Shown here in pieces: positions 1 through 64,000 of a stretch of DNA of 64,000 bases. Origin of the DNA: Eledone cirrhosa (taxonomy: Eukaryota). The notes under the pieces were generated by a model, which was not told the DNA's origin, did not search any database, and saw nothing but the letters and a program-made list of their open reading frames with translations. The stretch is taken from positions 362,328,001 through 362,392,000 of the forward strand of contig OZ024740.1 in NCBI GenBank assembly GCA_964016885.1. Reading direction: 5' to 3'. Numbering within the stretch: position 1 is the first letter of the stretch; every line of letters starts with the position of its first letter. The translations under genes and the position numbers were made by a program.

Positions 1-926
1 TGATATGCCTAACATATTCGGTTTTTGTTTTGCACAGCCTACATTTATTGTCAATATGACTTCCTAGTTTGTGTAGTAGGTACTTGGTGAGGATTTCTTT
101 TTCCTGGATTGCATGGAGATATCCTTTAAGGTCGGATGTATGAACTTATCGGAACTCCATGATAGGCTTTTAGTATTGTGTATCCCCTCTATGGAGTACA
201 TTTATTGTTTCAAATAGCCATGTAAAACCTTCTCAGTGAATTGATCTATTTTCTTTTGTGCAAGCATTGAGTAAAGTTTTTCAATGTTCCTGCACGAGAT
301 TTGTATCAGATTTTATTTTGTATCCCTCCTTTAGATCAGTGGCTATCCTAACAATGTTGTTATTTTCATGCTCATAAACCTGGGTGAGATGATTGCTGAC
401 CTTTTCCTTCCATGATACTATCCAGGTTTCATATGGATTTTAGACTTCAGCTACCTTCCTTCCGTGGGAAATGTAGCCTATCTACCTCACTATTACAGTA
501 ACACTGAGCAGCTTGTGAGTCCTTATCCATCTCATTCAATTCTTGCAGTGATCAGTTCAGCAGGCTAAATGTTGGTGTTAAGATCATATTATGGGCAATG
601 TGTTTGTGGTATGCTGAGATCTCTGATGATTATATTCTCTTTACTCTCCTGAAGTATTCATTCCAGGTCCTTATTTAGGGGACCTTTGATCTGACATTCT
701 TATTCTGTCCAAGATGCCTATAATTGACACCTGACTGTAGAGGTTGTATCGTTAAACCATTCAAGTTTAGATTTTCAGAGGAGGGCACAACTTTTCTGTT
801 TTATTGTCAAAAACGTGTATTTGGATTCACCAAATTTCTGTGAAAAATTGAGAGTATGTATGTGTATATGGTATTCATTTGCAACTTTCAACTACTAATT
901 TATGCATATTTTTAAAACTTTCATAG

Positions 927-1690
927 TCAGTCTTTTTTTGCTTGAAAACAATAACCATTTTGGCATTCGTTTCTTGCAGAATAATTGACTATGGGCAATT
1001 TTGAACCCCTCAATTTGTGGAAAAGGCATAGATTTCTTGGAATCTGTGCCAGAAGGACAAACAAGGAGATTTCTGACTTCCCCAACATCAGCAGAAGGAT
1101 GGTGGAAAAGGTCAGAAAGGAGCTGGAAGATTCAGGATTCAACTATGAAGCAACAGCAGAAAGGAACGCCCATGGTTGACAATCTGACACCGTCAGAACA
1201 CCAGAGTTCATCACCAAAGTCCAGATGATCATCAACAATGATCCTAGCAAGCCGATGCATGCCATTGCAAGGGAGAAAGGTGTGGTTGAAATGCTCATCA
1301 GTCTGGTGGTGCATGAAGATATTCACTACTTTTCATACAAGATGACAAAGGGACAATATCTATCCAAGGCAATGCAAGAAAAGCAACTCAAGCACATCAA
1401 CAAGCTGATCAACAAGCTGAAACACCCACTGGAGCCAGACATTCTGTGGTTCTCCAATGAGAAGAACTTCTACCAAGACCAGAAGATCAACTCCCAGAAT
1501 AAGCGGTAGCTTGCTGTCTCACACTGGGACATGTCCAGAGTCATGCAGACAAAGTTTCCAGTGACAGTGTCTTTGGTGTTGTCAGTAGTGAAGGTGATAT
1601 CATGCGACCCCACTTCTTACCTGAGGGCCTCAGGCTGAACACCGACAGCTACATCCACATTCTGAGCAAGGAGGTGAAGCCTGGATTGAT
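927..1690 (+). mobile_element. Decayed Tc1/mariner-superfamily transposase, probably maT/DD37D-like
   Basis: Fragmented ORFs 985-1179 and 1225-1509 with 'ILWFSNEKNF' (first catalytic D position degenerate); downstream frame reads VVSSEGDIMRPHFLPEGLRLNTDSYIHIL..VKPW; stops and frameshifts; no TIRs identified. Confidence 0.7.
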
Positions 1691-1841
1691 AGGCTTTTAA
1701 TATGGTTTATCCCCTATTTTTCACTCCAATAAGAACATGTATTTTGGGTAGTGGATCTGCAAACTCCTCATAAATGATTCGTAGGTATCCTCTTTCTCTT
1801 TTATTTTTATGCATATGTATGTTATGCATGTATGTATGTAT

Positions 1842-4028
1842 GTTCTTCTGGTTTAATAATTTCACAAAGTTTTACCAATAGAGAGAGAGTCGGTTTCTAA
1901 CATAGACACAAGACTCTCTCATTGGAACTTACACAACATCAACTAGGTAGATATGTATGTATGCATGTGTAGATATGGATGTTATTGTATGTGTGGATGT
2001 GGATGTTTTGAGTTGTATATGTGCATGTGTATATGCTTTGTATCTGTACATGTGTATATGCAGTTATTAGATGCAGGATTTTTGGAATGTTTTACATATT
2101 TTTACTGGATTGTACTTGTAATTTCCTAACTAGTTGTGTTCTTTCTGTTCCTGTGAAGCCTAGCTTCTCAGGATTTGTATTGAGGCAGTTACTAACATAC
2201 CCCAGTGCCCCAATAATCACAGTCATAAATCTGAAGGTGTAATCAGGGTGGAGTATCTGCAGATTTCTCATCAGTTCTGCATAAATATTCTCCTTTTCAC
2301 TAATCTTTGATATTATATTGGCATCTGCTGGGCAGCTAATTTCCACTACTGTGCATGTTTTCTTCTCCCTGTCCCATATAATAATATCTGGTCTGTTATG
2401 CCTGCACTTTATTGGGGTTTTTACTGGAACATTCCACGAGGACTCTTTCATATTATGTACATGGATATCTTCCACATTACTGTAGCTTTTAATGTGTTTA
2501 TTATCGGGGCTATCTTTTTTACGAACTGCATTGTACAGTGTTTTGGCCACTATATTGTGCCTCATAGGTAGATAGTACCGCGATGACATCTTTGGACAGC
2601 TGCTGATGACATGGGTGATATCCTCGATGTTAGTTCTGCAGAGTCTGCACTTGTTATCACATCTAGGTGTTTTGCCTGCATCCCTATCTCTTTTGTGAAT
2701 CGGGTATTTCGTGCTAATCTCCTGTTTTGGGATTGCAAAAGCGTATCCTTCAAAGTGGGAGCCAATATAGCGGTTGTTGGTCCAAGATAGACTACTTTCC
2801 TTATCTATATTACTCTCACTCTGGAGCTTCCTGGCAACATATCCATGCATGATTTTTTGCTGATAGGCATGCAGTTTTTCATCCATGGATTCACTGCGAT
2901 ACTGCTGAGCAACATCCATGGGTGTGTTTTTGGTTATCACACAGGGAATATCTCTCAAGGAGTTCCTTCCCAACACTCATGATCTTATCTGTTTCATGCA
3001 GATAGACTTGCTCGAGAAGCGGGCTCCTACACTTCGAGGTTCGTAGATATTGTCGGAGAGATATGATGCAACATTCAAATGTTGTCTGGACTGATGTTAG
3101 GCCTCTGCCTCCCTGCTTACGTTTCAAGTAAAGGCGGTCTATGTCACTGTTGATGTGGAAGTTTCTGGTGTTGTTCAGTATTTTTCGAGTTCCAACATCA
3201 ACTGCTCGGATTTCGTCTATCGTCCAATTGAGTATTCCAAACGCTGGTGTTAGGACAGGCACAGCAAACACATTGTGAGCCACTGTTTTGTTTTGTGCAG
3301 AGAGTTCCGATGACCAAATCTTTCTTAATCAGGTGTAGTATTCTCTGGTTACGCTTTCTTTATTACAGATACCATTATAGGATATGTTCTCATCTATCCC
3401 CAGGTATCTGTAGCAGTCCTCATCAGACATCGGTGAAAGTTAGACCATTGATGACAATGTTGCTAGATTGGGTTGTTGTTTTTCCCCGCTTTACAGTCAT
3501 GTATGAGCATTTATCTTGGCCAAACTCCATTCCTATATCCTTTGAGAACGTTGTAACCAGGTCAAAATTTTTCTTCATCCCATCCATGTTCTTGGCATAG
3601 AGTTTCAGATCGTCCACAAAGAAGTTATGGGTTAGGTTCGTATTTCTGTCCTCCTGTGAGCCAATGATGTATCCCTCACATTTCTTGAGCAGAAAGGACA
3701 AGGGGTTTAATGACAAGATGAACAATATCACAGAGAGACTGTACCCCTGAAATATACCCCTGCAATATTTTATTTTATCAGTGAAAATAGAGTCCTCCCT
3801 CTCTGTCTTTAACCCTAGGATAGTAGCCCAAGAAGAAGACAGCCTCTCTATGGCTCTGACAATAATGTCTGGGACTTTAGCAAGTTGGAGGGCCTCTATC
3901 ATCCAAGAGTGGGGAACAGAATCGAAAGCTTTCCTGTAGTCCAGCCAGACTAGTCATATTCCTCCTAAGTTATCGTACCTTCGACATCGCAGTTTTGTTG
4001 ATTAGGAGTTGTTCAGCACATCCCCAAA
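1842..4028 (-). mobile_element. 5'-truncated R4/Dong-clade (RLE) non-LTR retrotransposon, copy 1
   Basis: RT motifs GIFQGYSLS and FVDDLKLY, CCHC knuckle CRLC..HVISSC, restriction-like endonuclease RPDII..EISCP..K..Y; flanked on both sides by (TATG)n; closely matches 49357-51540. Confidence 0.9.
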
Positions 4029-4058
4029 TGTATGTATGCATTTATGTTTGTATGTATG

Positions 4059-4092
<34 letters not shown>

Positions 4093-5161
4093 TGTATGCA
4101 TGTATGTATGCATATATATATGTATGTGTATCAATGCCCTACCACCTGTATCCACTCTACCATTTTTGTGTTTCCAAAAGTATATATAATAAAACATCAA
4201 GTTGTTGAATTGACTAAGTAGTTAAGCTGGTGATATATTCAACCAATCATCCATTTATTATATTATACCTTTACATAAAATAATTTTCTTGTCCTCATAT
4301 ATTCTGTCTACTTGGAAAATAAATACCATTTCAAAATAGAAAATTTGGCATAAGGAAGTTAAGTAGCTGCTTGAAGTAGTCATAAAAATACCCTGATTTT
4401 TTAACCCAAAGTTTTGCATTAAAATCTTTGGTATTTAAATAAGATAGAAATAAATATATAAATAAAAGTATCATATTAGCTATTTTTTAGCTTCGTCAGT
4501 TCTTACAATAAGCATTTCAGCTGTTTGATCCATGGAACAGCCTGCTCAAGAAATTAACATATAAGTAGCCGAGCATTCCACAGAAAATTGTACCCTTAAT
4601 AAAATTCCCAGGGAAATTCAATATAACAGAGTGTGAGATAGGACTGACTCTTTAAATCACCACTGCAACAAATGTTTTTTCAACTTATAAAACTGGAGTT
4701 ATGTGAAAATAAAGTGTCTTGCTTAAGAACACAATGCACTACCAGGAATTGAACTCACAACCTTAAGATTATAAGCCAAACACCTTAACTAATAAGACAC
4801 ACATCTTCATAATATAGAGGAAACTACTTAGTATAGTCACAGATAATGTTATCAATTGGTTATCATTATCAAAATTAGTGGGTCTCAAACTCTATTTAAA
4901 ATGAATTAAAAAATCTTCACTTTTTAGAAGCAGACCTTCAGATAACAACTACACAGCCATTACTACTAATGTATTACCTATGGAGTTCAAAACTAAGATC
5001 AAAACAAAAGCATGCTAGCTATCGAGACATGCTAGCTATAGAGAGTTATGATGGTGATGGTGGTGGAATGTTAGTGCTGGAAGAAGAGATTGTGATGTTT
5101 AAGTTGGTTGGTGTAGCTGGGGATATTGATGTATATACATATATATATATATATATATACA

Positions 5162-5800
5162 CTAGCAGTGGTACTTGGCGTTGCACGGGATAAGGTAGTC
5201 TTGAACGCTGGCTGCCAACAGACCTAATCGTGGAAAAACTGCATACCTGGACAATATGTAAAGAAAATAAACCGAATATCTGATGGCTGGATAATCTTTA
5301 AGATTTTACTCGATCAAGCAGGAAAATGCAGGTTTTCACCTAATGCGAGCCCTAGGGGATCAAGAAAATGAATTTTTTTTATGTGCATAATATGCCTTGA
5401 AATTTCGGGAAAATCGGCTAGACGTAACGCCTCAAAATAGCCCTAAACAGCTGAAAAAATGAAGTTTTTCACCTAATGCGAGCCCTAGGCCATAAAAAAG
5501 TATTTGCTCATGGTATGAGGAAGAGACTGACTAATACATAGTTACAATTTCAAGGAAATCGGTTTGACGTAACGCCTCAAAAAACCCTAAAAACCTGAAA
5601 AAATGCAGTTTTTCACCTAATGCAGGCCCTAGGAGATCAAAAAGATTAATTTGTTTATGTGTATAACACTCCCTGAAACAAGTAATACACATGTAAAGTT
5701 TGAAAAATGTCGGCTGGGTATTTCTCGAGTTTTATGGATTCAAACTCACAGACACAGACACACACACAGAGACAGACATCCTCAGTTTTATATATATAGA
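5162..5800 (-). mobile_element. Non-autonomous Helitron (Lep1-like architecture)
   Basis: Minus strand starts A|TCTATATATATAAAA, then a (TG/TC) microsatellite, and ends with a degenerate GC-rich subterminal hairpin (CCCGTGCAACGCC) and CTAG|T; three internal repeats containing TTTTCACCTAATGC..GCCCTAGG. Confidence 0.75.
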
Positions 5801-5977
5801 TAATTGTTTCTACTTTTGGCACAAGGCCAGCAATTACCCAGTGCATTACTGGTACTTTATTTTATCGACCCCCGTAAGGATGAAAGGCAAAGTTAACCTC
5901 GGTAGGGATTTGAACTCAGAATGGCAAGGGTCGTAACTCTATGCGTCAAAGCATGGCGTCCGACCCTCTACCGATAT
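5801..5977 (-). mobile_element. tRNA-derived SINE (Meta-domain-like core)
   Basis: B box GTTCAAATCC and core TTGCCTTTCATCCTTACGGGGTCGATAAAATAAAGTACCAG on the minus strand; same family as 23142-23329. Confidence 0.85.
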
Positions 5978-6403
5978 AGAAAACCACGATGAAAAAATTT
6001 AAGACTTTTTATTTGCATTTCACATGTTCATCAAGAAAGAACTGAAAAAAAGGAAATGTTGAAAAACTCATACACTATCCATTATTCATTGATAGAGATG
6101 TATCTCTGTATTAGAATCTAATAAATTTATATCTGTACATATACAATATAGTTTAACTGAGACTGTAAATGTGTATATAAATATACACATTGAATATATA
6201 GATATGTGAATATGGCATGTTTACTTATTTCCCTGTAAACTGAAAAATAATGAATATTAAAAATGTTCTACTTATTAGAATTAAAAGCCCAATTATTTTT
6301 ATTTCCACTGCTTAATGTTATCAGCTGGTTATTGTTAATGAAAGGTTTTTACAATAAAGGGATCCTGATAAAAGCCTCCACTGTAATTAAACATTATTTT
6401 GTG

Positions 6404-6436
<33 letters not shown>

Positions 6437-6439
6437 TGA

Positions 6440-7260
6440 AGCAAGGTAGAGGGGAGGTTCAGCCAAATTCATTACAGGCAAGGAACACTGGTTCAAATTA
6501 TTCTAGATGGGTGGCAAAAATGGGGTGGGTGGGTGGAGTAGGAATGCTCCTCGCTGAGAGATGGGTAGACCATGTAATTGAGGTAGTGAGAGTGAGTGAC
6601 AGACTAATTGAACTTAGACTAGCCTTAAGCAATACTACAGCCACTATACTATCTGTATACACCCGACAAGCTGGTCTTGCCAATCAACAAAAAGACCATT
6701 TCTATGAGGCCTTCCCAACATAGAATAGTTGTCAGTGACCTTAGAGTAAGAGCTAGATGGACCAAGAGACAAAAGCCAATCTGGAGAAGGAAGACTTGGA
6801 AGCTGAGAGAACTCTCTGTAGGTAACAAATTCAGAGAAATCCTTCTTGACACTTATGACAGTAAGGAAGAAAGGTTGGGGACATATGACAAAGAGAAAAA
6901 TTTGAAATTCCTACAGGACAACCTGCTGGACGCCACAAGCCAGCTCTGTAGCTGGGAAAAGGTCCTTAGATCTATACCAACATTAGGGAAGTACATACTG
7001 TAAAGTGGTTGCTGATAGGAAGGGCATGCATCAATAGAAAGTTTGCCAAACAAATGTTGGGAGGACCCTCAGTTATATCAAAGACATGGCAACCTATCCT
7101 GAGCACTCGGTGGAATGTGAGATCGTATATAAACGAGACCGATCCTTGGCCTGCTCAGAAAAGCAGTGGCTCCACTTCATTACTGACTCGGTCTGTATGG
7201 ATCCATCCACCCTTGCTAACAGGGAAAGTGGACATTAAAACGATGACGGTGATGATGATG
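6440..7260 (+). mobile_element. RTE LINE fragments (APE endonuclease region plus 3' tail)
   Basis: GGVGMLLAERW..VIEVVRVSDRLI..ILSVY..Q and SQHRIVVSDL are APE-domain-like; ends in GGACATTAAAACGATGACGGTGATGATG tail. Confidence 0.75.
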
Positions 7261-7687
7261 ATTTATAGTACAGAGATAGTAACTTCATAATTAGATGCCA
7301 AAGTTTGAAAACCACCACCAACTCTATTACAGCACTGTTGGAAGTATGAAGATAATTTAGATATATTCTTCCTGTTAAAGGATTTTAAAAAAAGGGTGCA
7401 TTCATTTTGGCATTGATGCAAACAAGATGTTGCTTTAACCCCCTTTCATTAAAATATATCTCATGAAACATTGTCAATGATTTTCAAATAAATTTGAAAA
7501 TAACCAAGAATTTGGAAAGACTTACCAATATGATTAACTTTCTCTTTATTTAACAGATTTTTGGAACAGAACTTAACAAAGGATTTTATATAAAATTATA
7601 GAATCATGCATTAAATAACTCAGACTTCCTGAAACTATTCCTTGTTTTATGATACAAAACTGCTTGTTTTTAAAGTGTTTATATTCA

Positions 7688-7836
7688 CCATACTTCCCGG
7701 CATCAAAGACACTACTCTTTTCCTAAAATAAATCCTGGAGGCCGAAGGTTGTTTATTATTTGTTTTTCAAATCTTTAGTTGTCAAAATTAGGGTGCTTCC
7801 TCGAGGATGAAGCGTCTTCGGCGCCAGGAAATATGG
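7688..7836. mobile_element. Tc2/pogo-like MITE
   Basis: Imperfect TIRs CCATACTTCCCGGCATCAAAGAC / GTCTTCGGCGCCAGGAAATATGG followed by TA. Confidence 0.6.
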
Positions 7837-10800
7837 TATTTAAAAAATTCTCCCATCAAATTTCTATGTAAGGACATTTGTTAAATTATATTCCAGACAT
7901 TTGCTTAATAATTATTAATAAGAAAGTTAGTGATATTACTAAATTCCTCTAAATTCTTGATTATTTTCAAAATGGTTTGAAAATAATAGGCAGTATCTTT
8001 TATAAGAAATATTTTAATAAAAAGGTTAAAATATACATACAATATAGGGTTGAAGTCTATTTAGTTTTGTCAGTGATATGAAAACCTCTCTAATGCTGGT
8101 GGCATGATGAAATACACCCAGTACACTCTGTAAAGTAAATGGTATTGTGAAGGGCATCCACCCATAGAAACCATACCAAAATTTGGAATGTATAAACTTG
8201 ACATGTATAGGAGGGTAGTAATGCCAAATAAGAACTGGCTTATATTGTAGCAAGTTATCCAACCCATGCCAACATGAAAATCTGACGAAAAATGATGATG
8301 GTGATATCAGTAGGTAATGAGCATCCTCTACGTGGTCGTTAAACAGGCTAAAAATATCAGTTAACTTTTCAAGAAATTATAACCTACATAAGCAAGACAC
8401 AGATCCCTGGCCTATCTGGGAGATCAGTAGCCCTACTTCAGTACTGACTTGGTGTATGTACACCTGTCCACTCTTGCAAGCAGAGAAAGCAGACATTAAA
8501 ACGATAATGATAAAGAGTCTTCTAAAAAGTAGACGAAATGGTCTTCATCCTCAGCCTTGTTGTTCTTAGCCTTGCCTTTCCTCTACTTCTTTCCACATTC
8601 CTTCTGTCACTCCTCCCAGCCAGTCATTTTCACTCTTCCTCAGTACATGACACAACCATCTCAATCAAATTCTCTTCATAACATTCATCACTGGCTCTAT
8701 TCCTCTCAGTCAATCAATATTGTCCTTCTTCAACACACAACCCACCCATCTCATTTCATTTCTCTTCATAACATTCATCAGTAGTTCTATTCCTATCATT
8801 CCCTACAACTCATTGTTTATCTTTTTTCTCTCTATGATACTCCTTTCATCCACCAGATCATCCTCATTTCTATTCTTTCCATGCTACTCAAGTATTATAT
8901 TATATTTTGATCCTGATATATGAAATCAAATGATAAAGAATATCTAGATAATTCCAGTTTCTAAATGACCCACAAACATTAATACTGATATTAACAAAAT
9001 ATGCTAGCCAATATTATCGATAGTTTTATGTTATATATTTATAATAGTACTTATCTATTTGAGATAGCTTGCTACCATTTAAAAATTATTATTGTTGATC
9101 ATATCTTTCATTTATCACATGCTAACTCTTTTATATTTTATATTTAAAAATTTGATTTGCAGTTTTACCCTTTCATTACCATATTGTAATGAAAGACACT
9201 GTCTATGTTTTTCAAATCATTCTGAAAGTGATCAAGAAAATGGAAAGGCTTAGTAATATGACTAACTTTCTAATTTTTCAGATGGTGTTTGGAGCATACC
9301 TTAACAAATGTTCTGACATAAAATACAATGAAAGGTTTTTAGATAAATATAAACAGAACTGAGCTGCCTGGCAATATGCCATAACAAAAAAGACTCACCC
9401 ATTAGTGCAAACATTACCAAACAAAAAGTAAATGTAGTAATCAGTGGCTACAGTGTTAGTGATTAAATTGAAACAATATACAGGGTGGTGGAAGCATTTC
9501 TGAATTTGGGCATGGGGAGAAGGGCAAATTTTGTCAGTTGTAGTGATTAGTTTAGCTCTTTGTACTCTAAAAGGGTCAGAAAACTTCAATATGCGATAAA
9601 CATAACATGTACATAAATTGTAGCGCATATACAAATAGATGTGTGTTTTGGTAGTTTGGGGAGAAAACTATAATTCCACCACCCCTACTATAGGGTCTGA
9701 GAGGATTCTTCTGCCTGGATGATTATTTAAAAGATTATTTGAAAATCAAAGGTTATGTCTTTCATTAGAAATATAGTAATGAAAGGGTTAATGATACAAC
9801 TGGATGTTCATCATTGAAAATGATGGAGGATCCATCATATGGTACTATTATTACTAAGGAATCTATGGCTTGTTCAGTTTAGTTCTCATCAAAATTTTAT
9901 TTTACCTATTTTGATTTCACTAATCCATATGGTTATCAATTCAGTTATGGTTGACTTCATATTTTCTATTAATAGAAACTGTACTAAATGACTTTACTGC
10001 AACTTGTTTGATATTTTATTGGACTGAGTTAAAAAATCTTCCCATTTCTAAGGTTTATAAGATAAAAAAGGAAATGGAGGTACTGCAAAATATCCTGTCT
10101 GACTCTATAACAATTCTGCCTATCCACCAATTCTGCCAATCTACCAATACTGCCAATTCATGCACTGGCACTGAAATGATGAAAGGCAAAGTGTACTACC
10201 CTGTTACCATGTGATTTGAACTCAAGGGCAAAGATCCTAAACAAATACCAAGGTGTTTAATCTGACTCTTCAATGTCCCGACCAATTCACCACCTAATAA
10301 TCTATGAAAGGATTAGTAAAGTGAATATTTCAGAAGCTGTTGCCTCTCCAATGAAAGATAGAAAGATCCAAGTAGTAAATAAAGTTAAAAGTATTGTTTG
10401 ACACTAAAGGAGAAATGGAGTCAACGCAGCATTTAAAAACATTTATTTATAATTGTCTTTTTTGTCAAACTTACCTTTTTTTTCCCCTAGGGGCACCTTC
10501 CGCATGAAGAGAATATAGTTAAATGCACTCTAACAAACTGAATGAAGTGAACCAAAAATATTTCTTAATCAATTGAAATTACATCTGTAATGAGAAGAAA
10601 AGCTATGAATTAGTATCCAATGACAATTCTTTGACATGAGGTGGAAGGGAGAGAACTTTGAAATTTAAATTGATTAAAACTTCAAATTTGTAAAACAGAA
10701 TTTAAAGTAACATAAAAAAAGATCAAAAGGCTGGGTGGAGGACTCTACAATATTGACTTGACATTGGACAGTATTAAAAATTCAAAAGGAATATGCAATA

Positions 10801-12084
10801 TGGAGTGAAACTGATCCAATGATTCCCAAACTTGCAACTTAGCACATTGGTGTATTGTAAGATGTAGTTAGATATGCTGTGAAAGACAGGATACTATTTC
10901 AAACTGTGAAAAATACCATTTGAAATTTGTATTAAAGTTAACATATAACTGTCAAAGTGGGAAACAACTAAACTAAGAATGAAAACATTGCCAAAAATGC
11001 TAAGCACTTGTATCTCATTGATAACTTTACTCCTGACTAAAAGAGGAAGTATTAATAATTTTTAATTGCTTATATTTTTACCTTATGCTATATTAATATT
11101 TATAAATATCTCTTGTGAATAAATTTTCGAATTTAGGTACAATGTATGCCATTATATTTTTACTTATTTTTAAGTGTACCGTGAGTAAAAAAAGGTTTGG
11201 AAAACACTAGTCTGACCTTTGGGAGTTGTTGTGACAATGCCAAAAATGTTTCAGTCTCATTTGACCTTTTCAGAGTGGCTTTAAAACAAATTTTAGAAAA
11301 CATAAATTATTCACTTATAAGGCAATTTAACTCTTTCAATGCCAAACTGTCAGAAAAATACCTCAGTTTGTTTTAAAGCGTTCATTTACATTTATCCAAA
11401 ATACATCTATGATAATTTATGTTAGAACATTTGTTAAGATATGTTCCAAACATCAACTAACAATGAGAAAGTTAGTCATATTACTAATATGCATGCTGTG
11501 TCTAGTAGTGCTATTTCATCTAAGAATTCTTAGAGAAGAAAACAGAACTAGACTTGGATGATTTATTAACTTAAAGGGAAATATATTCTCTCTACTTAAT
11601 GTATTTGGTGCTTTGTCTAAAATTTTAGTTCCATCCATTTCAAAGGTGAAGTGCTGGTATCGCAAGAAAATGCAACCAGTATACTCTGTAACATGGCTGG
11701 CAAAACCATTTTGCTGGTTTGAGAGCTGATGAAGATGAAGATGTGTGTGTGTGTGAACTTGTCTTGTACATGGCATTTCTTTATTTTCTTCTTCCAGTCA
11801 TTTCTATTCACCAACGCACTTCTTATAGCATCAAAGTGGTTTTATTCACAACATTTTTCTGATTGGTTTTGAATCAAACCTATAAATTTCAAACTAAAAC
11901 CACAGTAATTATGTGGCTATTAATTTGGTTAAAAGCTGTATAGTGGGTGGTGTTAACTTTTAATTAGCTAATAGATATTTAAATGGACTGACTGAAACTT
12001 AATTATTGTCTAGCCAGGAAGGAGGTCACTGATTAAATTGAAAAGTCATGCCATTATCATTATTGTTGTTGATGTTGTTGCTGG

Positions 12085-12200
12085 TGCTTTATTTTATTGA
12101 CCCCTTAAGGATGAAAGGCAAAGCTAACCTCGGCAGGATTCGAACGTTCTGAGTTCAAATCCTGCCGAGGTTAGCTTTGCCTTTATACAGGGTCGATTTA
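12085..12200. mobile_element. Head-to-head fused SINE halves
   Basis: 12114-12145 and 12153-12184 are near-perfect inverted copies of the SINE B-box/core region. Confidence 0.75.
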
Positions 12201-12509
12201 ATTGACTTTCTCATCTCCAATTGCTGTCCTTGTGCTTATAGTAGAAATCATTATTATTAGTCTCACATGTATTTTTAATGTGTGTCATCACTTCATTACC
12301 TAGCATAGCTTTGTGTCCCTTGGGTATGCTCAGTGTTTTGGGGTTTGGGATTTTTCTATTGTATTGAGAATACTGTTCATAATAGGTGAGCAGTACCCAG
12401 TGTTGCTATTGCAGTGTATGCTGTATATAATTGCATGTCTTGGGGTTTGGCTTGTGTATAGGTTTATGTGTATTTTTTATCATTTCCTGAGCATCTATTA
12501 CTATTATTA

Positions 12510-12685
12510 TGGATTTGGTAGAATCAATAGAGCGTCGCGCTTACGTAGAGTTACGGCGCTTTACATTCTGAGTTCGAATCCTACCATGGTTAACTGTGCC
12601 TTTCATCCTTACGAGGTCAATAAAATAAGCACCAGTAATGTACTGGGGTAATTGTTGGCTTTGTGCCAAAAGTAGAAACAATTAG
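12510..12685 (+). mobile_element. tRNA-derived SINE
   Basis: A-box-like TGGTAGAATCAA, B box GTTCGAATCC, core GCCTTTCATCCTTACGAGGTCAATAAAATAAG. Confidence 0.75.
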
Positions 12686-13518
12686 TATTATTATATCTAC
12701 AGTACTTTCATACCAAGATTCCACTGCTTCACCCAGTGAACTTCTATGTTCCTGAGTTATGTGCAGCATTGTGCTCTTACTTTTATTGAGATTGGATGAG
12801 TAAAGACTCCTGTTAGTGTACTGCATTAGTCTTTTTTTATAGGGCTTAGCATGTTGTTTCTAGTGTTATTTTAGAGTTTGTTCTGTTATGTATGGTGTGT
12901 GTGTAATGTGAGTTGTGTTATTTTTATCATCATCATCATCATCATCACCATTGGGATGCCACTTTATTGAAATAACTACTATTCATGTCACCTGATTTAT
13001 GGATTTGTCAATTAACTTGTAGTAGAAACTTAGTAGCAATCTTCTGTTACTATGCCAACTAGTTACTGAATACAGTAAGCTTTAGAACCAACTGTCATTT
13101 TCTCTTAACTTTTATAGCTCTCAGCCAAACTTGGTAACTTGAGGAGATAAATTTTCTGGAAGTCAGCAAGAATTTTTCTGAAAGTGATACTGCCAACTTT
13201 TGTTGTAAAGTCATTTGTCAATCTTTCAGTTTTTAACAAATGTCTTCAAAACATAACATAAACTAATAAATTGAAACACTATGATGAAATAAAATTGTGT
13301 GTATTTTAAGTTATAGCTGAAACATTATGTTAAAATCATTTAACACTTGATAGATTATATTCTGGTGAATTATATTTTAGTAAACTATATTTTGGTAAAT
13401 TAATATTTTCTTTTTATCTTTTTTTTTTCTAACTATAATTTTTCATGAATATAGGAAAACAATATCTCTAACCATTTGGATAAAACATCTTTTTAATAAA
13501 TTTTATCATATTTACATA

Positions 13519-14890
13519 GCGATACAAGCCATGTATAAAGAAACAGTCAGCAAGGTTAGAATTAACAACGAATATAGTGAAGAGTTTAGCGTAAAAGTTG
13601 GCGTCCATCAGGGCTCTGTTCTCAGCCCCCTACTATTTATTATTGCCCTTCAGGCTATAACAGAAGAGTTCAAGACCGGCTGCCCATGGGAACTCCTATA
13701 CGCAGACGACCTGACACTCATAGCTGAATCAATGGCCGAGCTAGAGAAGAAATTCCAAACATGGAAGCACGGCCTAGAATCAAAAGGACTTAAAATTAAC
13801 CTGGCTAAGACTAAAGTTCTAGTTTGTAGGAAAGAAAATAAGGCGGCGGTCCCTTCCGGGAAATGGCCATGCTCAGTGTGTAGGAAAGGCGTAGGTAGAA
13901 ACTCCATTTTATGTCCCAAATGCAAAGTATGGGTGCATAAAAGATGTAGTGGGATCACAGGTAAGCTAACTAAGAACATAGATTTTACATGTGGCCGGTG
14001 CTCTGGTGCAATAAGTAGCAGCAAGGGCCCACAAAATACTAGCTCTTACAATTGCGCAGAGGGTTCTATAGAAATAGTGGACAGCTTCCGTTACCTGGGC
14101 GACAAAATCAGCAGTGGGGGAGGGTGCTCTGAAAGTACAGTAGCTAGAGTCAGAACTGGTTGGAAAAAGTTCAGAGAGCTTATACCACTATTAGCTGCTA
14201 AAGGGTTCTCCCTAAAAATGAAAGGCAGGTTGTATGATGCCTGCATATGAACAGCAATGCTGCATGGCAGTGAGACCTGGGCATTGTGTGCAGAGGATAT
14301 ACGCAGACTAGAGAGGAACGAAGCTTGCATGCTCCGCTGGATGTGTAACAGTAATATACGTGAACGGCAAAGCATAAACGAACTAAGGAAAAAATTAGAA
14401 ATAAGAAGGATCAGATGTTGTTTACTCGAGAGAAGGCTACGTTGGTATGGACACGTGATGCGCATGAAAGTCGATAGCTGTATAACAAAGTGCAGGGCAA
14501 TAAAGATAGACGGTAGCCACGGAATAGGCAGACCTAGAAAAACCTGGGACGAGCTGATAAACTCCGACCTCACACACTTACACCTCTCCAAGACAATGTC
14601 ACTGGACCGAGACCTTTGGCGGTACTCAGTAACAGAGAAGACCCGCCTTACCTAAATACATAGTAAAACCTACTACAGCCAGTAGGCATCTCTAACAAAA
14701 TACACCCCCGTCCCACCACCCCCACCCCATCCACACCACCCCCTTCTATGTAAAGTTATGTTGGTGCCACGCCATCCAGGCCGAAACAAATGAGATCGTG
14801 TAGGTGTCATGACAAAAAAACACACAGTCCACGCTGTAATGTGGCCGTGTAGGCAACACGGTAAAAACCTCCCAGCCCCACACTTTAAAT
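13519..14890 (+). mobile_element. 5'-truncated RTE LINE (RT plus C-terminus and 3' UTR)
   Basis: GVHQGSVLSPLLF, LLYADDL, PHD-like Cys cluster (CSVC..CPKC..H..C), RRLRWYGHVMRM, GRPRKTW; one in-frame stop at 14248-14250. Confidence 0.92.
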
Positions 14891-15877
14891 AAAACCCTCA
14901 AAAGTTGTCATTAATTAACTGAAATAGATAGCATTTTATTAGAAATAGGGGTTAAGATTCATTTTCACAATCAGTTTATCTATCTTTTATGAATTGTATC
15001 TGTTTTTGACTTAAAGGAGATGTTACTAACCTGATTTTGGTTATTGACTTGTTCTAAATATTGGTGTATTTCAAGAAATGTCAGATCTTCATACTGTTTT
15101 TCCTGCCATAAATCTAATAGATTCACAGCTGGCAAAGTTTATAGGCTGATAGTCTGTTGATGTAAAGTTCAAGATAAATAAAGTTGATTTGCAATGAGGT
15201 GTGTAAACTCTTGGCCTTTGAATTTGAATTGAGAAAGTGATAGTACTTAGAAATTTATTGTAGAACAGAAATGTACAATGATGAAAGCATTTTTTTTTTA
15301 TAAATGATTAAAACAAGAAGAGAGTAAAAAGAGAAAAACTTGAAGGGTGGTTAAATAATAAAAAGAAGGAAGGGAGATGAGAAGAGGCAACTTGGTTGGG
15401 TGGTATATCTCAGCTGCATTCCACAGAAAAGATGACAAAGCATTGCTATGGAGAACAGCCAGCAACATTCACTGCACCAGACATTTCACCTCACGGGGCT
15501 CCTCCATTAGGTGGTATACACTCTTCCTAATTTTGAAGAGGAAGATGACAGTCCAGGGACTGAGAACACCAGAAATCTCAATGGCAACCAGCACAACAAT
15601 GAAGCAGTCAATCAAGTCCCAGTATGTTGGCTGAAGAATTCATAGTTCATAATCCATCACCAGCACTGCTATCTGTTGTGGGCAGCAGCAGTATTTAAGC
15701 CTTGTTGATACCATATTTCTAATTTAGTTAAAAACTGCAATGTGATAGATTTTAGTTATTGGTCAAGAAACGAATGGCATCAGAGTAGACTGACTGAAAA
15801 TCAATTATTGTCTATCAATTAACATCTATTTGGTAGCCTACCATAGTTTTATTAATTTCAAATTTTAAAAATACCAT

Positions 15878-16046
15878 TATAATTGTTTCTTAATTTGGCA
15901 CAAGGCCAGCAATTATACCAGTGTATTACTGGTACTTTATTTTATCGACCTCGTAAGGATGAAAGGCAAAGTTAACCTCGGCAGGATTTGAAACCAGACC
16001 ATAAAGGGCCGTAATTCTTTGCTGCAAAGCATGGCATCAGACCCTC
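15878..16046 (-). mobile_element. tRNA-derived SINE
   Basis: Same sequence family as 23142-23329. Confidence 0.8.
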
Positions 16047-16171
16047 TACCAATACTGCCAATCCATTATGATATCATAATGTTATAGCAACAAAATAAAA
16101 GGGAAAAGAAAATGAATAAAAATTAGGTGGAGAAATGGGGCGGGGAAAACACTAGACCCTGGGTTGGATGG

Positions 16172-16205
<34 letters not shown>

Positions 16206-16514
16206 GAAAGTTTGTATTTCTAAAGAAACCCAGTATGTTTACAGAAAATATTTAGGAAGCCGTAGCTATGCAAACACTGGAGCTAACACCCTCTGGTGGT
16301 GTCCAGTAGAAGCAAGGGGGACAACCGTCTATGCATTTCAGGCTTGACTGGCCTTCTTCTGGACGGTCCCTCCCACCGCTTGCAACTGCTGGACCTGAGA
16401 ACAGTCGAGAATATATAGTTTTCTTGTCTGTGTAAATGAGGTGATTAATCTCATTTGCATATGAAGCTGCATAAGTTGGCTCAACTTATAATAGAATAGA
16501 AATAGGATTTTGCT
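16206..16514 (-). mobile_element. HHR-containing non-coding repeat, family A (retrozyme/pLTR-like), copy 1
   Basis: Between TA tracts; homologous to 39414-39850; contains octamer, TATA and HHR on the minus strand. Confidence 0.75.
16324..16367 (-). ncRNA. Type I minimal hammerhead ribozyme, core variant (U4A)
   Basis: ACCGTC-CAGAAGA-AGGC cagtcaa GCCT-GAAA-TGCA-TA-GACGGT. Confidence 0.7.
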
Positions 16515-16542
16515 TATATATATATATATTATATATATTATA

Positions 16543-16806
16543 TCACTCGATATGCAAATTAGGCTGCTCAGCCGTTAATATGCATAAGGAAAGTATATAC
16601 TTTCAGACGTTCAACCATCTGGCAGGAAGGTATACGATGCTGACGATAGCTAATAAGCTTGAAACTAGTACATCGTTCCTGTGTCAGTGTTGAACAAAAA
16701 GGTGACGTGGTTGCCTAAACACTGTACGGCGTAATTCGGGCTGTTTGTTTGTTTACAAACAAACAAACCGAACATTATAATAAATGTTCGGTAAACCGAT
16801 ACGTGC
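16543..16806 (+). mobile_element. HHR-containing non-coding insert, family B
   Basis: Between TA-rich tracts; octamer ATGCAAAT 16552-16559, TATATA 16594-16599, HHR 16634-16676, 3' hairpins 16743-16792. Confidence 0.65.
16634..16676 (+). ncRNA. Type I minimal hammerhead ribozyme
   Basis: ACGATG-CTGACGA-T AGC taataa GCT T-GAAA-CTAG-TA-CATCGT; helix I extendable by CAGGAA/TTCCTG; predicted cleavage 3' of 16670. Confidence 0.85.
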
Positions 16807-16981
16807 ATATATATGTGTGCATGTATGTATATATATACATACTACTGTACGTCTGTATACATATATGTATGTACGTATACATACATACTTACATTTAAGT
16901 AAGTGCCGTACTAAGAGTGAGAAATGAAATTTTGTTTCATTCTATTCCATTTATATTATATATATATATATATATATACAT

Positions 16982-17016
<35 letters not shown>

Positions 17017-19759
17017 AATATATATATGTATGTATATATATATACCAATTTGTTACTTTTGGCATTGAAAGGGAGCTCATAAAAAAAAAAGGGAGTACAT
17101 TCTGTTAATCTGTAAATTATATTAAGAGATCAGAAATGGATGATTATAATAGCAAGTATTATAATCATCCATTTGTAACTTCAATTGTGAATGGAAAATA
17201 TAAAACTTATATCAAATACAAATAAAAGATAGACATTTTCAAGCAACATTGAAACAACTACTACAAGTCACATATATAAATGATCCATTGTGAACCACTT
17301 ATAATTTATAATGGTTGCTTTATAAAAGGGTCTCATATAGCTACAAGAAGTAGGATATCCTCAATTATATGAGTTTCAAGAGCTTCAAGAACTAATTATA
17401 GCTTTACTATAATTAGCCGACATAAGCCTGACGGTGAAAGTATACTAACCTTGTTTTGATTCATGCATGTCAATAAAGAGGATAAATTGTCTTGATGATA
17501 TTGTTAGTATATTTTCTATTGAATATTGACAAAGGGAAATTGAAACACTTGTCATTCATGTCAACAGCTGTTGTAGTTGTTTAGCCCCAGGTCAAGCCTG
17601 ATTGAGCAGACCTATGATCCAAGATCAATTATGACCACCTCAACTGTTTGACACTCTCTATGACAATGTAACTTTCTCATTTTTGAGCTGATGCTTGGAG
17701 CATAGCTTAACAAAGGCTCTTACATAAAATTATGGTGGAAGATATTTAAATAAATATATACAGCTTTGTGTCACAGAACCAGGAAATTTGATAACAAAAG
17801 GGTTAAGGTTGTGTAGGATTACATTATCTAACAGGTCTTACTTTAGCATGTGATCTACTCAATATCCCTAGTCTCCACTGTGTAATGACCTAACCTATCA
17901 GATTTGTTTGTGATATTTGTTTGACCTGATCTGTCACTTTTTCTGGCATTCCTAATTGATATACAAAGAGTATATTGTTAAATGATTTAATGTAAATTGT
18001 TGATTTTGAAGATTAAGAGTATGCAATTAATAATAAATCATTATTCAATATTATTTAACTTGTTTTTTATCATCTCACAGAATAACGTTTTATTGTTGAG
18101 GTGGACTACATACTGAGCTGTAAATATGCAGGTAGACTTAATGCTGAACTGTAAATATCCTGGTAGACTGAACACTAAAGTGTAAACAACTAGGTAGTGT
18201 ATGAATTTATGTCTGTTTGTATATTTGTGTGCAAGTGAGTCTGTGAATGAGTGAGTGTGCGCGTGCATGAATGTGTGCAGTCAAGAGAAATTACTCCTCC
18301 GAACTGAAAAGCAGAATTATGTCTTTTTTTCCCCCAACAAACTTCCATTTTTGGTTTTTTTTTGTCTTTGCAGCAATCAACTTCTGGTTCCAGACCAAAA
18401 TGGCCATACTGCGATGTGCACAACTGAAGAGTGCATATGGGAAATAAATCAAATAGTTCATGCAGAGTTATAGATTGATTGGTAGGTAGGAGTTTGTATT
18501 GTAGAAATTAAAAGATAAAGGGGTTGTGGATTTGCAGTAAAAATATAAATACAATCAGAATGAAAAATAAATTATGAAATGGGATTGGGGTGTTCTATGA
18601 TCAATAATGTTACGATAAGATAGTCATAGATTAAGCCTTCACTGGAGGATGCTATCTATGCAGCCTTTACTCCAAAGAGACTATGCATATATTGGCCTCA
18701 AACTAAACCCTCTTAAACAAAATGTCTGAACTCATCCCAATGTTTAGACACAAGATATACAAGACATATCTCAACCACAAACACAATCCTTGATGATAAA
18801 ATACTTGTTACTATAATACCAAATAAAACCAACATTTATACAGCCAATACTTATAGCCCATACTGGTTTTCATACAGGGTATTAAATGCACACCCATTAT
18901 CACCAAGCAAAAGCCAACTGACTACAATGGCATCCACACGCAAGAAAGAAAACATACATCACGACATAATACACCAACTATAATGCCAACTAAGGTATAC
19001 ATAAAGATAAATGTTCTATACCACATAACTAAACACCAATTTTTAGCCTCTCCTTGAAAGAGCTAATGAAATAACACACAACCAAAAGCACACACCTTTG
19101 AAAACTACCTCATTAGGCAATGCCTACATAAGACTCACACCCATAACAACTTACACCGATAATACATATTTACTAACCTACATAAGTAATGTACCAAATA
19201 CAGAGAACACCTACCATATACAATGCCTATATAAACTTTTTCTTTCACCCATTTTTCCCTTTTTGGAAGTGGGTGGGGTGGGGGGTGTACCATCAGTAAT
19301 CAAATAATATTAGAAATCACCTAGATCCTAGATCAATCAACTAGAACAAACACACAGACACAAATACTAGCTATCTGGAGACACAATTTAGCATCACTAA
19401 CTCATAAAATACTATTTTGATTAATGACCAGACAAAACACATTATTTTACCTCCCACTCGTGCTTTCATAAAAAGTAACTCAAACTACACCATCTATATG
19501 ACTGTTTTATCATAATCTATTGACCTATCGAATATCACAATTCCATTTTATTCTTATTCTTATTTTTGTTCTGATTGCACTGTTACAATACAACTTCATA
19601 CTTGTCAATCAATGTATAACTCCATGCCTGAGGAAATAGTCATGGCTAAAGTTAACATAAACTGCTTGATTAATTTCTCATCTAACCATCAAAATGGTTT
19701 ATGCTTAACTGTGGGGCTCCCCATCCTTTAGAAAGAATGCCAGAGAATCATTACTGTTG

Positions 19760-20550
19760 GAAGCGAGAAAGTCAGATTTGGTTAATATTGACAATTGCAA
19801 AGACAAAATCCATTACAAATGAGAGAAGAAAGCTGTAAACAAGTGGATGGAAAAAAAATGCTTGGACAGTATCTGGGGGACACAGCTGAAACTGATGTGG
19901 AAAAGAGGTGGCTATGGATACACAAGAGTGATCTGAAACCAATAACAGAAGAATTGATCAGTGCCACTTAGGAGCAGACCATAAGAACAAAGTACATTAA
20001 ACTTAGTATTGACCATGCAGCAGAAAGTGACAAATTTACTGTGTGCAGAAAAAGGGGAGACTGTGTGGTACATCACAAGTCAATGCACAAAACTAGTCCC
20101 AAAATTATATAATGATTTCATGGTAATGTGGTTAGGATCATCTGCTGAGTGCTGTGCAAAAAGTACAGTCTTGTGAGGGCATGTAAATGGTACATACACA
20201 AACCAGAAGGCAGTGTGGAGAATGATTGTGTCCAAATTCTGTGGGATTTTCTGGTCCAATGTGACCATGAAATAGAACATAGAAAATCAGATATCATGGT
20301 GATAGACAAAAACTGCAAACAGCATTTTATCTATAAAATAGCCTGCTCTGCAGAAAACAAGGTTTGTGACAAAGAAAGCAAGAAAAAGGAAAGATACAAA
20401 ATGCTAGTTTGGAAGATGGTCACGGAAAAGGGTAGAAGTGATTCTGATTGTTGTGGGTGCACTAGGTACAGTCAATCAACAAACAAAGAACATTTGCAGA
20501 GGACCAGCATTACTTGGAACTGCTCGAATACTCAGAAAACTTCTTGAAAA
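19760..20550 (+). mobile_element. Old R4/RLE-type LINE C-terminal fragment
   Basis: QTIRTKYIK..C.KKGETV..ITS and ILWDFLVQCDHEIEHRKSDIMVIDK resemble the CCHC/RLE region; heavily decayed. Confidence 0.7.
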
Positions 20551-20660
20551 TTGAAGGTGTCACCTCAGTTTACAGGCTATGAACATGAACAGCTGACATC
20601 TCTATTCCATCACCAGCTTTAGGTGCTGTGAAACAACACACTACTACTACTACTAATAAT

Positions 20661-20882
20661 AATAATGGTTTCTTATATCGGCACAAAGCCAGCAATTTTG
20701 GGGGAGGAGAAAGTCGATTAAATCAACCCCAGTGTGTTACTGGTACTTTATTTTATGGACCCCGTAAGGATGAAAGGCAAAGCTACCCTTGGTGGGATTT
20801 GAACTCAGAAAATAAAGGGACGTAACTCTATGCTGCAAAGCATGACGTCCGACCCTCTACCGATACTGCCAATTCACCGTCC
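20661..20882 (-). mobile_element. tRNA-derived SINE
   Basis: Same family; includes head GGACGGTGAATTGGCAGTATCGG. Confidence 0.8.
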
Positions 20883-20939
20883 TTACCGTCCAATTAATTA
20901 CAATAATAATAAACTGAAAATATTTGGACTGAATACCTG

Positions 20940-22410
20940 TAAAGCCAATCATTGTCAACTGCTACAAAGGTAAAGGTGATGTACTAGATAGAGGAAACTA
21001 TAAAGGTATAAAGCTGATGGACCAGGTCATGAAAGTAACAGAAAGAGTTATAGCACAGTTGATTAGGGACCGGGTGAAACTAGACGAGATGCAATTTGGG
21101 TTTGTACCAGGAAGAGGCACCACTGATGCCCTCTTCCTTGTCAGGCAGTTACAGGAAAAGTACCTAGCTAAAAGTAAGCCACTCTACCTGGCATTCGTCG
21201 ATCTTGAGAAAGCCTTTGACAGAGTTCCACGTGCTGTAATCTGGTGGGCTCTTAGAAAACTAGGAGTAGATGAATGGCTTGTGAAAGCGGTACAAGCCAT
21301 GTATAGGGGAGCAGTCAGCAAAGTTAGGATTAGCAATGAGTATAGCAAGGAATTTAGCGTACAGGTTGGGGTCCACCAGGGCTCTGTTCTTAGCCCCCTC
21401 CTGTTCATCATAGTCCTGCAGGCAATAACGGAGGAGTTTAAGACCAGATGCCCATGGGAACTCCTGTATGCTGATGACCTCACACTTATAGCTGAATCTA
21501 TGGTAGTAACTAGAGAAGAAATTCCAAACTTGGAAGCAGGGACTAGAAAGAAAGGGTCTCAAAGTCAACCTGACAAAGACTAAGGTCCTTGTAAGTAGAC
21601 GAAAAAACAGAACCCAGATCCCCTCAGGGAAATGGCCTTGCTCAGTATGTAGGAAAGGTATAGGTAGGAACTCCATTCTCTGCCCCAAATGCAAACAATG
21701 GGTACACAAGAGATGTAGCGGGATCTCAGGAAGCTTAATTAAGAATGTAGGCTTCACATGCAGCAGCTGTGCTGGGACAGCAAGCAGCAAACAGCCACAG
21801 GAAACAAGTACCACCAATCTCTGGGAGGGTTCTGTAGAAACAGTAGACAGCTGCTGCTACCTAGGTGACTGAATTAGCAGCGGAGGTGGGACATGTGATG
21901 CATATGAAGGATGACAGCTGCATAAAAAGGTGTAGAGCACTAGAAGTCAATGGAAGCCACGGAGTGGGGAGACCCAAGATGACCTGGGATGAGGTGATAA
22001 AAGCCGACCTTACCCAATTATACCTCTCAAAGGCGATGACACACGACCGTGACCTCTGGCGTCACGCAGTAATACAGAGTACCCGACCTCCCATGGGTAC
22101 AAGCTGAAGCATATAGACAATATGCCCCCACACCCCCCACTGCAAGGTGGTCTTGGAGGTGCCACGGCAAAAAAGCACCCAGCCCACACTGTAAAGTGGA
22201 CGTGTAGGCACCACGAAAAAGCACCCAGCACTCACTGTAAATGAGGTTGGTGTTAGGAAGGGCATCCAGCTGTAGAAATCAAGCCAAATCAGTTCCTGTA
22301 TGAGCAAGGCATGGTCAGCCGACCAGACACTGCCCACAACAGGACAACCCGTCTAACCCATGCTAGCGTGGAAGAACGGACGTAAAACGGTGATGATGAT
22401 GATGATGATG
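20940..22410 (+). mobile_element. RTE LINE, truncated and internally deleted, with full 3' UTR
   Basis: QFGFVPGRGTTDA, FVDLEKAFDRVPR, GVHQGSVLSP, YADD; 3' UTR with repeated GCACCCAG..CACTGTAAA units and (GAT)n tail. Confidence 0.92.
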
Positions 22411-23141
22411 ACACTATCTTTGATACTTTACACAATATATCTTTAAAAATCACACATGTTTAAATATACACCTACACTCACACATATAATGCCACTAATA
22501 CACACTCTCCACTTTTCATACTAACTCGTTACTAAGACTACCTAACGGTTTGAAGTACAAGAATTATGGAATTGCAGCATTTGATTTCATCTCGCTATGT
22601 TCTGGGTTAAAATTGCTGGGGACAACTTTATTTTCAAACCAGGATAATTATTTTCATTCTTATCTGAGCTAAATTCAATTGACAATGGGGATATTTTTTA
22701 TCAGTTAGTCAAGAGAGAGGGCAATTCCTATGACTCCTTTCTAGAGCCTCAAAAACTGATGGGTGGGAAGGAAGAAAATATCTCTGATCTGGAAGCCTGG
22801 CCCAAATGCTTGCAAGTGGACCCTGCTAAAAACACTAAAGAGCCAGCTGGTGGCAGTAAACCAAGAGATGAATACAGACTCACTCAAGTAAACCCCAGCT
22901 GGATTTGAACTCAGAACACAAAGATCCAAAACAAATACCTTGAGGCAATCTGTCTGACATTCTAAGAATTCACCCTGAACTTGTGATTTATTTGTCAAAC
23001 CTAGAAAGATAAAAGGTAAATTTGGACTCTAGGATGTGAACCTAAAATATAAGGATCCCAAATAAATACCACAAGGTATTTCAGCCAATGCTCTGATGTT
23101 TCTGTCAGTTCACTGCTTTATAGGTTGTGGAACACAATAAT

Positions 23142-23329
23142 TGTTTCTACTTTTGGCACAAGGCCAGCAATTACCCAGTGCATTACTGGTACTTTATTTT
23201 ATCGACCCCGTAAGGATGAAAGGCAAAGTTAACCTCGGCGGGATTTGAACTCAGAATGGCAAGGGCCGTAACTCTATGCATCAAAGCATGGCATCCAACC
23301 CTCTACCGATACTGCCAATTCACCGCCCT
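23142..23329 (-). mobile_element. Full-length tRNA-derived SINE with 19-bp TSD
   Basis: A box TGGCAGTATCGG, B box GTTCAAATCC; direct repeat GGTTGTGGAACACAATAAT at 23123-23141 and 23330-23348. Confidence 0.9.
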
Positions 23330-23679
23330 GGTTGTGGAACACAATAATGATGACAGATTGAGGAGTGAGTGGTAGGGCATGTGGGCCTAGAAAATGAGTG
23401 TATACAAATACCTAGTTCAGAAGATCAGAAACCATTATCTATACAAATGGTATACATGAGCATCCTCAAATGTACATAACAATACAATGAAAGAATATAT
23501 TTGAAAAATTTTGACAATTTTAGAAACCGATATATTGAAATATATTATTGAATGTGTAACTACAAGCTACAAATGTTTTAAGCTAATTTCCCTGTTAAAG
23601 CAGTGTTTTAGGATCAAAGATACAATCAAGAAGATGAAGAGCTATGGGACCGTCATAGATAGTAGCTGAGATGCTAAAA

Positions 23680-23960
23680 TCATTGGGAGACGTTTTTCTT
23701 CAATTCTCTAAATATGAGAGAGTTATAGGTATCAATATCCATGCTGTACAGATTGTTTGTCTTGTCTGCATGCTCTAGTATTTCATTTGATTCCTTAAGT
23801 TCATTGAGTTTGGCTTCTAGATTTCTCAGGTCCACTGAATGTTCTTTTGAGGAATTTTCGGTTTGAAATGATTACGATCATTTCATTCTCAAACTCCTCT
23901 AGTATTTTAGTTTCTCAGGGATTCCTCCTATATTTGTTCAACTCCAGACTATTTGAATTT
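23680..23960 (-). pseudogene. Penelope-like element RT N-terminal remnant (Naiad/Neptune-like)
   Basis: Hand translation of the minus strand gives LEEFENEMIVIISNRKF and LEAKLNELKESNEILEHADKTNNLYSMDIDTYNSLI, resembling the PLE DKG/DKT motif region. Confidence 0.6.
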
Positions 23961-24378
23961 CTGTTCTGGTCCCCTCTGTCAAAATGGAAATGCTTGCCAC
24001 CACATTCTTCATATATTATATATAAGCCATCATCATCATCGTCCATTTTCCTCGCTAGCATGGGTTTTATATATATATATATATTTTTCTTGATGAATTT
24101 TTATGTATTTCATTGGTCTATTTAAAATCTGTTCCCAAACAGACCTGTAATTTTGAATTGTTGTTATTATCAATAAATATACTTCATTATTTCTGAAGAC
24201 AGCATATATATGTGTTGGTATGTATATTCTCTTTGATAGTTTGTATAATTTTGTACATAGATCTGTTGAATATGCATGCCAATTCTAACACATATATGTC
24301 CTAGAAACGATCGTTAAATAATGAACTTTTTTTGTTTAATATAAGGAACTGTTTCATTGTTTTATTCATTATTTTTTT

Positions 24379-24420
<42 letters not shown>

Positions 24421-24515
24421 TATGTGTATATGTGTTTATATATATGTGTATATGTGTTTATATATATATTTATACACACACATGCGAGGTCGTGCACGCA
24501 CACACACACACACAC

Positions 24516-24570
<55 letters not shown>

Positions 24571-24577
24571 CACACAG

Positions 24578-24611
<34 letters not shown>

Positions 24612-24614
24612 GTC

Positions 24615-24645
<31 letters not shown>

Positions 24646-27600
24646 CACATTCAAACACATACAATTCACAGAAGCTATGATAACATTAATTGGAGAAATG
24701 CACACTCACACACACCAATACACCCACACATACACATATACATATTCTTGCAACACACACAGTGTACAAAAACAGGCATAAATGTACTTTTGAGAACAAA
24801 CTAAAATATGTACAAAATTCACCATTTAATATTAATTGTAAAACACTCACACATATTCGCACACATACACATAGACATACAATCACATTCTCTCTCACAT
24901 ACACATATGCATATGCATACACATATGTTGAGAATCTGCGGGTTCCTATGATGAGTATTCCAGTTATTTGACCAATGGAACAGCCCACTCATTTATTTAT
25001 TTATTTATTCTATTTAAACGTCCGTATAGAGCTAGTAAGCCATGACAGACTAGGGGAAATATTGAGTACTCCTTACAGTTGGTAATCAAAAAGAGCTAGT
25101 GAGACAATTAATAAAAAAAAAGATTTTAAAAGAGGGAAAACTAAAATAACAATAACATTACAAATATTGAAGTCCAATGAGAGGCAAATTATGCATAGGA
25201 AAACAAAAAAGAAAAGAGGAAACAAGGGAAGCTGTAAAAAAGCTAGAAGTTTCTATTGTCGAATCTTTTCATAGCTTCCATGTACTCAAAGATTTTGTTT
25301 ATATTTGATAGACCTGTAATCATATATTGAACTTCCAATCTTGGTAGTTTTTTTAAAGATTTGTTTCAGCATGGCCTCTCTCTCAGACTGATAGTTTCTA
25401 CATTATTGTAGGCAATCAAGTCTTGCCTACTCAGCTGCTAATCAATATGTCAACCAGTCCATTATTTTTACCATTCAGCCTCTATTCCCTTTTCCTATCA
25501 TCCTTTCTGTTGTTTCCAGATATTCTAAGGTCTCTCTTCTCGTTACATGTCTCAAAATCACAGGCACACTAACATACACCATATCAATGCTCAACCATAT
25601 AAATACCCCATCACACTAACATACACCACACTAATACTACTACATATTACACCAATACTACCATACATCACACCAACACTACCTTGTGCCACACCAACAC
25701 TACTCTACACCACATCAACACTACCATGCACTATACCAATACAACCATACATCACATACCACCAGCCAAGCTATTAACCCATCCATTAGTTTTAGTGTTT
25801 GCCTATCTTTACTCCTATTGTATTTCCTGTTGTTTCCAGAGGCTCCAGGGATTCATTTGTTATTTCTTGATGATGTTAGCTAGTGTGAACCTCCTTTGTT
25901 TTATCCTTAATAATGTTTTGCCAGCAGTCTCTTGACGACCATCAAGAAATATAAATAATTTAAAATATCATTGTTTAGTATCATTGTACTAGATGCATAG
26001 AAAAGGGTTAGCCCTTTTGCAACCATATTTGTAATGAAATACAATGTATTTCAATGAATTAATGAATATTTTTGAAGGATTTTCTAAAATGTTTAATTAT
26101 TTCACTACTAAGATAGTAACTTAACATACAGTTTTTATACAAAGTTATGTTGGATGATTTTAATTTAGATAGGAAGCCTTTAAAATAGGTATTTTTGTTT
26201 CATAGAATCAGAGCTGGTTTTGACCAGGTTGGTATCAAAGGAATTACCACATGTACTAAAATATAAGCTAAGGAATATATGACAAAAAAAAAATCAATGG
26301 TCAGCTTATATTCGTGGATAGTACTTTAACGATTTTGACCAAGTTCAAATTCTATGTAAATAAGATGCTAGAATATCTGGAGGGATTATTTTACAATGAT
26401 GTATTCCCTTGAAAATATTTCCAACAAATTTTTATAATTTGAACTTTTTAATACATAAATATCCCAGACACATACACACATGTATAAGCATGCACTCACA
26501 CATACACATATGTATGCATATATGCACACATGTGCATACATATACAATGTTTTCTTGCTCTGCCTCTTCATCTCTAGCTTGCTGAGTCTCCCTCCTTCCC
26601 TACTCTATAAATCCCTCTACAATGTTTTTTTTTATCTTTTGCTTTCATTTATTCCCAACATGTGAGTGGTTGGAAGTAAACAACAATTTGAGGAACTTAT
26701 TGAAACTTAACATAATGAACACTCATTACATAATGGAGTTGTGAAACAAAAACTATTTTAAACATCAAAATATTAAAACTTAATAAATGTACTTTATACT
26801 CATGAGAATTTCAAGAATACGCTGTCTAAATAATATGTTGCTCAGCTGCCTTGGCTTATAAATGAGGTTTGGATTTTTACCCATGTTTCAGGGGTTGGTA
26901 TATATAGTAAATCAATTGCTGGAAGGAGAGAAGGCAAGGTCAAACCAGATGAATTTTAGCTCTGAAAATAAAGGGAGATAATACTAAATACAATTAAACA
27001 TTTTTGACTGGTGATCAACAGATTCACGCATCCAACACTTTTGAAAAAAGTGTTTTAACCCTTAATGTCCTGTACATCGTAAAACCACATTAGCAAGATT
27101 TTCTTGCAAAGTACAAAATAGCATGACATAAAAAAGTCTTTATAGTCTTTAATTTGATATGATGAGCTGTCTACTAGTAAAGACATTCTAAACATTTGAA
27201 TTAACAAGCACGTGCAACTACAGAAAAACGGACATAAAAACAATGGTGAGGATGATGATGAATATTAGATATTTTCTGCTAAATCATTGCAGGTTGTTAA
27301 GAAAAATATAATGGCAAGAACAATACTTGAGCTTTTATCAAAATCACATCCAACACAACTTACAATGCTTCATTTGAAAGAAGAAAAAATCCCTCACAGA
27401 AATAAGATACAAATAGACCAATGTATCATGTTGAATTAATGGGTTGTCTTTTATTTCTTTAAAATATAATGAACTAAATAGTGATCTGGTATCAATGTTC
27501 TGATCTTAGTAAGAGTAAAATCTGTATACATCAACAACAGCAAAAAGAACATTTGTTCAAAGTAGCGCAATTAGAAATATTGATTGTTTAGAAATACAGA

Positions 27601-27760
27601 GGAAGAAGTTATTAAGGAGAAGAAAAATAATCAGAAAACTAACTGATATCATCATCATCATCATCATTTCATGTCCTTTTTCCATGCAGGCATGGGTTGG
27701 ACAGATTGTTGTGGTCCAATACCACACTAGCCACAGGAACATATCTTGCCCAAACATCTA

Positions 27761-28134
27761 ACCCTTTTGCATTTAGATTACTCTACATTAACTATTGTAT
27801 TTTCACAGAAAAGGCTTTATCTCACATATCGAATCTATGAGATTTTGATCAGTAGAGGGTCGGACGCCATGCTTTGACGCAAAGAGTTACGTCCCTTTAC
27901 TATCTGAGTTCAAATCCCGCCGAGGTTGACTTTGCCTTTCATCCTTACGGGGTCGATAAAATAAAGTACCAGTAATGCACTGGGTAATTGCTGGCCTTGT
28001 GCCTAAAGTAGAAACAATTATTTATTTTGAGAACAATACCTTAACGTCAGTATGAGAGGGCTGGTTACAACCGGTTTGAACAGAAAGAGGTGAAAAAATT
28101 CTGGCCAGATATAGCGGGTTTAAATGCTATAGGG
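27761..28134. mobile_element. TTAA-type MITE interrupted by a SINE (about 27849-28020, + strand)
   Basis: Ends TAACCCTTTTGCATTT / AAATGCTATAGGGTTA; inverted homolog of 34107-34327; internal SINE B box and core. Confidence 0.6.
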
Positions 28135-28490
28135 TTATATTTGACATGGTCGGATGCTGTTCCTAATGCAATGTATACTAGATGGATTTTATCACGGCTC
28201 CAGCGCTACGACTTTATAAAGTGTAATGGGTGTATTTTATCACATCAGCAGTACCACTTTACAGAGTATTCTATGTCCATTATATTGTGGTACCAGAAAT
28301 ACAACTTTGCAGAAATACAACTAGATGCATTTTATAATGGCTCCAACACTACTCCGTTATGTTCCAAATACTAGCTTAATAATAGCAATTTTTTTTAAAT
28401 TACAGGATATAAATACAGACACAGGCACAAACATAAATATATACATGGACACATACAACCCCCCCCCCCCCCCCCTCACACACACACAGA

Positions 28491-28525
<35 letters not shown>

Positions 28526-28789
28526 AATATATATATATAATGATAGGGTCCCTATCATTCCATTGCAAAGTGGTCGTGGAGGTACCACAGCAAAAAAGCA
28601 CCCAGCCCACACTGTAAAGTGGACGTGTAGGCACCACGGAAAAAAAAAAAGCACCCAGCACTCACTGTAAATGAGGTTGATGTTAGGAAGGGCATCCAGC
28701 TGTAGGAATCAAGCCAGAATCAGTTCCCATCCCACCCTTGTAAGCAAGGAAAAGCGGACGTAAAATGATGATGATGATGATGATGATAT

Positions 28790-28990
28790 ATAGGAAAAGA
28801 GTCAGGACCCCAATGGCTGAGATCTGGCAGTTTTGACAGCTAGATCCAAACTATTTGTATCTAGCTGTCAAAACAGCCGGAGCTCAGCTATCGGGGTCCT
28901 GACTCTTTTCCTATTACCCACTCTACTACGCTAAGTATTGAGTACTCTGCTGCGTTATGGTCCCCCTGGAATCTTACCACACCCTCTTTG
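28790..28990 (+). repeat. Fold-back insert with hairpin tail, in TA context
   Basis: Inverted arms 28790-28850 / 28854-28914, then ACTC..TTGAGT hairpin 28920-28943, then (TA)n. Confidence 0.8.
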
Positions 28991-29014
28991 TTATATATAT
29001 ATAATGTATACAAT

Positions 29015-29502
29015 GCAGATCTTGGGTACACAAGAGATGTAGTGGGATAGCAGGCAAACTAACAAGTAGGGAAAACTACGTATGCAGTAGATGTACAGGG
29101 AAATTTGACAGTAGAAGCCGCAGTAATAGAGACATTTTTCAAATGCAGGTAGGTTCTATAGAAGTGGTTGATAGCTTCCAAGCATAGGTAAGTTGAGAGA
29201 GAAACTGTGTATAAGAGGGATAAGTTGTAGTGTGCAGGAGAGAAGACTGCGGTGGTATGGACATGTGATGCGCATGGAGGATAACCGCTGGGTAAAGATG
29301 TGCCAAGAAATCCCAGTGGAAGGAAGACACACTAGAGGAAGACCACGAAAAACATGGGCGGAGGTGGTGAGGGCAGACTTTAGATTGCTGAAGCTCATGG
29401 AGGATATGGTGAGGGACCGTGACAAGTGGAGAGATGCTGTGCTGAATAAGACCCGTCACACCCTTGCAAGCAGGGAAAAGCGGACATAAAATGATGATGA
29501 TC
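29015..29502 (+). mobile_element. RTE LINE 3' fragment
   Basis: ERRLRWYGHVMRMED..GRPRKTW; tail GCGGACATAAAATGATGATGAT. Confidence 0.85.
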
Positions 29503-31799
29503 ATATATATATATATAAATAAAGTTATGTCGAATATCACTGAAGTTACCCTCAATTAAATTTTACTAGCAAAGTATTAGTGGATCCAAGTAATTTGTCC
29601 CAGATGCTGCACAGCAGGACTGAACCCAGAATCAGATGATTGTGAAGGAAACTCATTAACTACACAACCAACCTTGTGGTTAATGTTCTGTTTGAACATC
29701 CATAGGTTGGTGTCTCAAGAAAAAACTTCAGAGAGGGTGGGAAGTCAGGAAATCACTGTTCTAGTTTAGGGTGAAGTGATTAAAACAAGGTATTACATAA
29801 TACATACATTGTCCCTGTTCTTAAATCACCTGGTTTGCAAAAGCAACTTAAAAAATTGAAGTATTTCAAAACCATATCATGAGATTTATCAGTATTAAAC
29901 AGCTAACTGACATCAACGAATTTTAAATAAAATCAAAAGCCACTCTTTTAAACGCTGTTCATCTTAAAATTAAGCAATTGACTATTAAATAGTGTACAAT
30001 ATCTAGAAGTCTTCATATAATATCGAATGAATAGAAGTAAACATACACACACATGTACGCCAGGTCCAAACGCTTCTGTTTCTCTCGCCCTCCCTATCTC
30101 TCACTAATATAAGCAAATTGGGTCCCAGGCACTGGCCACCCCACGATCCCGGGGGACAAAATAGAAAAGGTGTTTTCCCCTAGCCACATCAAACATATGA
30201 TCTCTCTAAAATCTGCCTAGAGGGTATGATACCTGGAAAGAGGAAAGAGAAATTGAGTATAACCCAGGGTTAGATGGTGGGAGCAGATTCTAAAATAGTT
30301 TCAATGACAATAATTGCCAGAACTCAATGTAATAACAATGAATAGGAATAAATGGAGGATATATGCTGATGAAGTTTTGTACATTGTTGCTAGTGGAAAC
30401 AATGATTAAAATAACTTGAAGGTGAGATAAAATAAGGATGACAGGAGGAGGAGTAGTGGTTGGGATGAGTGGCAAGGGTATGCAGATAAATATTTCAGTA
30501 GAGCAAGAAGCAATTAACTATAGGAATTGTTTACAAGCACATGGGCATACATGTGAATGCATACATGGATATGGACACTTTATATGTGCACATGTGCATG
30601 TATGTATATGTATGTATATGTGCATGTATGTATATATGTACATGTGTTTCGTGTAGGTGGATGTGAAGGTGTATATATGTATATGCGTATGCATGTATGT
30701 GTATGCGCACATGTGTACATGTGGATGTATATAAATGAATGTCAAAGTGTTCATGTTATGGATGTATACATGTAGTTATGGATGTACATGTGTGTTTATG
30801 GATATGGATGTGTACATGTGTACAAGCATATATATGTATGTGGATGTGTACATGTGTTAGTGAATGGGGGTGTATATATGTGTACATGTGTATGTATGTA
30901 TGTGGATATGGATGCGTACATATGTATGTTGGTGAATGTGCTGGGCTGGTATACAGATGAATGTGCAATGAAACAAAAAGAAAGAAAGCAGGAAAAAAAG
31001 GCAAAACTTAAAACAAAAGAAGAAACAAAAAATACACTTCAAATGATCCATGGAGTGGATCTCTCAGAAATACCTGAGAGTAAAACTAAACACTTTGATT
31101 GATGAGATAGGAGGGATTTAATGTTTGTCTCATACATCGTGTTCCTCTTCCATCAAAGTCAAAACCTTCATCTTAGCTAATTCTAAAAGATTAGCACCAC
31201 AGACAATAGTAATGGTTTCTAATTTAGGCATAAAGCCAGCAATATGAGGAAAGAGGTAAGTCGATTAAATTGCTCCTTAAAGGATAAAAGGCAAAATTGA
31301 GCTCTGTGGGATTTGAACTTTATGTTCTGAGTTCAAATCTTGCCAAGGTCTACTTTGCCTTTCATCATTCCGAGGTTGAAAAAATAAAATACTGGTCAGA
31401 AATACCTAAGAGATCAACACATAATAATAACAACAACAATAACAGCAACAACAACATCAACAACATTAATAATAATAATTGTTTCTACTTTAGGCAAAAT
31501 GCCAACAATTTGTTGAGGGAAGTCAATTAAATCAACCTCAGTGCATTACTGGTACTTTATTTTATCGACCCCAGCAGGATTTGAAACCAGAACGTAAAGG
31601 GCCATAACTCAATACTGTGTAGTATGTTGTCTCACACTCTACCAATATTGCCAATCCATAATAATAATAATAATAATAATTATTACTATAATAATTTTTT
31701 TATTAGCTACACAGGGCTCACTAACAAAACATTAAAGATGGCACGTGTGTTTTTTCTGTAATATAAAAATTTACAACTGTGACTAAGAGAACAAATATT

Positions 31800-33560
31800 T
31801 AAAAAAATAAATAAATAAATTCCCCAAAAGAGGGGAGACGCCGAGGCTCACTCGTGGAGAAAGGCCTCAAAAGGCTATGGTTACCTTGTCCACTAGGGCA
31901 AGTGCCCCTATCCAGTTGTTTTCCTACAATCTACAGGCATATGCTCAAGGCAGGCCCATTCACTCAGACCATGCTCTCCATTCTCACTTACCATTCAAGT
32001 GAAACCTGAAAAAGTTAATCAGGACTTCGCCAAAGAGGATAGTGCTTGTCTTCAACCCTTTTAAACACATCCACCACATGGCCTCTTTTGCCATGGTGGC
32101 CAGGCAGATAAAAAATGCTTACCCTTCCCCTCTTAAGGACGACAGTGGGGTGATCTTCACAATCGACTCAGTTGATTGTCAGATCTGTTTGACATGTAAT
32201 GCAGGTGTTCAACATATACCCAAAGGTCAGCAATGCTTGGACAGTTGATGAGTGTATGCAGAATGGTTTTGTCACCTTTCGCACATCTTTGACTGGCCTG
32301 GCTGATGGCACTTCCATGCCTGTAGAGTTTATCTCAAACTGGCAAAGATCCTCATTAGCGTTGCCAGGCCAGGCATTTCTGGAAATTATCCATGGGCCCT
32401 GGACTGAAAGTCCTCAAGAAAAAAGTGGCTATGTCAATGTCCAGAGTCACCCCAAGAAGATAATAATAACAATAATAATAATAATTGTTTCTACTTTTGG
32501 CACAAGACCAGCAATTACCCAGTACATTACTGGTACTTTATTTTATCGACCCCGTAAGGATAAAAGGCAAAGTTAACCTTGACGGGATTTGAACTCAGAC
32601 CGTAAAGGGACATAACTATGCTAGAAAGCATGGCGTCCGACCCTCTACCGATACTGCCAATAATAATAATTTCTTATTGGCCACAAGGATCAAAACATGT
32701 ATGACAATACAAAAGAGGAGACAGTGGGGATTTACAAAAAAAAAAAATGAACGAGTAAAAAAGATAATAGATAACAATAAACAACAAAATACATAACAAT
32801 AAAAATTTCCCAATATGGGGGAGTACTACCTAGGGGTGACTTAAGAACCCCCACTAATCCTAAACCACCCTACTCTCCAAATGTACCCTAGGATGGCACT
32901 CCTCTCCTCTTTAAACTAACCAGCCTACCAGTACATGGTTAGAGTAGGCCCATTCACTCAGGCCATCCTTACTACATTCACCCATACTGACTCTCAAAAC
33001 ATTACTGCAGCAGCTGCAGCTGATGTAGAGCATCCTGCTCAACCCAGCATGTTGAAGGGCTGCCTTCATTGATCCAAATTGATCAGAGCCCCACCAATGA
33101 CACATTTACTCCATACCTTCTCAATAATCTAGTGCATGGGGTGAAGGTTATCATGTATGGACCTGGTTGGGATTGCGCATGTCTGCTCCTCCCTTACCAG
33201 GCTTTTCACATCAAGTACAAAGGGAAATATTCCCAGTCTGTTGTTAGTTGTGAAAGATGTTTGCCAAACAAGGGGTGAGCATGTCTGGTATGTACCTATG
33301 AAGCTTATAGGGGCAGACCTACAAACCCAAGAGATTTACCCCCTGTACAACCACTCATATTCAGTCATATCTCATGTGCAGCTATTGGTTTCTGGCAATG
33401 CTCCACCTTTTCAGCAGAGAACTATGACAGATCATCGAAGTAGGCAGAAAACTCCACCATTTCCATTTTCAATCTATGTCAACCGTCAAACCGTCAGGAA
33501 AAACTGCAGATATCAACCCAGAATAAATATGTGAGAATTTTTCAACAGCAAATATTAGTA
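31800..33560 (-). mobile_element. Decayed L1/Tx1-like LINE fragments, interrupted by a SINE (32481-32660)
   Basis: Minus strand about 31960-32120 is homologous to 40690-40850 (..MAKE..WW..LKGL..FF..H); family assignment tentative. Confidence 0.5.
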
Positions 33561-34106
33561 GCAGACTTCTGATGTGCTAGTCAGCAAATGTCTGTCTGCT
33601 GGTGCCTTTCAAAAAGATTTGCCCATTAACTTGCTGCCAAGCCATTATTTGTGTTTCCTTGTCGATTTATATATAACATTCTCCACCAGCACAGTCTTCA
33701 CATTTCACAAAAAAAGCTGGGAGGAGTATATTATAGTGACCTTTCTATTTTGTTTTTTTTCTTCTTTTATTTTTGTATTTATGGTGTTTGTTATATCTAT
33801 GCTTTTTCCTGTTGTTGCTGTTATTGTTAGAGGTTCTGTGAGTTTGATTGTTTTTATTGTTTATACTGTTTTTAATGTTATAGTGGTGGTACTAGTGGTG
33901 GATTGATGGTTTGGCTGCTATTTGGCAGTCTGTTGACATTTATATTTTGCATAATAGGTTGATGTCCCTCCTTGCTGCCATCATCAAATGACTATAGGTT
34001 GTCATGACCCAGTACTTTATACCAACTCTTCACCACTTGATGAGAATTTGGAAGCATCAGAGAGGGACTAGGGAAATGTTGTTTGATGCTGTAAAATATT
34101 ACTTAA

Positions 34107-34327
34107 CCCTTTAGCATTTAAACCGGCCATATCCGGCCAGAATTTTCTCACCTTTTTCTGTTCAAACAGGCCATAACTGGTTGCTCATACCAAAGTTATG
34201 ATATTGTTCTCAAAATAAATAACATCTAAATCTCATAGCTTCGATATTATGTGAGATAAGTGTGTGAGGTAAAGATTTTACTGTGAAAATATAATAGTAA
34301 ATATGGAGTATTGTAAAGGCTAAAGGG
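34107..34327. mobile_element. piggyBac-like MITE
   Basis: TTAA|CCCTTTAGC ... GCTAAAGGG|TTAA; related copies near 27761 and 54420-54650. Confidence 0.75.
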
Positions 34328-36314
34328 TTAAAAGAGGACCCCAGGATGAGTATCAAGCCTGTCAAGAAGCCTGCTAATCTAACCCTTGCTTTAGCAGGGA
34401 AAATAGCCTTCAAACACGTTGTCCTATGTTCATTCAATCCAGTAATGAAGTACAATTTAGACTGAATCTACATCCTCTCTATATCTGGCCATTCCATTGA
34501 TTATAACTTTGCAATATATCTTCATTACATTCATTTTGAAAATTAAAATTATCATGCACCTGTTATAAGTTCAATTAATACATTCCAATGTTTAATTTTT
34601 AACATTCTGTAATGACTAAAAACAGTTTTTTTAATTCAAATGTTAATAGTATTTTTACTAATGGACATTTCATTGTGAAAATTTGCAGTATTAGATAAGA
34701 AGTTTTAACATTTAATGTGTTGCAGTCACATTAAGAGTTAAAGTAGTGGAATGTGATTTGAGGGAGATTTGACAAATAAGCTACTTGCAGTAGATCAAGT
34801 GACAATGTGTGAGCTCTTGTGTGAGCTTCATTCATCGGCTGTTGCAACTACTTAAAACTAAACTGAATCAACTGCAAAGCTACTCATCTTGCATGGCTAA
34901 TCAACCTGCTTGCAAGCAGTAAAGAAAAATGAAAGGTATCGATTGCCAGATCAGAAACAGGTGGCTAGATTTTTATTGGTCTTTCCATTGCTGATATTAT
35001 TTGTTGGTCACAATGCAACCCTTGGTAGAAGGAGGAAGGATTTTAACTCAGAATGCACAGAGCTAAATCAGATATCACAAAGTATCCTGTCTGATCCACC
35101 ACCTCTGAATAGATAAATTTGATCTTGACAAGATTGAACAAATACAGATACTCTAACAATTCTGCCAATTTGACCTGCTTGAAACAGCAGCCAAATTTCT
35201 TTCAAATCACAGCTTACTGCCTGATGGATAAACAGAAAGGACACATCAGATATTATATTCTTAGACACCCTTAAAACAACATGATGGGCATGACTAGATT
35301 ACCTCTGGTTTTTTATCTGTTCAATCAAGGCTAACATGAGCCAAAACAATAACAACTTAAATTAAAATGGATTTAGCTATTGGGATGGTGAAATCCATTT
35401 CACTAAGATCTAACATTTAATCTCATTGATATTAAATTTCAGACATCTATCTCAGAACTGTCGTCCGTTTGTCCTGTAATCAATTTAACCATCTACACCA
35501 TTACTTTCCTCATTACACAACAATATTTACAGCAGAAACACTATATTTAGCTTTGAAACCAGGACTTTTAAACATGTTTTCCATTATGCCACCATAGCAA
35601 CATCCATGTCATTTGCACAATTATACATTCTTATTTCCAACTGTCAACTAAATATCAGGGGACTTTAGTTGTTCTCGGAAGATGACTATATATTTACATA
35701 TACAGATATACATAAATACACATTTGCATATATCAAAATAATATTACAAAAACAATTATAACACATGGACTGTTATCATGAAACCTGCCTATTGTATTGA
35801 CATCTCATACGTCATCAATGACATGAAACATATGTATCAATGTATCAAATAGCTTACATGGCTATTGAGTACTTAAGTTCAATATACTTGTCAATATTAT
35901 TTACAGCCTAAAAGTACTTCTAACAGAGGATTAAAATATTTTATCTGTTATAGCATTTATATGTTAGGCCCCAAAGCTAATTAACTTGTCATGCATGTTT
36001 TGCTAAAAGATATAAAGGACAATATATATGTAACAACATTGCAAAACAGATATACAAAGAAAGATACACACACGTGATAGATACATAAAAACATATACAC
36101 ACACTCACACATTTATATGTATATATATGTGTGTATATATGTTTTTGTGTATGTATATATGTCTCTTTATAATATAACATACTCTACTACCCCAAGTATC
36201 GACTACTCTGTTAAGTAATGGTCTAATCAGTTTTAAACTGAATCCAACCAGATTTATATATATATATCATCATCATCGTTTAAGGTCCATCTTCCACGCT
36301 AGCATGGGCTAGAT

Positions 36315-38215
36315 CAGGGGTCACCAAACTACGGCCCGCGGGCCGGATCAGGCCCGCACGTCAGTTCATCAGGCCCGTCAACGGTACTTGCATTTGCATG
36401 ATAAAACGGATGGAACACGAGATGTTTCTAATTCAATGTCTTTTTCATTTTCAGATCCCGTTTTCTTCACCCTTTATTATGGCTACTAAGGAAAGAAAAG
36501 TGAACACCGAGTGTCGCGCTTTCAATGAAGAATGGGGAGTAAAGTACTTCTTTGTGGAAACAAAGGACCAGAAAGCTAGTTGCGTGGTATGCAGAGAAAG
36601 TGTTACCGTTTTGAAAGAGTACAATCTTCGGCGTCACTATGAAACAAAACATCTATCAACATATTCAAAGTTTTCTGGAAAGTTACGCTCTGAGAAATAT
36701 GAGTCCATGAAACATGGTTTAGAAACTCAAAGAAATCTCTTCACGAGAAAGTTTGCTGAAAATGAATCTGTCACTCGTACAAGTTACAAAATAGTGCATA
36801 AGTTGGTAGAGCGAGGAAAACAGTTTACTGATGGCAACTTCATCAAAGAGTGTATGATGGAAGCAGCAAATGACTTGTGTCCTGAGAAAGCCGATTTGTT
36901 TGGAAGTATCAGCCTTTCGGCAAGTTCAGTTGTACGGAGAACAGAAGAACTTGGAGAGAACATAGTGCTACAGATACGCGAGAAAGCTAGGAACTTGTGT
37001 ACTGAAACCAGTCGTTTCTGCTGTGAACTTCATTCGGGGACATGCACTCAATCACCGTCAGTTCCAGGCTTTTCTTGAAGAAATTGATTCTGATTTCTGT
37101 GACTTGCCTTATCACACAGCAGTGAGGTGGATCAGCTGCGGTAAAGTCCTGTTTCGTTTTTACAAGCTCCAAAACGAAATAGATATTTTTCTCACTGAAA
37201 AAGATGGAGCTGATCCACAGCTGTCAGATCCTACCTGGCTGTCAAAGTTGTCATTTTTGGTCGACATCACATCCCACATGAATGAACTGAACTTGAAACT
37301 TCAGGGAAAGGATAACCTCGTCTGTGATCTCTACAGAATCATCAAAGGATTTCGGAGAAAGCTGTCATTGTTTGAAGCACAACTGGAAGGAGAAAACTTC
37401 TCTCATTTTCACTGTTTCAAAGAGTTTTGCGCTACAATTGCTGAAGATGTCAACCTCGATTTTCCTAAAAAGATTATTCGTGACTTGAAGAAGCATTTTT
37501 TGGAGAGATTTTCAGATCTCGACAGAATTGAGAGTGACATTCTTCTGTTCTAGAATCCGTTTGATTGTAACCTTGATGATGTGCCAGTTGAACTACAGTT
37601 GGAGCTCATTGATTTGCAAGCAAATGACTTGTTGAAAGAGAAACACAGAGAAGGAAAACTTGTTGAATTTTACCGCTTCTTACCTGATGTTGAGTTTCCG
37701 AAATTGAAGAAATTTGCCGCTGATATGGCATCATTGTTTGGAACAACTTATGTCTGTGAGCAAACATTTTCAAAAATAAAATGTCAAGTCAGCACATCAA
37801 ACGAGATTGACTGATGAATATTTGAAAGCAATTCTCTTGATTGGGTGCAGCAATTCCAAAGCAAACATTGATGATATCTTGAAAGGCAAACGTCAGTTTC
37901 ACAAATCTCACTAACCTTTTTGCTGTTTAGTTTGTAAGATTCGGTTATGTGCACACTAGGTCTAATGTAACTATATTTTTGCTAACGTCGCCTTCTTTGA
38001 TAACTTTTTAGTAAATAAATATGTTGGTTGTCTTTGTTTTTTGTGCATTGCACGCCACTCACCCATGATTAACACGGAATGCTAAACGTAGTGTTTCGTC
38101 TTTTTTCCCAGAGCTTTCATTCTGGCTTGCAATTATTGAACAGAATGATTATGTGGCCCGCGCTCGTCATTCTTTCAGTTATCCGGCCCACTGTGAAAAA
38201 GTTTGGTAACCCCTG
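36315..38215 (+). mobile_element. hAT transposon, Buster/Charlie (SPIN/GTF2IRD2-like), internally deleted
   Basis: TIRs CAGGGGTCACCAAACT / AGTTTGGTAACCCCTG; 8-bp flanks GGCTAGAT / CCCTAGAT (nnnTAnnn); BED finger CVVC..LRRHYETKH, HTAVRW, FGTTYVCEQTFS; the catalytic N-terminal part is missing at about 36995. Confidence 0.92.
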
Positions 38216-38276
38216 CCCTAGATATATTTATATATATATTTATATATATATAAATATATATATATATATACACACG

Positions 38277-38306
<30 letters not shown>

Positions 38307-38308
<2 letters not shown>

Positions 38309-38534
38309 CAATATGTTGAAAAGGTAACACATCAGAGAGAGAGATAACCTTTCATAGGTTATAGATTCCATACACTGGTGGGTTTTTCCCTGTTTTATTG
38401 ATAACACACTGTATATCTCTCTCTCTGGTGTGTTACCTTTTCAACATATTGTATTTTAAAGAGCTCAGGATCTCTTCTCCTTTGAGCACATTATTTACAG
38501 GGAATAGCGAGGGCCTATGCCTCCGTTAATTTAT

Positions 38535-38540
<6 letters not shown>
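38307..38540 (+). repeat. Fold-back insert with hairpin tail between TA tracts
   Basis: Arms 38307-38346 / 38414-38453; GCTCA..TGAGC hairpin 38463-38487. Confidence 0.75.
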
Positions 38541-38576
<36 letters not shown>

Positions 38577-38635
38577 GTTAAACGATGATGATGATATACA
38601 TATATATAAGATTTTCGCTCTACATGACTGAATAC

Positions 38636-38879
38636 AATAAATGTAATCTGAGTTTTTGAATGGTTTCCAATTATGCAAACAGCCTCTTTTTTAAAGCCAT
38701 GTCAGTAGAATTAGCCCCTCATTCTTGCTCTTGTGTTGGGAATTCTGTTTACATGCCAACACAGGAGCAAGAATGAGGGGCTCATTCTACTGACATGGCT
38801 TTAAAAAGAGGCTGTTTGCATAATTGCAAACAAATTGAATATTATTATTAATATTAAAAAAACTCACAGTACATTTATT
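38636..38879. repeat. Fold-back palindrome between TA tracts
   Basis: Arms 38668-38739 / 38756-38826 plus weaker outer arms. Confidence 0.8.
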
Positions 38880-38881
38880 AT

Positions 38882-38948
<67 letters not shown>

Positions 38949-38956
<8 letters not shown>

Positions 38957-39339
38957 TAAGAGGAATTCCAACTTTGTCTGATTTACTCGTTTTATTTACA
39001 ATCCTTTAAAATTTATAATGGTATTATAATGAAATAGTATGATAGAATATTAAATTCTAAGTGTTAATTGAACAAGTACTTCCATGCTTTCGCAATCTTC
39101 AGGTTCATAATATGTGGTGACAGTCAAGTTTGCAATTTTCAACAGTTGAAAATTGCAAACTTGACTGTCACCACATATCATGAACCTGAAGATTGCGAAA
39201 GCATGGAAGTACTTGTTCAATTAACACTTAGAATTTAATATTCTATCATACTATTTCATTATAATACCATTATAAATTTTAAAGGATTGTAAATAAAACG
39301 AGTAAATGAGACAAAGTTGGAATTCCTCTTATTAATATA
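38949..39339. repeat. Near-perfect 391-bp palindrome carrying mirrored HHRs
   Basis: Symmetric about 39144; 195-bp arms with only about 2 mismatches seen; TA tracts on both sides. Confidence 0.9.
39181..39219 (+). ncRNA. Minimal hammerhead-like motif, GGAA variant (mirror copy 39069-39107, - strand)
   Basis: TGAAC-CTGAAGA-T TGC gaaa GCA T-GGAA-GTAC-TT-GTTCA. Confidence 0.65.
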
Positions 39340-39381
39340 ATCTTCTATACACAATCATACACACCCGTGTATATTTACCTA

Positions 39382-39413
<32 letters not shown>

Positions 39414-39418
<5 letters not shown>

Positions 39419-39850
39419 TTCGTATTTCCAAAGAAATACGGTTTTAGGAAGCTGTAGCTATCCAAACACCGGGGGGGGGGGGTCTAACGCCCTTTGGTAG
39501 TGTCCAGCAGAAGCAAGGGGGATAACCGTCTATGCATTTCAAACTTGACTTGCCATCATCAGGACGATCCCACCCACTGCTCGCGACTGTTGGACTTGAA
39601 AACAGCTGAGAATATATAGTTTTCTCGTCTGTGTAAATGAGGTGATTAATCTCATTTGCATATGAAGATGCATAAGTTGGCACAACTTATAATAGAAAAG
39701 AAATAAGATTTCGCTTCAAGCATAACTTTATACAATATGTATAAAAATTTCGTGTTTCTAAAGAAATACGGTTTTAGGAAGCCGTAGCTATGCAAACACC
39801 GGTGGGCTAATGCCCTCTGGTGGAGTCCAGCAGAAGCAAGGGGGACAACC
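39414..39850 (-). mobile_element. HHR-containing repeat, family A, 1.3 tandem units (330-bp period)
   Basis: AAATTTCG at 39415 recurs at 39745; homologous to 16206-16514. Confidence 0.8.
39525..39568 (-). ncRNA. Type I minimal hammerhead ribozyme
   Basis: ATCGTC-CTGATGA-TGGC aagtcaa GTTT-GAAA-TGCA-TA-GACGGT; canonical core, weak helix II. Confidence 0.75.
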
Positions 39851-40226
39851 AACTTTGATAACTTTGATAGGTTTCAGCCAGTATTGATACATGCCATGTC
39901 TAACTTAATATCACCACCTGGCAAAGTCTTTCAAATCATGACAGACATATCCAGGAGTAAAGGGTTTATATGGAATGTTTTGAGGAATTTGTCCTGAGAC
40001 AGTTTGAATTTTATGAGATCTGTTTCCCTTTTTATATGTTTTCGTTTAATGTTAAAGAGAGTGGGACCAGTTGAGGTGAAATAAATGAGCTGTAATGTTG
40101 TTATGAGATATGAGCTTGATTTTTCTTGTGGGCAGAGAGCATGGGGCCCAAGCCTTGTGTATATTTTGAAAATGATGTCAACATCATTTGGACAATGTTG
40201 ATGGAATATTTTCCACATAATGCAAA

Positions 40227-40411
40227 TAATTGTTTCTACTTTTGGCACAAGGCCAGCAATTATCCCAGTGTATTACTGGTGCTTTATTTTATCGACCCCG
40301 TAACAATGAAAGGCAAAGTTAACCTCGGCAGGATTTGAACTCAGACCATAAGGGGCTGCAACTCTTTGCTGCAAAGCATGGCATCCAACCTTCTACCGAT
40401 ACTGCCAATCC
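40227..40411 (-). mobile_element. tRNA-derived SINE
   Basis: Same family as 23142-23329. Confidence 0.8.
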
Positions 40412-40559
40412 AGTGCTCACAGCAGTGTTGGAGAGAGTAGAGTTTCACCTTTTCTAGTCAACCTCAATAGTCGAGGCCTGTCATGCTATCTATAAGGATC
40501 CTGCCAGAAGAATCTGTCCAAGATGTGAGCAGAACACCAAACCATTCTGCATGCCATTG

Positions 40560-41000
40560 TTCATTGCCCAGGAGTTGCCTTCTTGTGGAATTATGTTAAG
40601 CAGCTACTGTCACGTATAGGACGAACCCGGTTTTCTGCTGAGTTCATCGTCAGGATTACCCCACCATCTTCATTTAACATCAAAGGAGAGGCAGTTTTCC
40701 TCTGTCTGGTGGCTATGGCAAAAGAAGTTATATGGTGGACTAGATTGAAAGGACTGGGGGCAAACATCTTCCTCTCTGGACAACAACTCATCCCCTTTTT
40801 CAAATACCATTTTAAAAGGAACGTGAGGGTGGAGAGAGTGATGTTGCATCCCAGTAAACTGGCTGAAAGGGGGGGGGGTGAATGTGGCGAAAATGGCCCA
40901 AGTGAATGGACCTATTCTATATATAAACCTGTAGGTTGAAAACAAGAAAGAAGACAGGAGCACTTACAAAACATGCTCTTAGTGTTAAGGGTTGTTCTAT
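40560..41000 (+). mobile_element. L1/Tx1-like LINE 3' fragment
   Basis: H..C..V..LWNYV and MAKEVIWWTRLKG resemble the L1/Tx1 ORF2 C-terminus; homologous to about 31960-32120. Confidence 0.5.
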
Positions 41001-41095
41001 CTACAGGGTGTAAAACAACCCTGTTGTGATGTTCCCACCATTGAGGATATTAATTATTTATAATTGTTAAATTTATTTACACGCTTCCATGTAAA

Positions 41096-41119
<24 letters not shown>

Positions 41120-41126
<7 letters not shown>

Positions 41127-41900
41127 TCACTTAGGTTTTTATCAACAATTGGAGTTCATCAGATTGTTGCCTTTAAGGAAGAGAATTATCTATGATTTCA
41201 CCACCTTCTCAAATATCTTAATTATATGAGAAATGAGTGAGATCAGACGGTAATTCACTACAAGGGAATTGTTTCCCTTTTTGAAAACTGGTACGACAGA
41301 CTGGGACAGAAAAATTTTCAGGGATATAGTCAGTGTCCAGTGAGTTCTTCCACGGATTAGGTAGAAGAGATGCAAATTGGTGTTGACACACATTCAGGAC
41401 ACTAGCAGGGAACCTATTGGGGCCAACTGCTGAGTTGTATTTAATTTTGTTTATTGCCGCTAAGACATCAGGGGCACCAAACGTTATGTCAGATATAGTG
41501 TGTTGGGAATTAACATCACTGATACAGCCAGATCAGCCATATCAGAATTGCTGAAAACAGAGCAGTATTGTTTCTGCAGTGTCTCTCCCATGGTTTTAGC
41601 ATTGTCTTGGAGAGTGCCATTTTCATAAATCAGAGAGCCAACAGTGGATTCAGTGACCTTGTGTTCTTTTGCAAATGAAAAGAAGGCTTTAGGGCTGAGT
41701 TTGATTTTCTCAAAGGCCCATTCTTCCTCAGCTGTTCTTTGGTTATTGATAATGGTTTACATGCACTTTTGGAGATTATGTTTTTCGTTTTGAACAGAGC
41801 AATAGCTGTTGAATGTGTGTGTTGCTGTTGGCAGTATTTTAGTTTGTTGATTTTTTTATTTTTCTGATAATAGTTTTTCTCTTTTCAATTATTTATCCTC
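41120..41900 (-). mobile_element. CR1/Jockey-group LINE fragment
   Basis: VVPVFKKGNNSLVVNYRLISLISHIIKIFEKVV is an RT domain 1-2 motif. Confidence 0.75.
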
Positions 41901-41947
41901 ACTACATGATATATTGAGTGCCTTAATTGACTATGGCCACCCTTCTG

Positions 41948-42028
<81 letters not shown>

Positions 42029-42029
42029 T

Positions 42030-42670
42030 TACTTGAGAGAAGACTACGTTGGTGTGGCCACGTGATGCGCATGAAAGACGACAGCTGTATAAAAAAGTGC
42101 AGGGCGATCAAAATTGATGGTAGTTATGGAGTAGGTAGACCCAGAAAAACCTGGGATGATCTGATAAATTCCGACCTTACACGCACCTCTCTAAGACAAT
42201 GTCACTGGACCGAGATCTTTGGCGCTACGCAGTAATACAGAAGACCCGCCTTGCTTATGTACAAAGCGAAACCTACAGTCAGTAGGCACCTCTTAACCAA
42301 ATATACACCCGAATCCACTACCCCTACCCTATCCTCCCACTCCCACCAACACTACCCTCTCTCTGTAAAGTTGGTACCACAACATCCAGTCCAAATAAAT
42401 GAGATAATGAGATCGAGATCGTGTAGGTGTCACGAGAAAAAACACACAGCCCCATGTTGTAATGTGGCCATGTAGGTAACACGATAAAAAGTTCCCAGTT
42501 CCACACTGTAAATCTGGTTGGTGTTAGGAAGGGCATCCAGCCGTAGAAAACCTGCCAAATAGTCCTATATGAGCGAGACACGGTCACCCGACTAACCTTG
42601 CCTCAAGTGGGACAACTCCCGTCTAACCTTTGCTAGCGTGGAAAATGGACGTTAAACGATGATGATGATA
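42030..42670 (+). mobile_element. RTE LINE 3' fragment with UTR
   Basis: LLERRLRWCGHVMRMKDD..GRPRKTW; UTR matches 14655-14885; (GAT)n tail. Confidence 0.85.
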
Positions 42671-42686
42671 TGTATGTATGTAAATA

Positions 42687-42762
<76 letters not shown>

Positions 42763-42925
42763 TATTTACATACATACATACATATATACATGCATACATA
42801 CATACATGCACACACAGATATATATGTATATTATATATAAATTTAATTTAGAATAAATCGTTTTCAAATACAAAAACAGATAAAGGTAGGTGAACCATTG
42901 TCTCATATAATTGATTAACTAATAA

Positions 42926-44662
42926 CCCAGTGTAACAAAAAAATGGTTTTCTCTGTTCCTGGCTTGTAATCACTTTTTTTGTGTTGCTTAGGTCCCAAAT
43001 AAATTTTTAAAAAAGTGTTATTAAACAGTTAAAAGTTTGGGTTTGTAAAAATTCTAAGCTATTCACTAGAATTATTTGTATGCTGGATTTTACGTTGTAT
43101 GTAAGTTTAATTTGCTTATGTTAAAGGATTTTTTAATATATGTTTCAGGTTAAATTAAAATTATAAAATAAAGAGTAATACCTAAATAAAATTATAAAAG
43201 TGCAATAAAGTATAAAATTTTTAAAAAGTGGATTAAAGAGATTTATTGATACTGGATTTTCGCACCCTGAATAAAGGGTAAGTTGTGTTTTAAGCATTCG
43301 TCTCCAGGATGAAGCTGTGGAAGTTGGTCTAGGAGGAAGTGAAGGTGACAAGTCAGAAAAGTCGACACGAACCTTTCTCAGCTTTTTACACTCTTAGGGA
43401 TGGCCTTTGCTTCTGCCATGACGTGCCTGGACTGTTTGACGGTATTGGGTGCCGTTTGTGCCCAAGGAGTGGCGGTTATTTATAGACAGCTCCACCACAA
43501 GTTTGAAGGCTGTCCTCCTCCACAATGGAAACAAGTTCTCGACACTGCCCCTAGCTCATTCAGTCTGCCTGAAGGAAGATTACTACAGTGTGAAAGTCCT
43601 CTTGGAAGCTCTGCAATACAACCAGTACAATTGGGAAATCATTGGAGACTTCAAGATGGTGGCTTTCCTGCTTGGGCTCTAAGGGGGCTTTATCGAGTTC
43701 CAATGCTTCCTCTGCCTTTGGGACAGCAGAGCCACCTCTGACCACTACAAACGAAAGAACTGGGAGCAGTGAACAGAATTTGTAGTTGGGACCCGGAATG
43801 TCATGTGGGAGCCACTGGTTGATCCCAGGATTGTGCTCATGCCGCCACTGCACATTAAGTTGGGGTTGATGAAGCAGTTTGTGAAGGCTCTCGACCAAGA
43901 ATCAGCCGCTGTTAAGTACCTTCTTGAGTTCTTCCCCAAGTTATCTGAGGCCAAAATCAAAGGTGGAATTTTTTTGTTGGACCTCAGATAAAGAAGGTGT
44001 TTCAGTCTACTGAGTTCTCCAATAAGCTGAACGGGATTGAGATAACAGCATGGAACTGTTTCAAGGCAGTTGTTAAGGGCTTCCTGGGCAACTACAGAGC
44101 TGAAAACTACCAGCAACTGGTGCAGGATCTGATAAAGGCTTTTGGCGCCATGGGATGCAGGATGTCGCTTAAACTTCATATGCTGGACGCTCACCTGGAA
44201 AAATTCAAGGACAATATGGGCGCCTACTCAGAAGAACAAGGCGAACGATTCCACCAAGATGTGAAAGAGATAGAGCGGAGGTACCAGGGCCACTACAATG
44301 AAAAATTGATGGGGGACTATATCTGGGGGCTAGTGCGGGAATGCGACCTGGGCTACAACCGAAAATCCAGTCATTTCTGACGTGTATAAGTTGCTTTATA
44401 AGTGTTATTTGTTTTTACTTGTTTGCTTTTGATAAGCTTGTGTAATAAAATAAACATATACTCTGTTGATTTAATTATATGAACTGATAAATTTTTTTTT
44501 AAATGTGTTTTTTCTTGAAAAATATGAAAATTTCGAAATATCAAACTTCTGAATATAAACCCAAACTTCTGATTAAATAATAGTGTTTTTTTATAATAAT
44601 GGGATATGACAAACCAGGAAATGATACTTAGAAACAGGGAACAACAAATATGTTACGCGGTG
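42926..44662 (+). mobile_element. Chapaev3-like (CMC) DNA transposon, decayed
   Basis: TAA|CCCAGTGTAACA ... TGTTACGCGGTG|TAA (3-bp TWA TSD); transposase motifs FIDSS..SLKAVLLHNGN, GDFKMVAFLLG, PPLHIKLGLMKQFVKAL, SEEQGERFHQD; several stops and frameshifts. Confidence 0.8.
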
Positions 44663-44749
44663 TAACATATGAGATGAAAGATATGTGCGTTAATTAAGAT
44701 ATGATATAATTAACAATCTTTGATCTTATTTTCAGTGTATACATTATAT

Positions 44750-44786
<37 letters not shown>

Positions 44787-44816
44787 AGATCAAAAGATGG
44801 TTAAAAGAGTTCCATG

Positions 44817-44862
44817 TATTTTATTATGCGCATTTCAAAAACAAATATCATCAGATAAAATA
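44817..44862 (-). ncRNA. Minimal hammerhead motif with unpaired domain II
   Basis: TATTTTAT-CTGATGA-tatttgttttt-GAAA-TGCGCA-TA-ATAAAATA; in a short insert between TA tracts. Confidence 0.7.
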
Positions 44863-45143
44863 GGGAGACATGATATGAAGCTTAAAAAACACTTGCAAGC
44901 AGTGAAGTGTTAAATCAACATATATATATATATATATATATCATATTATATTATATCATATTATATATATATAAGGAAGAGATTGAAAATGCAACTGGAG
45001 TCTTTAAGAATATTTATTTATTTATTTTACATGTGGGTCATCTTTTTATTTAAAAAAAACACATTTTCCTATATATATATATATATATATATAGGAGGAG
45101 GTTATAGTTTACTTGAAGCATTGTGTAATGAGGTATAAACGTT

Positions 45144-45424
45144 TGAATATGTATAATAAAGCCAAAACAATGCAGGTATGGACATAGAAAAAAGAATGAA
45201 ATTGCAAAAGATATTGTTGACAAATCGTCTTTTACCTTAGATTTATTTAAATGTCCTTAATTTTCGAGATAATATCTCTTCTTCAGAGGGAAATAAAGGT
45301 CTCAAACCAGCGTTCTAAATATCTTGCCAAGCCATGCTGACGATTTGTCAACAATATCTTTTGCAATTTCATTCTTTTTTCTATGTCCATACCTGCATTG
45401 TTTTGGCTTTATTATACATATTCA
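45144..45424. repeat. 86-bp inverted repeat enclosing an HHR-like motif
   Basis: Arms 45144-45229 / 45339-45424; TA tracts on both sides of the insert. Confidence 0.85.
45254..45290 (-). ncRNA. Possible minimal hammerhead motif
   Basis: CCT-CTGAAGA-a GAGAT att ATCTC-GAAA-AT-TA-AGG; short helix I and one extra A before helix II. Confidence 0.45.
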
Positions 45425-45687
45425 TATATATATATATATATATATATATGAAAATAGAGAAATTAATGTGAGCAAGAAGCCAACAGTATTTCATAATATA
45501 TAACGTCAAGATGGAAAATATTTAACGTAAGGAATGGGAAAATAATTCAAACTTAATTTTTAAAAAAGAGTCAAGACAGAAATTTTATCCACAGATTTTG
45601 TGAAATCCAAGGAAAAACCAATAGAGTCTTAACTCAGAATAAAATTAAGGTTAAATACTCATCCTTCAATTTGGAAAAACTACAAAT

Positions 45688-45768
45688 GCTCTATATAGTC
45701 TTAAAAAAACTATTTCACGAAACTTTTCAGTGGGGTTAGTCACGGTTGGAATCGTTCATCAGTAGAGC
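45688..45768 (-). ncRNA. Canonical type I hammerhead ribozyme with stable helix III
   Basis: GCTCTA-CTGATGA-ACGA(31 nt)TCGT-GAAA-TAGTTTT ttt AAGACTA-TA-TAGAGC. Confidence 0.85.
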
Positions 45769-46524
45769 TCAAACACGATAACCAAAAGCCACTGCTAAAA
45801 TATGCCAGAAAGGGAATTTAAAAGCAGGCTAGTATACCTCTTTGTGAACATTTGATCATTCAAGAATAATAATCATTTTTATCATTTTTCTTCATTCTCC
45901 TATGTTCATATGATACATATATATTTATAGGTTTATTTACCATTAAATTATCTTTATATGTTTTACTTTTTTAATTTTTATGTTCTACTTATTTTTATAT
46001 TTATTTGTATCTTTGTTTTGATTTACTTCTTCAGGATTCTTAAACAGCCTGTGTAAAGAGTGAGTTGAACTTTAATCATTTATACCCATCTATAGAATCT
46101 GTAATATCAGAGTTAAACTGCATTAGTGTGTAATGACTTAAGTAATTATCAATGGTTTTAAGCCAACTTTGTAATCTACTTTGGCATGGTTTCTCCTTGG
46201 TTACTCACTTGCATGTTCCATTGTCCTGTGCCCCCCACCATTTGGTCTGTTTACCTGTTTTTTCTCTTTTTTCCTCTCTCCTCACTACTTTTCCCCTTTT
46301 TTCTTCTTTTTTCTTTTCTTTCCCTCCTGGCCTTTTGATCGATAAAAGACCTTGGGTGTGCCACTGATCACTTTTTGATGTCCTGTATTAAGCACCGAAA
46401 CATCTATGATCTCGGTTTACAGCTGATGAAGGATTTCTTCTCTTGTTTCGTCCATACTACCATCTTAAACTTTATTTACAGTAACCACACAGCTCATTTC
46501 GTTTCTTATAATTTTATATACATA

Positions 46525-46583
<59 letters not shown>

Positions 46584-48369
46584 ACACACACACACCCACA
46601 TGAGGCCTCTGGCATTACTACACAGTAGTACAGAAGACTCGACTTCCCATGAGTGCAGGTCAAAGCTGAAGCATATATACAGTGTGCACCCCCCCCCCCC
46701 CACACACACACACACTGTAAATGAGTTTGGCATTAAGAAGGGAATCCAGCTGTAGAAATCAAGCCCAAATCATTTCTGTATGAACAAGACATGGTCACCT
46801 GACCTAGCATTGCCCACAATAGGACAACTCGTATAACCCATGCTAGCGTGGAAAAATGGATGTAAAACAGTGATGATGATGATGTTGATGATATAAATAT
46901 ATATATGCGTGTGTGTGTGTCTGTGTCTATGTCGGTGTATGTATGTATATATGTATATACATCTACTGTTCTAATCACTACCTGTCCACCTACTGTCCCC
47001 TTTCCTACTCACTGTACCATCCTCCATTATCTTTGTCATCATCACTTTATGTCTCTCCCATTATCATCTCTCTACTACTTATAGAAGTTAGATGTAGGAA
47101 AAGTATATTAACGTTTCATTCATTAGTCCCTCATCAAAAGATAGAATGAGTCATACAAGAAATAAAAAGATAAATGAGACTGAAAAGAGAAAGAAACAAA
47201 ATTTCTTTTGTGGAAAGAAAGCACATGTGTCTTTAGTCACATATTTATATATATATATAAAATGTGGGAATCCAAATGCAGAAAATAACCGTATATCTTG
47301 AATACAATCCAAGTACATTAGCCATTATGCTAAGTGGTGGTTGACAATGAATTCCATACTCTAACCTCTAATCTTCAATTACTTCCTTACAATCTATAAT
47401 AATATCTCAATAACTGGATTTAAATTACATTTCTTTGTTGTTGTTGCTATTTAGCTCCAGGTCAGCTTTGAAAACAAACTTATTATTAACCCTTCTGCGA
47501 CCTTATTTTATCAGAAATAAATTGTATTTCAATTAATTAATGAAGAATTTTGAGCAATTTTCTAAAATTATTAATTTCAAAGGATGAATAACATTAATGT
47601 ACATAGAGTGAGCTGAGAGAAAAACTGGGTATAAGAGAAATCAGTGGGTCAAAGAGAAGACTATACTAGTATGGAGGTGTGAAGTATTTGAATGATAATT
47701 GTTGTATAAAGAATTGTTAAGCAATTCCAAGGGGAGGAAGCAACAATAGAGATAGACCAAGAAAGAAGTGGTGAGGGCTGATCACCAAATGTTCAACTTC
47801 ACAAAGATGACAAATGCTGAAATAAGACCTGTGAGACCCATTCCAGCATCAAAAAGCAAGCACATAAAAGGATGGTGATGATGATGATAATGATAATAAT
47901 TTCCTTACTAAAGTAGTAACTTAATACATGGTATTTATACAAAACTAGTGGACAAGTGCCAGTATTTAATATTCGGCGTCCAAGATTGATACACCATATA
48001 TACCAAGATTACTGGGTATATGAGCCATCATACAAATTGGAAAATTTGCATTTTGATAAATTTCTGGTTTGCATAATAGAAACCATATAGTTTGTGTTGA
48101 TTACTGACATGTGCAAATTATTAAAGATAAAAATTATATTTTAATCATTTATTTCTAGGATATAATTGAATAAATAATGTTTAGCATATATATATATATA
48201 TATACATACAAATGACATACAATATCAAATATATGCATAAGTTTGTAGAAATAATTATTTACAGGGACAAATCAGGATGTAAGGATTGGAAAGTGAACTT
48301 ATTGTAGCAACATTACTGATATAAGAAATGCATTGTGGTTGTATATGTTTGTGTATATAAATTTTGAAG

Positions 48370-51300
48370 AGAAATTAATTCATGTATAAATATCTCTCTC
48401 GCTGAACGTATTAAAATGACAATGTTTAATAAAAAAAAAAAATAATAAAAAAAAAAAAAAAAAAAGAAGAAGTAATGAAATATTACGTGTTATTGACGAA
48501 ATAGGGGATGAATATTTACGACGGATAAAAACCCCAACATGTTGGCAAATCAACTCCTGTTTATATGCCTTAGCAACGACAGTAAAGCATTATCTTGGTG
48601 ATAGCAGAGATATTAACAAGAACAGAACACCACCAAAAATACCATCATATATAATTAAAATAGGAAAAAAGATTGCTGACTTACGAAAAACGATAGGATA
48701 TGTGACAATGCTCCTTACATGCAAACAAACACAAAAAAACCTCCCTCCTCACCAACAAAGAGTGAAAAATAAAATAGAGACGATGTTTGGTAACAGTAGA
48801 ACCAGAACTCTTCAATATAAGCTGAGCACCCTCAAACAAGAATTGAGAGCTGTTAGAAAAAAATATGAAGAACAAAATAATAAGTGTTACTGAGGCCTCA
48901 TCCCAGAAAGACATAGATTCCTTTTGGAGCAAAATATGGGGTGAAAAGAAGAATTTCAACCAAGATACAGTGGGGCTAAGAGAAATCCGAAAGAACTATT
49001 GCTCCTACACTACAACAAAAACATACAAAATAAGTGAGGGTACCCTTGAGACTGTGATAGGAAAACACCAGGAAGAGACATGATTGTCAGCTACTGGTAC
49101 AAAAAACTGATATTCTATCAGAGGTATCTTACTGACCTCTACCAACAAGTTCTTAAGGGAGATACACTTATACCAGAATGGTTAACATTAGCACAAACAT
49201 TACTGGTGCCCAAGAACAAAGACACCAACTTGGCAAAATCTACCGACCCATTGCATGCCAGAACATGATGTATAAGATGTATACAGCCTGCCTGAATCTA
49301 TTCACTGTGAAAATAATAACATCATCACAGATGAACAAGCAGCTGGAAAGAAAGGGTTTGGGGATGTGCTGAGCAACTCCCAATCAACAAAACTGCTATG
49401 TCAGAGGTGCAATAGCTTAGGGGAATATGGCTACAGTATGGCTGGACTACAGGAAAGCTTTCGATTCTGTTCCCCACTCTCGGATGATAGAGGCCCTCCA
49501 ACTTGCTAAAGTCCCAGACATTATTGTCAGAGCCATAGAGAGGCTGTCTTCTTCTTGGGCTACTATCCTAAGGTTAAAGACAGAGGGAGAGGACTCTATT
49601 TTCACTGATAAAATAAAATATTGCAGGGGTATTTTTCAGGGGTACAGTCTCTCTGTGATATTGTTCATCTTGTCATTAAACCCCTTGTCCTTTCTGCTCA
49701 AGAAATGTGAGGGATACATCATTGGCTCACAGGAGGACAGAAATACGAACCTAACCCATAATTTATTTGTGGACGATCTGAAACTCTATGCCAAGAACAT
49801 GGATGGGATGAAGAAAAATTTTGACCTGGTTACAATGTTCTCAAAGGATATAGGAATGGAGTTTGGCCAAGATAAATGCTCATACATGACTGTAAAGCGA
49901 GGGAAAACAACAACCCAATCTAGCAACATTGTCATCAATGGCCTAACTGTTTCACCAATATCTGATGAGGACTGCTACAGATACCTGGGGATAGATGAGA
50001 ACATATCCTATAATGGTATCTGTAATAAAGAACACGTAACCAGGAAATACTACACCCGATTAAGAAAGATCTGGTCATCGGAACTCTCTGCGTAAAACAA
50101 AACAGTGGCTTACAGTGTGTTTGCTGTGCCTGTCCTAACACTAGCGTTTGGAATACTCAATTGGACGATAAACAAAATCCGAGTAGTTGATGTTGGAACT
50201 CTAAAAATACTAAACAACACCGGAAACTTCCACATCAACAGTGACATAGACCACCTTTACTTGAAACAAGCAGAGAGGCAGAGGCCTAACATCAGTCCAG
50301 ACAAGATTTGAATGTCGCATCATATCTCTCCGACAACATCTACGAACCTCGAAGCGTAGGAGCCCGTTTCTCGAGCAAGTCTATCTGCATAAGATCATGA
50401 GAGTTGGGAAGGAACTCCTCGAGAGATATTCCCTGTGTGATAATCAAAAACTCACACCCAGCAGTATTGCAGTGAATCCATGGATGAAAAACTGCATGCT
50501 TATCAGCAAAAAATCATGCATGGATATGTTGCCAGGAAGCTCCAGAGTGAGAGTAATATAGATAAGGAAAGTAGTCTATCTTGGACCAACAACCGCTATA
50601 TTGGCTCCCACTTTGAAGGATACGCTTTTGCAATTCAAGAACAGGAGATTAACACGAAATGCCTGATTCACAAAAGAGATATGGATGCAGGCAAAACACC
50701 TAGATGTGATAACAAGTGCAGACTCTGCAGAACTAATATCGAGGATATCACCCATGTCATCAGCAGCTGTCCAAAGATGTCATCGCGGTACTATCTACCT
50801 ATGAGGCATGATGTAGTGGCCAAAACACTGTGCAATGAAGTTCGTAAAAAAGATAGCCCCGATAATAAACACATTAAAAGCTACAGCAATGTGAAAGACA
50901 TCCATGTACATAATATGAAAGAGTACTGGTGGAATGTTCCAGTAAAAACCCCAATAAAATGCAGGCATAACAGACCAGATATTATGATATGGGACAGGGA
51001 GAAGAAAACATGCACAGTAGTGGAAATTAGCTGCCCAGCAGATGCCAATATAATATCAAAGATTAGCGGAAAGGAGAATATTTATGCAGAACTGATGAGA
51101 AATCTGCAAATTCTCCACCCTGATTACACCTTTAGATTTATGCCTGTGATTATTGGGGCACTGGGATATGTTAGTAACTGCCTCAATACAAATCTTGAGA
51201 AGCTTGGCTTCACAGGAACAGAAAGAACACAACTAGCTAGGAAATTACAAGTACAATCCATTAATGCAACAGTAAAAATATGTAAAACATTCCAAAAATG

Positions 51301-51538
51301 TTGCATCTAATAACTGCATATAAACATGTACAGATACAAAGCATATACACATGCACACATACAACTCAAAACATCCACATCCACACATACAATAACATCC
51401 ATATCTACACATGCATGCATACATACATACCTACCTAGTTGATGTTGTGTAAATTCCAATGAGAGAGTCATGTGTCTATGTTAGAAACCGACTCTCTCTT
51501 TATTGGGAAAAAATTTGTGAAATTATAAAACCAGAAGA

Positions 51539-51540
<2 letters not shown>
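48370..51540 (+). mobile_element. R4/Dong-clade LINE, copy 2 (longer, frameshifted)
   Basis: YRPIACQN, WLDYRKAFDSVPH, FVDDLKLY, CCHC, RPDIMI..EISCP; 3' end abuts (CATA)n; 5' boundary approximate. Confidence 0.9.
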
Positions 51541-51572
<32 letters not shown>

Positions 51573-52959
51573 GTGTATTAGGCTTCCGCAGGTCCTGTCT
51601 ACCAAATTCCATTCACAAGGTAAACCCAAAGCTATAGCAAAAAAAAAAACACTTCCATAGTGAGATTGAACCTAGAACCCTGTTGTTGTGAAGTGAACGC
51701 CTTAACCACAGATATATGTGTATATATTTTCTCAAATAGATTGTTTTTATGCCCAGCATGACCACAGTCTAATATACATTTTTTTTTTCTTCTTCATCCA
51801 CGTATTCCTGGGAGGGTCGTGCAGACACACTCCTTAAGCACGAATTCCAATAAGCCCTGTCAATTTTTCCGGCTGGATCCCGAGGCTCTAAAAACGCCTA
51901 GACTTCAAGGATTTGAAAAAAGTATGAAATTGATAACACCAAAGCACTACAATATGACCAGAAACAATAATACACAACATATTTCTGCAATTTCTGTCTA
52001 CCAAATTTCACTTACAAGGCTATAGGAGAAAACGCTTTCCTAAGTTACCCACAGTGGGACTAAACCCAGAGCCACATGGTTGCAATTTGAACTCTTTAAC
52101 CACACTGTGATGTCTGCACCTTATATACTTATAGCTATCTATACTTATATTGTGCTGGCGTCATGATAAAATCCATCCAATACACTCTGTAAATTGTTAG
52201 TGCTAATGTCATGATGAAATGCACCCAGTCCACTCTGTAAAGGGGTTGGTGTTAGGAAGGATACGAAACTGTAGAAATCGTGCCAAAATGGAATACATGA
52301 GTAAGACAACCTGTCCAACCCATGACATCATGAAAAATCGAAATATGTTGATGATAAAATATGTTTAAATTGATACTTTTAAAGTCCTTTATCACCGAGG
52401 AATCAATTCTTTTGCATTCCAGAGAAATTCAAATCTGGTAAACATATGTTCAGAAAATATTACCAAATTTCTGACATAACTATTCTACTTAATTAAAGGG
52501 GAGAGGAGTAACAATATTTACCATATCATATTTTCATAGCAAATTTTGAATAATACATCTTTTGACTATTTTTTAAGTTTTAATTTTTTTGTTACCATTT
52601 TTTTAATGAAACATATTTCCTGTGATTTTCAATTAATTTTTTTAAAAATATATCTAAAAAGAATGGAGGAATTTATTAATGTAACTAACTTTCTCATAAA
52701 TAAGTTTTTGTTAAGAACATTTCTTATGAAAAGGTTCTTTCAAATAGTTATAGTGAGCATTTAGGTATAAACATGATCACTTTAAAACAACACATTTTTT
52801 AATCATAGAAATAGGGCTGTTTTCAAGCAGTTTGGTAGCAAAAGAATTACATATTTAGATGCAAATGTGAAATACTGAGGTAAATATTTCCAATTGAAAT
52901 TTAAAACAGAACATCAACAACAAAAAACACAATAATAATAATATAAATAATAATAATGA

Positions 52960-53850
52960 AAATATTGTGTACAGTGCTCAGGAGCACTACAACTCATCAA
53001 AAGTGTATGTATAGTACATAGGCTAATGTACAAACGTCAGGAAAATGAACAGAGCATGAGTCATGATATACACATGTGTGCATGTGTATGGAAGGGGGAC
53101 ATCAGGTGTAGTTTTGGCGAATTTCGGGAAGCATGAGGGTTTTAAAGGATGCAGTGTCTCGGCAGCTAACAACTGACGCAGGCAGTTTGTTCCATGCTTC
53201 AGCAACTCTAAGCATGAAAAATGTTTCTGAAAGTCATGGGAGCTGTGCTGTTTTCTGACTTTGTAGGCATGTCCACGTGTGTTAGACACATGGAAATCAA
53301 AAAAGGTGCTCAGGGTTGTTGTTGGCGAGATGGTTAATAACTTTGTGGGTGTTTACCAAGTCCATTGCCAGACGACGGAGCTTCAGTGAATCCATGCCCA
53401 GGGAAGCAAGGCATTTAGAGTATGGTAGGTGTCTGATGGCAATTTTAGAGATTTGTTTTGTCCAACACAAATCGCTGCTGAAAGTAATGCCCAGGTCACA
53501 TTCACAAGAGTACTTCTTGATATCAGTGTTGTGGAGGGAGTATGTGGACGCTGGATTTTTCCTCCCAAAATGCATGGTGCTACACTTGTCCACAGCCAGC
53601 TTCAGTTGCCAATCTGTGATCCATTGCTGCATTATGTCCAGGTCTGATTGTAGGAAAGAGTTATAGATTTCAGGATCTGTCCTTTTGATTTCAAGGTACA
53701 GCTTGATGCCATCTGCATATTTCAGTACTGTGGCATTCTTTAAGTTGGCATCTATGTCATTAATGTATGCAACAAACAAAAGGGGACCAAGAACAGATCC
53801 CTGTGGTTCACCAGATGACATCTCATATGGTGAAGAATGCTGTCCTAGAA
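52960..53850 (-). mobile_element. CR1-like LINE 3' fragment
   Basis: GEPQGSVLGPLLFVAYIND, KYADGIKL, WQLKLAVDKC, NTRGH.YK; (TTA)n tail. Confidence 0.85.
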
Positions 53851-56589
53851 CCATGAAAATAATTATTACATGGGAAATAATCTTTTCACAATAAAGTTAT
53901 GTGTAATCAAACATTAGTTTGTTTTTTTTGTGAAATATTTGTTTTTAGTGGTGCCACAATAAAATGCATCCAGTACACTCTGTAAAGGGGTTGGCATTAG
54001 GATGGGCATACAGCCAAAGAAAACTATCTGAAACATGAAACGTATGTGCAAGATGTGGTTCTTCAACCACACCAGTCTCAGACCCTGACAACCTGTCAAA
54101 CCCATAGCAACATGGAAAGTGGATGCAAAATGATAACAATGATGATGATGATAAGGATGATAATGATGATGATGATGATGATAGAGGAGGAGATGACAAT
54201 ATTTACCATGTCATATTTTTATAACAAATTGTGTATAATACATTTTTTCAAACTTCAAACATTTTACAAGTTTTAAATATTTAGACGAAAATGTGAAATA
54301 CTGAGGTTAAATAGTTCCAATTAAAATTTACAGAAGAATATATATGTATATATATTTATAGAAGAAGAAGAATGAAATTAACACCCTTACCGCTAGGCCA
54401 CATGCTTTCCAGTAAAAACTTCTTTAACACTAGCATTTGCATTACTCTATATATACTATTGTATTTTTGCGGTAAAGGCTTTATCTCACGTAATATCTGA
54501 CATAATAACGAATCTATGAGATTTTGATAATATTTATTTTGAGAACACTACCTTAACATTAGTATGAGTGGCCAATTACAGTCAGTTTGAGCAGAAAGAG
54601 GTGAGAGAATTCTGGCCTGATACGGTTGGTTCAAATGCTAAAGGGATAAACCTTATGGTACCAGCCTGGCCAAAACCTGCTCTGGTCTTCCAAAACAAAA
54701 CTATCTATTGGGTAGACAGAAGCTGTTTGGTAACCCATCAAATGAACTGTACCTGTTAAAGAAAGAACCAGCTTTGTCATGCTGAATCTCCCTGAAAATT
54801 GCATTAAGGGTACACGAGTCTATGAAATGCTCATTCACTGTTCATTTCACAAGCAGGCTGTTCCATTACTGGAACAACTAGAATGCTCTTCATCAAAACA
54901 GACGAAGGTCCATTCTGTTTCATTTGTAATACATTCACAAAAAGGTTAATAATTTTTTGGTATATTTGTTATTAGAATTTTTCAATTTACCAAATAATAA
55001 TTTCTCAGCTAATAATCAATTATCTACTGTAATAAATGTTTGCTGTTTCTCCTATACATTACATAGTTACACCACACTAGAGTAGAGAAAATAAAAAAAA
55101 AACGTTTTTTTTTAGATTCGTTGTATAAATAGCACTGTCATTTCTTTCTCTTATTTGTCTTTTTCTTTACATTTTTCTTCCCCCACCACCCCAGTTTTAT
55201 CTTAGTTTTTCATAGTTGCTAACTGTTTATGTATATTCTCTTGGCCAGACAGCTGGTAAGAAGAACAAGAAAAGGATGCTAAGAGTTAGTTAGAAAAGAA
55301 GTAGAAACGAGTAAAATATTACAATAACAGATTGTAAGCTTTAACATACCTACCTCTGCTTTCTTTACTTTGTATAACAACTAAAACTTTCTTTCACAGG
55401 AGCATATTACCAGCTAAATCTCTTAGAGTTCTGTTGATATAAACAATTTTTAGCTAAAGAAAGAATATGTGAAAGTGTGTGTATAGAAGGCGCGTGTGTA
55501 AAGAAGGAGTGTGTGTAGAAAAAGTGTATCTGCTTGTAGCACATTAGTATTATTTTTTGCACATTTAGTTAGTGCTGTGTATACAGACAAAATAAGACCA
55601 AAAAATATATATTTGAGTAGTGATGTTGATGAGGGCCCTTGTAATTTTCAGTTTATTTTGCGTGTGTATGTAATCGGGTATATGTGCAGTTATGTGGATG
55701 TGTTAGAGGGAGTATGTATGTAGTTGTGTGAGTGTGAGAGAGAAGGTATGTTTGTAGTTGTGTGTATGTGTGTTTTTATTTTCTAGAGTGTCTGTGGGGA
55801 GTTATGAGAGTATGAGTGTTTTGTGACTAAGTGTGTGTGTGAAAAAAATGAGTATGTGTGTAGTTGTGTGTTTAAGTGTTTTTATTTTCTATCTCTTAAG
55901 TGTGTTTATCTACATGTATATGTGTGATATTTAGAGTATATTATCTGCTAGTAAATGTAGCAGTATTACTTCAAGATAACATGCTTGAATAGGTGTGGTT
56001 GTGGAGAGAAGAAGCAAACGGACAGCAGAAACATAACAGCTTCCAGTGGATGTATTTGATGTAGGTACATCGAAGTAGGAATACAACTGTCTGTCAATTT
56101 AATATAAATGGAGAGATGATACACCAGCTAAGAAGTTGTGTTGTGATTTATCTGTGTCTGTATGTGTCTGTCATCACCATTATCATTTATCATCTGTCAG
56201 TATGTGTGTGTGTGTGTGTATATGTAGGTATATATGTATGCATGTAATGTATACACATAAACATGCATGCACACACTCATACATACATACATATATACAA
56301 ACATACATACATACATACACACACACATGTATATGTCTGTCATCATTATCATTCGTCATCAGTCAGTATGTGTGTGTCTATATGTATGTATATATGCACA
56401 CACACACATATACATACGTACATACATAAATACATACATACATATATATATATATGTATGTTCTATCCATGCTAGCCTGGAAGATGGCCATTAAACGATG
56501 ATGATGATGATATATATATAGAGAGAGAGAGGGATTGAAGCTTCAGTTCAACATATATGTGTGTATATATATATTTATATATATATATA

Positions 56590-57017
56590 TATACAAGGAT
56601 CGGAATTAAGAGTATTCCGCAGTTCACAGTAATAATAATAATATTAGCTCAAAGAAGAATAGAGAATTTTCTTCTGAGCTCAAATACAAATATATTACAC
56701 AAAGAGAAGTGTGTTACACAGTGAGATGTGTGTAAAGAATTATTACAAGTGAGTTTAACCGTTACTGTATGGAGAACAATATTGTTCTCCATACAGTAAC
56801 GGTGAAATTCACTTGTAATAATTCTTTACACACATCTCACTGTGTAACACACTTTGTTCTCCATACAGTAACAGTGAAATTCACTTGTAATAATTCTTTA
56901 CACACATCTCACTGTGTAACACACTTTGTTCTCCATACAGTAACGGTGAAATTCACTTGTAATAATTCTTTACACACATCTCACTGTGTAACACACTTCT
57001 CTTTGTGTAATATATTT
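56590..57017 (-). repeat. Fold-back insert with 3x72-bp tandem arm and hairpin tail
   Basis: Palindrome centre 56780/56781; right arm holds 72-bp units starting at 56782, 56854 and 56926; tail hairpins at 56601-56681. Confidence 0.85.
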
Positions 57018-57417
57018 ATATATATATATATGAAAATTCGAAATTAATGATCAGGATGGTGATGATGATATATAAATATACATCGTCATCATCATCATCA
57101 TCATCATCACTGTTTAATGTCTATTTTTCCATGCTTGCATAGGTTAGATGCATCATCCATGTTATGAGACAAGTCTGACTAGTTGGCCATGCTGTAGCTT
57201 GCTCAAACAGAACTATATTTTGACTGTGTGTTTTACAGCTGGATGCCCTTTCAAACACCAATCACGTTTACAGTGTAGAACTGGGTGGTACCTTGCGCAT
57301 AGTGGGACTGTGTTTTGGTTGGGTTTTTACAACTGCCCTTTTTAAACATGAACCACACACTTACACACATATATATATATATAGATATATGTGTATGTGT
57401 CTGTGTTTGTGTCAGTG

Positions 57418-57490
<73 letters not shown>

Positions 57491-57501
57491 GTATGTAAAT
57501 G

Positions 57502-57553
<52 letters not shown>

Positions 57554-57555
57554 TA

Positions 57556-57938
57556 CAATATATTAATAAATAGAAACTATATTTATAAAACCATAATTAT
57601 TTTATTATATATATTTCAAGGGCTACCAAGGCAGTCTTGGTGCGCTTTCATCAGATAAAATATAAGATTTGTTTTATAAATATTGACATAACCGTGGAAA
57701 AACAACCTTGACGGTTATGTCAATATTTATAAAACAAATCTTGTATTTTATCTGATGAAAGTGCACCAAGACTGCCTTAGGAGCCCTTGAAATATATATA
57801 ATAAAATAATTATGATTTTATAAATATAGTTTCCATTTATTAATATATTGAATATTTACTCCAGTAATTTGTTGAGTGCTTTATATCAGTTATAAACTTT
57901 TAAGCTTTTTGGAATCCCAACAAATTAAATATAACTTC

Positions 57939-57941
<3 letters not shown>
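57556..57941 (+). repeat. Fold-back insert (140-bp arms) with mirrored HHRs and hairpin tail
   Basis: Arms 57556-57695 / 57711-57850; tail ACTC..TTGAGT 57858-57877; TA tracts on both sides. Confidence 0.88.
57744..57808 (+). ncRNA. Type I hammerhead ribozyme (mirror copy 57598-57662, - strand)
   Basis: TATTTTAT-CTGATGA-AAG..CTT-GAAA-TATATA-TA-ATAAAATA; the mirror copy has the better helix II (AAG c GC ACCAAG actgc CTTGGT a GC c CTT). Confidence 0.85.
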
Positions 57942-57977
<36 letters not shown>

Positions 57978-59319
57978 GCATATGTATATATATATATATA
58001 TATAAAACATAGTAAGGTGAGAAAGACACATAAATATATGTGTTGGATCATGGGGGATATAAAACTACCATGGTGATGAATATATAAACTACGGATGGAA
58101 CAGTGAATACAAATTAATTAAAAGAATAAATCAAAGTGAACAAACCAACCATTATAAATATAAACACCCGGACAAAATCAAAGTAGAATTATAATGTGTG
58201 AAGAATTCCCAATACAAGTGTAGCTCTTCAGTGGATGTCCCTGAGCTTATTTTATTGTAGGGGATTATTGAGAGATTTTAACTTGACCTTTTGATATGAT
58301 ATATATATATATATATAATGTTTAATATAGAAATGGCTTCTACAGGACTATATTAAACATTGTATATACTCTACTATGTATTGAGTACCTTACTTACTGT
58401 GGTTACCCCCGATTTAACCCAGGATAGACACACACATATTTATATATACATGTATGCATAAATATATGAATACATATATATATATATATATATCCATGCT
58501 AGTGTGGAAGATAGACGTTAAACGATGATGATGATGATGATGATGATGATGATATATATATATATGTATATGTAATATATGTATGCATATATGTATGCAT
58601 ATATATATATGAAAATTTGAAAATGTGAGTGTTCCAATTGACTGTAGTAACAATTGATCACTATTGACAATTGATGAGAAAATTGAGTAAATTAACATAA
58701 GAGATGGAAAAAAAAATGGACAGCAATGCCTATGAGAAGTTGAATCCCATAGCTCTGGAAAACTGTGCGAGCACATTGACCACTATGCTATGGGGAGTTT
58801 GATACCTTTTTTGTCTTTCCCGGATGCTATAGTGATTGACTGCTATTACGGTCATTATGCACCTCCCTCTCCTTATCTTGTCATACCTCTTATACATATA
58901 ATCCCCTATACCACCTTAACTTTCCCACCTATTGACATCCCTGATTCTTACTTTCCTATCCTACCCATACCGCAGACAGACACACCCCTCACTGTACTGC
59001 CAGATATTGTTTGTTCACTCTCTCATTCAGTGGCATGTAGGTATCTGTCCATGTGCCAATATGGCCCTTCCATCTCCCTACATCACTAAGCTCCCAGTCT
59101 GTCTCCTACACACATACTTGATTTCCCTCTCCATCACTTTAGTTCAACCCTTCTAGTCCAACCATGCCAGCCTGGGAAGATGGGTGCTTCCCTTGAGGTA
59201 TCACCAGGCTACATTTCTTACCCCTTCCCTCAGCAATCAACATGCAGTGCACCACTGACCCCATCACTAACCTTATAAGCCTACCCAGCTTAGCTGAAGA
59301 AATGCACTGAATGCCGTAA

Positions 59320-59735
59320 TGTTAAAAATGGTAGTGCTGGTGCCACAATAAAATGTACTCAGCCAACATTGTAAAGTAGTGACACAATAAATACACCTAA
59401 CCCACTCTGTAAAGTGGTAGTACTGATGCCACGATAAAAACATCTAGTCCACCCTGTTAGGTGGTAGTTCTAGTGCAACAATAATGCACCTGGTACATGC
59501 TGTGATGTGGCTGGTATTAGAAAGAAAGCACCCAGTCCACACTGTAAAGTGGTCGTGTAGGTGTCGCAGCAAAACCACCCAGTCCACACTGTAAATGAGG
59601 TTGGCATTAGGAAGGGCATCCAGCGATCCAGGCCATCCAAGCCAAAATTGGTTCTATATGAACAAGACATTGTCACCTGACCTGGCATTGCTCACAACAA
59701 GATAACTTGCCTAACCCATGCTAGTGTGGAAATGC
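59320..59735 (+). mobile_element. RTE 3'-UTR-derived repeat with tandem subunits
   Basis: Repeated CACCCAGTCCACACTGTAAAGTGG units, then GGTTGGCATTAGGAAGGGCATCCAGC and AACCCATGCTAG; relatives near 8095, 28555, 46670, 52160, 53950 and 57060. Confidence 0.75.
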
Positions 59736-60299
59736 CATTGTATACTGATGTATGTCACTTCATATACATGCACACACACACACACACACACACCCACACA
59801 CATACACATTGTGGTTTTCGACATACTATTGAGAATGACTGCTTTTGCACTAAAAGAAGATCTAGATTCTACCTTCTAAGCACCAACAGCACTCCAATAA
59901 AGGATGCAGCCACTCAAGCAAAAGGAGAATCATGACATATAATTATTCTATTCCTTCTATGTACCCTAAGGAGTCAAGAAACTGTGGAAGTGATGGTATT
60001 TCATTCTTAGAGATATGCACAATACTACAGCCACTGTGTGTTTTTAAGAAGCCTGAAACTTGACTTGAAAAACAAAAGTGGGAAAGGAAAACAAAAAGTA
60101 CCAACACATCATTATGGTGAAAAACTCTTGAGTAACATAAATGTCACTTGTTGAGTGTTTAAGGCTTTTAAGCAAGCAACAACCAAAAACAAAACAAAAT
60201 GGCCAGAAACTACGATGGTTTTTTTTACACCAGTGGCTAATGATAAACACATAAACAAACACACACATACACACACATGCACATATATATGTGTGTGTG

Positions 60300-60690
60300 C
60301 TGGTGCCTTGATTAAACACACCCAGTCACCCTGTAGAATGGTAGTACTGGTGCCATGATAAAACACACCCAGTCACCCTGTAGAATGGCAGTGCTGGTGT
60401 CATGATAAAACACACCCAGTCACCCTGTAGAATGGCAGTGCTGGTGTCATGATAAAACACACCTTGTCATCTTTGTAAGATGGCAGTGCTGATAGCACGG
60501 AAAAAGCACCCAGTACACCATGTAAGGTGATTGGTGTTAGGAAGAACAGCCAGCCTTAAAAAACATGGAACATATGAACAAGATAAATAACAAGCCTAAT
60601 CCCAGATTGTGACAACTCCTCCAACCCATGCTAGCATGGAAAATAGACGTAAAAACGATAATGATGATAATGATGATGATGATGATGATG
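60300..60690 (+). mobile_element. RTE 3'-UTR-derived repeat with 47-bp tandem array
   Basis: CCCAGTCACC at 60321, 60368 and 60415; tail ACCCATGCTAGCATGGAAAATAGACGTAAAAACGAT(GAT)n. Confidence 0.75.
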
Positions 60691-61489
60691 AGGAGGAGGA
60701 GGAGGAGGAGGAGGAGGAGGAGGAGGAGGATGGTGATGATGATGAGGATGATGATGAAGATGATGAAAATAAATGACAGGATCTGCAGTTTCCATCTACC
60801 AAATTCTACTCACAAGATATGGTGAAACTCAGCCTCCAGTGGATAACATTCAACCAAAGTGCTGTGCAGTGGGATTAAACCTGGAAACACATTGTTTCAG
60901 AGCAAAAAAACCATGTCTGAGTCACATGACATGTTTTATCTTTGCTTTGTTTTATTGTACTATTGATTTCTTAAATTGTCAAGTGTTCAAAGATTTTGGA
61001 TAGAAAGGTATATCTGATTGGAGTGATATCAGTATATGACTGGTACTCATTTGATGGAATGTAAACTTAAACTGAGTGGCATTTTAAACTCAAAACATTG
61101 TCAATGTCAATCCACCATCTTCGTATATGTTATAGTATAAGACAAAAAGGTGTACATGGTCTCATATACAAATATGTATGTATAATAAACATATCATTAG
61201 TCTAATCATGAGTAAGAGCAGTGTGTCAAGCATTTCCCAGTTGCAACACTTCATCAGCTTTCGCTTACTTATGCATAGACATTGAGGTATGAAAGATACT
61301 AATCTAATAGATTTTGTAAACAAACTATTCTTGTTGAAAGCTTATTTACACTAGTGCAAGCTTGGCCAACTATTATCAATTAGCAGTCGCACTAGCAGAG
61401 TGTAAATCAGAATAAAGGCATATGTGGAACCCATATACAATGCATTTGAGTATAATAAACAAGCATTTCGTTTTGTTGTATGTAATTTA

Positions 61490-62020
61490 AGCTGTAACTA
61501 TATCAGAGATACCCTCTCTGTGATCATATCACAGATAGCTTAACTGTGACCATATTACAGGTACCTCACTTGTAAACCTATAAGAGGTATCCTAGCTATG
61601 ATTATATCAGAGGTACCTCAAAGGTGACCATGTTACAGGTATCTCGCCTTTAACCATATCACATGTATATTAGCTATGACAATATCAGAGGTACCTCACC
61701 TGTGACCATATCACAGGTACCCTTAGCTGTGATCATATCACAAGTAGCTCACCTATGACCACATTACAGGTGGTCACCTATAACTATATCACAGGTAGCC
61801 TAGCTTTGACCATATCACAAGTACCTCAGCTATGACCATATCACAGGTAGCTCACCTATGACCATATCACAGGTACCTCACCTATGACCATCTCACAGGT
61901 AGCCTAGCTGTGACCATATCACAAGTACCTCCCCTATGACCATATCACCTCAGCTGTGATTATATCACATGTACCTCACCTATTACCATATTCCAAGTAC
62001 CTTATCTGTGATCATGTCCA
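61490..62020. repeat. About 25-26-bp minisatellite, about 20 diverged copies
   Basis: Consensus approximately GACCATATCACAGGTACCTCACCTAT. Confidence 0.9.
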
Positions 62021-64000
62021 TCTGTACTCATTTGCCATGCCATCACATGCCATAAGCTCTGAACTTCTTATGGAGTCATAGATGAGCTCTCATGGCATAT
62101 GGTGTGTCTTGGATATTTAAAACCTGGTGGCGCCTATCCTTTCCAGGTCTGAAAATAACTGGTTTCTTCCAGAGAGAGAGGATAAGAAAGAGAGGTAGCA
62201 AGAGAGAGGGGGGAGAGGGGGAGGGGAATAAAGAGAAAGAGAAAGGAATTGGGAAAGTGAGACAGTATTGAACTGGTACTTTATTTATTGATCTCAAAAG
62301 GATTAAAGCAAAGTTGACCCCAGTGGGATTTGAACTCACACTGCTGAGAGCCAGAATGAATACTGTGAAGCATTCTATCCAACGTTCTAACAACCCTGTC
62401 AAATTTGTCACCTTTGACACATGTTCCCTTACATCCAGATGCCGAGGTATGAAAGACAGTAAAGTCTTATAGATTTTGCTGAGGCTGTGTTAGCGCAATT
62501 GCTAATTAGGTATAAGAAAAGTATCAGGTGCAAACTTGGCAAGAAAACCACTTGGCGAAACCTGGTTTAACTTATTTATGAGAAGCAATGGAATTATGTT
62601 AGTGACGAGGTTGCAATAGATATGATGAAGATGCTAACACCACAAAATGAATTACAAATGTAAATGTAATTTAACAGATTTTGTGTTTTTTAATTGCTAA
62701 AATGAAATTTCAACAATATAATTGCTTCAGTTTCAATATAGCATTAATCTATTTTTGTCAGGCAAGGTCACCATAACACTTTATTCTCTCACCTCTAAAT
62801 ATCTTGTTTTATGTCTACTCTGAAAAGACTATGTTTAAATCACAATTGTATTTCAATATTAACTCTCAATGCCTTACAACACTTGAAACCACAGGAGCTA
62901 GGCATTATTGTAAAGGACAAAACACCACTGTGACTACAACACATTGAAATGTAAAGCCTTTACTCTAATACTGCAAAGTTGTGCAACAATCTGTTCACTA
63001 GTAAAGATACTATAAACATTTAAATTTAAAAAGCATATTACAGGACATTCTAGAAAAGTATAAATGGCACTATGACTGCATTACATTCAAAACTAACATC
63101 TTTACTCCAATACACCAAATTTTCATAATGAGTAAATATAAACATTTGATTTAACAAATATATTTTTAGATATTTTCTGCTAAATCATTACAGGATGATA
63201 ACAGTCAAATCACAACCATGCATACAAAACATTATTTTAGCAGTAATGCACTGGGTAATTGCTGGCCTTGTGCCTAAAGTAGAAACAATTATTTTAGCAT
63301 AATTGACATCACATTAAAAATTGAAGTCATTATTTTAAAACTGAAAACTTTCCCAATATTCTGTAAAACTACTAAAATACTATAAACATTTGAATTAACA
63401 AACTTGTATGTACTGATTACAGATCTAAAGAGTTAAAGAAATATAACTAGGGCCTGAGAAAATGGTCTACAGTGCCAAAACAGGAAAACAATAACTGATA
63501 ATAAAATTTGTACAATAGATATAATTGTGTGAAGTGAGTTTTGACAGTTTAGGGTATAGCACTTCTCTTCTGTTCACTGCTAATGTCTAGTCATCCCTTC
63601 ACTATTTTTACCCTCCTCAACTTCACTATTTGCCTTTCAATACACTTGACCTCATTTCTTCCATAAAAAGGTCCTGCCTGAAACAACAGAACTCACATCT
63701 TCTTACATCTTGTTAAAGCACAAGGAACTTATCTCTAAGTAGGAATGTATTACTATATGTTGCATTAGTCATTCTCAGAAGGAAATTCACACTAATGTAA
63801 TTAATATAAGTAGTATTGAATTCACTTAGAGTTTCTCTCACATAATACTTACCTATCTCATAATAGAGAATGATAACAAAGAACTGACAATTCCTTTTTA
63901 ACCCTTTTGTTAGTATATTTCTAACAAAAGACATAACCTGTTTTCTTTTTTCAAATCATTTTGAAAATAATCAAGAATTTGAAGGGATTTTATAATACTC

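Follow-up and report, generated by a model that had tools for sequence, protein, structure and literature searches.

A candidate snRNA-type promoter upstream of the hammerhead ribozyme in retrozyme-type repeats of Eledone cirrhosa

Hammerhead repeats at the locus

The window, that is, the whole 64-kb stretch of Eledone cirrhosa DNA that we analysed, contains three copies of two repeat families, here called A and B. One copy of each stands head to head across a (TA)n tract, and a second A copy lies further along. The features read as follows, transcription starts being predicted positions.

16544..16953, + strand: family B copy, about one monomer, 5'-truncated; its end is the family's fixed 3' point, followed by (TA)n
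16552..16562, + strand: B extended octamer ATGCAAATTAG (octamer proper, ATGCAAAT, 16552-16559), predicted -72; the identical 11-mer stands at -77 in a host U6 gene (L062)
16568..16572, + strand: B PSE-like start TCAGC, predicted -56
16594..16599, + strand: B TATATA box, 34 nt past the octamer
16624, + strand: B predicted transcription start at a C/A junction, 30 nt past the TATA start; host genes start about 30 nt past TATA
16634..16676, + strand: B minimal type I hammerhead, core CTGACGA (16640-46) 46 nt past the TATA start, stem I 16634-39/16671-76, GAAA 16661-64, predicted cut after 16670; stem III is the palindrome ACTAGT
16203..16515, - strand: family A copy 1 (A1), about one monomer, head to head with B across the (TA)n tract
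16450..16460, - strand: A1 extended octamer ATGCAAATGAG (octamer proper 16460-16453), predicted -73; the identical 11-mer stands in host U6 L061 (-76) and in RNase MRP L269 (-77)
16440..16444, - strand: A1 PSE-like start TCACC, predicted -57
16412..16417, - strand: A1 TATATA box, 35 nt past the octamer; hammerhead core 56 nt later (16361)
16387, - strand: A1 predicted transcription start at a C/A junction
16324..16367, - strand: A1 hammerhead, mutated core CAGAAGA, stem III palindrome ATGCAT
39405..39850, - strand: family A copy 2 (A2), 1.3 monomers (a partial tandem), first base 3 nt past a cleavage site, (TA)n at the 3' end
39651..39661, - strand: A2 extended octamer (octamer proper 39661-39654)
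39613..39618, - strand: A2 TATATA box, core 56 nt later; predicted start at the C/A junction at 39588
39525..39568, - strand: A2 hammerhead, intact core CTGATGA (39562-39556), stem II weakened

Judged by their sequence, families A and B are repeats of the non-LTR retrozyme type, built of tandem monomers of about 315-540 nt with one minimal type I hammerhead each. The core, the three stems and the NUH triplet are present in both, and stem III is palindromic around a 2-nt loop. The hammerhead assignment is based on these core letters and stems, Rfam having given no hammerhead call for the window elements at the gathering score or at E<=10 (only chance matches driven by microsatellites). The earlier note had placed two hammerhead elements here, and its coordinates for octamers, TATATA boxes, TCA(C/G)C words and cores proved exact for the B copy and the A copies. 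The cores are intact in B and A2, but that of A1 is mutated, and the A1 hammerhead is probably inactive. It is likely that these ribozymes act as dimers, by analogy with the literature and given the palindromic 2-nt loop, although a free cofold of two B ribozymes gave no clean double hammerhead.

Both families are abundant. The B ribozyme motif had 13,433 matches in a pattern search of the 3.0-Gb genome, against none for the control, and family A gave 3,026 first-look candidates, 40 of which were scored. Ribozymes follow one another at 315-339 nt in A dimers and at 425-538 nt in B, in arrays of up to five spacings, and no ORF of 150 aa runs across the elements. The copies are single or in tandem, often with an inverted 5' piece and with (TA)n at the end; among the B copies reaching the late body, 28 of 35 end at one point, some 37 nt before the next octamer, or no more than about 10 nt away from it, and the remaining seven continue into the next unit. 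According to the accessible text of the 2020 report by Cervera and de la Pena on metazoan non-LTR retrozymes, these too are short tandem units with a type I hammerhead, no ORF and thousands of copies, a mollusc example measuring 350-390 bp, and Penelope-like elements (PLEs) were proposed as their partner (PMC7229834). Unit anatomy, hammerhead type and copy number are thus the same as in A and B; each A or B unit adds a host-matched snRNA-type layout. The same text names no promoter in the elements, its two uses of the word referring to T7 constructs.

Since each holds one complete hammerhead only, the three window copies are probably dead ends rather than sources, and their head-to-head arrangement would be best explained by a shared (TA)n target. 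Other features of the window are recorded here for completeness. A 259-nt perfect-type inverted duplication (91%, 1 nt between the arms) at 38885-39403 adjoins the 3' end of A2, and flanking sequence is duplicated in inverted orientation next to other A copies as well (L003, L008, L009). Two 2-kb non-LTR retrotransposon fragments with reverse transcriptase (RT), 94-98% identical, lie in inverted orientation 45 kb apart (1870-3951 and 49435-51511).

The shared layout and the promoters of host snRNA genes

The word that A and B have in common is longer than the octamer first reported. It reads ATGCAAAT(G/T)AG, followed after exactly 5 nt by TCA(G/C)C, and from this TCA to TATATA there are 26 nt in B and 27 nt in A. 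A C/A junction lies exactly at TATA+30 in both families, its two columns being invariant among the A copies that cover them (44 A copies aligned), and the same junction occurs in 24 of 42 short-spacing sites, many of which are B copies and not independent. The relaxed 11-mer is expected at 4e-6 per position and has three matches in the 64-kb window, all inside these elements; the plain octamer occurs 11 times. Genome-wide, ATGCWAATKAG-N30-38-TATAWA has 23,387 matches against 414 for the reversed control, a number that mostly reflects copy number, because most of the 100 matches listed are B or A copies.

We then compared this layout with the genes of the host. The loci taken were U6 (30 and 12 more), U2 (21), U1 (30), U6atac (8), U5 (20), RNase MRP (1) and U3 (12), each distinct kind of upstream region being represented once; the starts of U5 were adjusted by hand by 0-2 nt. 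All five Pol III-type representatives (three U6 types, U6atac and MRP) carry ATG(C/G)(A/T)AAT(G/T)AG at -76 to -78, TATA at -30 and G at +1. In all 14 representatives of U1, U2 and U5, YCAVY lies between -55 and -58 and a TATA-like box between -26 and -35, and the 11-mer is found in none of them. In U3, an octamer variant, GTCA and TATA are present in 10 of 12 loci; where positions were measured (5 of the 12), ATGTAAA(A/T)T lies at -71 to -74, TCA(T) at -54 to -57 and TATA at -32 to -29. With TATA set at -30, the octamer and the TCA read -73 and -57 in A, and -72 and -56 in B. U3 is therefore the host gene with the closest register to A and B, which have nearly the same one. The similarity between U3 and the elements is moderate (z 3.6-4.0 for L310 and 1.3-2.4 for L318), and U6 L061 scores equally against U3 L310 (3.6). 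As regards U6 and MRP, the 11-mer is identical but stands 4-5 nt nearer to TATA in A and B. The earlier note had suggested an snRNA-type promoter, with the reservation that the spacing was more compact than in vertebrate U6. This reservation falls away, as the U6, MRP and U3 genes of the host are equally compact, and the resemblance to host snRNA promoters that it had asked for is found.

The agreement is less close in the PSE-like segment, whose word is TCAGC or TCACC in the elements and TCAGT or TCAT in the host. On a PSE matrix built from the 14 host Pol II snRNA genes (U1/U2/U5), B scored -4.6 (background tail p=0.006) and A -16.0 (p=0.10), as against 4.3-20.9 for host genes left out one at a time; families C and E scored -5.6 to 3.0 (p 0.0003-0.008), also under all the host leave-one-out values. 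The match to the host Pol II PSE would thus be modest for B and weak for A. Further upstream, U1, U2, U3 and U6 share a distal motif, (T/G)A(C/T)(C/T)TCCCTT, at about -252 to -290, for which U5 and MRP genes gave no match within 300 nt. A motif scan found none in B, so that the elements differ from U3 in this respect, and barely a match in A, whose score of 12.3 compares with 17-23 at nine sites of the host and 10.6 at the tenth. We rejected the match in A as promoter evidence, the same bases being ribozyme stem I.

According to these comparisons, we propose, at a probability of roughly 0.6, that the octamer, the PSE-like TCA and the TATA box, placed in the register of host snRNA genes, act as the element's own promoter, probably for Pol II, and survive by way of a circular or multimeric template. 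If the promoter works, Pol II is favoured over Pol III at about 3 to 1. An A at +1 and a TCA in the U1/U2/U5/U3 register point to Pol II, as does the precedent of newt satellite 2 discussed below; indeed, A and B have what the host Pol II snRNA genes have, a YCA at -54 to -58, a TATA-like box near -30 and a start at A. U3 is generally a Pol II gene in animals and may be one here, although the U3 locus L310 ends in T7. However, a real promoter of this kind might recruit Pol III (type 3, U6-like) or both polymerases, which we consider unlikely, if the least so of the other readings. The exact 11-mer with TATA at -30 is confined to the Pol III-type representatives, a related class of elements has exact U6 spacing, and some dimers contain T4 at most. 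TATA is moreover the element that selects Pol III in vertebrates, according to the available part of PMC1761439, which also states that in insects both promoter classes are bipartite and the PSE sequence decides the polymerase; TATA alone cannot therefore settle the question. As a Pol III marker it was rejected for this genome, where U1, U2 and U5 also have a TATA-like box. Against Pol III stands the position of the octamer in A and B, at -73 and -72 instead of -76 to -78, together with the TCA at the Pol II register. Moreover, type 3 Pol III units should have no T5+ inside, whereas T6-T7 runs lie on the sense strand between the ribozymes in three of five natural A dimers and in most B arrays, and in both families several independent loci have such runs at a matching position.

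Some host loci depart from these rules. The other seven U6atac loci and 14 dispersed U6 copies are without the layout and look like retrocopies. Four such U6/U6atac copies (L188, L189, L195, L147) have a common repeat-derived tail end, which suggests chimeras from one LINE family. Six members of the set of 30 U6 loci (L067, L068, L070-L073, a U6 array on contig C19) have a SINE-like repeat, of the D14/D17 family of the window, between TATA and the U6 gene, so that the promoter would be separated from its gene there.

Constraint, kinship and origin of the promoter segment

We next considered how the motifs behave among copies and families, using 74 B copies picked by their ribozyme and 44 A copies picked by overall similarity. 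None of the 48 motif columns is polymorphic in at least 10% of copies, as against 45 of 446 other columns (Fisher p=0.008). The preferential conservation of octamer and TATA that the earlier note had made a check of its proposal is thus found, at the level of subfamilies, and together with the likeness to host genes it supports an snRNA-type promoter. Without the polymorphic columns, the decay of the motifs is about as expected (38 against 42.9 in B, 21 against 22.4 in A). Private decay that is near neutral, combined with subfamily variants that avoid the motifs, points to selection acting on the sources, with dead copies decaying neutrally.

The layout is also kept in diverged families, namely C (L181, L222, L244), E (L183-185), D (L182), G (L121) and a relative of A (L239). 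A and B had been called unrelated, which holds for their bodies (z about 0; z-scores from 100 shuffles) but not for their promoter segments, linked directly at z about 5 and at up to 11-13 through C and E. Since they are linked both directly and through these intermediate families, the A and B promoters are probably homologous modules and not independent. The family G repeat (L121, 1-620) comprises 1.4 units; its ribozyme is intact, it shares the promoter layout, and it lies immediately ahead of a U1 array, beside a masked stretch.

Common descent also leaves room for another view, in which the motifs are left over from an snRNA upstream region that was once captured, or are maintained by RNA structure or by RT recognition, and the RNA comes from neighbouring read-through. 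Indeed, the A, B, C and E promoters, being linked by descent, are not independent inventions, and the available text of a 2020 review by the authors of the metazoan retrozyme report states that retrozymes seem promoterless and are transcribed by read-through (PMC7761336). In B, moreover, the extended stem I starts at 16609, upstream of the predicted start at 16624, so that part of the region from TATA to the start is paired in a long stem; this predicted fold fits a read-through or circular RNA, and RNA structure may constrain that part. However, the folded stem includes neither the octamer nor TATA, the motif columns are avoided by subfamily variants, and the 11-mer, the 5-nt gap, the YCA, the TATA and the start have kept their spacing while the A and B bodies diverged beyond recognition by our score. 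We consider the view of a relic improbable, and slightly more so than that of Pol III; on sequence grounds it is likely that A and B repeats switch themselves on rather than depend on passing transcription.

The promoter might also have been inherited from an autonomous parent. A and B would then be solo pseudo-LTR ends of PLEs, and the promoter that of the parent PLE. In the accessible sources, PLE pseudo-LTRs share with A and B the minimal hammerhead with a short palindromic stem III, the partial tandems, the 5' inversions and the (TA)n targets (PMC8557442, PMC6765202), as well as a promoter in the upstream repeat (PMC8557442, PMC6765202; bioRxiv 10.64898/2026.07.22.740005), and Xenopus retrozymes are described as resembling PLE pseudo-LTRs (bioRxiv 10.64898/2026.07.22.740005). 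The insertions of A and B bear these PLE-type hallmarks, and one array of about six B-type units runs through (TA)n into a 5'-truncated PLE-like ORF on the same strand (L159/L322, contig C1, 5.54 Mb); insertion into a PLE and template switching are not distinguished at this junction. No ORF belonging to A or B was seen in the loci read, however, and no autonomous partner with an A/B-like end was found at the two PLE-like ORF neighbours inspected (L322, L323), whose 3' ends bear another minimal hammerhead-like motif and are without the octamer. By their motifs these ORF fragments are probably PLE-like; neither has a Pfam match. The octamer stands upstream of the hammerhead in 25 of 40 B and 22 of 29 A copies, and in none of 19 hammerheads of three PLE-like types in the flanks. 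Such a parentage, compatible in any case with the promoter claim, appears clearly less probable than either of the preceding views. The window itself has a hammerhead of PLE-like type at 44854 (- strand), with stem I ATTTTAT/ATAAAAT and stem III ATGCGCAT and without an upstream octamer. Finally, chance in an AT-rich genome full of (TA)n, where TATATA is everywhere and the plain octamer is far from rare, is a very poor explanation of a word as infrequent as the 11-mer, which host U6, U6atac and MRP share at a constant position and many diverged families keep at a constant spacing.

Passage through retrotransposition, precedents and a second spacing class

How could a promoter lying outside the transcribed gene be maintained in a retroelement? 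Under the reading we prefer, a promoter of the element's own, a source of at least two units would start transcription 30 nt past TATA, which places the ribozyme core 16 nt (B) or 26 nt (A) further on. The host has a 3' box, AA-N-CAGA, after U1, U2 and U5, and the best 3'-box score in a monomer is 2.6, against 16.6-23.8 for host boxes. As the monomers are without this box, transcription from a tandem source would continue into the following unit, so that the promoter too would become part of the RNA. Hammerheads, likely as dimers, would then excise a unit whose promoter lies close to the 3' end. Copying a linear unit, cleaved on both sides, from the fixed 3' point cannot yield the order promoter-ribozyme, from which we infer that the template is a circle or an uncut multimer. 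A Penelope-type RT would start at a fixed internal point on such a template and cross the cleavage site, putting the promoter back upstream of the ribozyme. By such a cycle, a promoter external to the gene, of the kind that is lost from ordinary U6 retrocopies, would survive retrotransposition. Among hammerhead copies, the octamer is retained upstream of the cut site in 57 of the 74 from B and in 32 of the 44 from A, as against none of the 14 dispersed U6 copies.

The promoter of newt satellite 2 is reportedly of the octamer/PSE type. Schistosome hammerhead repeats have a promoter with tRNA-type A and B boxes. In the parts of the literature available, newt satellite 2 is transcribed by Pol II from an snRNA promoter (PMC2220036, citing Coats, Zhang and Epstein 1994; PMC6765202), so that a hammerhead-bearing tandem repeat with an internal snRNA-type promoter is common to both systems (PMC2220036, PMC6765202). 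A and B differ by their TATA box and by a compact octamer abutting the PSE-like word; here, moreover, there are many dispersed, diverged families and two spacing classes. In the SINE-like hammerhead repeats of schistosomes, a Pol III promoter precedes the hammerhead, comes to lie 3'-terminally once the units are cleaved, and needs tandems to propagate, and PLE tandems follow a comparable logic (PMC6765202, in its accessible part). The order is the same as in A and B, with Pol III there and an snRNA-type external promoter here. Retrozymes, the snRNA-type promoter in newt and the logic of promoter then ribozyme are thus already known. What appears to be new is a putative snRNA promoter, host-matched, selected and compact, that is shared by a whole radiation of families and comes in two spacing classes. 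We found no description of a host-matched compact snRNA promoter on retrozymes in the open-licence literature, a body without most subscription journals and the 1990s newt papers. The available text of a 2026 preprint on retrozyme origin (bioRxiv 10.64898/2026.07.22.740005) has none of the words promoter, octamer, TATA and snRNA, and that of a 2026 paper on Octopus vulgaris repeats does not mention hammerhead, retrozyme or promoter.

Retrozyme RNAs are plentiful in most tissues. The starts predicted here to the base (16624 for B; 16387 and 39588 for A) make the question of retrozyme transcription directly testable, and the amphibian case of 1994 would extend to a distant animal with more than 20,000 promoter-bearing sites. 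The cycle would also show a way for a gene-external promoter to outlast retrotransposition, in a genome where U6 retrocopies fail to do so. As a by-product, we obtain the promoter grammar of host snRNA genes, that is, an octamer abutting the PSE in U6, U6atac, MRP and U3 and a TATA-like box in the Pol II genes, which is useful for guide-RNA or small-RNA expression tools.

The second class has the octamer and TATA at U6 spacing, a pattern with 994 matches against 125 in the control, some of them double-counted. Among 35 distinct long-spacing sites, YC(A/T) stands at an unchanged distance from the octamer in 30, the start is at a Y/R junction in 18, and a core resembling that of a hammerhead lies within 110 nt in 12 (background 7%); a T5+ run lies in the first 100 nt in 10 of the 35, against 2 of 42 short-spacing sites. 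The 11-mer of these families is at the U6/MRP position, and the family F promoter resembles that of U6 L062 (z 4-6). Family F is circularly permuted, which implies that its full unit must have been transcribed through its T run. We speculate, tentatively and with less confidence than we give to the promoter itself, that animal retrozymes are self-promoting units, in which a hammerhead and a circular template carry an snRNA promoter, and that they have radiated here into one class with U3/Pol II spacing (A, B, C, D, E, G) and another with U6/Pol III spacing (F and scattered elements). If so, together with newt satellite 2, the link between an snRNA promoter and hammerhead circles would be general or would have evolved repeatedly, and would explain high expression.

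U6-spaced elements with a hammerhead, their octamer near -77, were recorded at L179, L180, L205, L209, L212, L218, L220, L229-L234, L237, L246 and L248. They often close stem I with a T run, and several resemble diverged singletons, which could, from their sequence, be separate families or host small-RNA genes.

Follow-up and report, generated by a model that had tools for sequence, protein, structure and literature searches.

The window, by which we mean the whole 64,000-nt stretch of the Eledone cirrhosa contig OZ024740.1 analysed here, contains five clear insertions and a probable sixth. Each runs from a (TA)n tract through an inverted arm, a second arm, the hairpin and 48–65 nt of tail to another (TA)n tract. 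They are dead-on-arrival products of Penelope-like (PLE) elements, ordinary dead stubs, and most likely represent truncated ends of elements of the Hydra group.

Insertion b (28790..28991, plus strand) has two arms (28790-28850 and 28854-28914), a hairpin (28920..28943, plus strand; ACTC/GAGT closing strands, 4-bp upper stem, TT bulge) and a tail that ends at (TA)n (28992-29003). Its arm stops 5 nt upstream of the hairpin, at TAT. Insertion d (38306..38539, plus strand) consists of a fold-back (38306-38454), a hairpin (38463..38487, plus strand; GCTC/GAGC, 4-bp upper stem, TT bulge), 8 nt upstream of which the arm stops, again at TAT, and a 52-nt tail. Insertion e is on the minus strand (56594..57021), with its fold-back at 56684-57021, its hairpin at 56647..56679 (minus strand; GCTC/GAGC, 7-bp upper stem, TT bulge) and a 53-nt tail. 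The tail-less arm of e contains three 72-nt tandem units, each without a complete hammerhead core.

Insertion f (57556..57942, plus strand) belongs to a high-copy family and has 148-nt arms, a hairpin (57858..57877, plus strand; ACTC/GAGT, 3-bp upper stem, TT bulge) and a 65-nt tail; further copies enter (TA)n at 57855. An HHR had been noted in this insert (as 57556-57941), and both arms carry one. These are type I minimal hammerheads, on the inverted tail-less arm (57584..57664, minus strand), where a TA tract lies 50 nt after the cleavage site, and on the tailed arm (57742..57822, plus strand), where the hairpin starts 57 nt after the cleavage site, which is the Hydra distance. Insertion h (58318..58440, plus strand), also of a high-copy family, has a short fold-back, a hairpin (58368..58386, plus strand; ACTC/GAGT, 3-bp upper stem, TT bulge) and a 54-nt tail. 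Its inverted tail-less arm is longer than its tailed arm. The probable insertion c (36040..36254, plus strand) is decayed: a low-complexity fold-back, a variant hairpin (36181..36204, plus strand; 3' strand GACT, TC bulge, 4-bp upper stem) and a tail precede (TA)n at 36255-36266. Hammerheads were found in insertion f, whereas b, d, e, and h, whose arms are short, showed none; a degenerate-hammerhead regex gave no match and was uninformative. Turn points of the fold-backs differ between copies in reads.

Form, membership and covariation of the hairpin

The hairpin has the form RCTC, a variable upper stem, a 2-nt bulge, and GAGY-RC. The initial annotation listed eight sites for it, all present where they were placed, and gave them a common polarity of fold-back, hairpin and TA tract. 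Both the shared hairpin and the polarity are clear at five sites (28920, 38463, 57858, and 58368 on the plus strand, 56679 on the minus strand). In these, the left arm of the fold-back begins at a TA tract, the right arm stops 5–8 nt before RCTC, and the next TA tract is 48–65 nt after GAGY. The site at 36181 is a probable, decayed member: it was matched by the CM as a held-out sequence (18.5 bits, E 0.07; the 28920 hairpin belonged to the training set), and its low-complexity fold-back scored 41, against a shuffle maximum of 36. If it is counted, six hairpins have a fold-back directly upstream, as had been claimed.

Two listed sites are not members. The one at 58222 (58223..58246, plus strand) has a GCTC/GAGC closing stem with neither bulge nor upper stem, and no fold-back; it is possibly the tail of a different TA-targeting PLE family, since its end resembles Naiad ends read by eye. 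The one at 17074 (17075..17096, minus strand) has an A-C mismatch and a poly-T loop, lies 29 nt from TA, and has its palindrome as far as 37 nt away, without a TA boundary. Neither gave a CM match at E<=5.

Could the whole motif be a short pattern found by chance beside abundant TA microsatellites? Just seven of the 35 loose RCTC..TGAGY matches in the window were near TA, and two of the eight listed sites failed. Yet 5/5 clear sites, versus 0/7 others, combine the upper stem with the bulge, the fold-back and the spacing. Among the 12 matches to RCTC-N-TTGAGY in the window, the five clear sites have an upper stem of 3–7 bp under a TT bulge, and the remaining seven one of 0–2 bp (Fisher p=0.0013). 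In a chance control on viral contigs, 119 loci matched this TA-linked pattern and six of them had such an upper stem. The motif also recurs at the same place in elements selected by their protein (see below). As a general account, chance thus has a negligible probability: it is refuted for the five clear sites and stands for 17074, which is likely a chance match.

The stem covaries, as the initial annotation had expected, and does so strongly in its upper part. In distinct instances chosen without any upper-stem criterion, the upper-stem positions were paired in 28/28, 26/28, and 23/25 cases (shuffle means of 18.8, 14.5, and 12.5). Five of seven pairs changed on both sides, and the covariation score (0.302, versus 0.008–0.111 in slid controls) was reached by none of 500 shuffles; the shuffle values overstate significance because the instances are related families. 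The closing pair swaps between ACTC/GAGT and GCTC/GAGC in the compensatory manner proposed: it is AT in three, GC in 25, and mismatched in none of the 28 distinct instances. All three AT instances come from the window. A held-out, model-aligned set was 96% paired, with three compensatory pairs. Metagenome matches to the pattern had an upper stem of at least 2 in 12/12 cases when a hammerhead or a TA-bounded fold-back lay upstream, and in 19/81 when these were lacking (p=3e-7). A G-U strand bias, which bears on whether the motif acts as RNA or as DNA (seven G-U versus no A-C cells in the first set), failed to replicate in the held-out set (none versus one).

Hairpin stability was unremarkable (the six members had z between -0.08 and -2.3), and an Rfam search of the window gave no match at gathering score. 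The RCT downstream of GAGY is not a pairing partner, because ACT is kept when the lower stem becomes GCAC/GTGC; in some families it may form a palindrome.

Relation to Hydra-clade elements

The Hydra assignment of the window inserts rests on motif and geometry, because they hold no ORF. We found no match to 40 Hydra proteins by tblastn in the window and no PLE ORF; Pfam searches of 106 of the 421 candidate ORFs gave no GIY-YIG domain, just LINE-type RT, PHD and hAT pieces. The geometry is that of EN+ PLEs, in which an inverted 5'-truncated copy adjoins a direct copy (five clear fold-backs and one decayed) and a tail is one-sided (present on a single arm in b, d, e, f, and h). Both ends of these five inserts abut TA tracts, and insertion into (TA)n is a Hydra-clade trait. 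Outside the window, motif carriers (L142, L160, L229, and L235-L244) have a single ORF with an RT of GLYRDDG type plus GIY-YIG at the C terminus. This RT motif is common to Hydra-clade PLEs and the motif-linked ORFs. In the parts of PMC8557442 covered, Hydra-clade PLEs are likewise described with a (TA)n target, a hammerhead near the 3' end, an inverted 5'-truncated copy and an optional one-sided tail, the tail being quoted at 30–40 bp versus ~65–90 nt here.

Other classes fit less well. Neptune, our initial guess, was dropped once the RT motif matched Hydra ORFs. According to the same parts of PMC8557442, Naiad PLEs share the (TA)n preference, inverted copies and tails, and occur in cephalopods, but have an N-terminal EN and lack the canonical hammerhead. 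We rejected them given the hammerhead in insertion f and the C-terminal EN of motif-linked ORFs. Two complete Naiad ends had a different hairpin, and six motif 9-mers occurred in Naiad/Chlamys consensi only without the 5' partner and away from the ends (6/10 places). In the one Poseidon-type 3' end that was complete among our loci (L167) the motif was absent. Metazoan non-LTR retrozymes, as portrayed in part of bioRxiv 10.64898/2026.07.22.740005, are also non-coding, PLE-derived and equipped with a type I hammerhead, but their definition requires tandem repeats in which every unit has a hammerhead. Each insert here is instead one fold-back with a tail on one side, and no tandem arrays of hammerhead units were found in the window. 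Viral contigs gave no relative in a protein scan and chance matches only in a pattern scan (best CM score of 19.9 bits over 80 of 119 loci).

Two DNA transposon classes were also rejected. Helitrons and Helentrons either carry a 3' hairpin ~10–12 nt short of a CTRR end or target TT and have subterminal inverted repeats, whereas our inserts end 48–65 nt past the hairpin at (TA)n and the motif is linked to RT-GIY-YIG ORFs. MITEs and fold-back DNA transposons have inverted repeats at both termini, whereas here one terminus is a 65–90 nt tail outside the inverted repeat.

We located the hairpin in full-length elements using 36 Hydra-clade PLE ORF 3' ends selected by protein, not by motif. In 15 of them the hairpin lies 40–75 nt after the hammerhead core; in the others there was a TA end before the hairpin (10), another arrangement (4), no hammerhead (4) or no data (3). 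All six intact 5' UTRs (L235, L240, L242, with a decayed H1, L244, L268, and L258) have two tandem hairpins, H1 and H2, ~42 nt apart before the ATG. L268 and L258 were examined only after the tandem hairpins had been predicted. The unit reads ORF, 3' UTR, hammerhead, 40–63 nt, H1, ~42 nt, H2, 10–28 nt, ATG. Two published consensi in the PMC8557442 supplement, in the part we inspected by eye, end in hammerhead, hairpin and tail (Hydra-2_Amil and Hydra-2_Ajap), and a third opens with two hairpins (Hydra-1_Ajap).

The motif is therefore not the 3'-terminal RNA element it had been taken for: it is the first hairpin of a tandem pair in the 5' UTR, and the permuted PLE layout is what makes it appear 3'-terminal in insertions. 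What does hold is the broader claim of a conserved cis-element of the mobilising element. The hairpin covaries, and the protein-selected loci and published consensi identify the element as a Hydra-clade PLE.

Insertion ends and the start of copying

Both alternative insertion ends are in register with a hairpin. Tail-less ends lie ~4–8 nt before H1, which fits 11 of 14 sister-copy comparisons (the misfits are a sister that diverged 13 nt upstream, a tailed copy, and one misread by our script), and tailed ends lie 4 nt before H2 in both elements checked (L235 and L240). The ends are mostly at TAT/TATA matching the (TA)n target. Hence, the tail consists of H1 and the spacer. Tails in the window extend further past the hairpin than most others (35–40 nt).

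We consider it probable that H1 and H2, as RNA signals, each position the RT-endonuclease to begin copying a few bases upstream. An RT recognition or priming signal had been proposed from the start, and the position of the hairpins relative to both ends fits it; the hairpins would act at the RNA level and be bound by the RT. The GIY-YIG domain would nick (TA)n, and the freed 3' end would anneal to the UAU immediately 5' of a hairpin bound by the protein, on an RNA longer than one unit (tandem or circular). The RT would then copy toward the RNA 5' end, usually halting early. As the two strands of (TA)n have the same sequence, priming could occur on both target strands. Two truncated cDNAs with different starting points, H1 for one and H2 for its partner, would be joined head to head into a fold-back with a tail on one side. 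Such start-site hairpins would explain the long-puzzling optional tail of the Hydra group.

The hairpins might instead guide the endonuclease. The protein would recognise them in an intermediate or in DNA, whether single-stranded or as a cruciform, and cut a few bases upstream, so that the ends arise from resolution cleavage. In the parts of these papers covered, PMC8557442 suggests EN-mediated resolution as the most likely origin of the tail, and PMC11167929 recounts that recognition by the Drosophila virilis Penelope EN required the tail. The TAT/TATA at the ends resembles the EN's own target, and the G-U bias was absent on replication. We nevertheless find this account unlikely: PLE RT start sites in vitro coincide with the two genomic ends (PMC11167929, in part), strict polarity and an asymmetric bulge suit a single strand, and primer annealing predicts the TAT microhomology.

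In another scheme, H2 (or the RNA end) alone primes, H1 is a roadblock, and the cDNA snaps back, with second-strand synthesis halting at H1 to give the tail-less arm. In its favour, several copies are broken at H1 or within it (L240 5' end, L241, L243, L129, and L264; by eye), some fold-backs are perfect palindromes turning at hammerhead stem II (L175), and self-priming has been proposed for PLE inversions in the part of PMC3846280 covered. But long sense copies can also have tail-less ends, and L237 is tail-less at both of its ends. Moreover, in insertion h and L129 the tail-less arm extends further 5' than the tailed arm, and each arm has sequence absent from the other, as two priming events predict and as a single snap-back cannot produce. 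We regard this scheme as very improbable. We give hardly any credence to a role in translation or transcription, e.g., as an operator for the element's own protein, with ends set only by nearby UA-rich stretches: H2 does lie 10–28 nt before the ATG and TAT microhomologies are common in an AT-rich 5' UTR, but TAT occurs throughout this UTR, and in unrelated families the ends are concentrated a few bases upstream of each hairpin.

A close parallel to start-site hairpins is a Poseidon-clade PLE of Anolis, PAc, whose RT begins synthesis in vitro at two internal positions bracketing the tail (PMC11167929, in the parts covered, as for the rest of this comparison). There too cutting and extension affect both target strands, a stem-loop takes part and the protein is predicted to be dimeric. 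PAc differs in clade, and its starts fall within the ORF, inside a single AC-rich stem-loop, and lack homology to the target; a tandem motif that is conserved and covaries is not reported for it. The Hydra signals are located in the 5' UTR, one for each insertion end, and show TAT microhomology. The main text of PMC8557442 has no occurrence of 'hairpin' or 'stem-loop', and the parts covered do not mention tandem hairpins or their register with the two ends. We found no description of the motif in the literature searched. The element class is already known; the cis-signal is apparently new.

ORF-less stubs are abundant here, with six in 64 kb, and the hairpin offers a marker of their clade; it is also a candidate template signal for programmable (TA)n insertion. 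It touches on how PLE RTs pick internal start sites, a choice examined in vitro, to our knowledge, for one element only, and on why insertions bear optional tails and inverted copies. A duplicated, covarying hairpin in register with both ends opens a direct mutational test. PLE RTs are the sister group of telomerase. More tentatively, the hairpins may form a telomerase-like module, in which the bulged hairpin docks the RT, a UAU a few bases upstream anneals the nicked (TA)n, and duplication lets a protein dimer prime both strands from one RNA. If so, it would be a portable 25-nt signal able to set an internal RT start whatever the RNA, and a single mechanism would explain both the PLE tail and the inverted structures. 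Among six fold-backs at protein-selected loci with both ends visible (by eye), four were mixed, one was tail-less at both ends (L237) and one tailed at both (L241). The latter two do not support an obligate pairing of one tailed with one tail-less end.

The hairpin in the window

The window, a piece of animal DNA rich in AT and in repeats, contains 49 (TA)n tracts after merging, as well as fragments of LINEs and of one hAT element, and has zero Rfam matches. Neither a search with 40 Hydra proteins nor a Pfam run on 106 of the 421 candidate ORFs revealed an ORF of Penelope-like elements (PLEs). Two LINE copies, 94% identical and with a restriction-like endonuclease motif (1813-4028, minus strand; 49357-51568, plus strand), are both flanked by (ACAT)n-type repeats, and might target microsatellites. 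A third TA-bounded family of short repeats (~340 nt; 16172-16515, 39380-39716, 39735-39850) is unrelated to the hairpin motif.

The initial annotation proposed a common tail layout for eight hairpin sites. All eight are present in the sequence, and the layout held for five of them, in inserts b, d, e, f and h (hairpins at 28920, 38463, 56679 on the minus strand, 57858 and 58368), but not for 17074 and 58222, which had no match to our covariance model at E ≤ 5. This model was built on 27 instances, the five window sites among them. It matched the probably decayed insert at 36181 (E 0.07) and, weakly, 41891-41929 on the plus strand (E 1.6), a possible decayed seventh member with a TA tract ~35 nt downstream. 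The five inserts consist of (TA)n, inverted arm, direct arm, hairpin, 48-65 nt and (TA)n, the direct arm stopping 5-8 nt short of RCTC. Two features were absent from the initial annotation: a 3'-side bulge of 2 nt above the RCTC/GAGY stem, and beyond it an upper stem differing in sequence between inserts. RCTC-N-TTGAGY occurs 12 times in the window. The upper stem has 3-7 bp in all five occurrences linked to fold-backs and TA tracts, versus 0-2 bp in the other seven (p=0.0013). Chance matches in control viral contigs had such a stem in six of 119 cases.

To describe the structure we used 28 distinct instances picked by fold-back, hammerhead or ORF position, the upper stem not being a criterion. 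Its positions 1-3 were paired in 28/28, 26/28 and 23/25 instances (shuffle means 18.8, 14.5 and 12.5). The bulge was TT in 24 instances, TA in three and TC in one. The lower stem swaps A-T with G-C and T-A with A-T, the latter pairing being imposed by the search pattern. Pair counts gave changes on both sides in five of seven pairs, the covariation score was 0.302 (slid controls: 0.008-0.111), and pairing reached 96% in a held-out, model-fitted set, all three figures being inflated by kinship between instances. A G-U bias, which would indicate RNA, appeared among these 28 instances (7 vs 0) but not in the held-out set (0 vs 1). Hairpin stability was mostly not above that of shuffles, in keeping with a motif that a protein recognises.

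Reads over 56550-58520 show families f and h at very high abundance, with copies that differ in the turn point of the fold-back; one of the read sets may come from the source of the window itself. RAD read depth, which does not equal copy number, was ~15,000 at 57804-57869 versus <10 at 58002-58265, and 48 contigs pass into (TA)n at 57855, immediately ahead of the hairpin. The region 57556-58440 is a head-to-tail run of three unrelated inserts with a TA tract between each, i.e., one microsatellite was used repeatedly as a target.

The window has further fold-backs and hammerheads. The fold-back at 38953-39383 (plus strand; unique arms of ~190 nt, degenerate hammerhead), whose one-sided 46-nt tail has an AC-rich stem-loop in place of the RCTC motif, likely belongs to a different PLE clade. 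TA-bounded fold-backs at 45094-45424 and 38609-38884 (both minus strand) have one-sided tails of ~50 and ~28 nt that lack the motif. A hammerhead at 44782-44920 (minus strand), with TA 43 nt beyond and a stem I similar to that of family f, has the appearance of a PLE end without tail, and a third hammerhead motif (16630-16694, plus strand) is followed by several short palindromes but by no RCTC hairpin. The insert between TA tracts at 58005-58299 (plus strand) has last bases resembling, by eye, those of published Naiad consensi from octopus, and may be a Naiad tail carrying its own hairpin.

Association with Hydra-clade PLEs

In published descriptions, a PLE insertion comprises a truncated copy in inverted orientation and a tail on one side (PMC8557442, PMC3846280). 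Scanning metagenomes for the TA-linked motif returned at least 115 loci. Among those listed, the upper stem had ≥2 bp in 12/12 loci with an upstream hammerhead or TA-bounded fold-back and in 19/81 without, leaving out 22 with short upstream sequence. Three loci (L142, L160, L229) show the end of a GIY-YIG ORF, the hammerhead and then the hairpin; in L187 the hairpin is head to head with an RT-endonuclease (RT-EN) ORF. The RT carries the motif GLYRDDG, matching the Hydra-clade ORFs given in the PMC8557442 supplement.

We also gathered Hydra loci from protein only, ignoring the hairpin, in animal-type contigs inside genome-collection records. In this protein-chosen sample of 36 distinct ORF 3' ends, the hairpin lies 40-75 nt past the hammerhead core in 15, ten end in a TA-type repeat before that point, four are other cases (including one variant and one hairpin cut off midway), four lack a hammerhead and three gave no data. 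By eye, the order hammerhead, hairpin, tail also closes the published consensi of Hydra-2_Amil and Hydra-2_Ajap; the hairpin of Hydra-1_Crog is a variant, and three further consensi stop ~30-40 nt past the hammerhead. Naiad and Chlamys differ: their consensi contain only a partnerless 3' half, not the complete paired motif. Loci L235-L245 are Hydra PLEs with animal-type DNA inside records titled as bacterial genomes, one of which has 51 Hydra matches, pointing to host contamination.

Tandem hairpins and the two insertion ends

The Hydra-1_Ajap consensus starts, by eye, with two tandem hairpins, from which we predicted a tailed end just ahead of the second. Both hairpins (H1 and H2) occur in all six intact 5' UTRs at hand (L235, L240, L242 with a decayed H1, L244, L268, L258), 40-45 nt apart. 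The ATG lies 10-28 nt downstream of the pair; a translational role for the hairpins is improbable. The 3' tail of both L235 and L240 repeats H1 together with the spacer, and its transition to (TA)n falls at TAT/TATA, 4 nt ahead of H2. Tail-less sister copies end 4-8 nt ahead of H1 in 11 of 14 comparisons; in the others the sister diverged 13 nt upstream, was itself tailed, or was insert f, misread by the script. Hence, each hairpin stands in register with one of the two insertion ends, and the tail is the interval from H1 to H2.

The element class and its insertion layout are already known; the hairpin pair is an apparently new cis-signal within a known clade. We found no description of it or of its register with both ends in the literature searched, although supplements or repeat databases might mention it, and "hairpin" and "stem-loop" have 0 occurrences in the main text of the Hydra-defining paper (PMC8557442). 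This signal puts the origin of the tail within reach of direct test.

Judging from these sequences, the RT-EN protein probably docks on each hairpin of a tandem or circular RNA, where the nicked (TA)n would pair with UAU just 5' of the hairpin and prime copying. Circular templates have been proposed (PMC4209133), and in vitro, one Poseidon PLE is reported to use two internal starts flanking the tail, with both target strands extended (PMC11167929). Two primings would account for inserts such as h and L129, where each arm holds sequence missing from the other. It is unlikely that the hairpins guide the endonuclease instead of the start of reverse transcription. Six protein-chosen fold-backs (by eye) comprised four with mixed ends, one with both tail-less and one with both tailed, so that one end of each kind is not obligatory. 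Several copies are interrupted at or inside H1 (by eye), which could be an effect of bound protein; that H1 is instead a roadblock following snap-back seems improbable. A perfect fold-back in L175 (85-170 as oriented) has its turn exactly at the stem II loop of the hammerhead, suggesting snap-back there in some insertions. The tail-less arm of insert e (56782-56998) contains three 72-nt tandem units with identical truncation starts, possibly from repeated template jumps.
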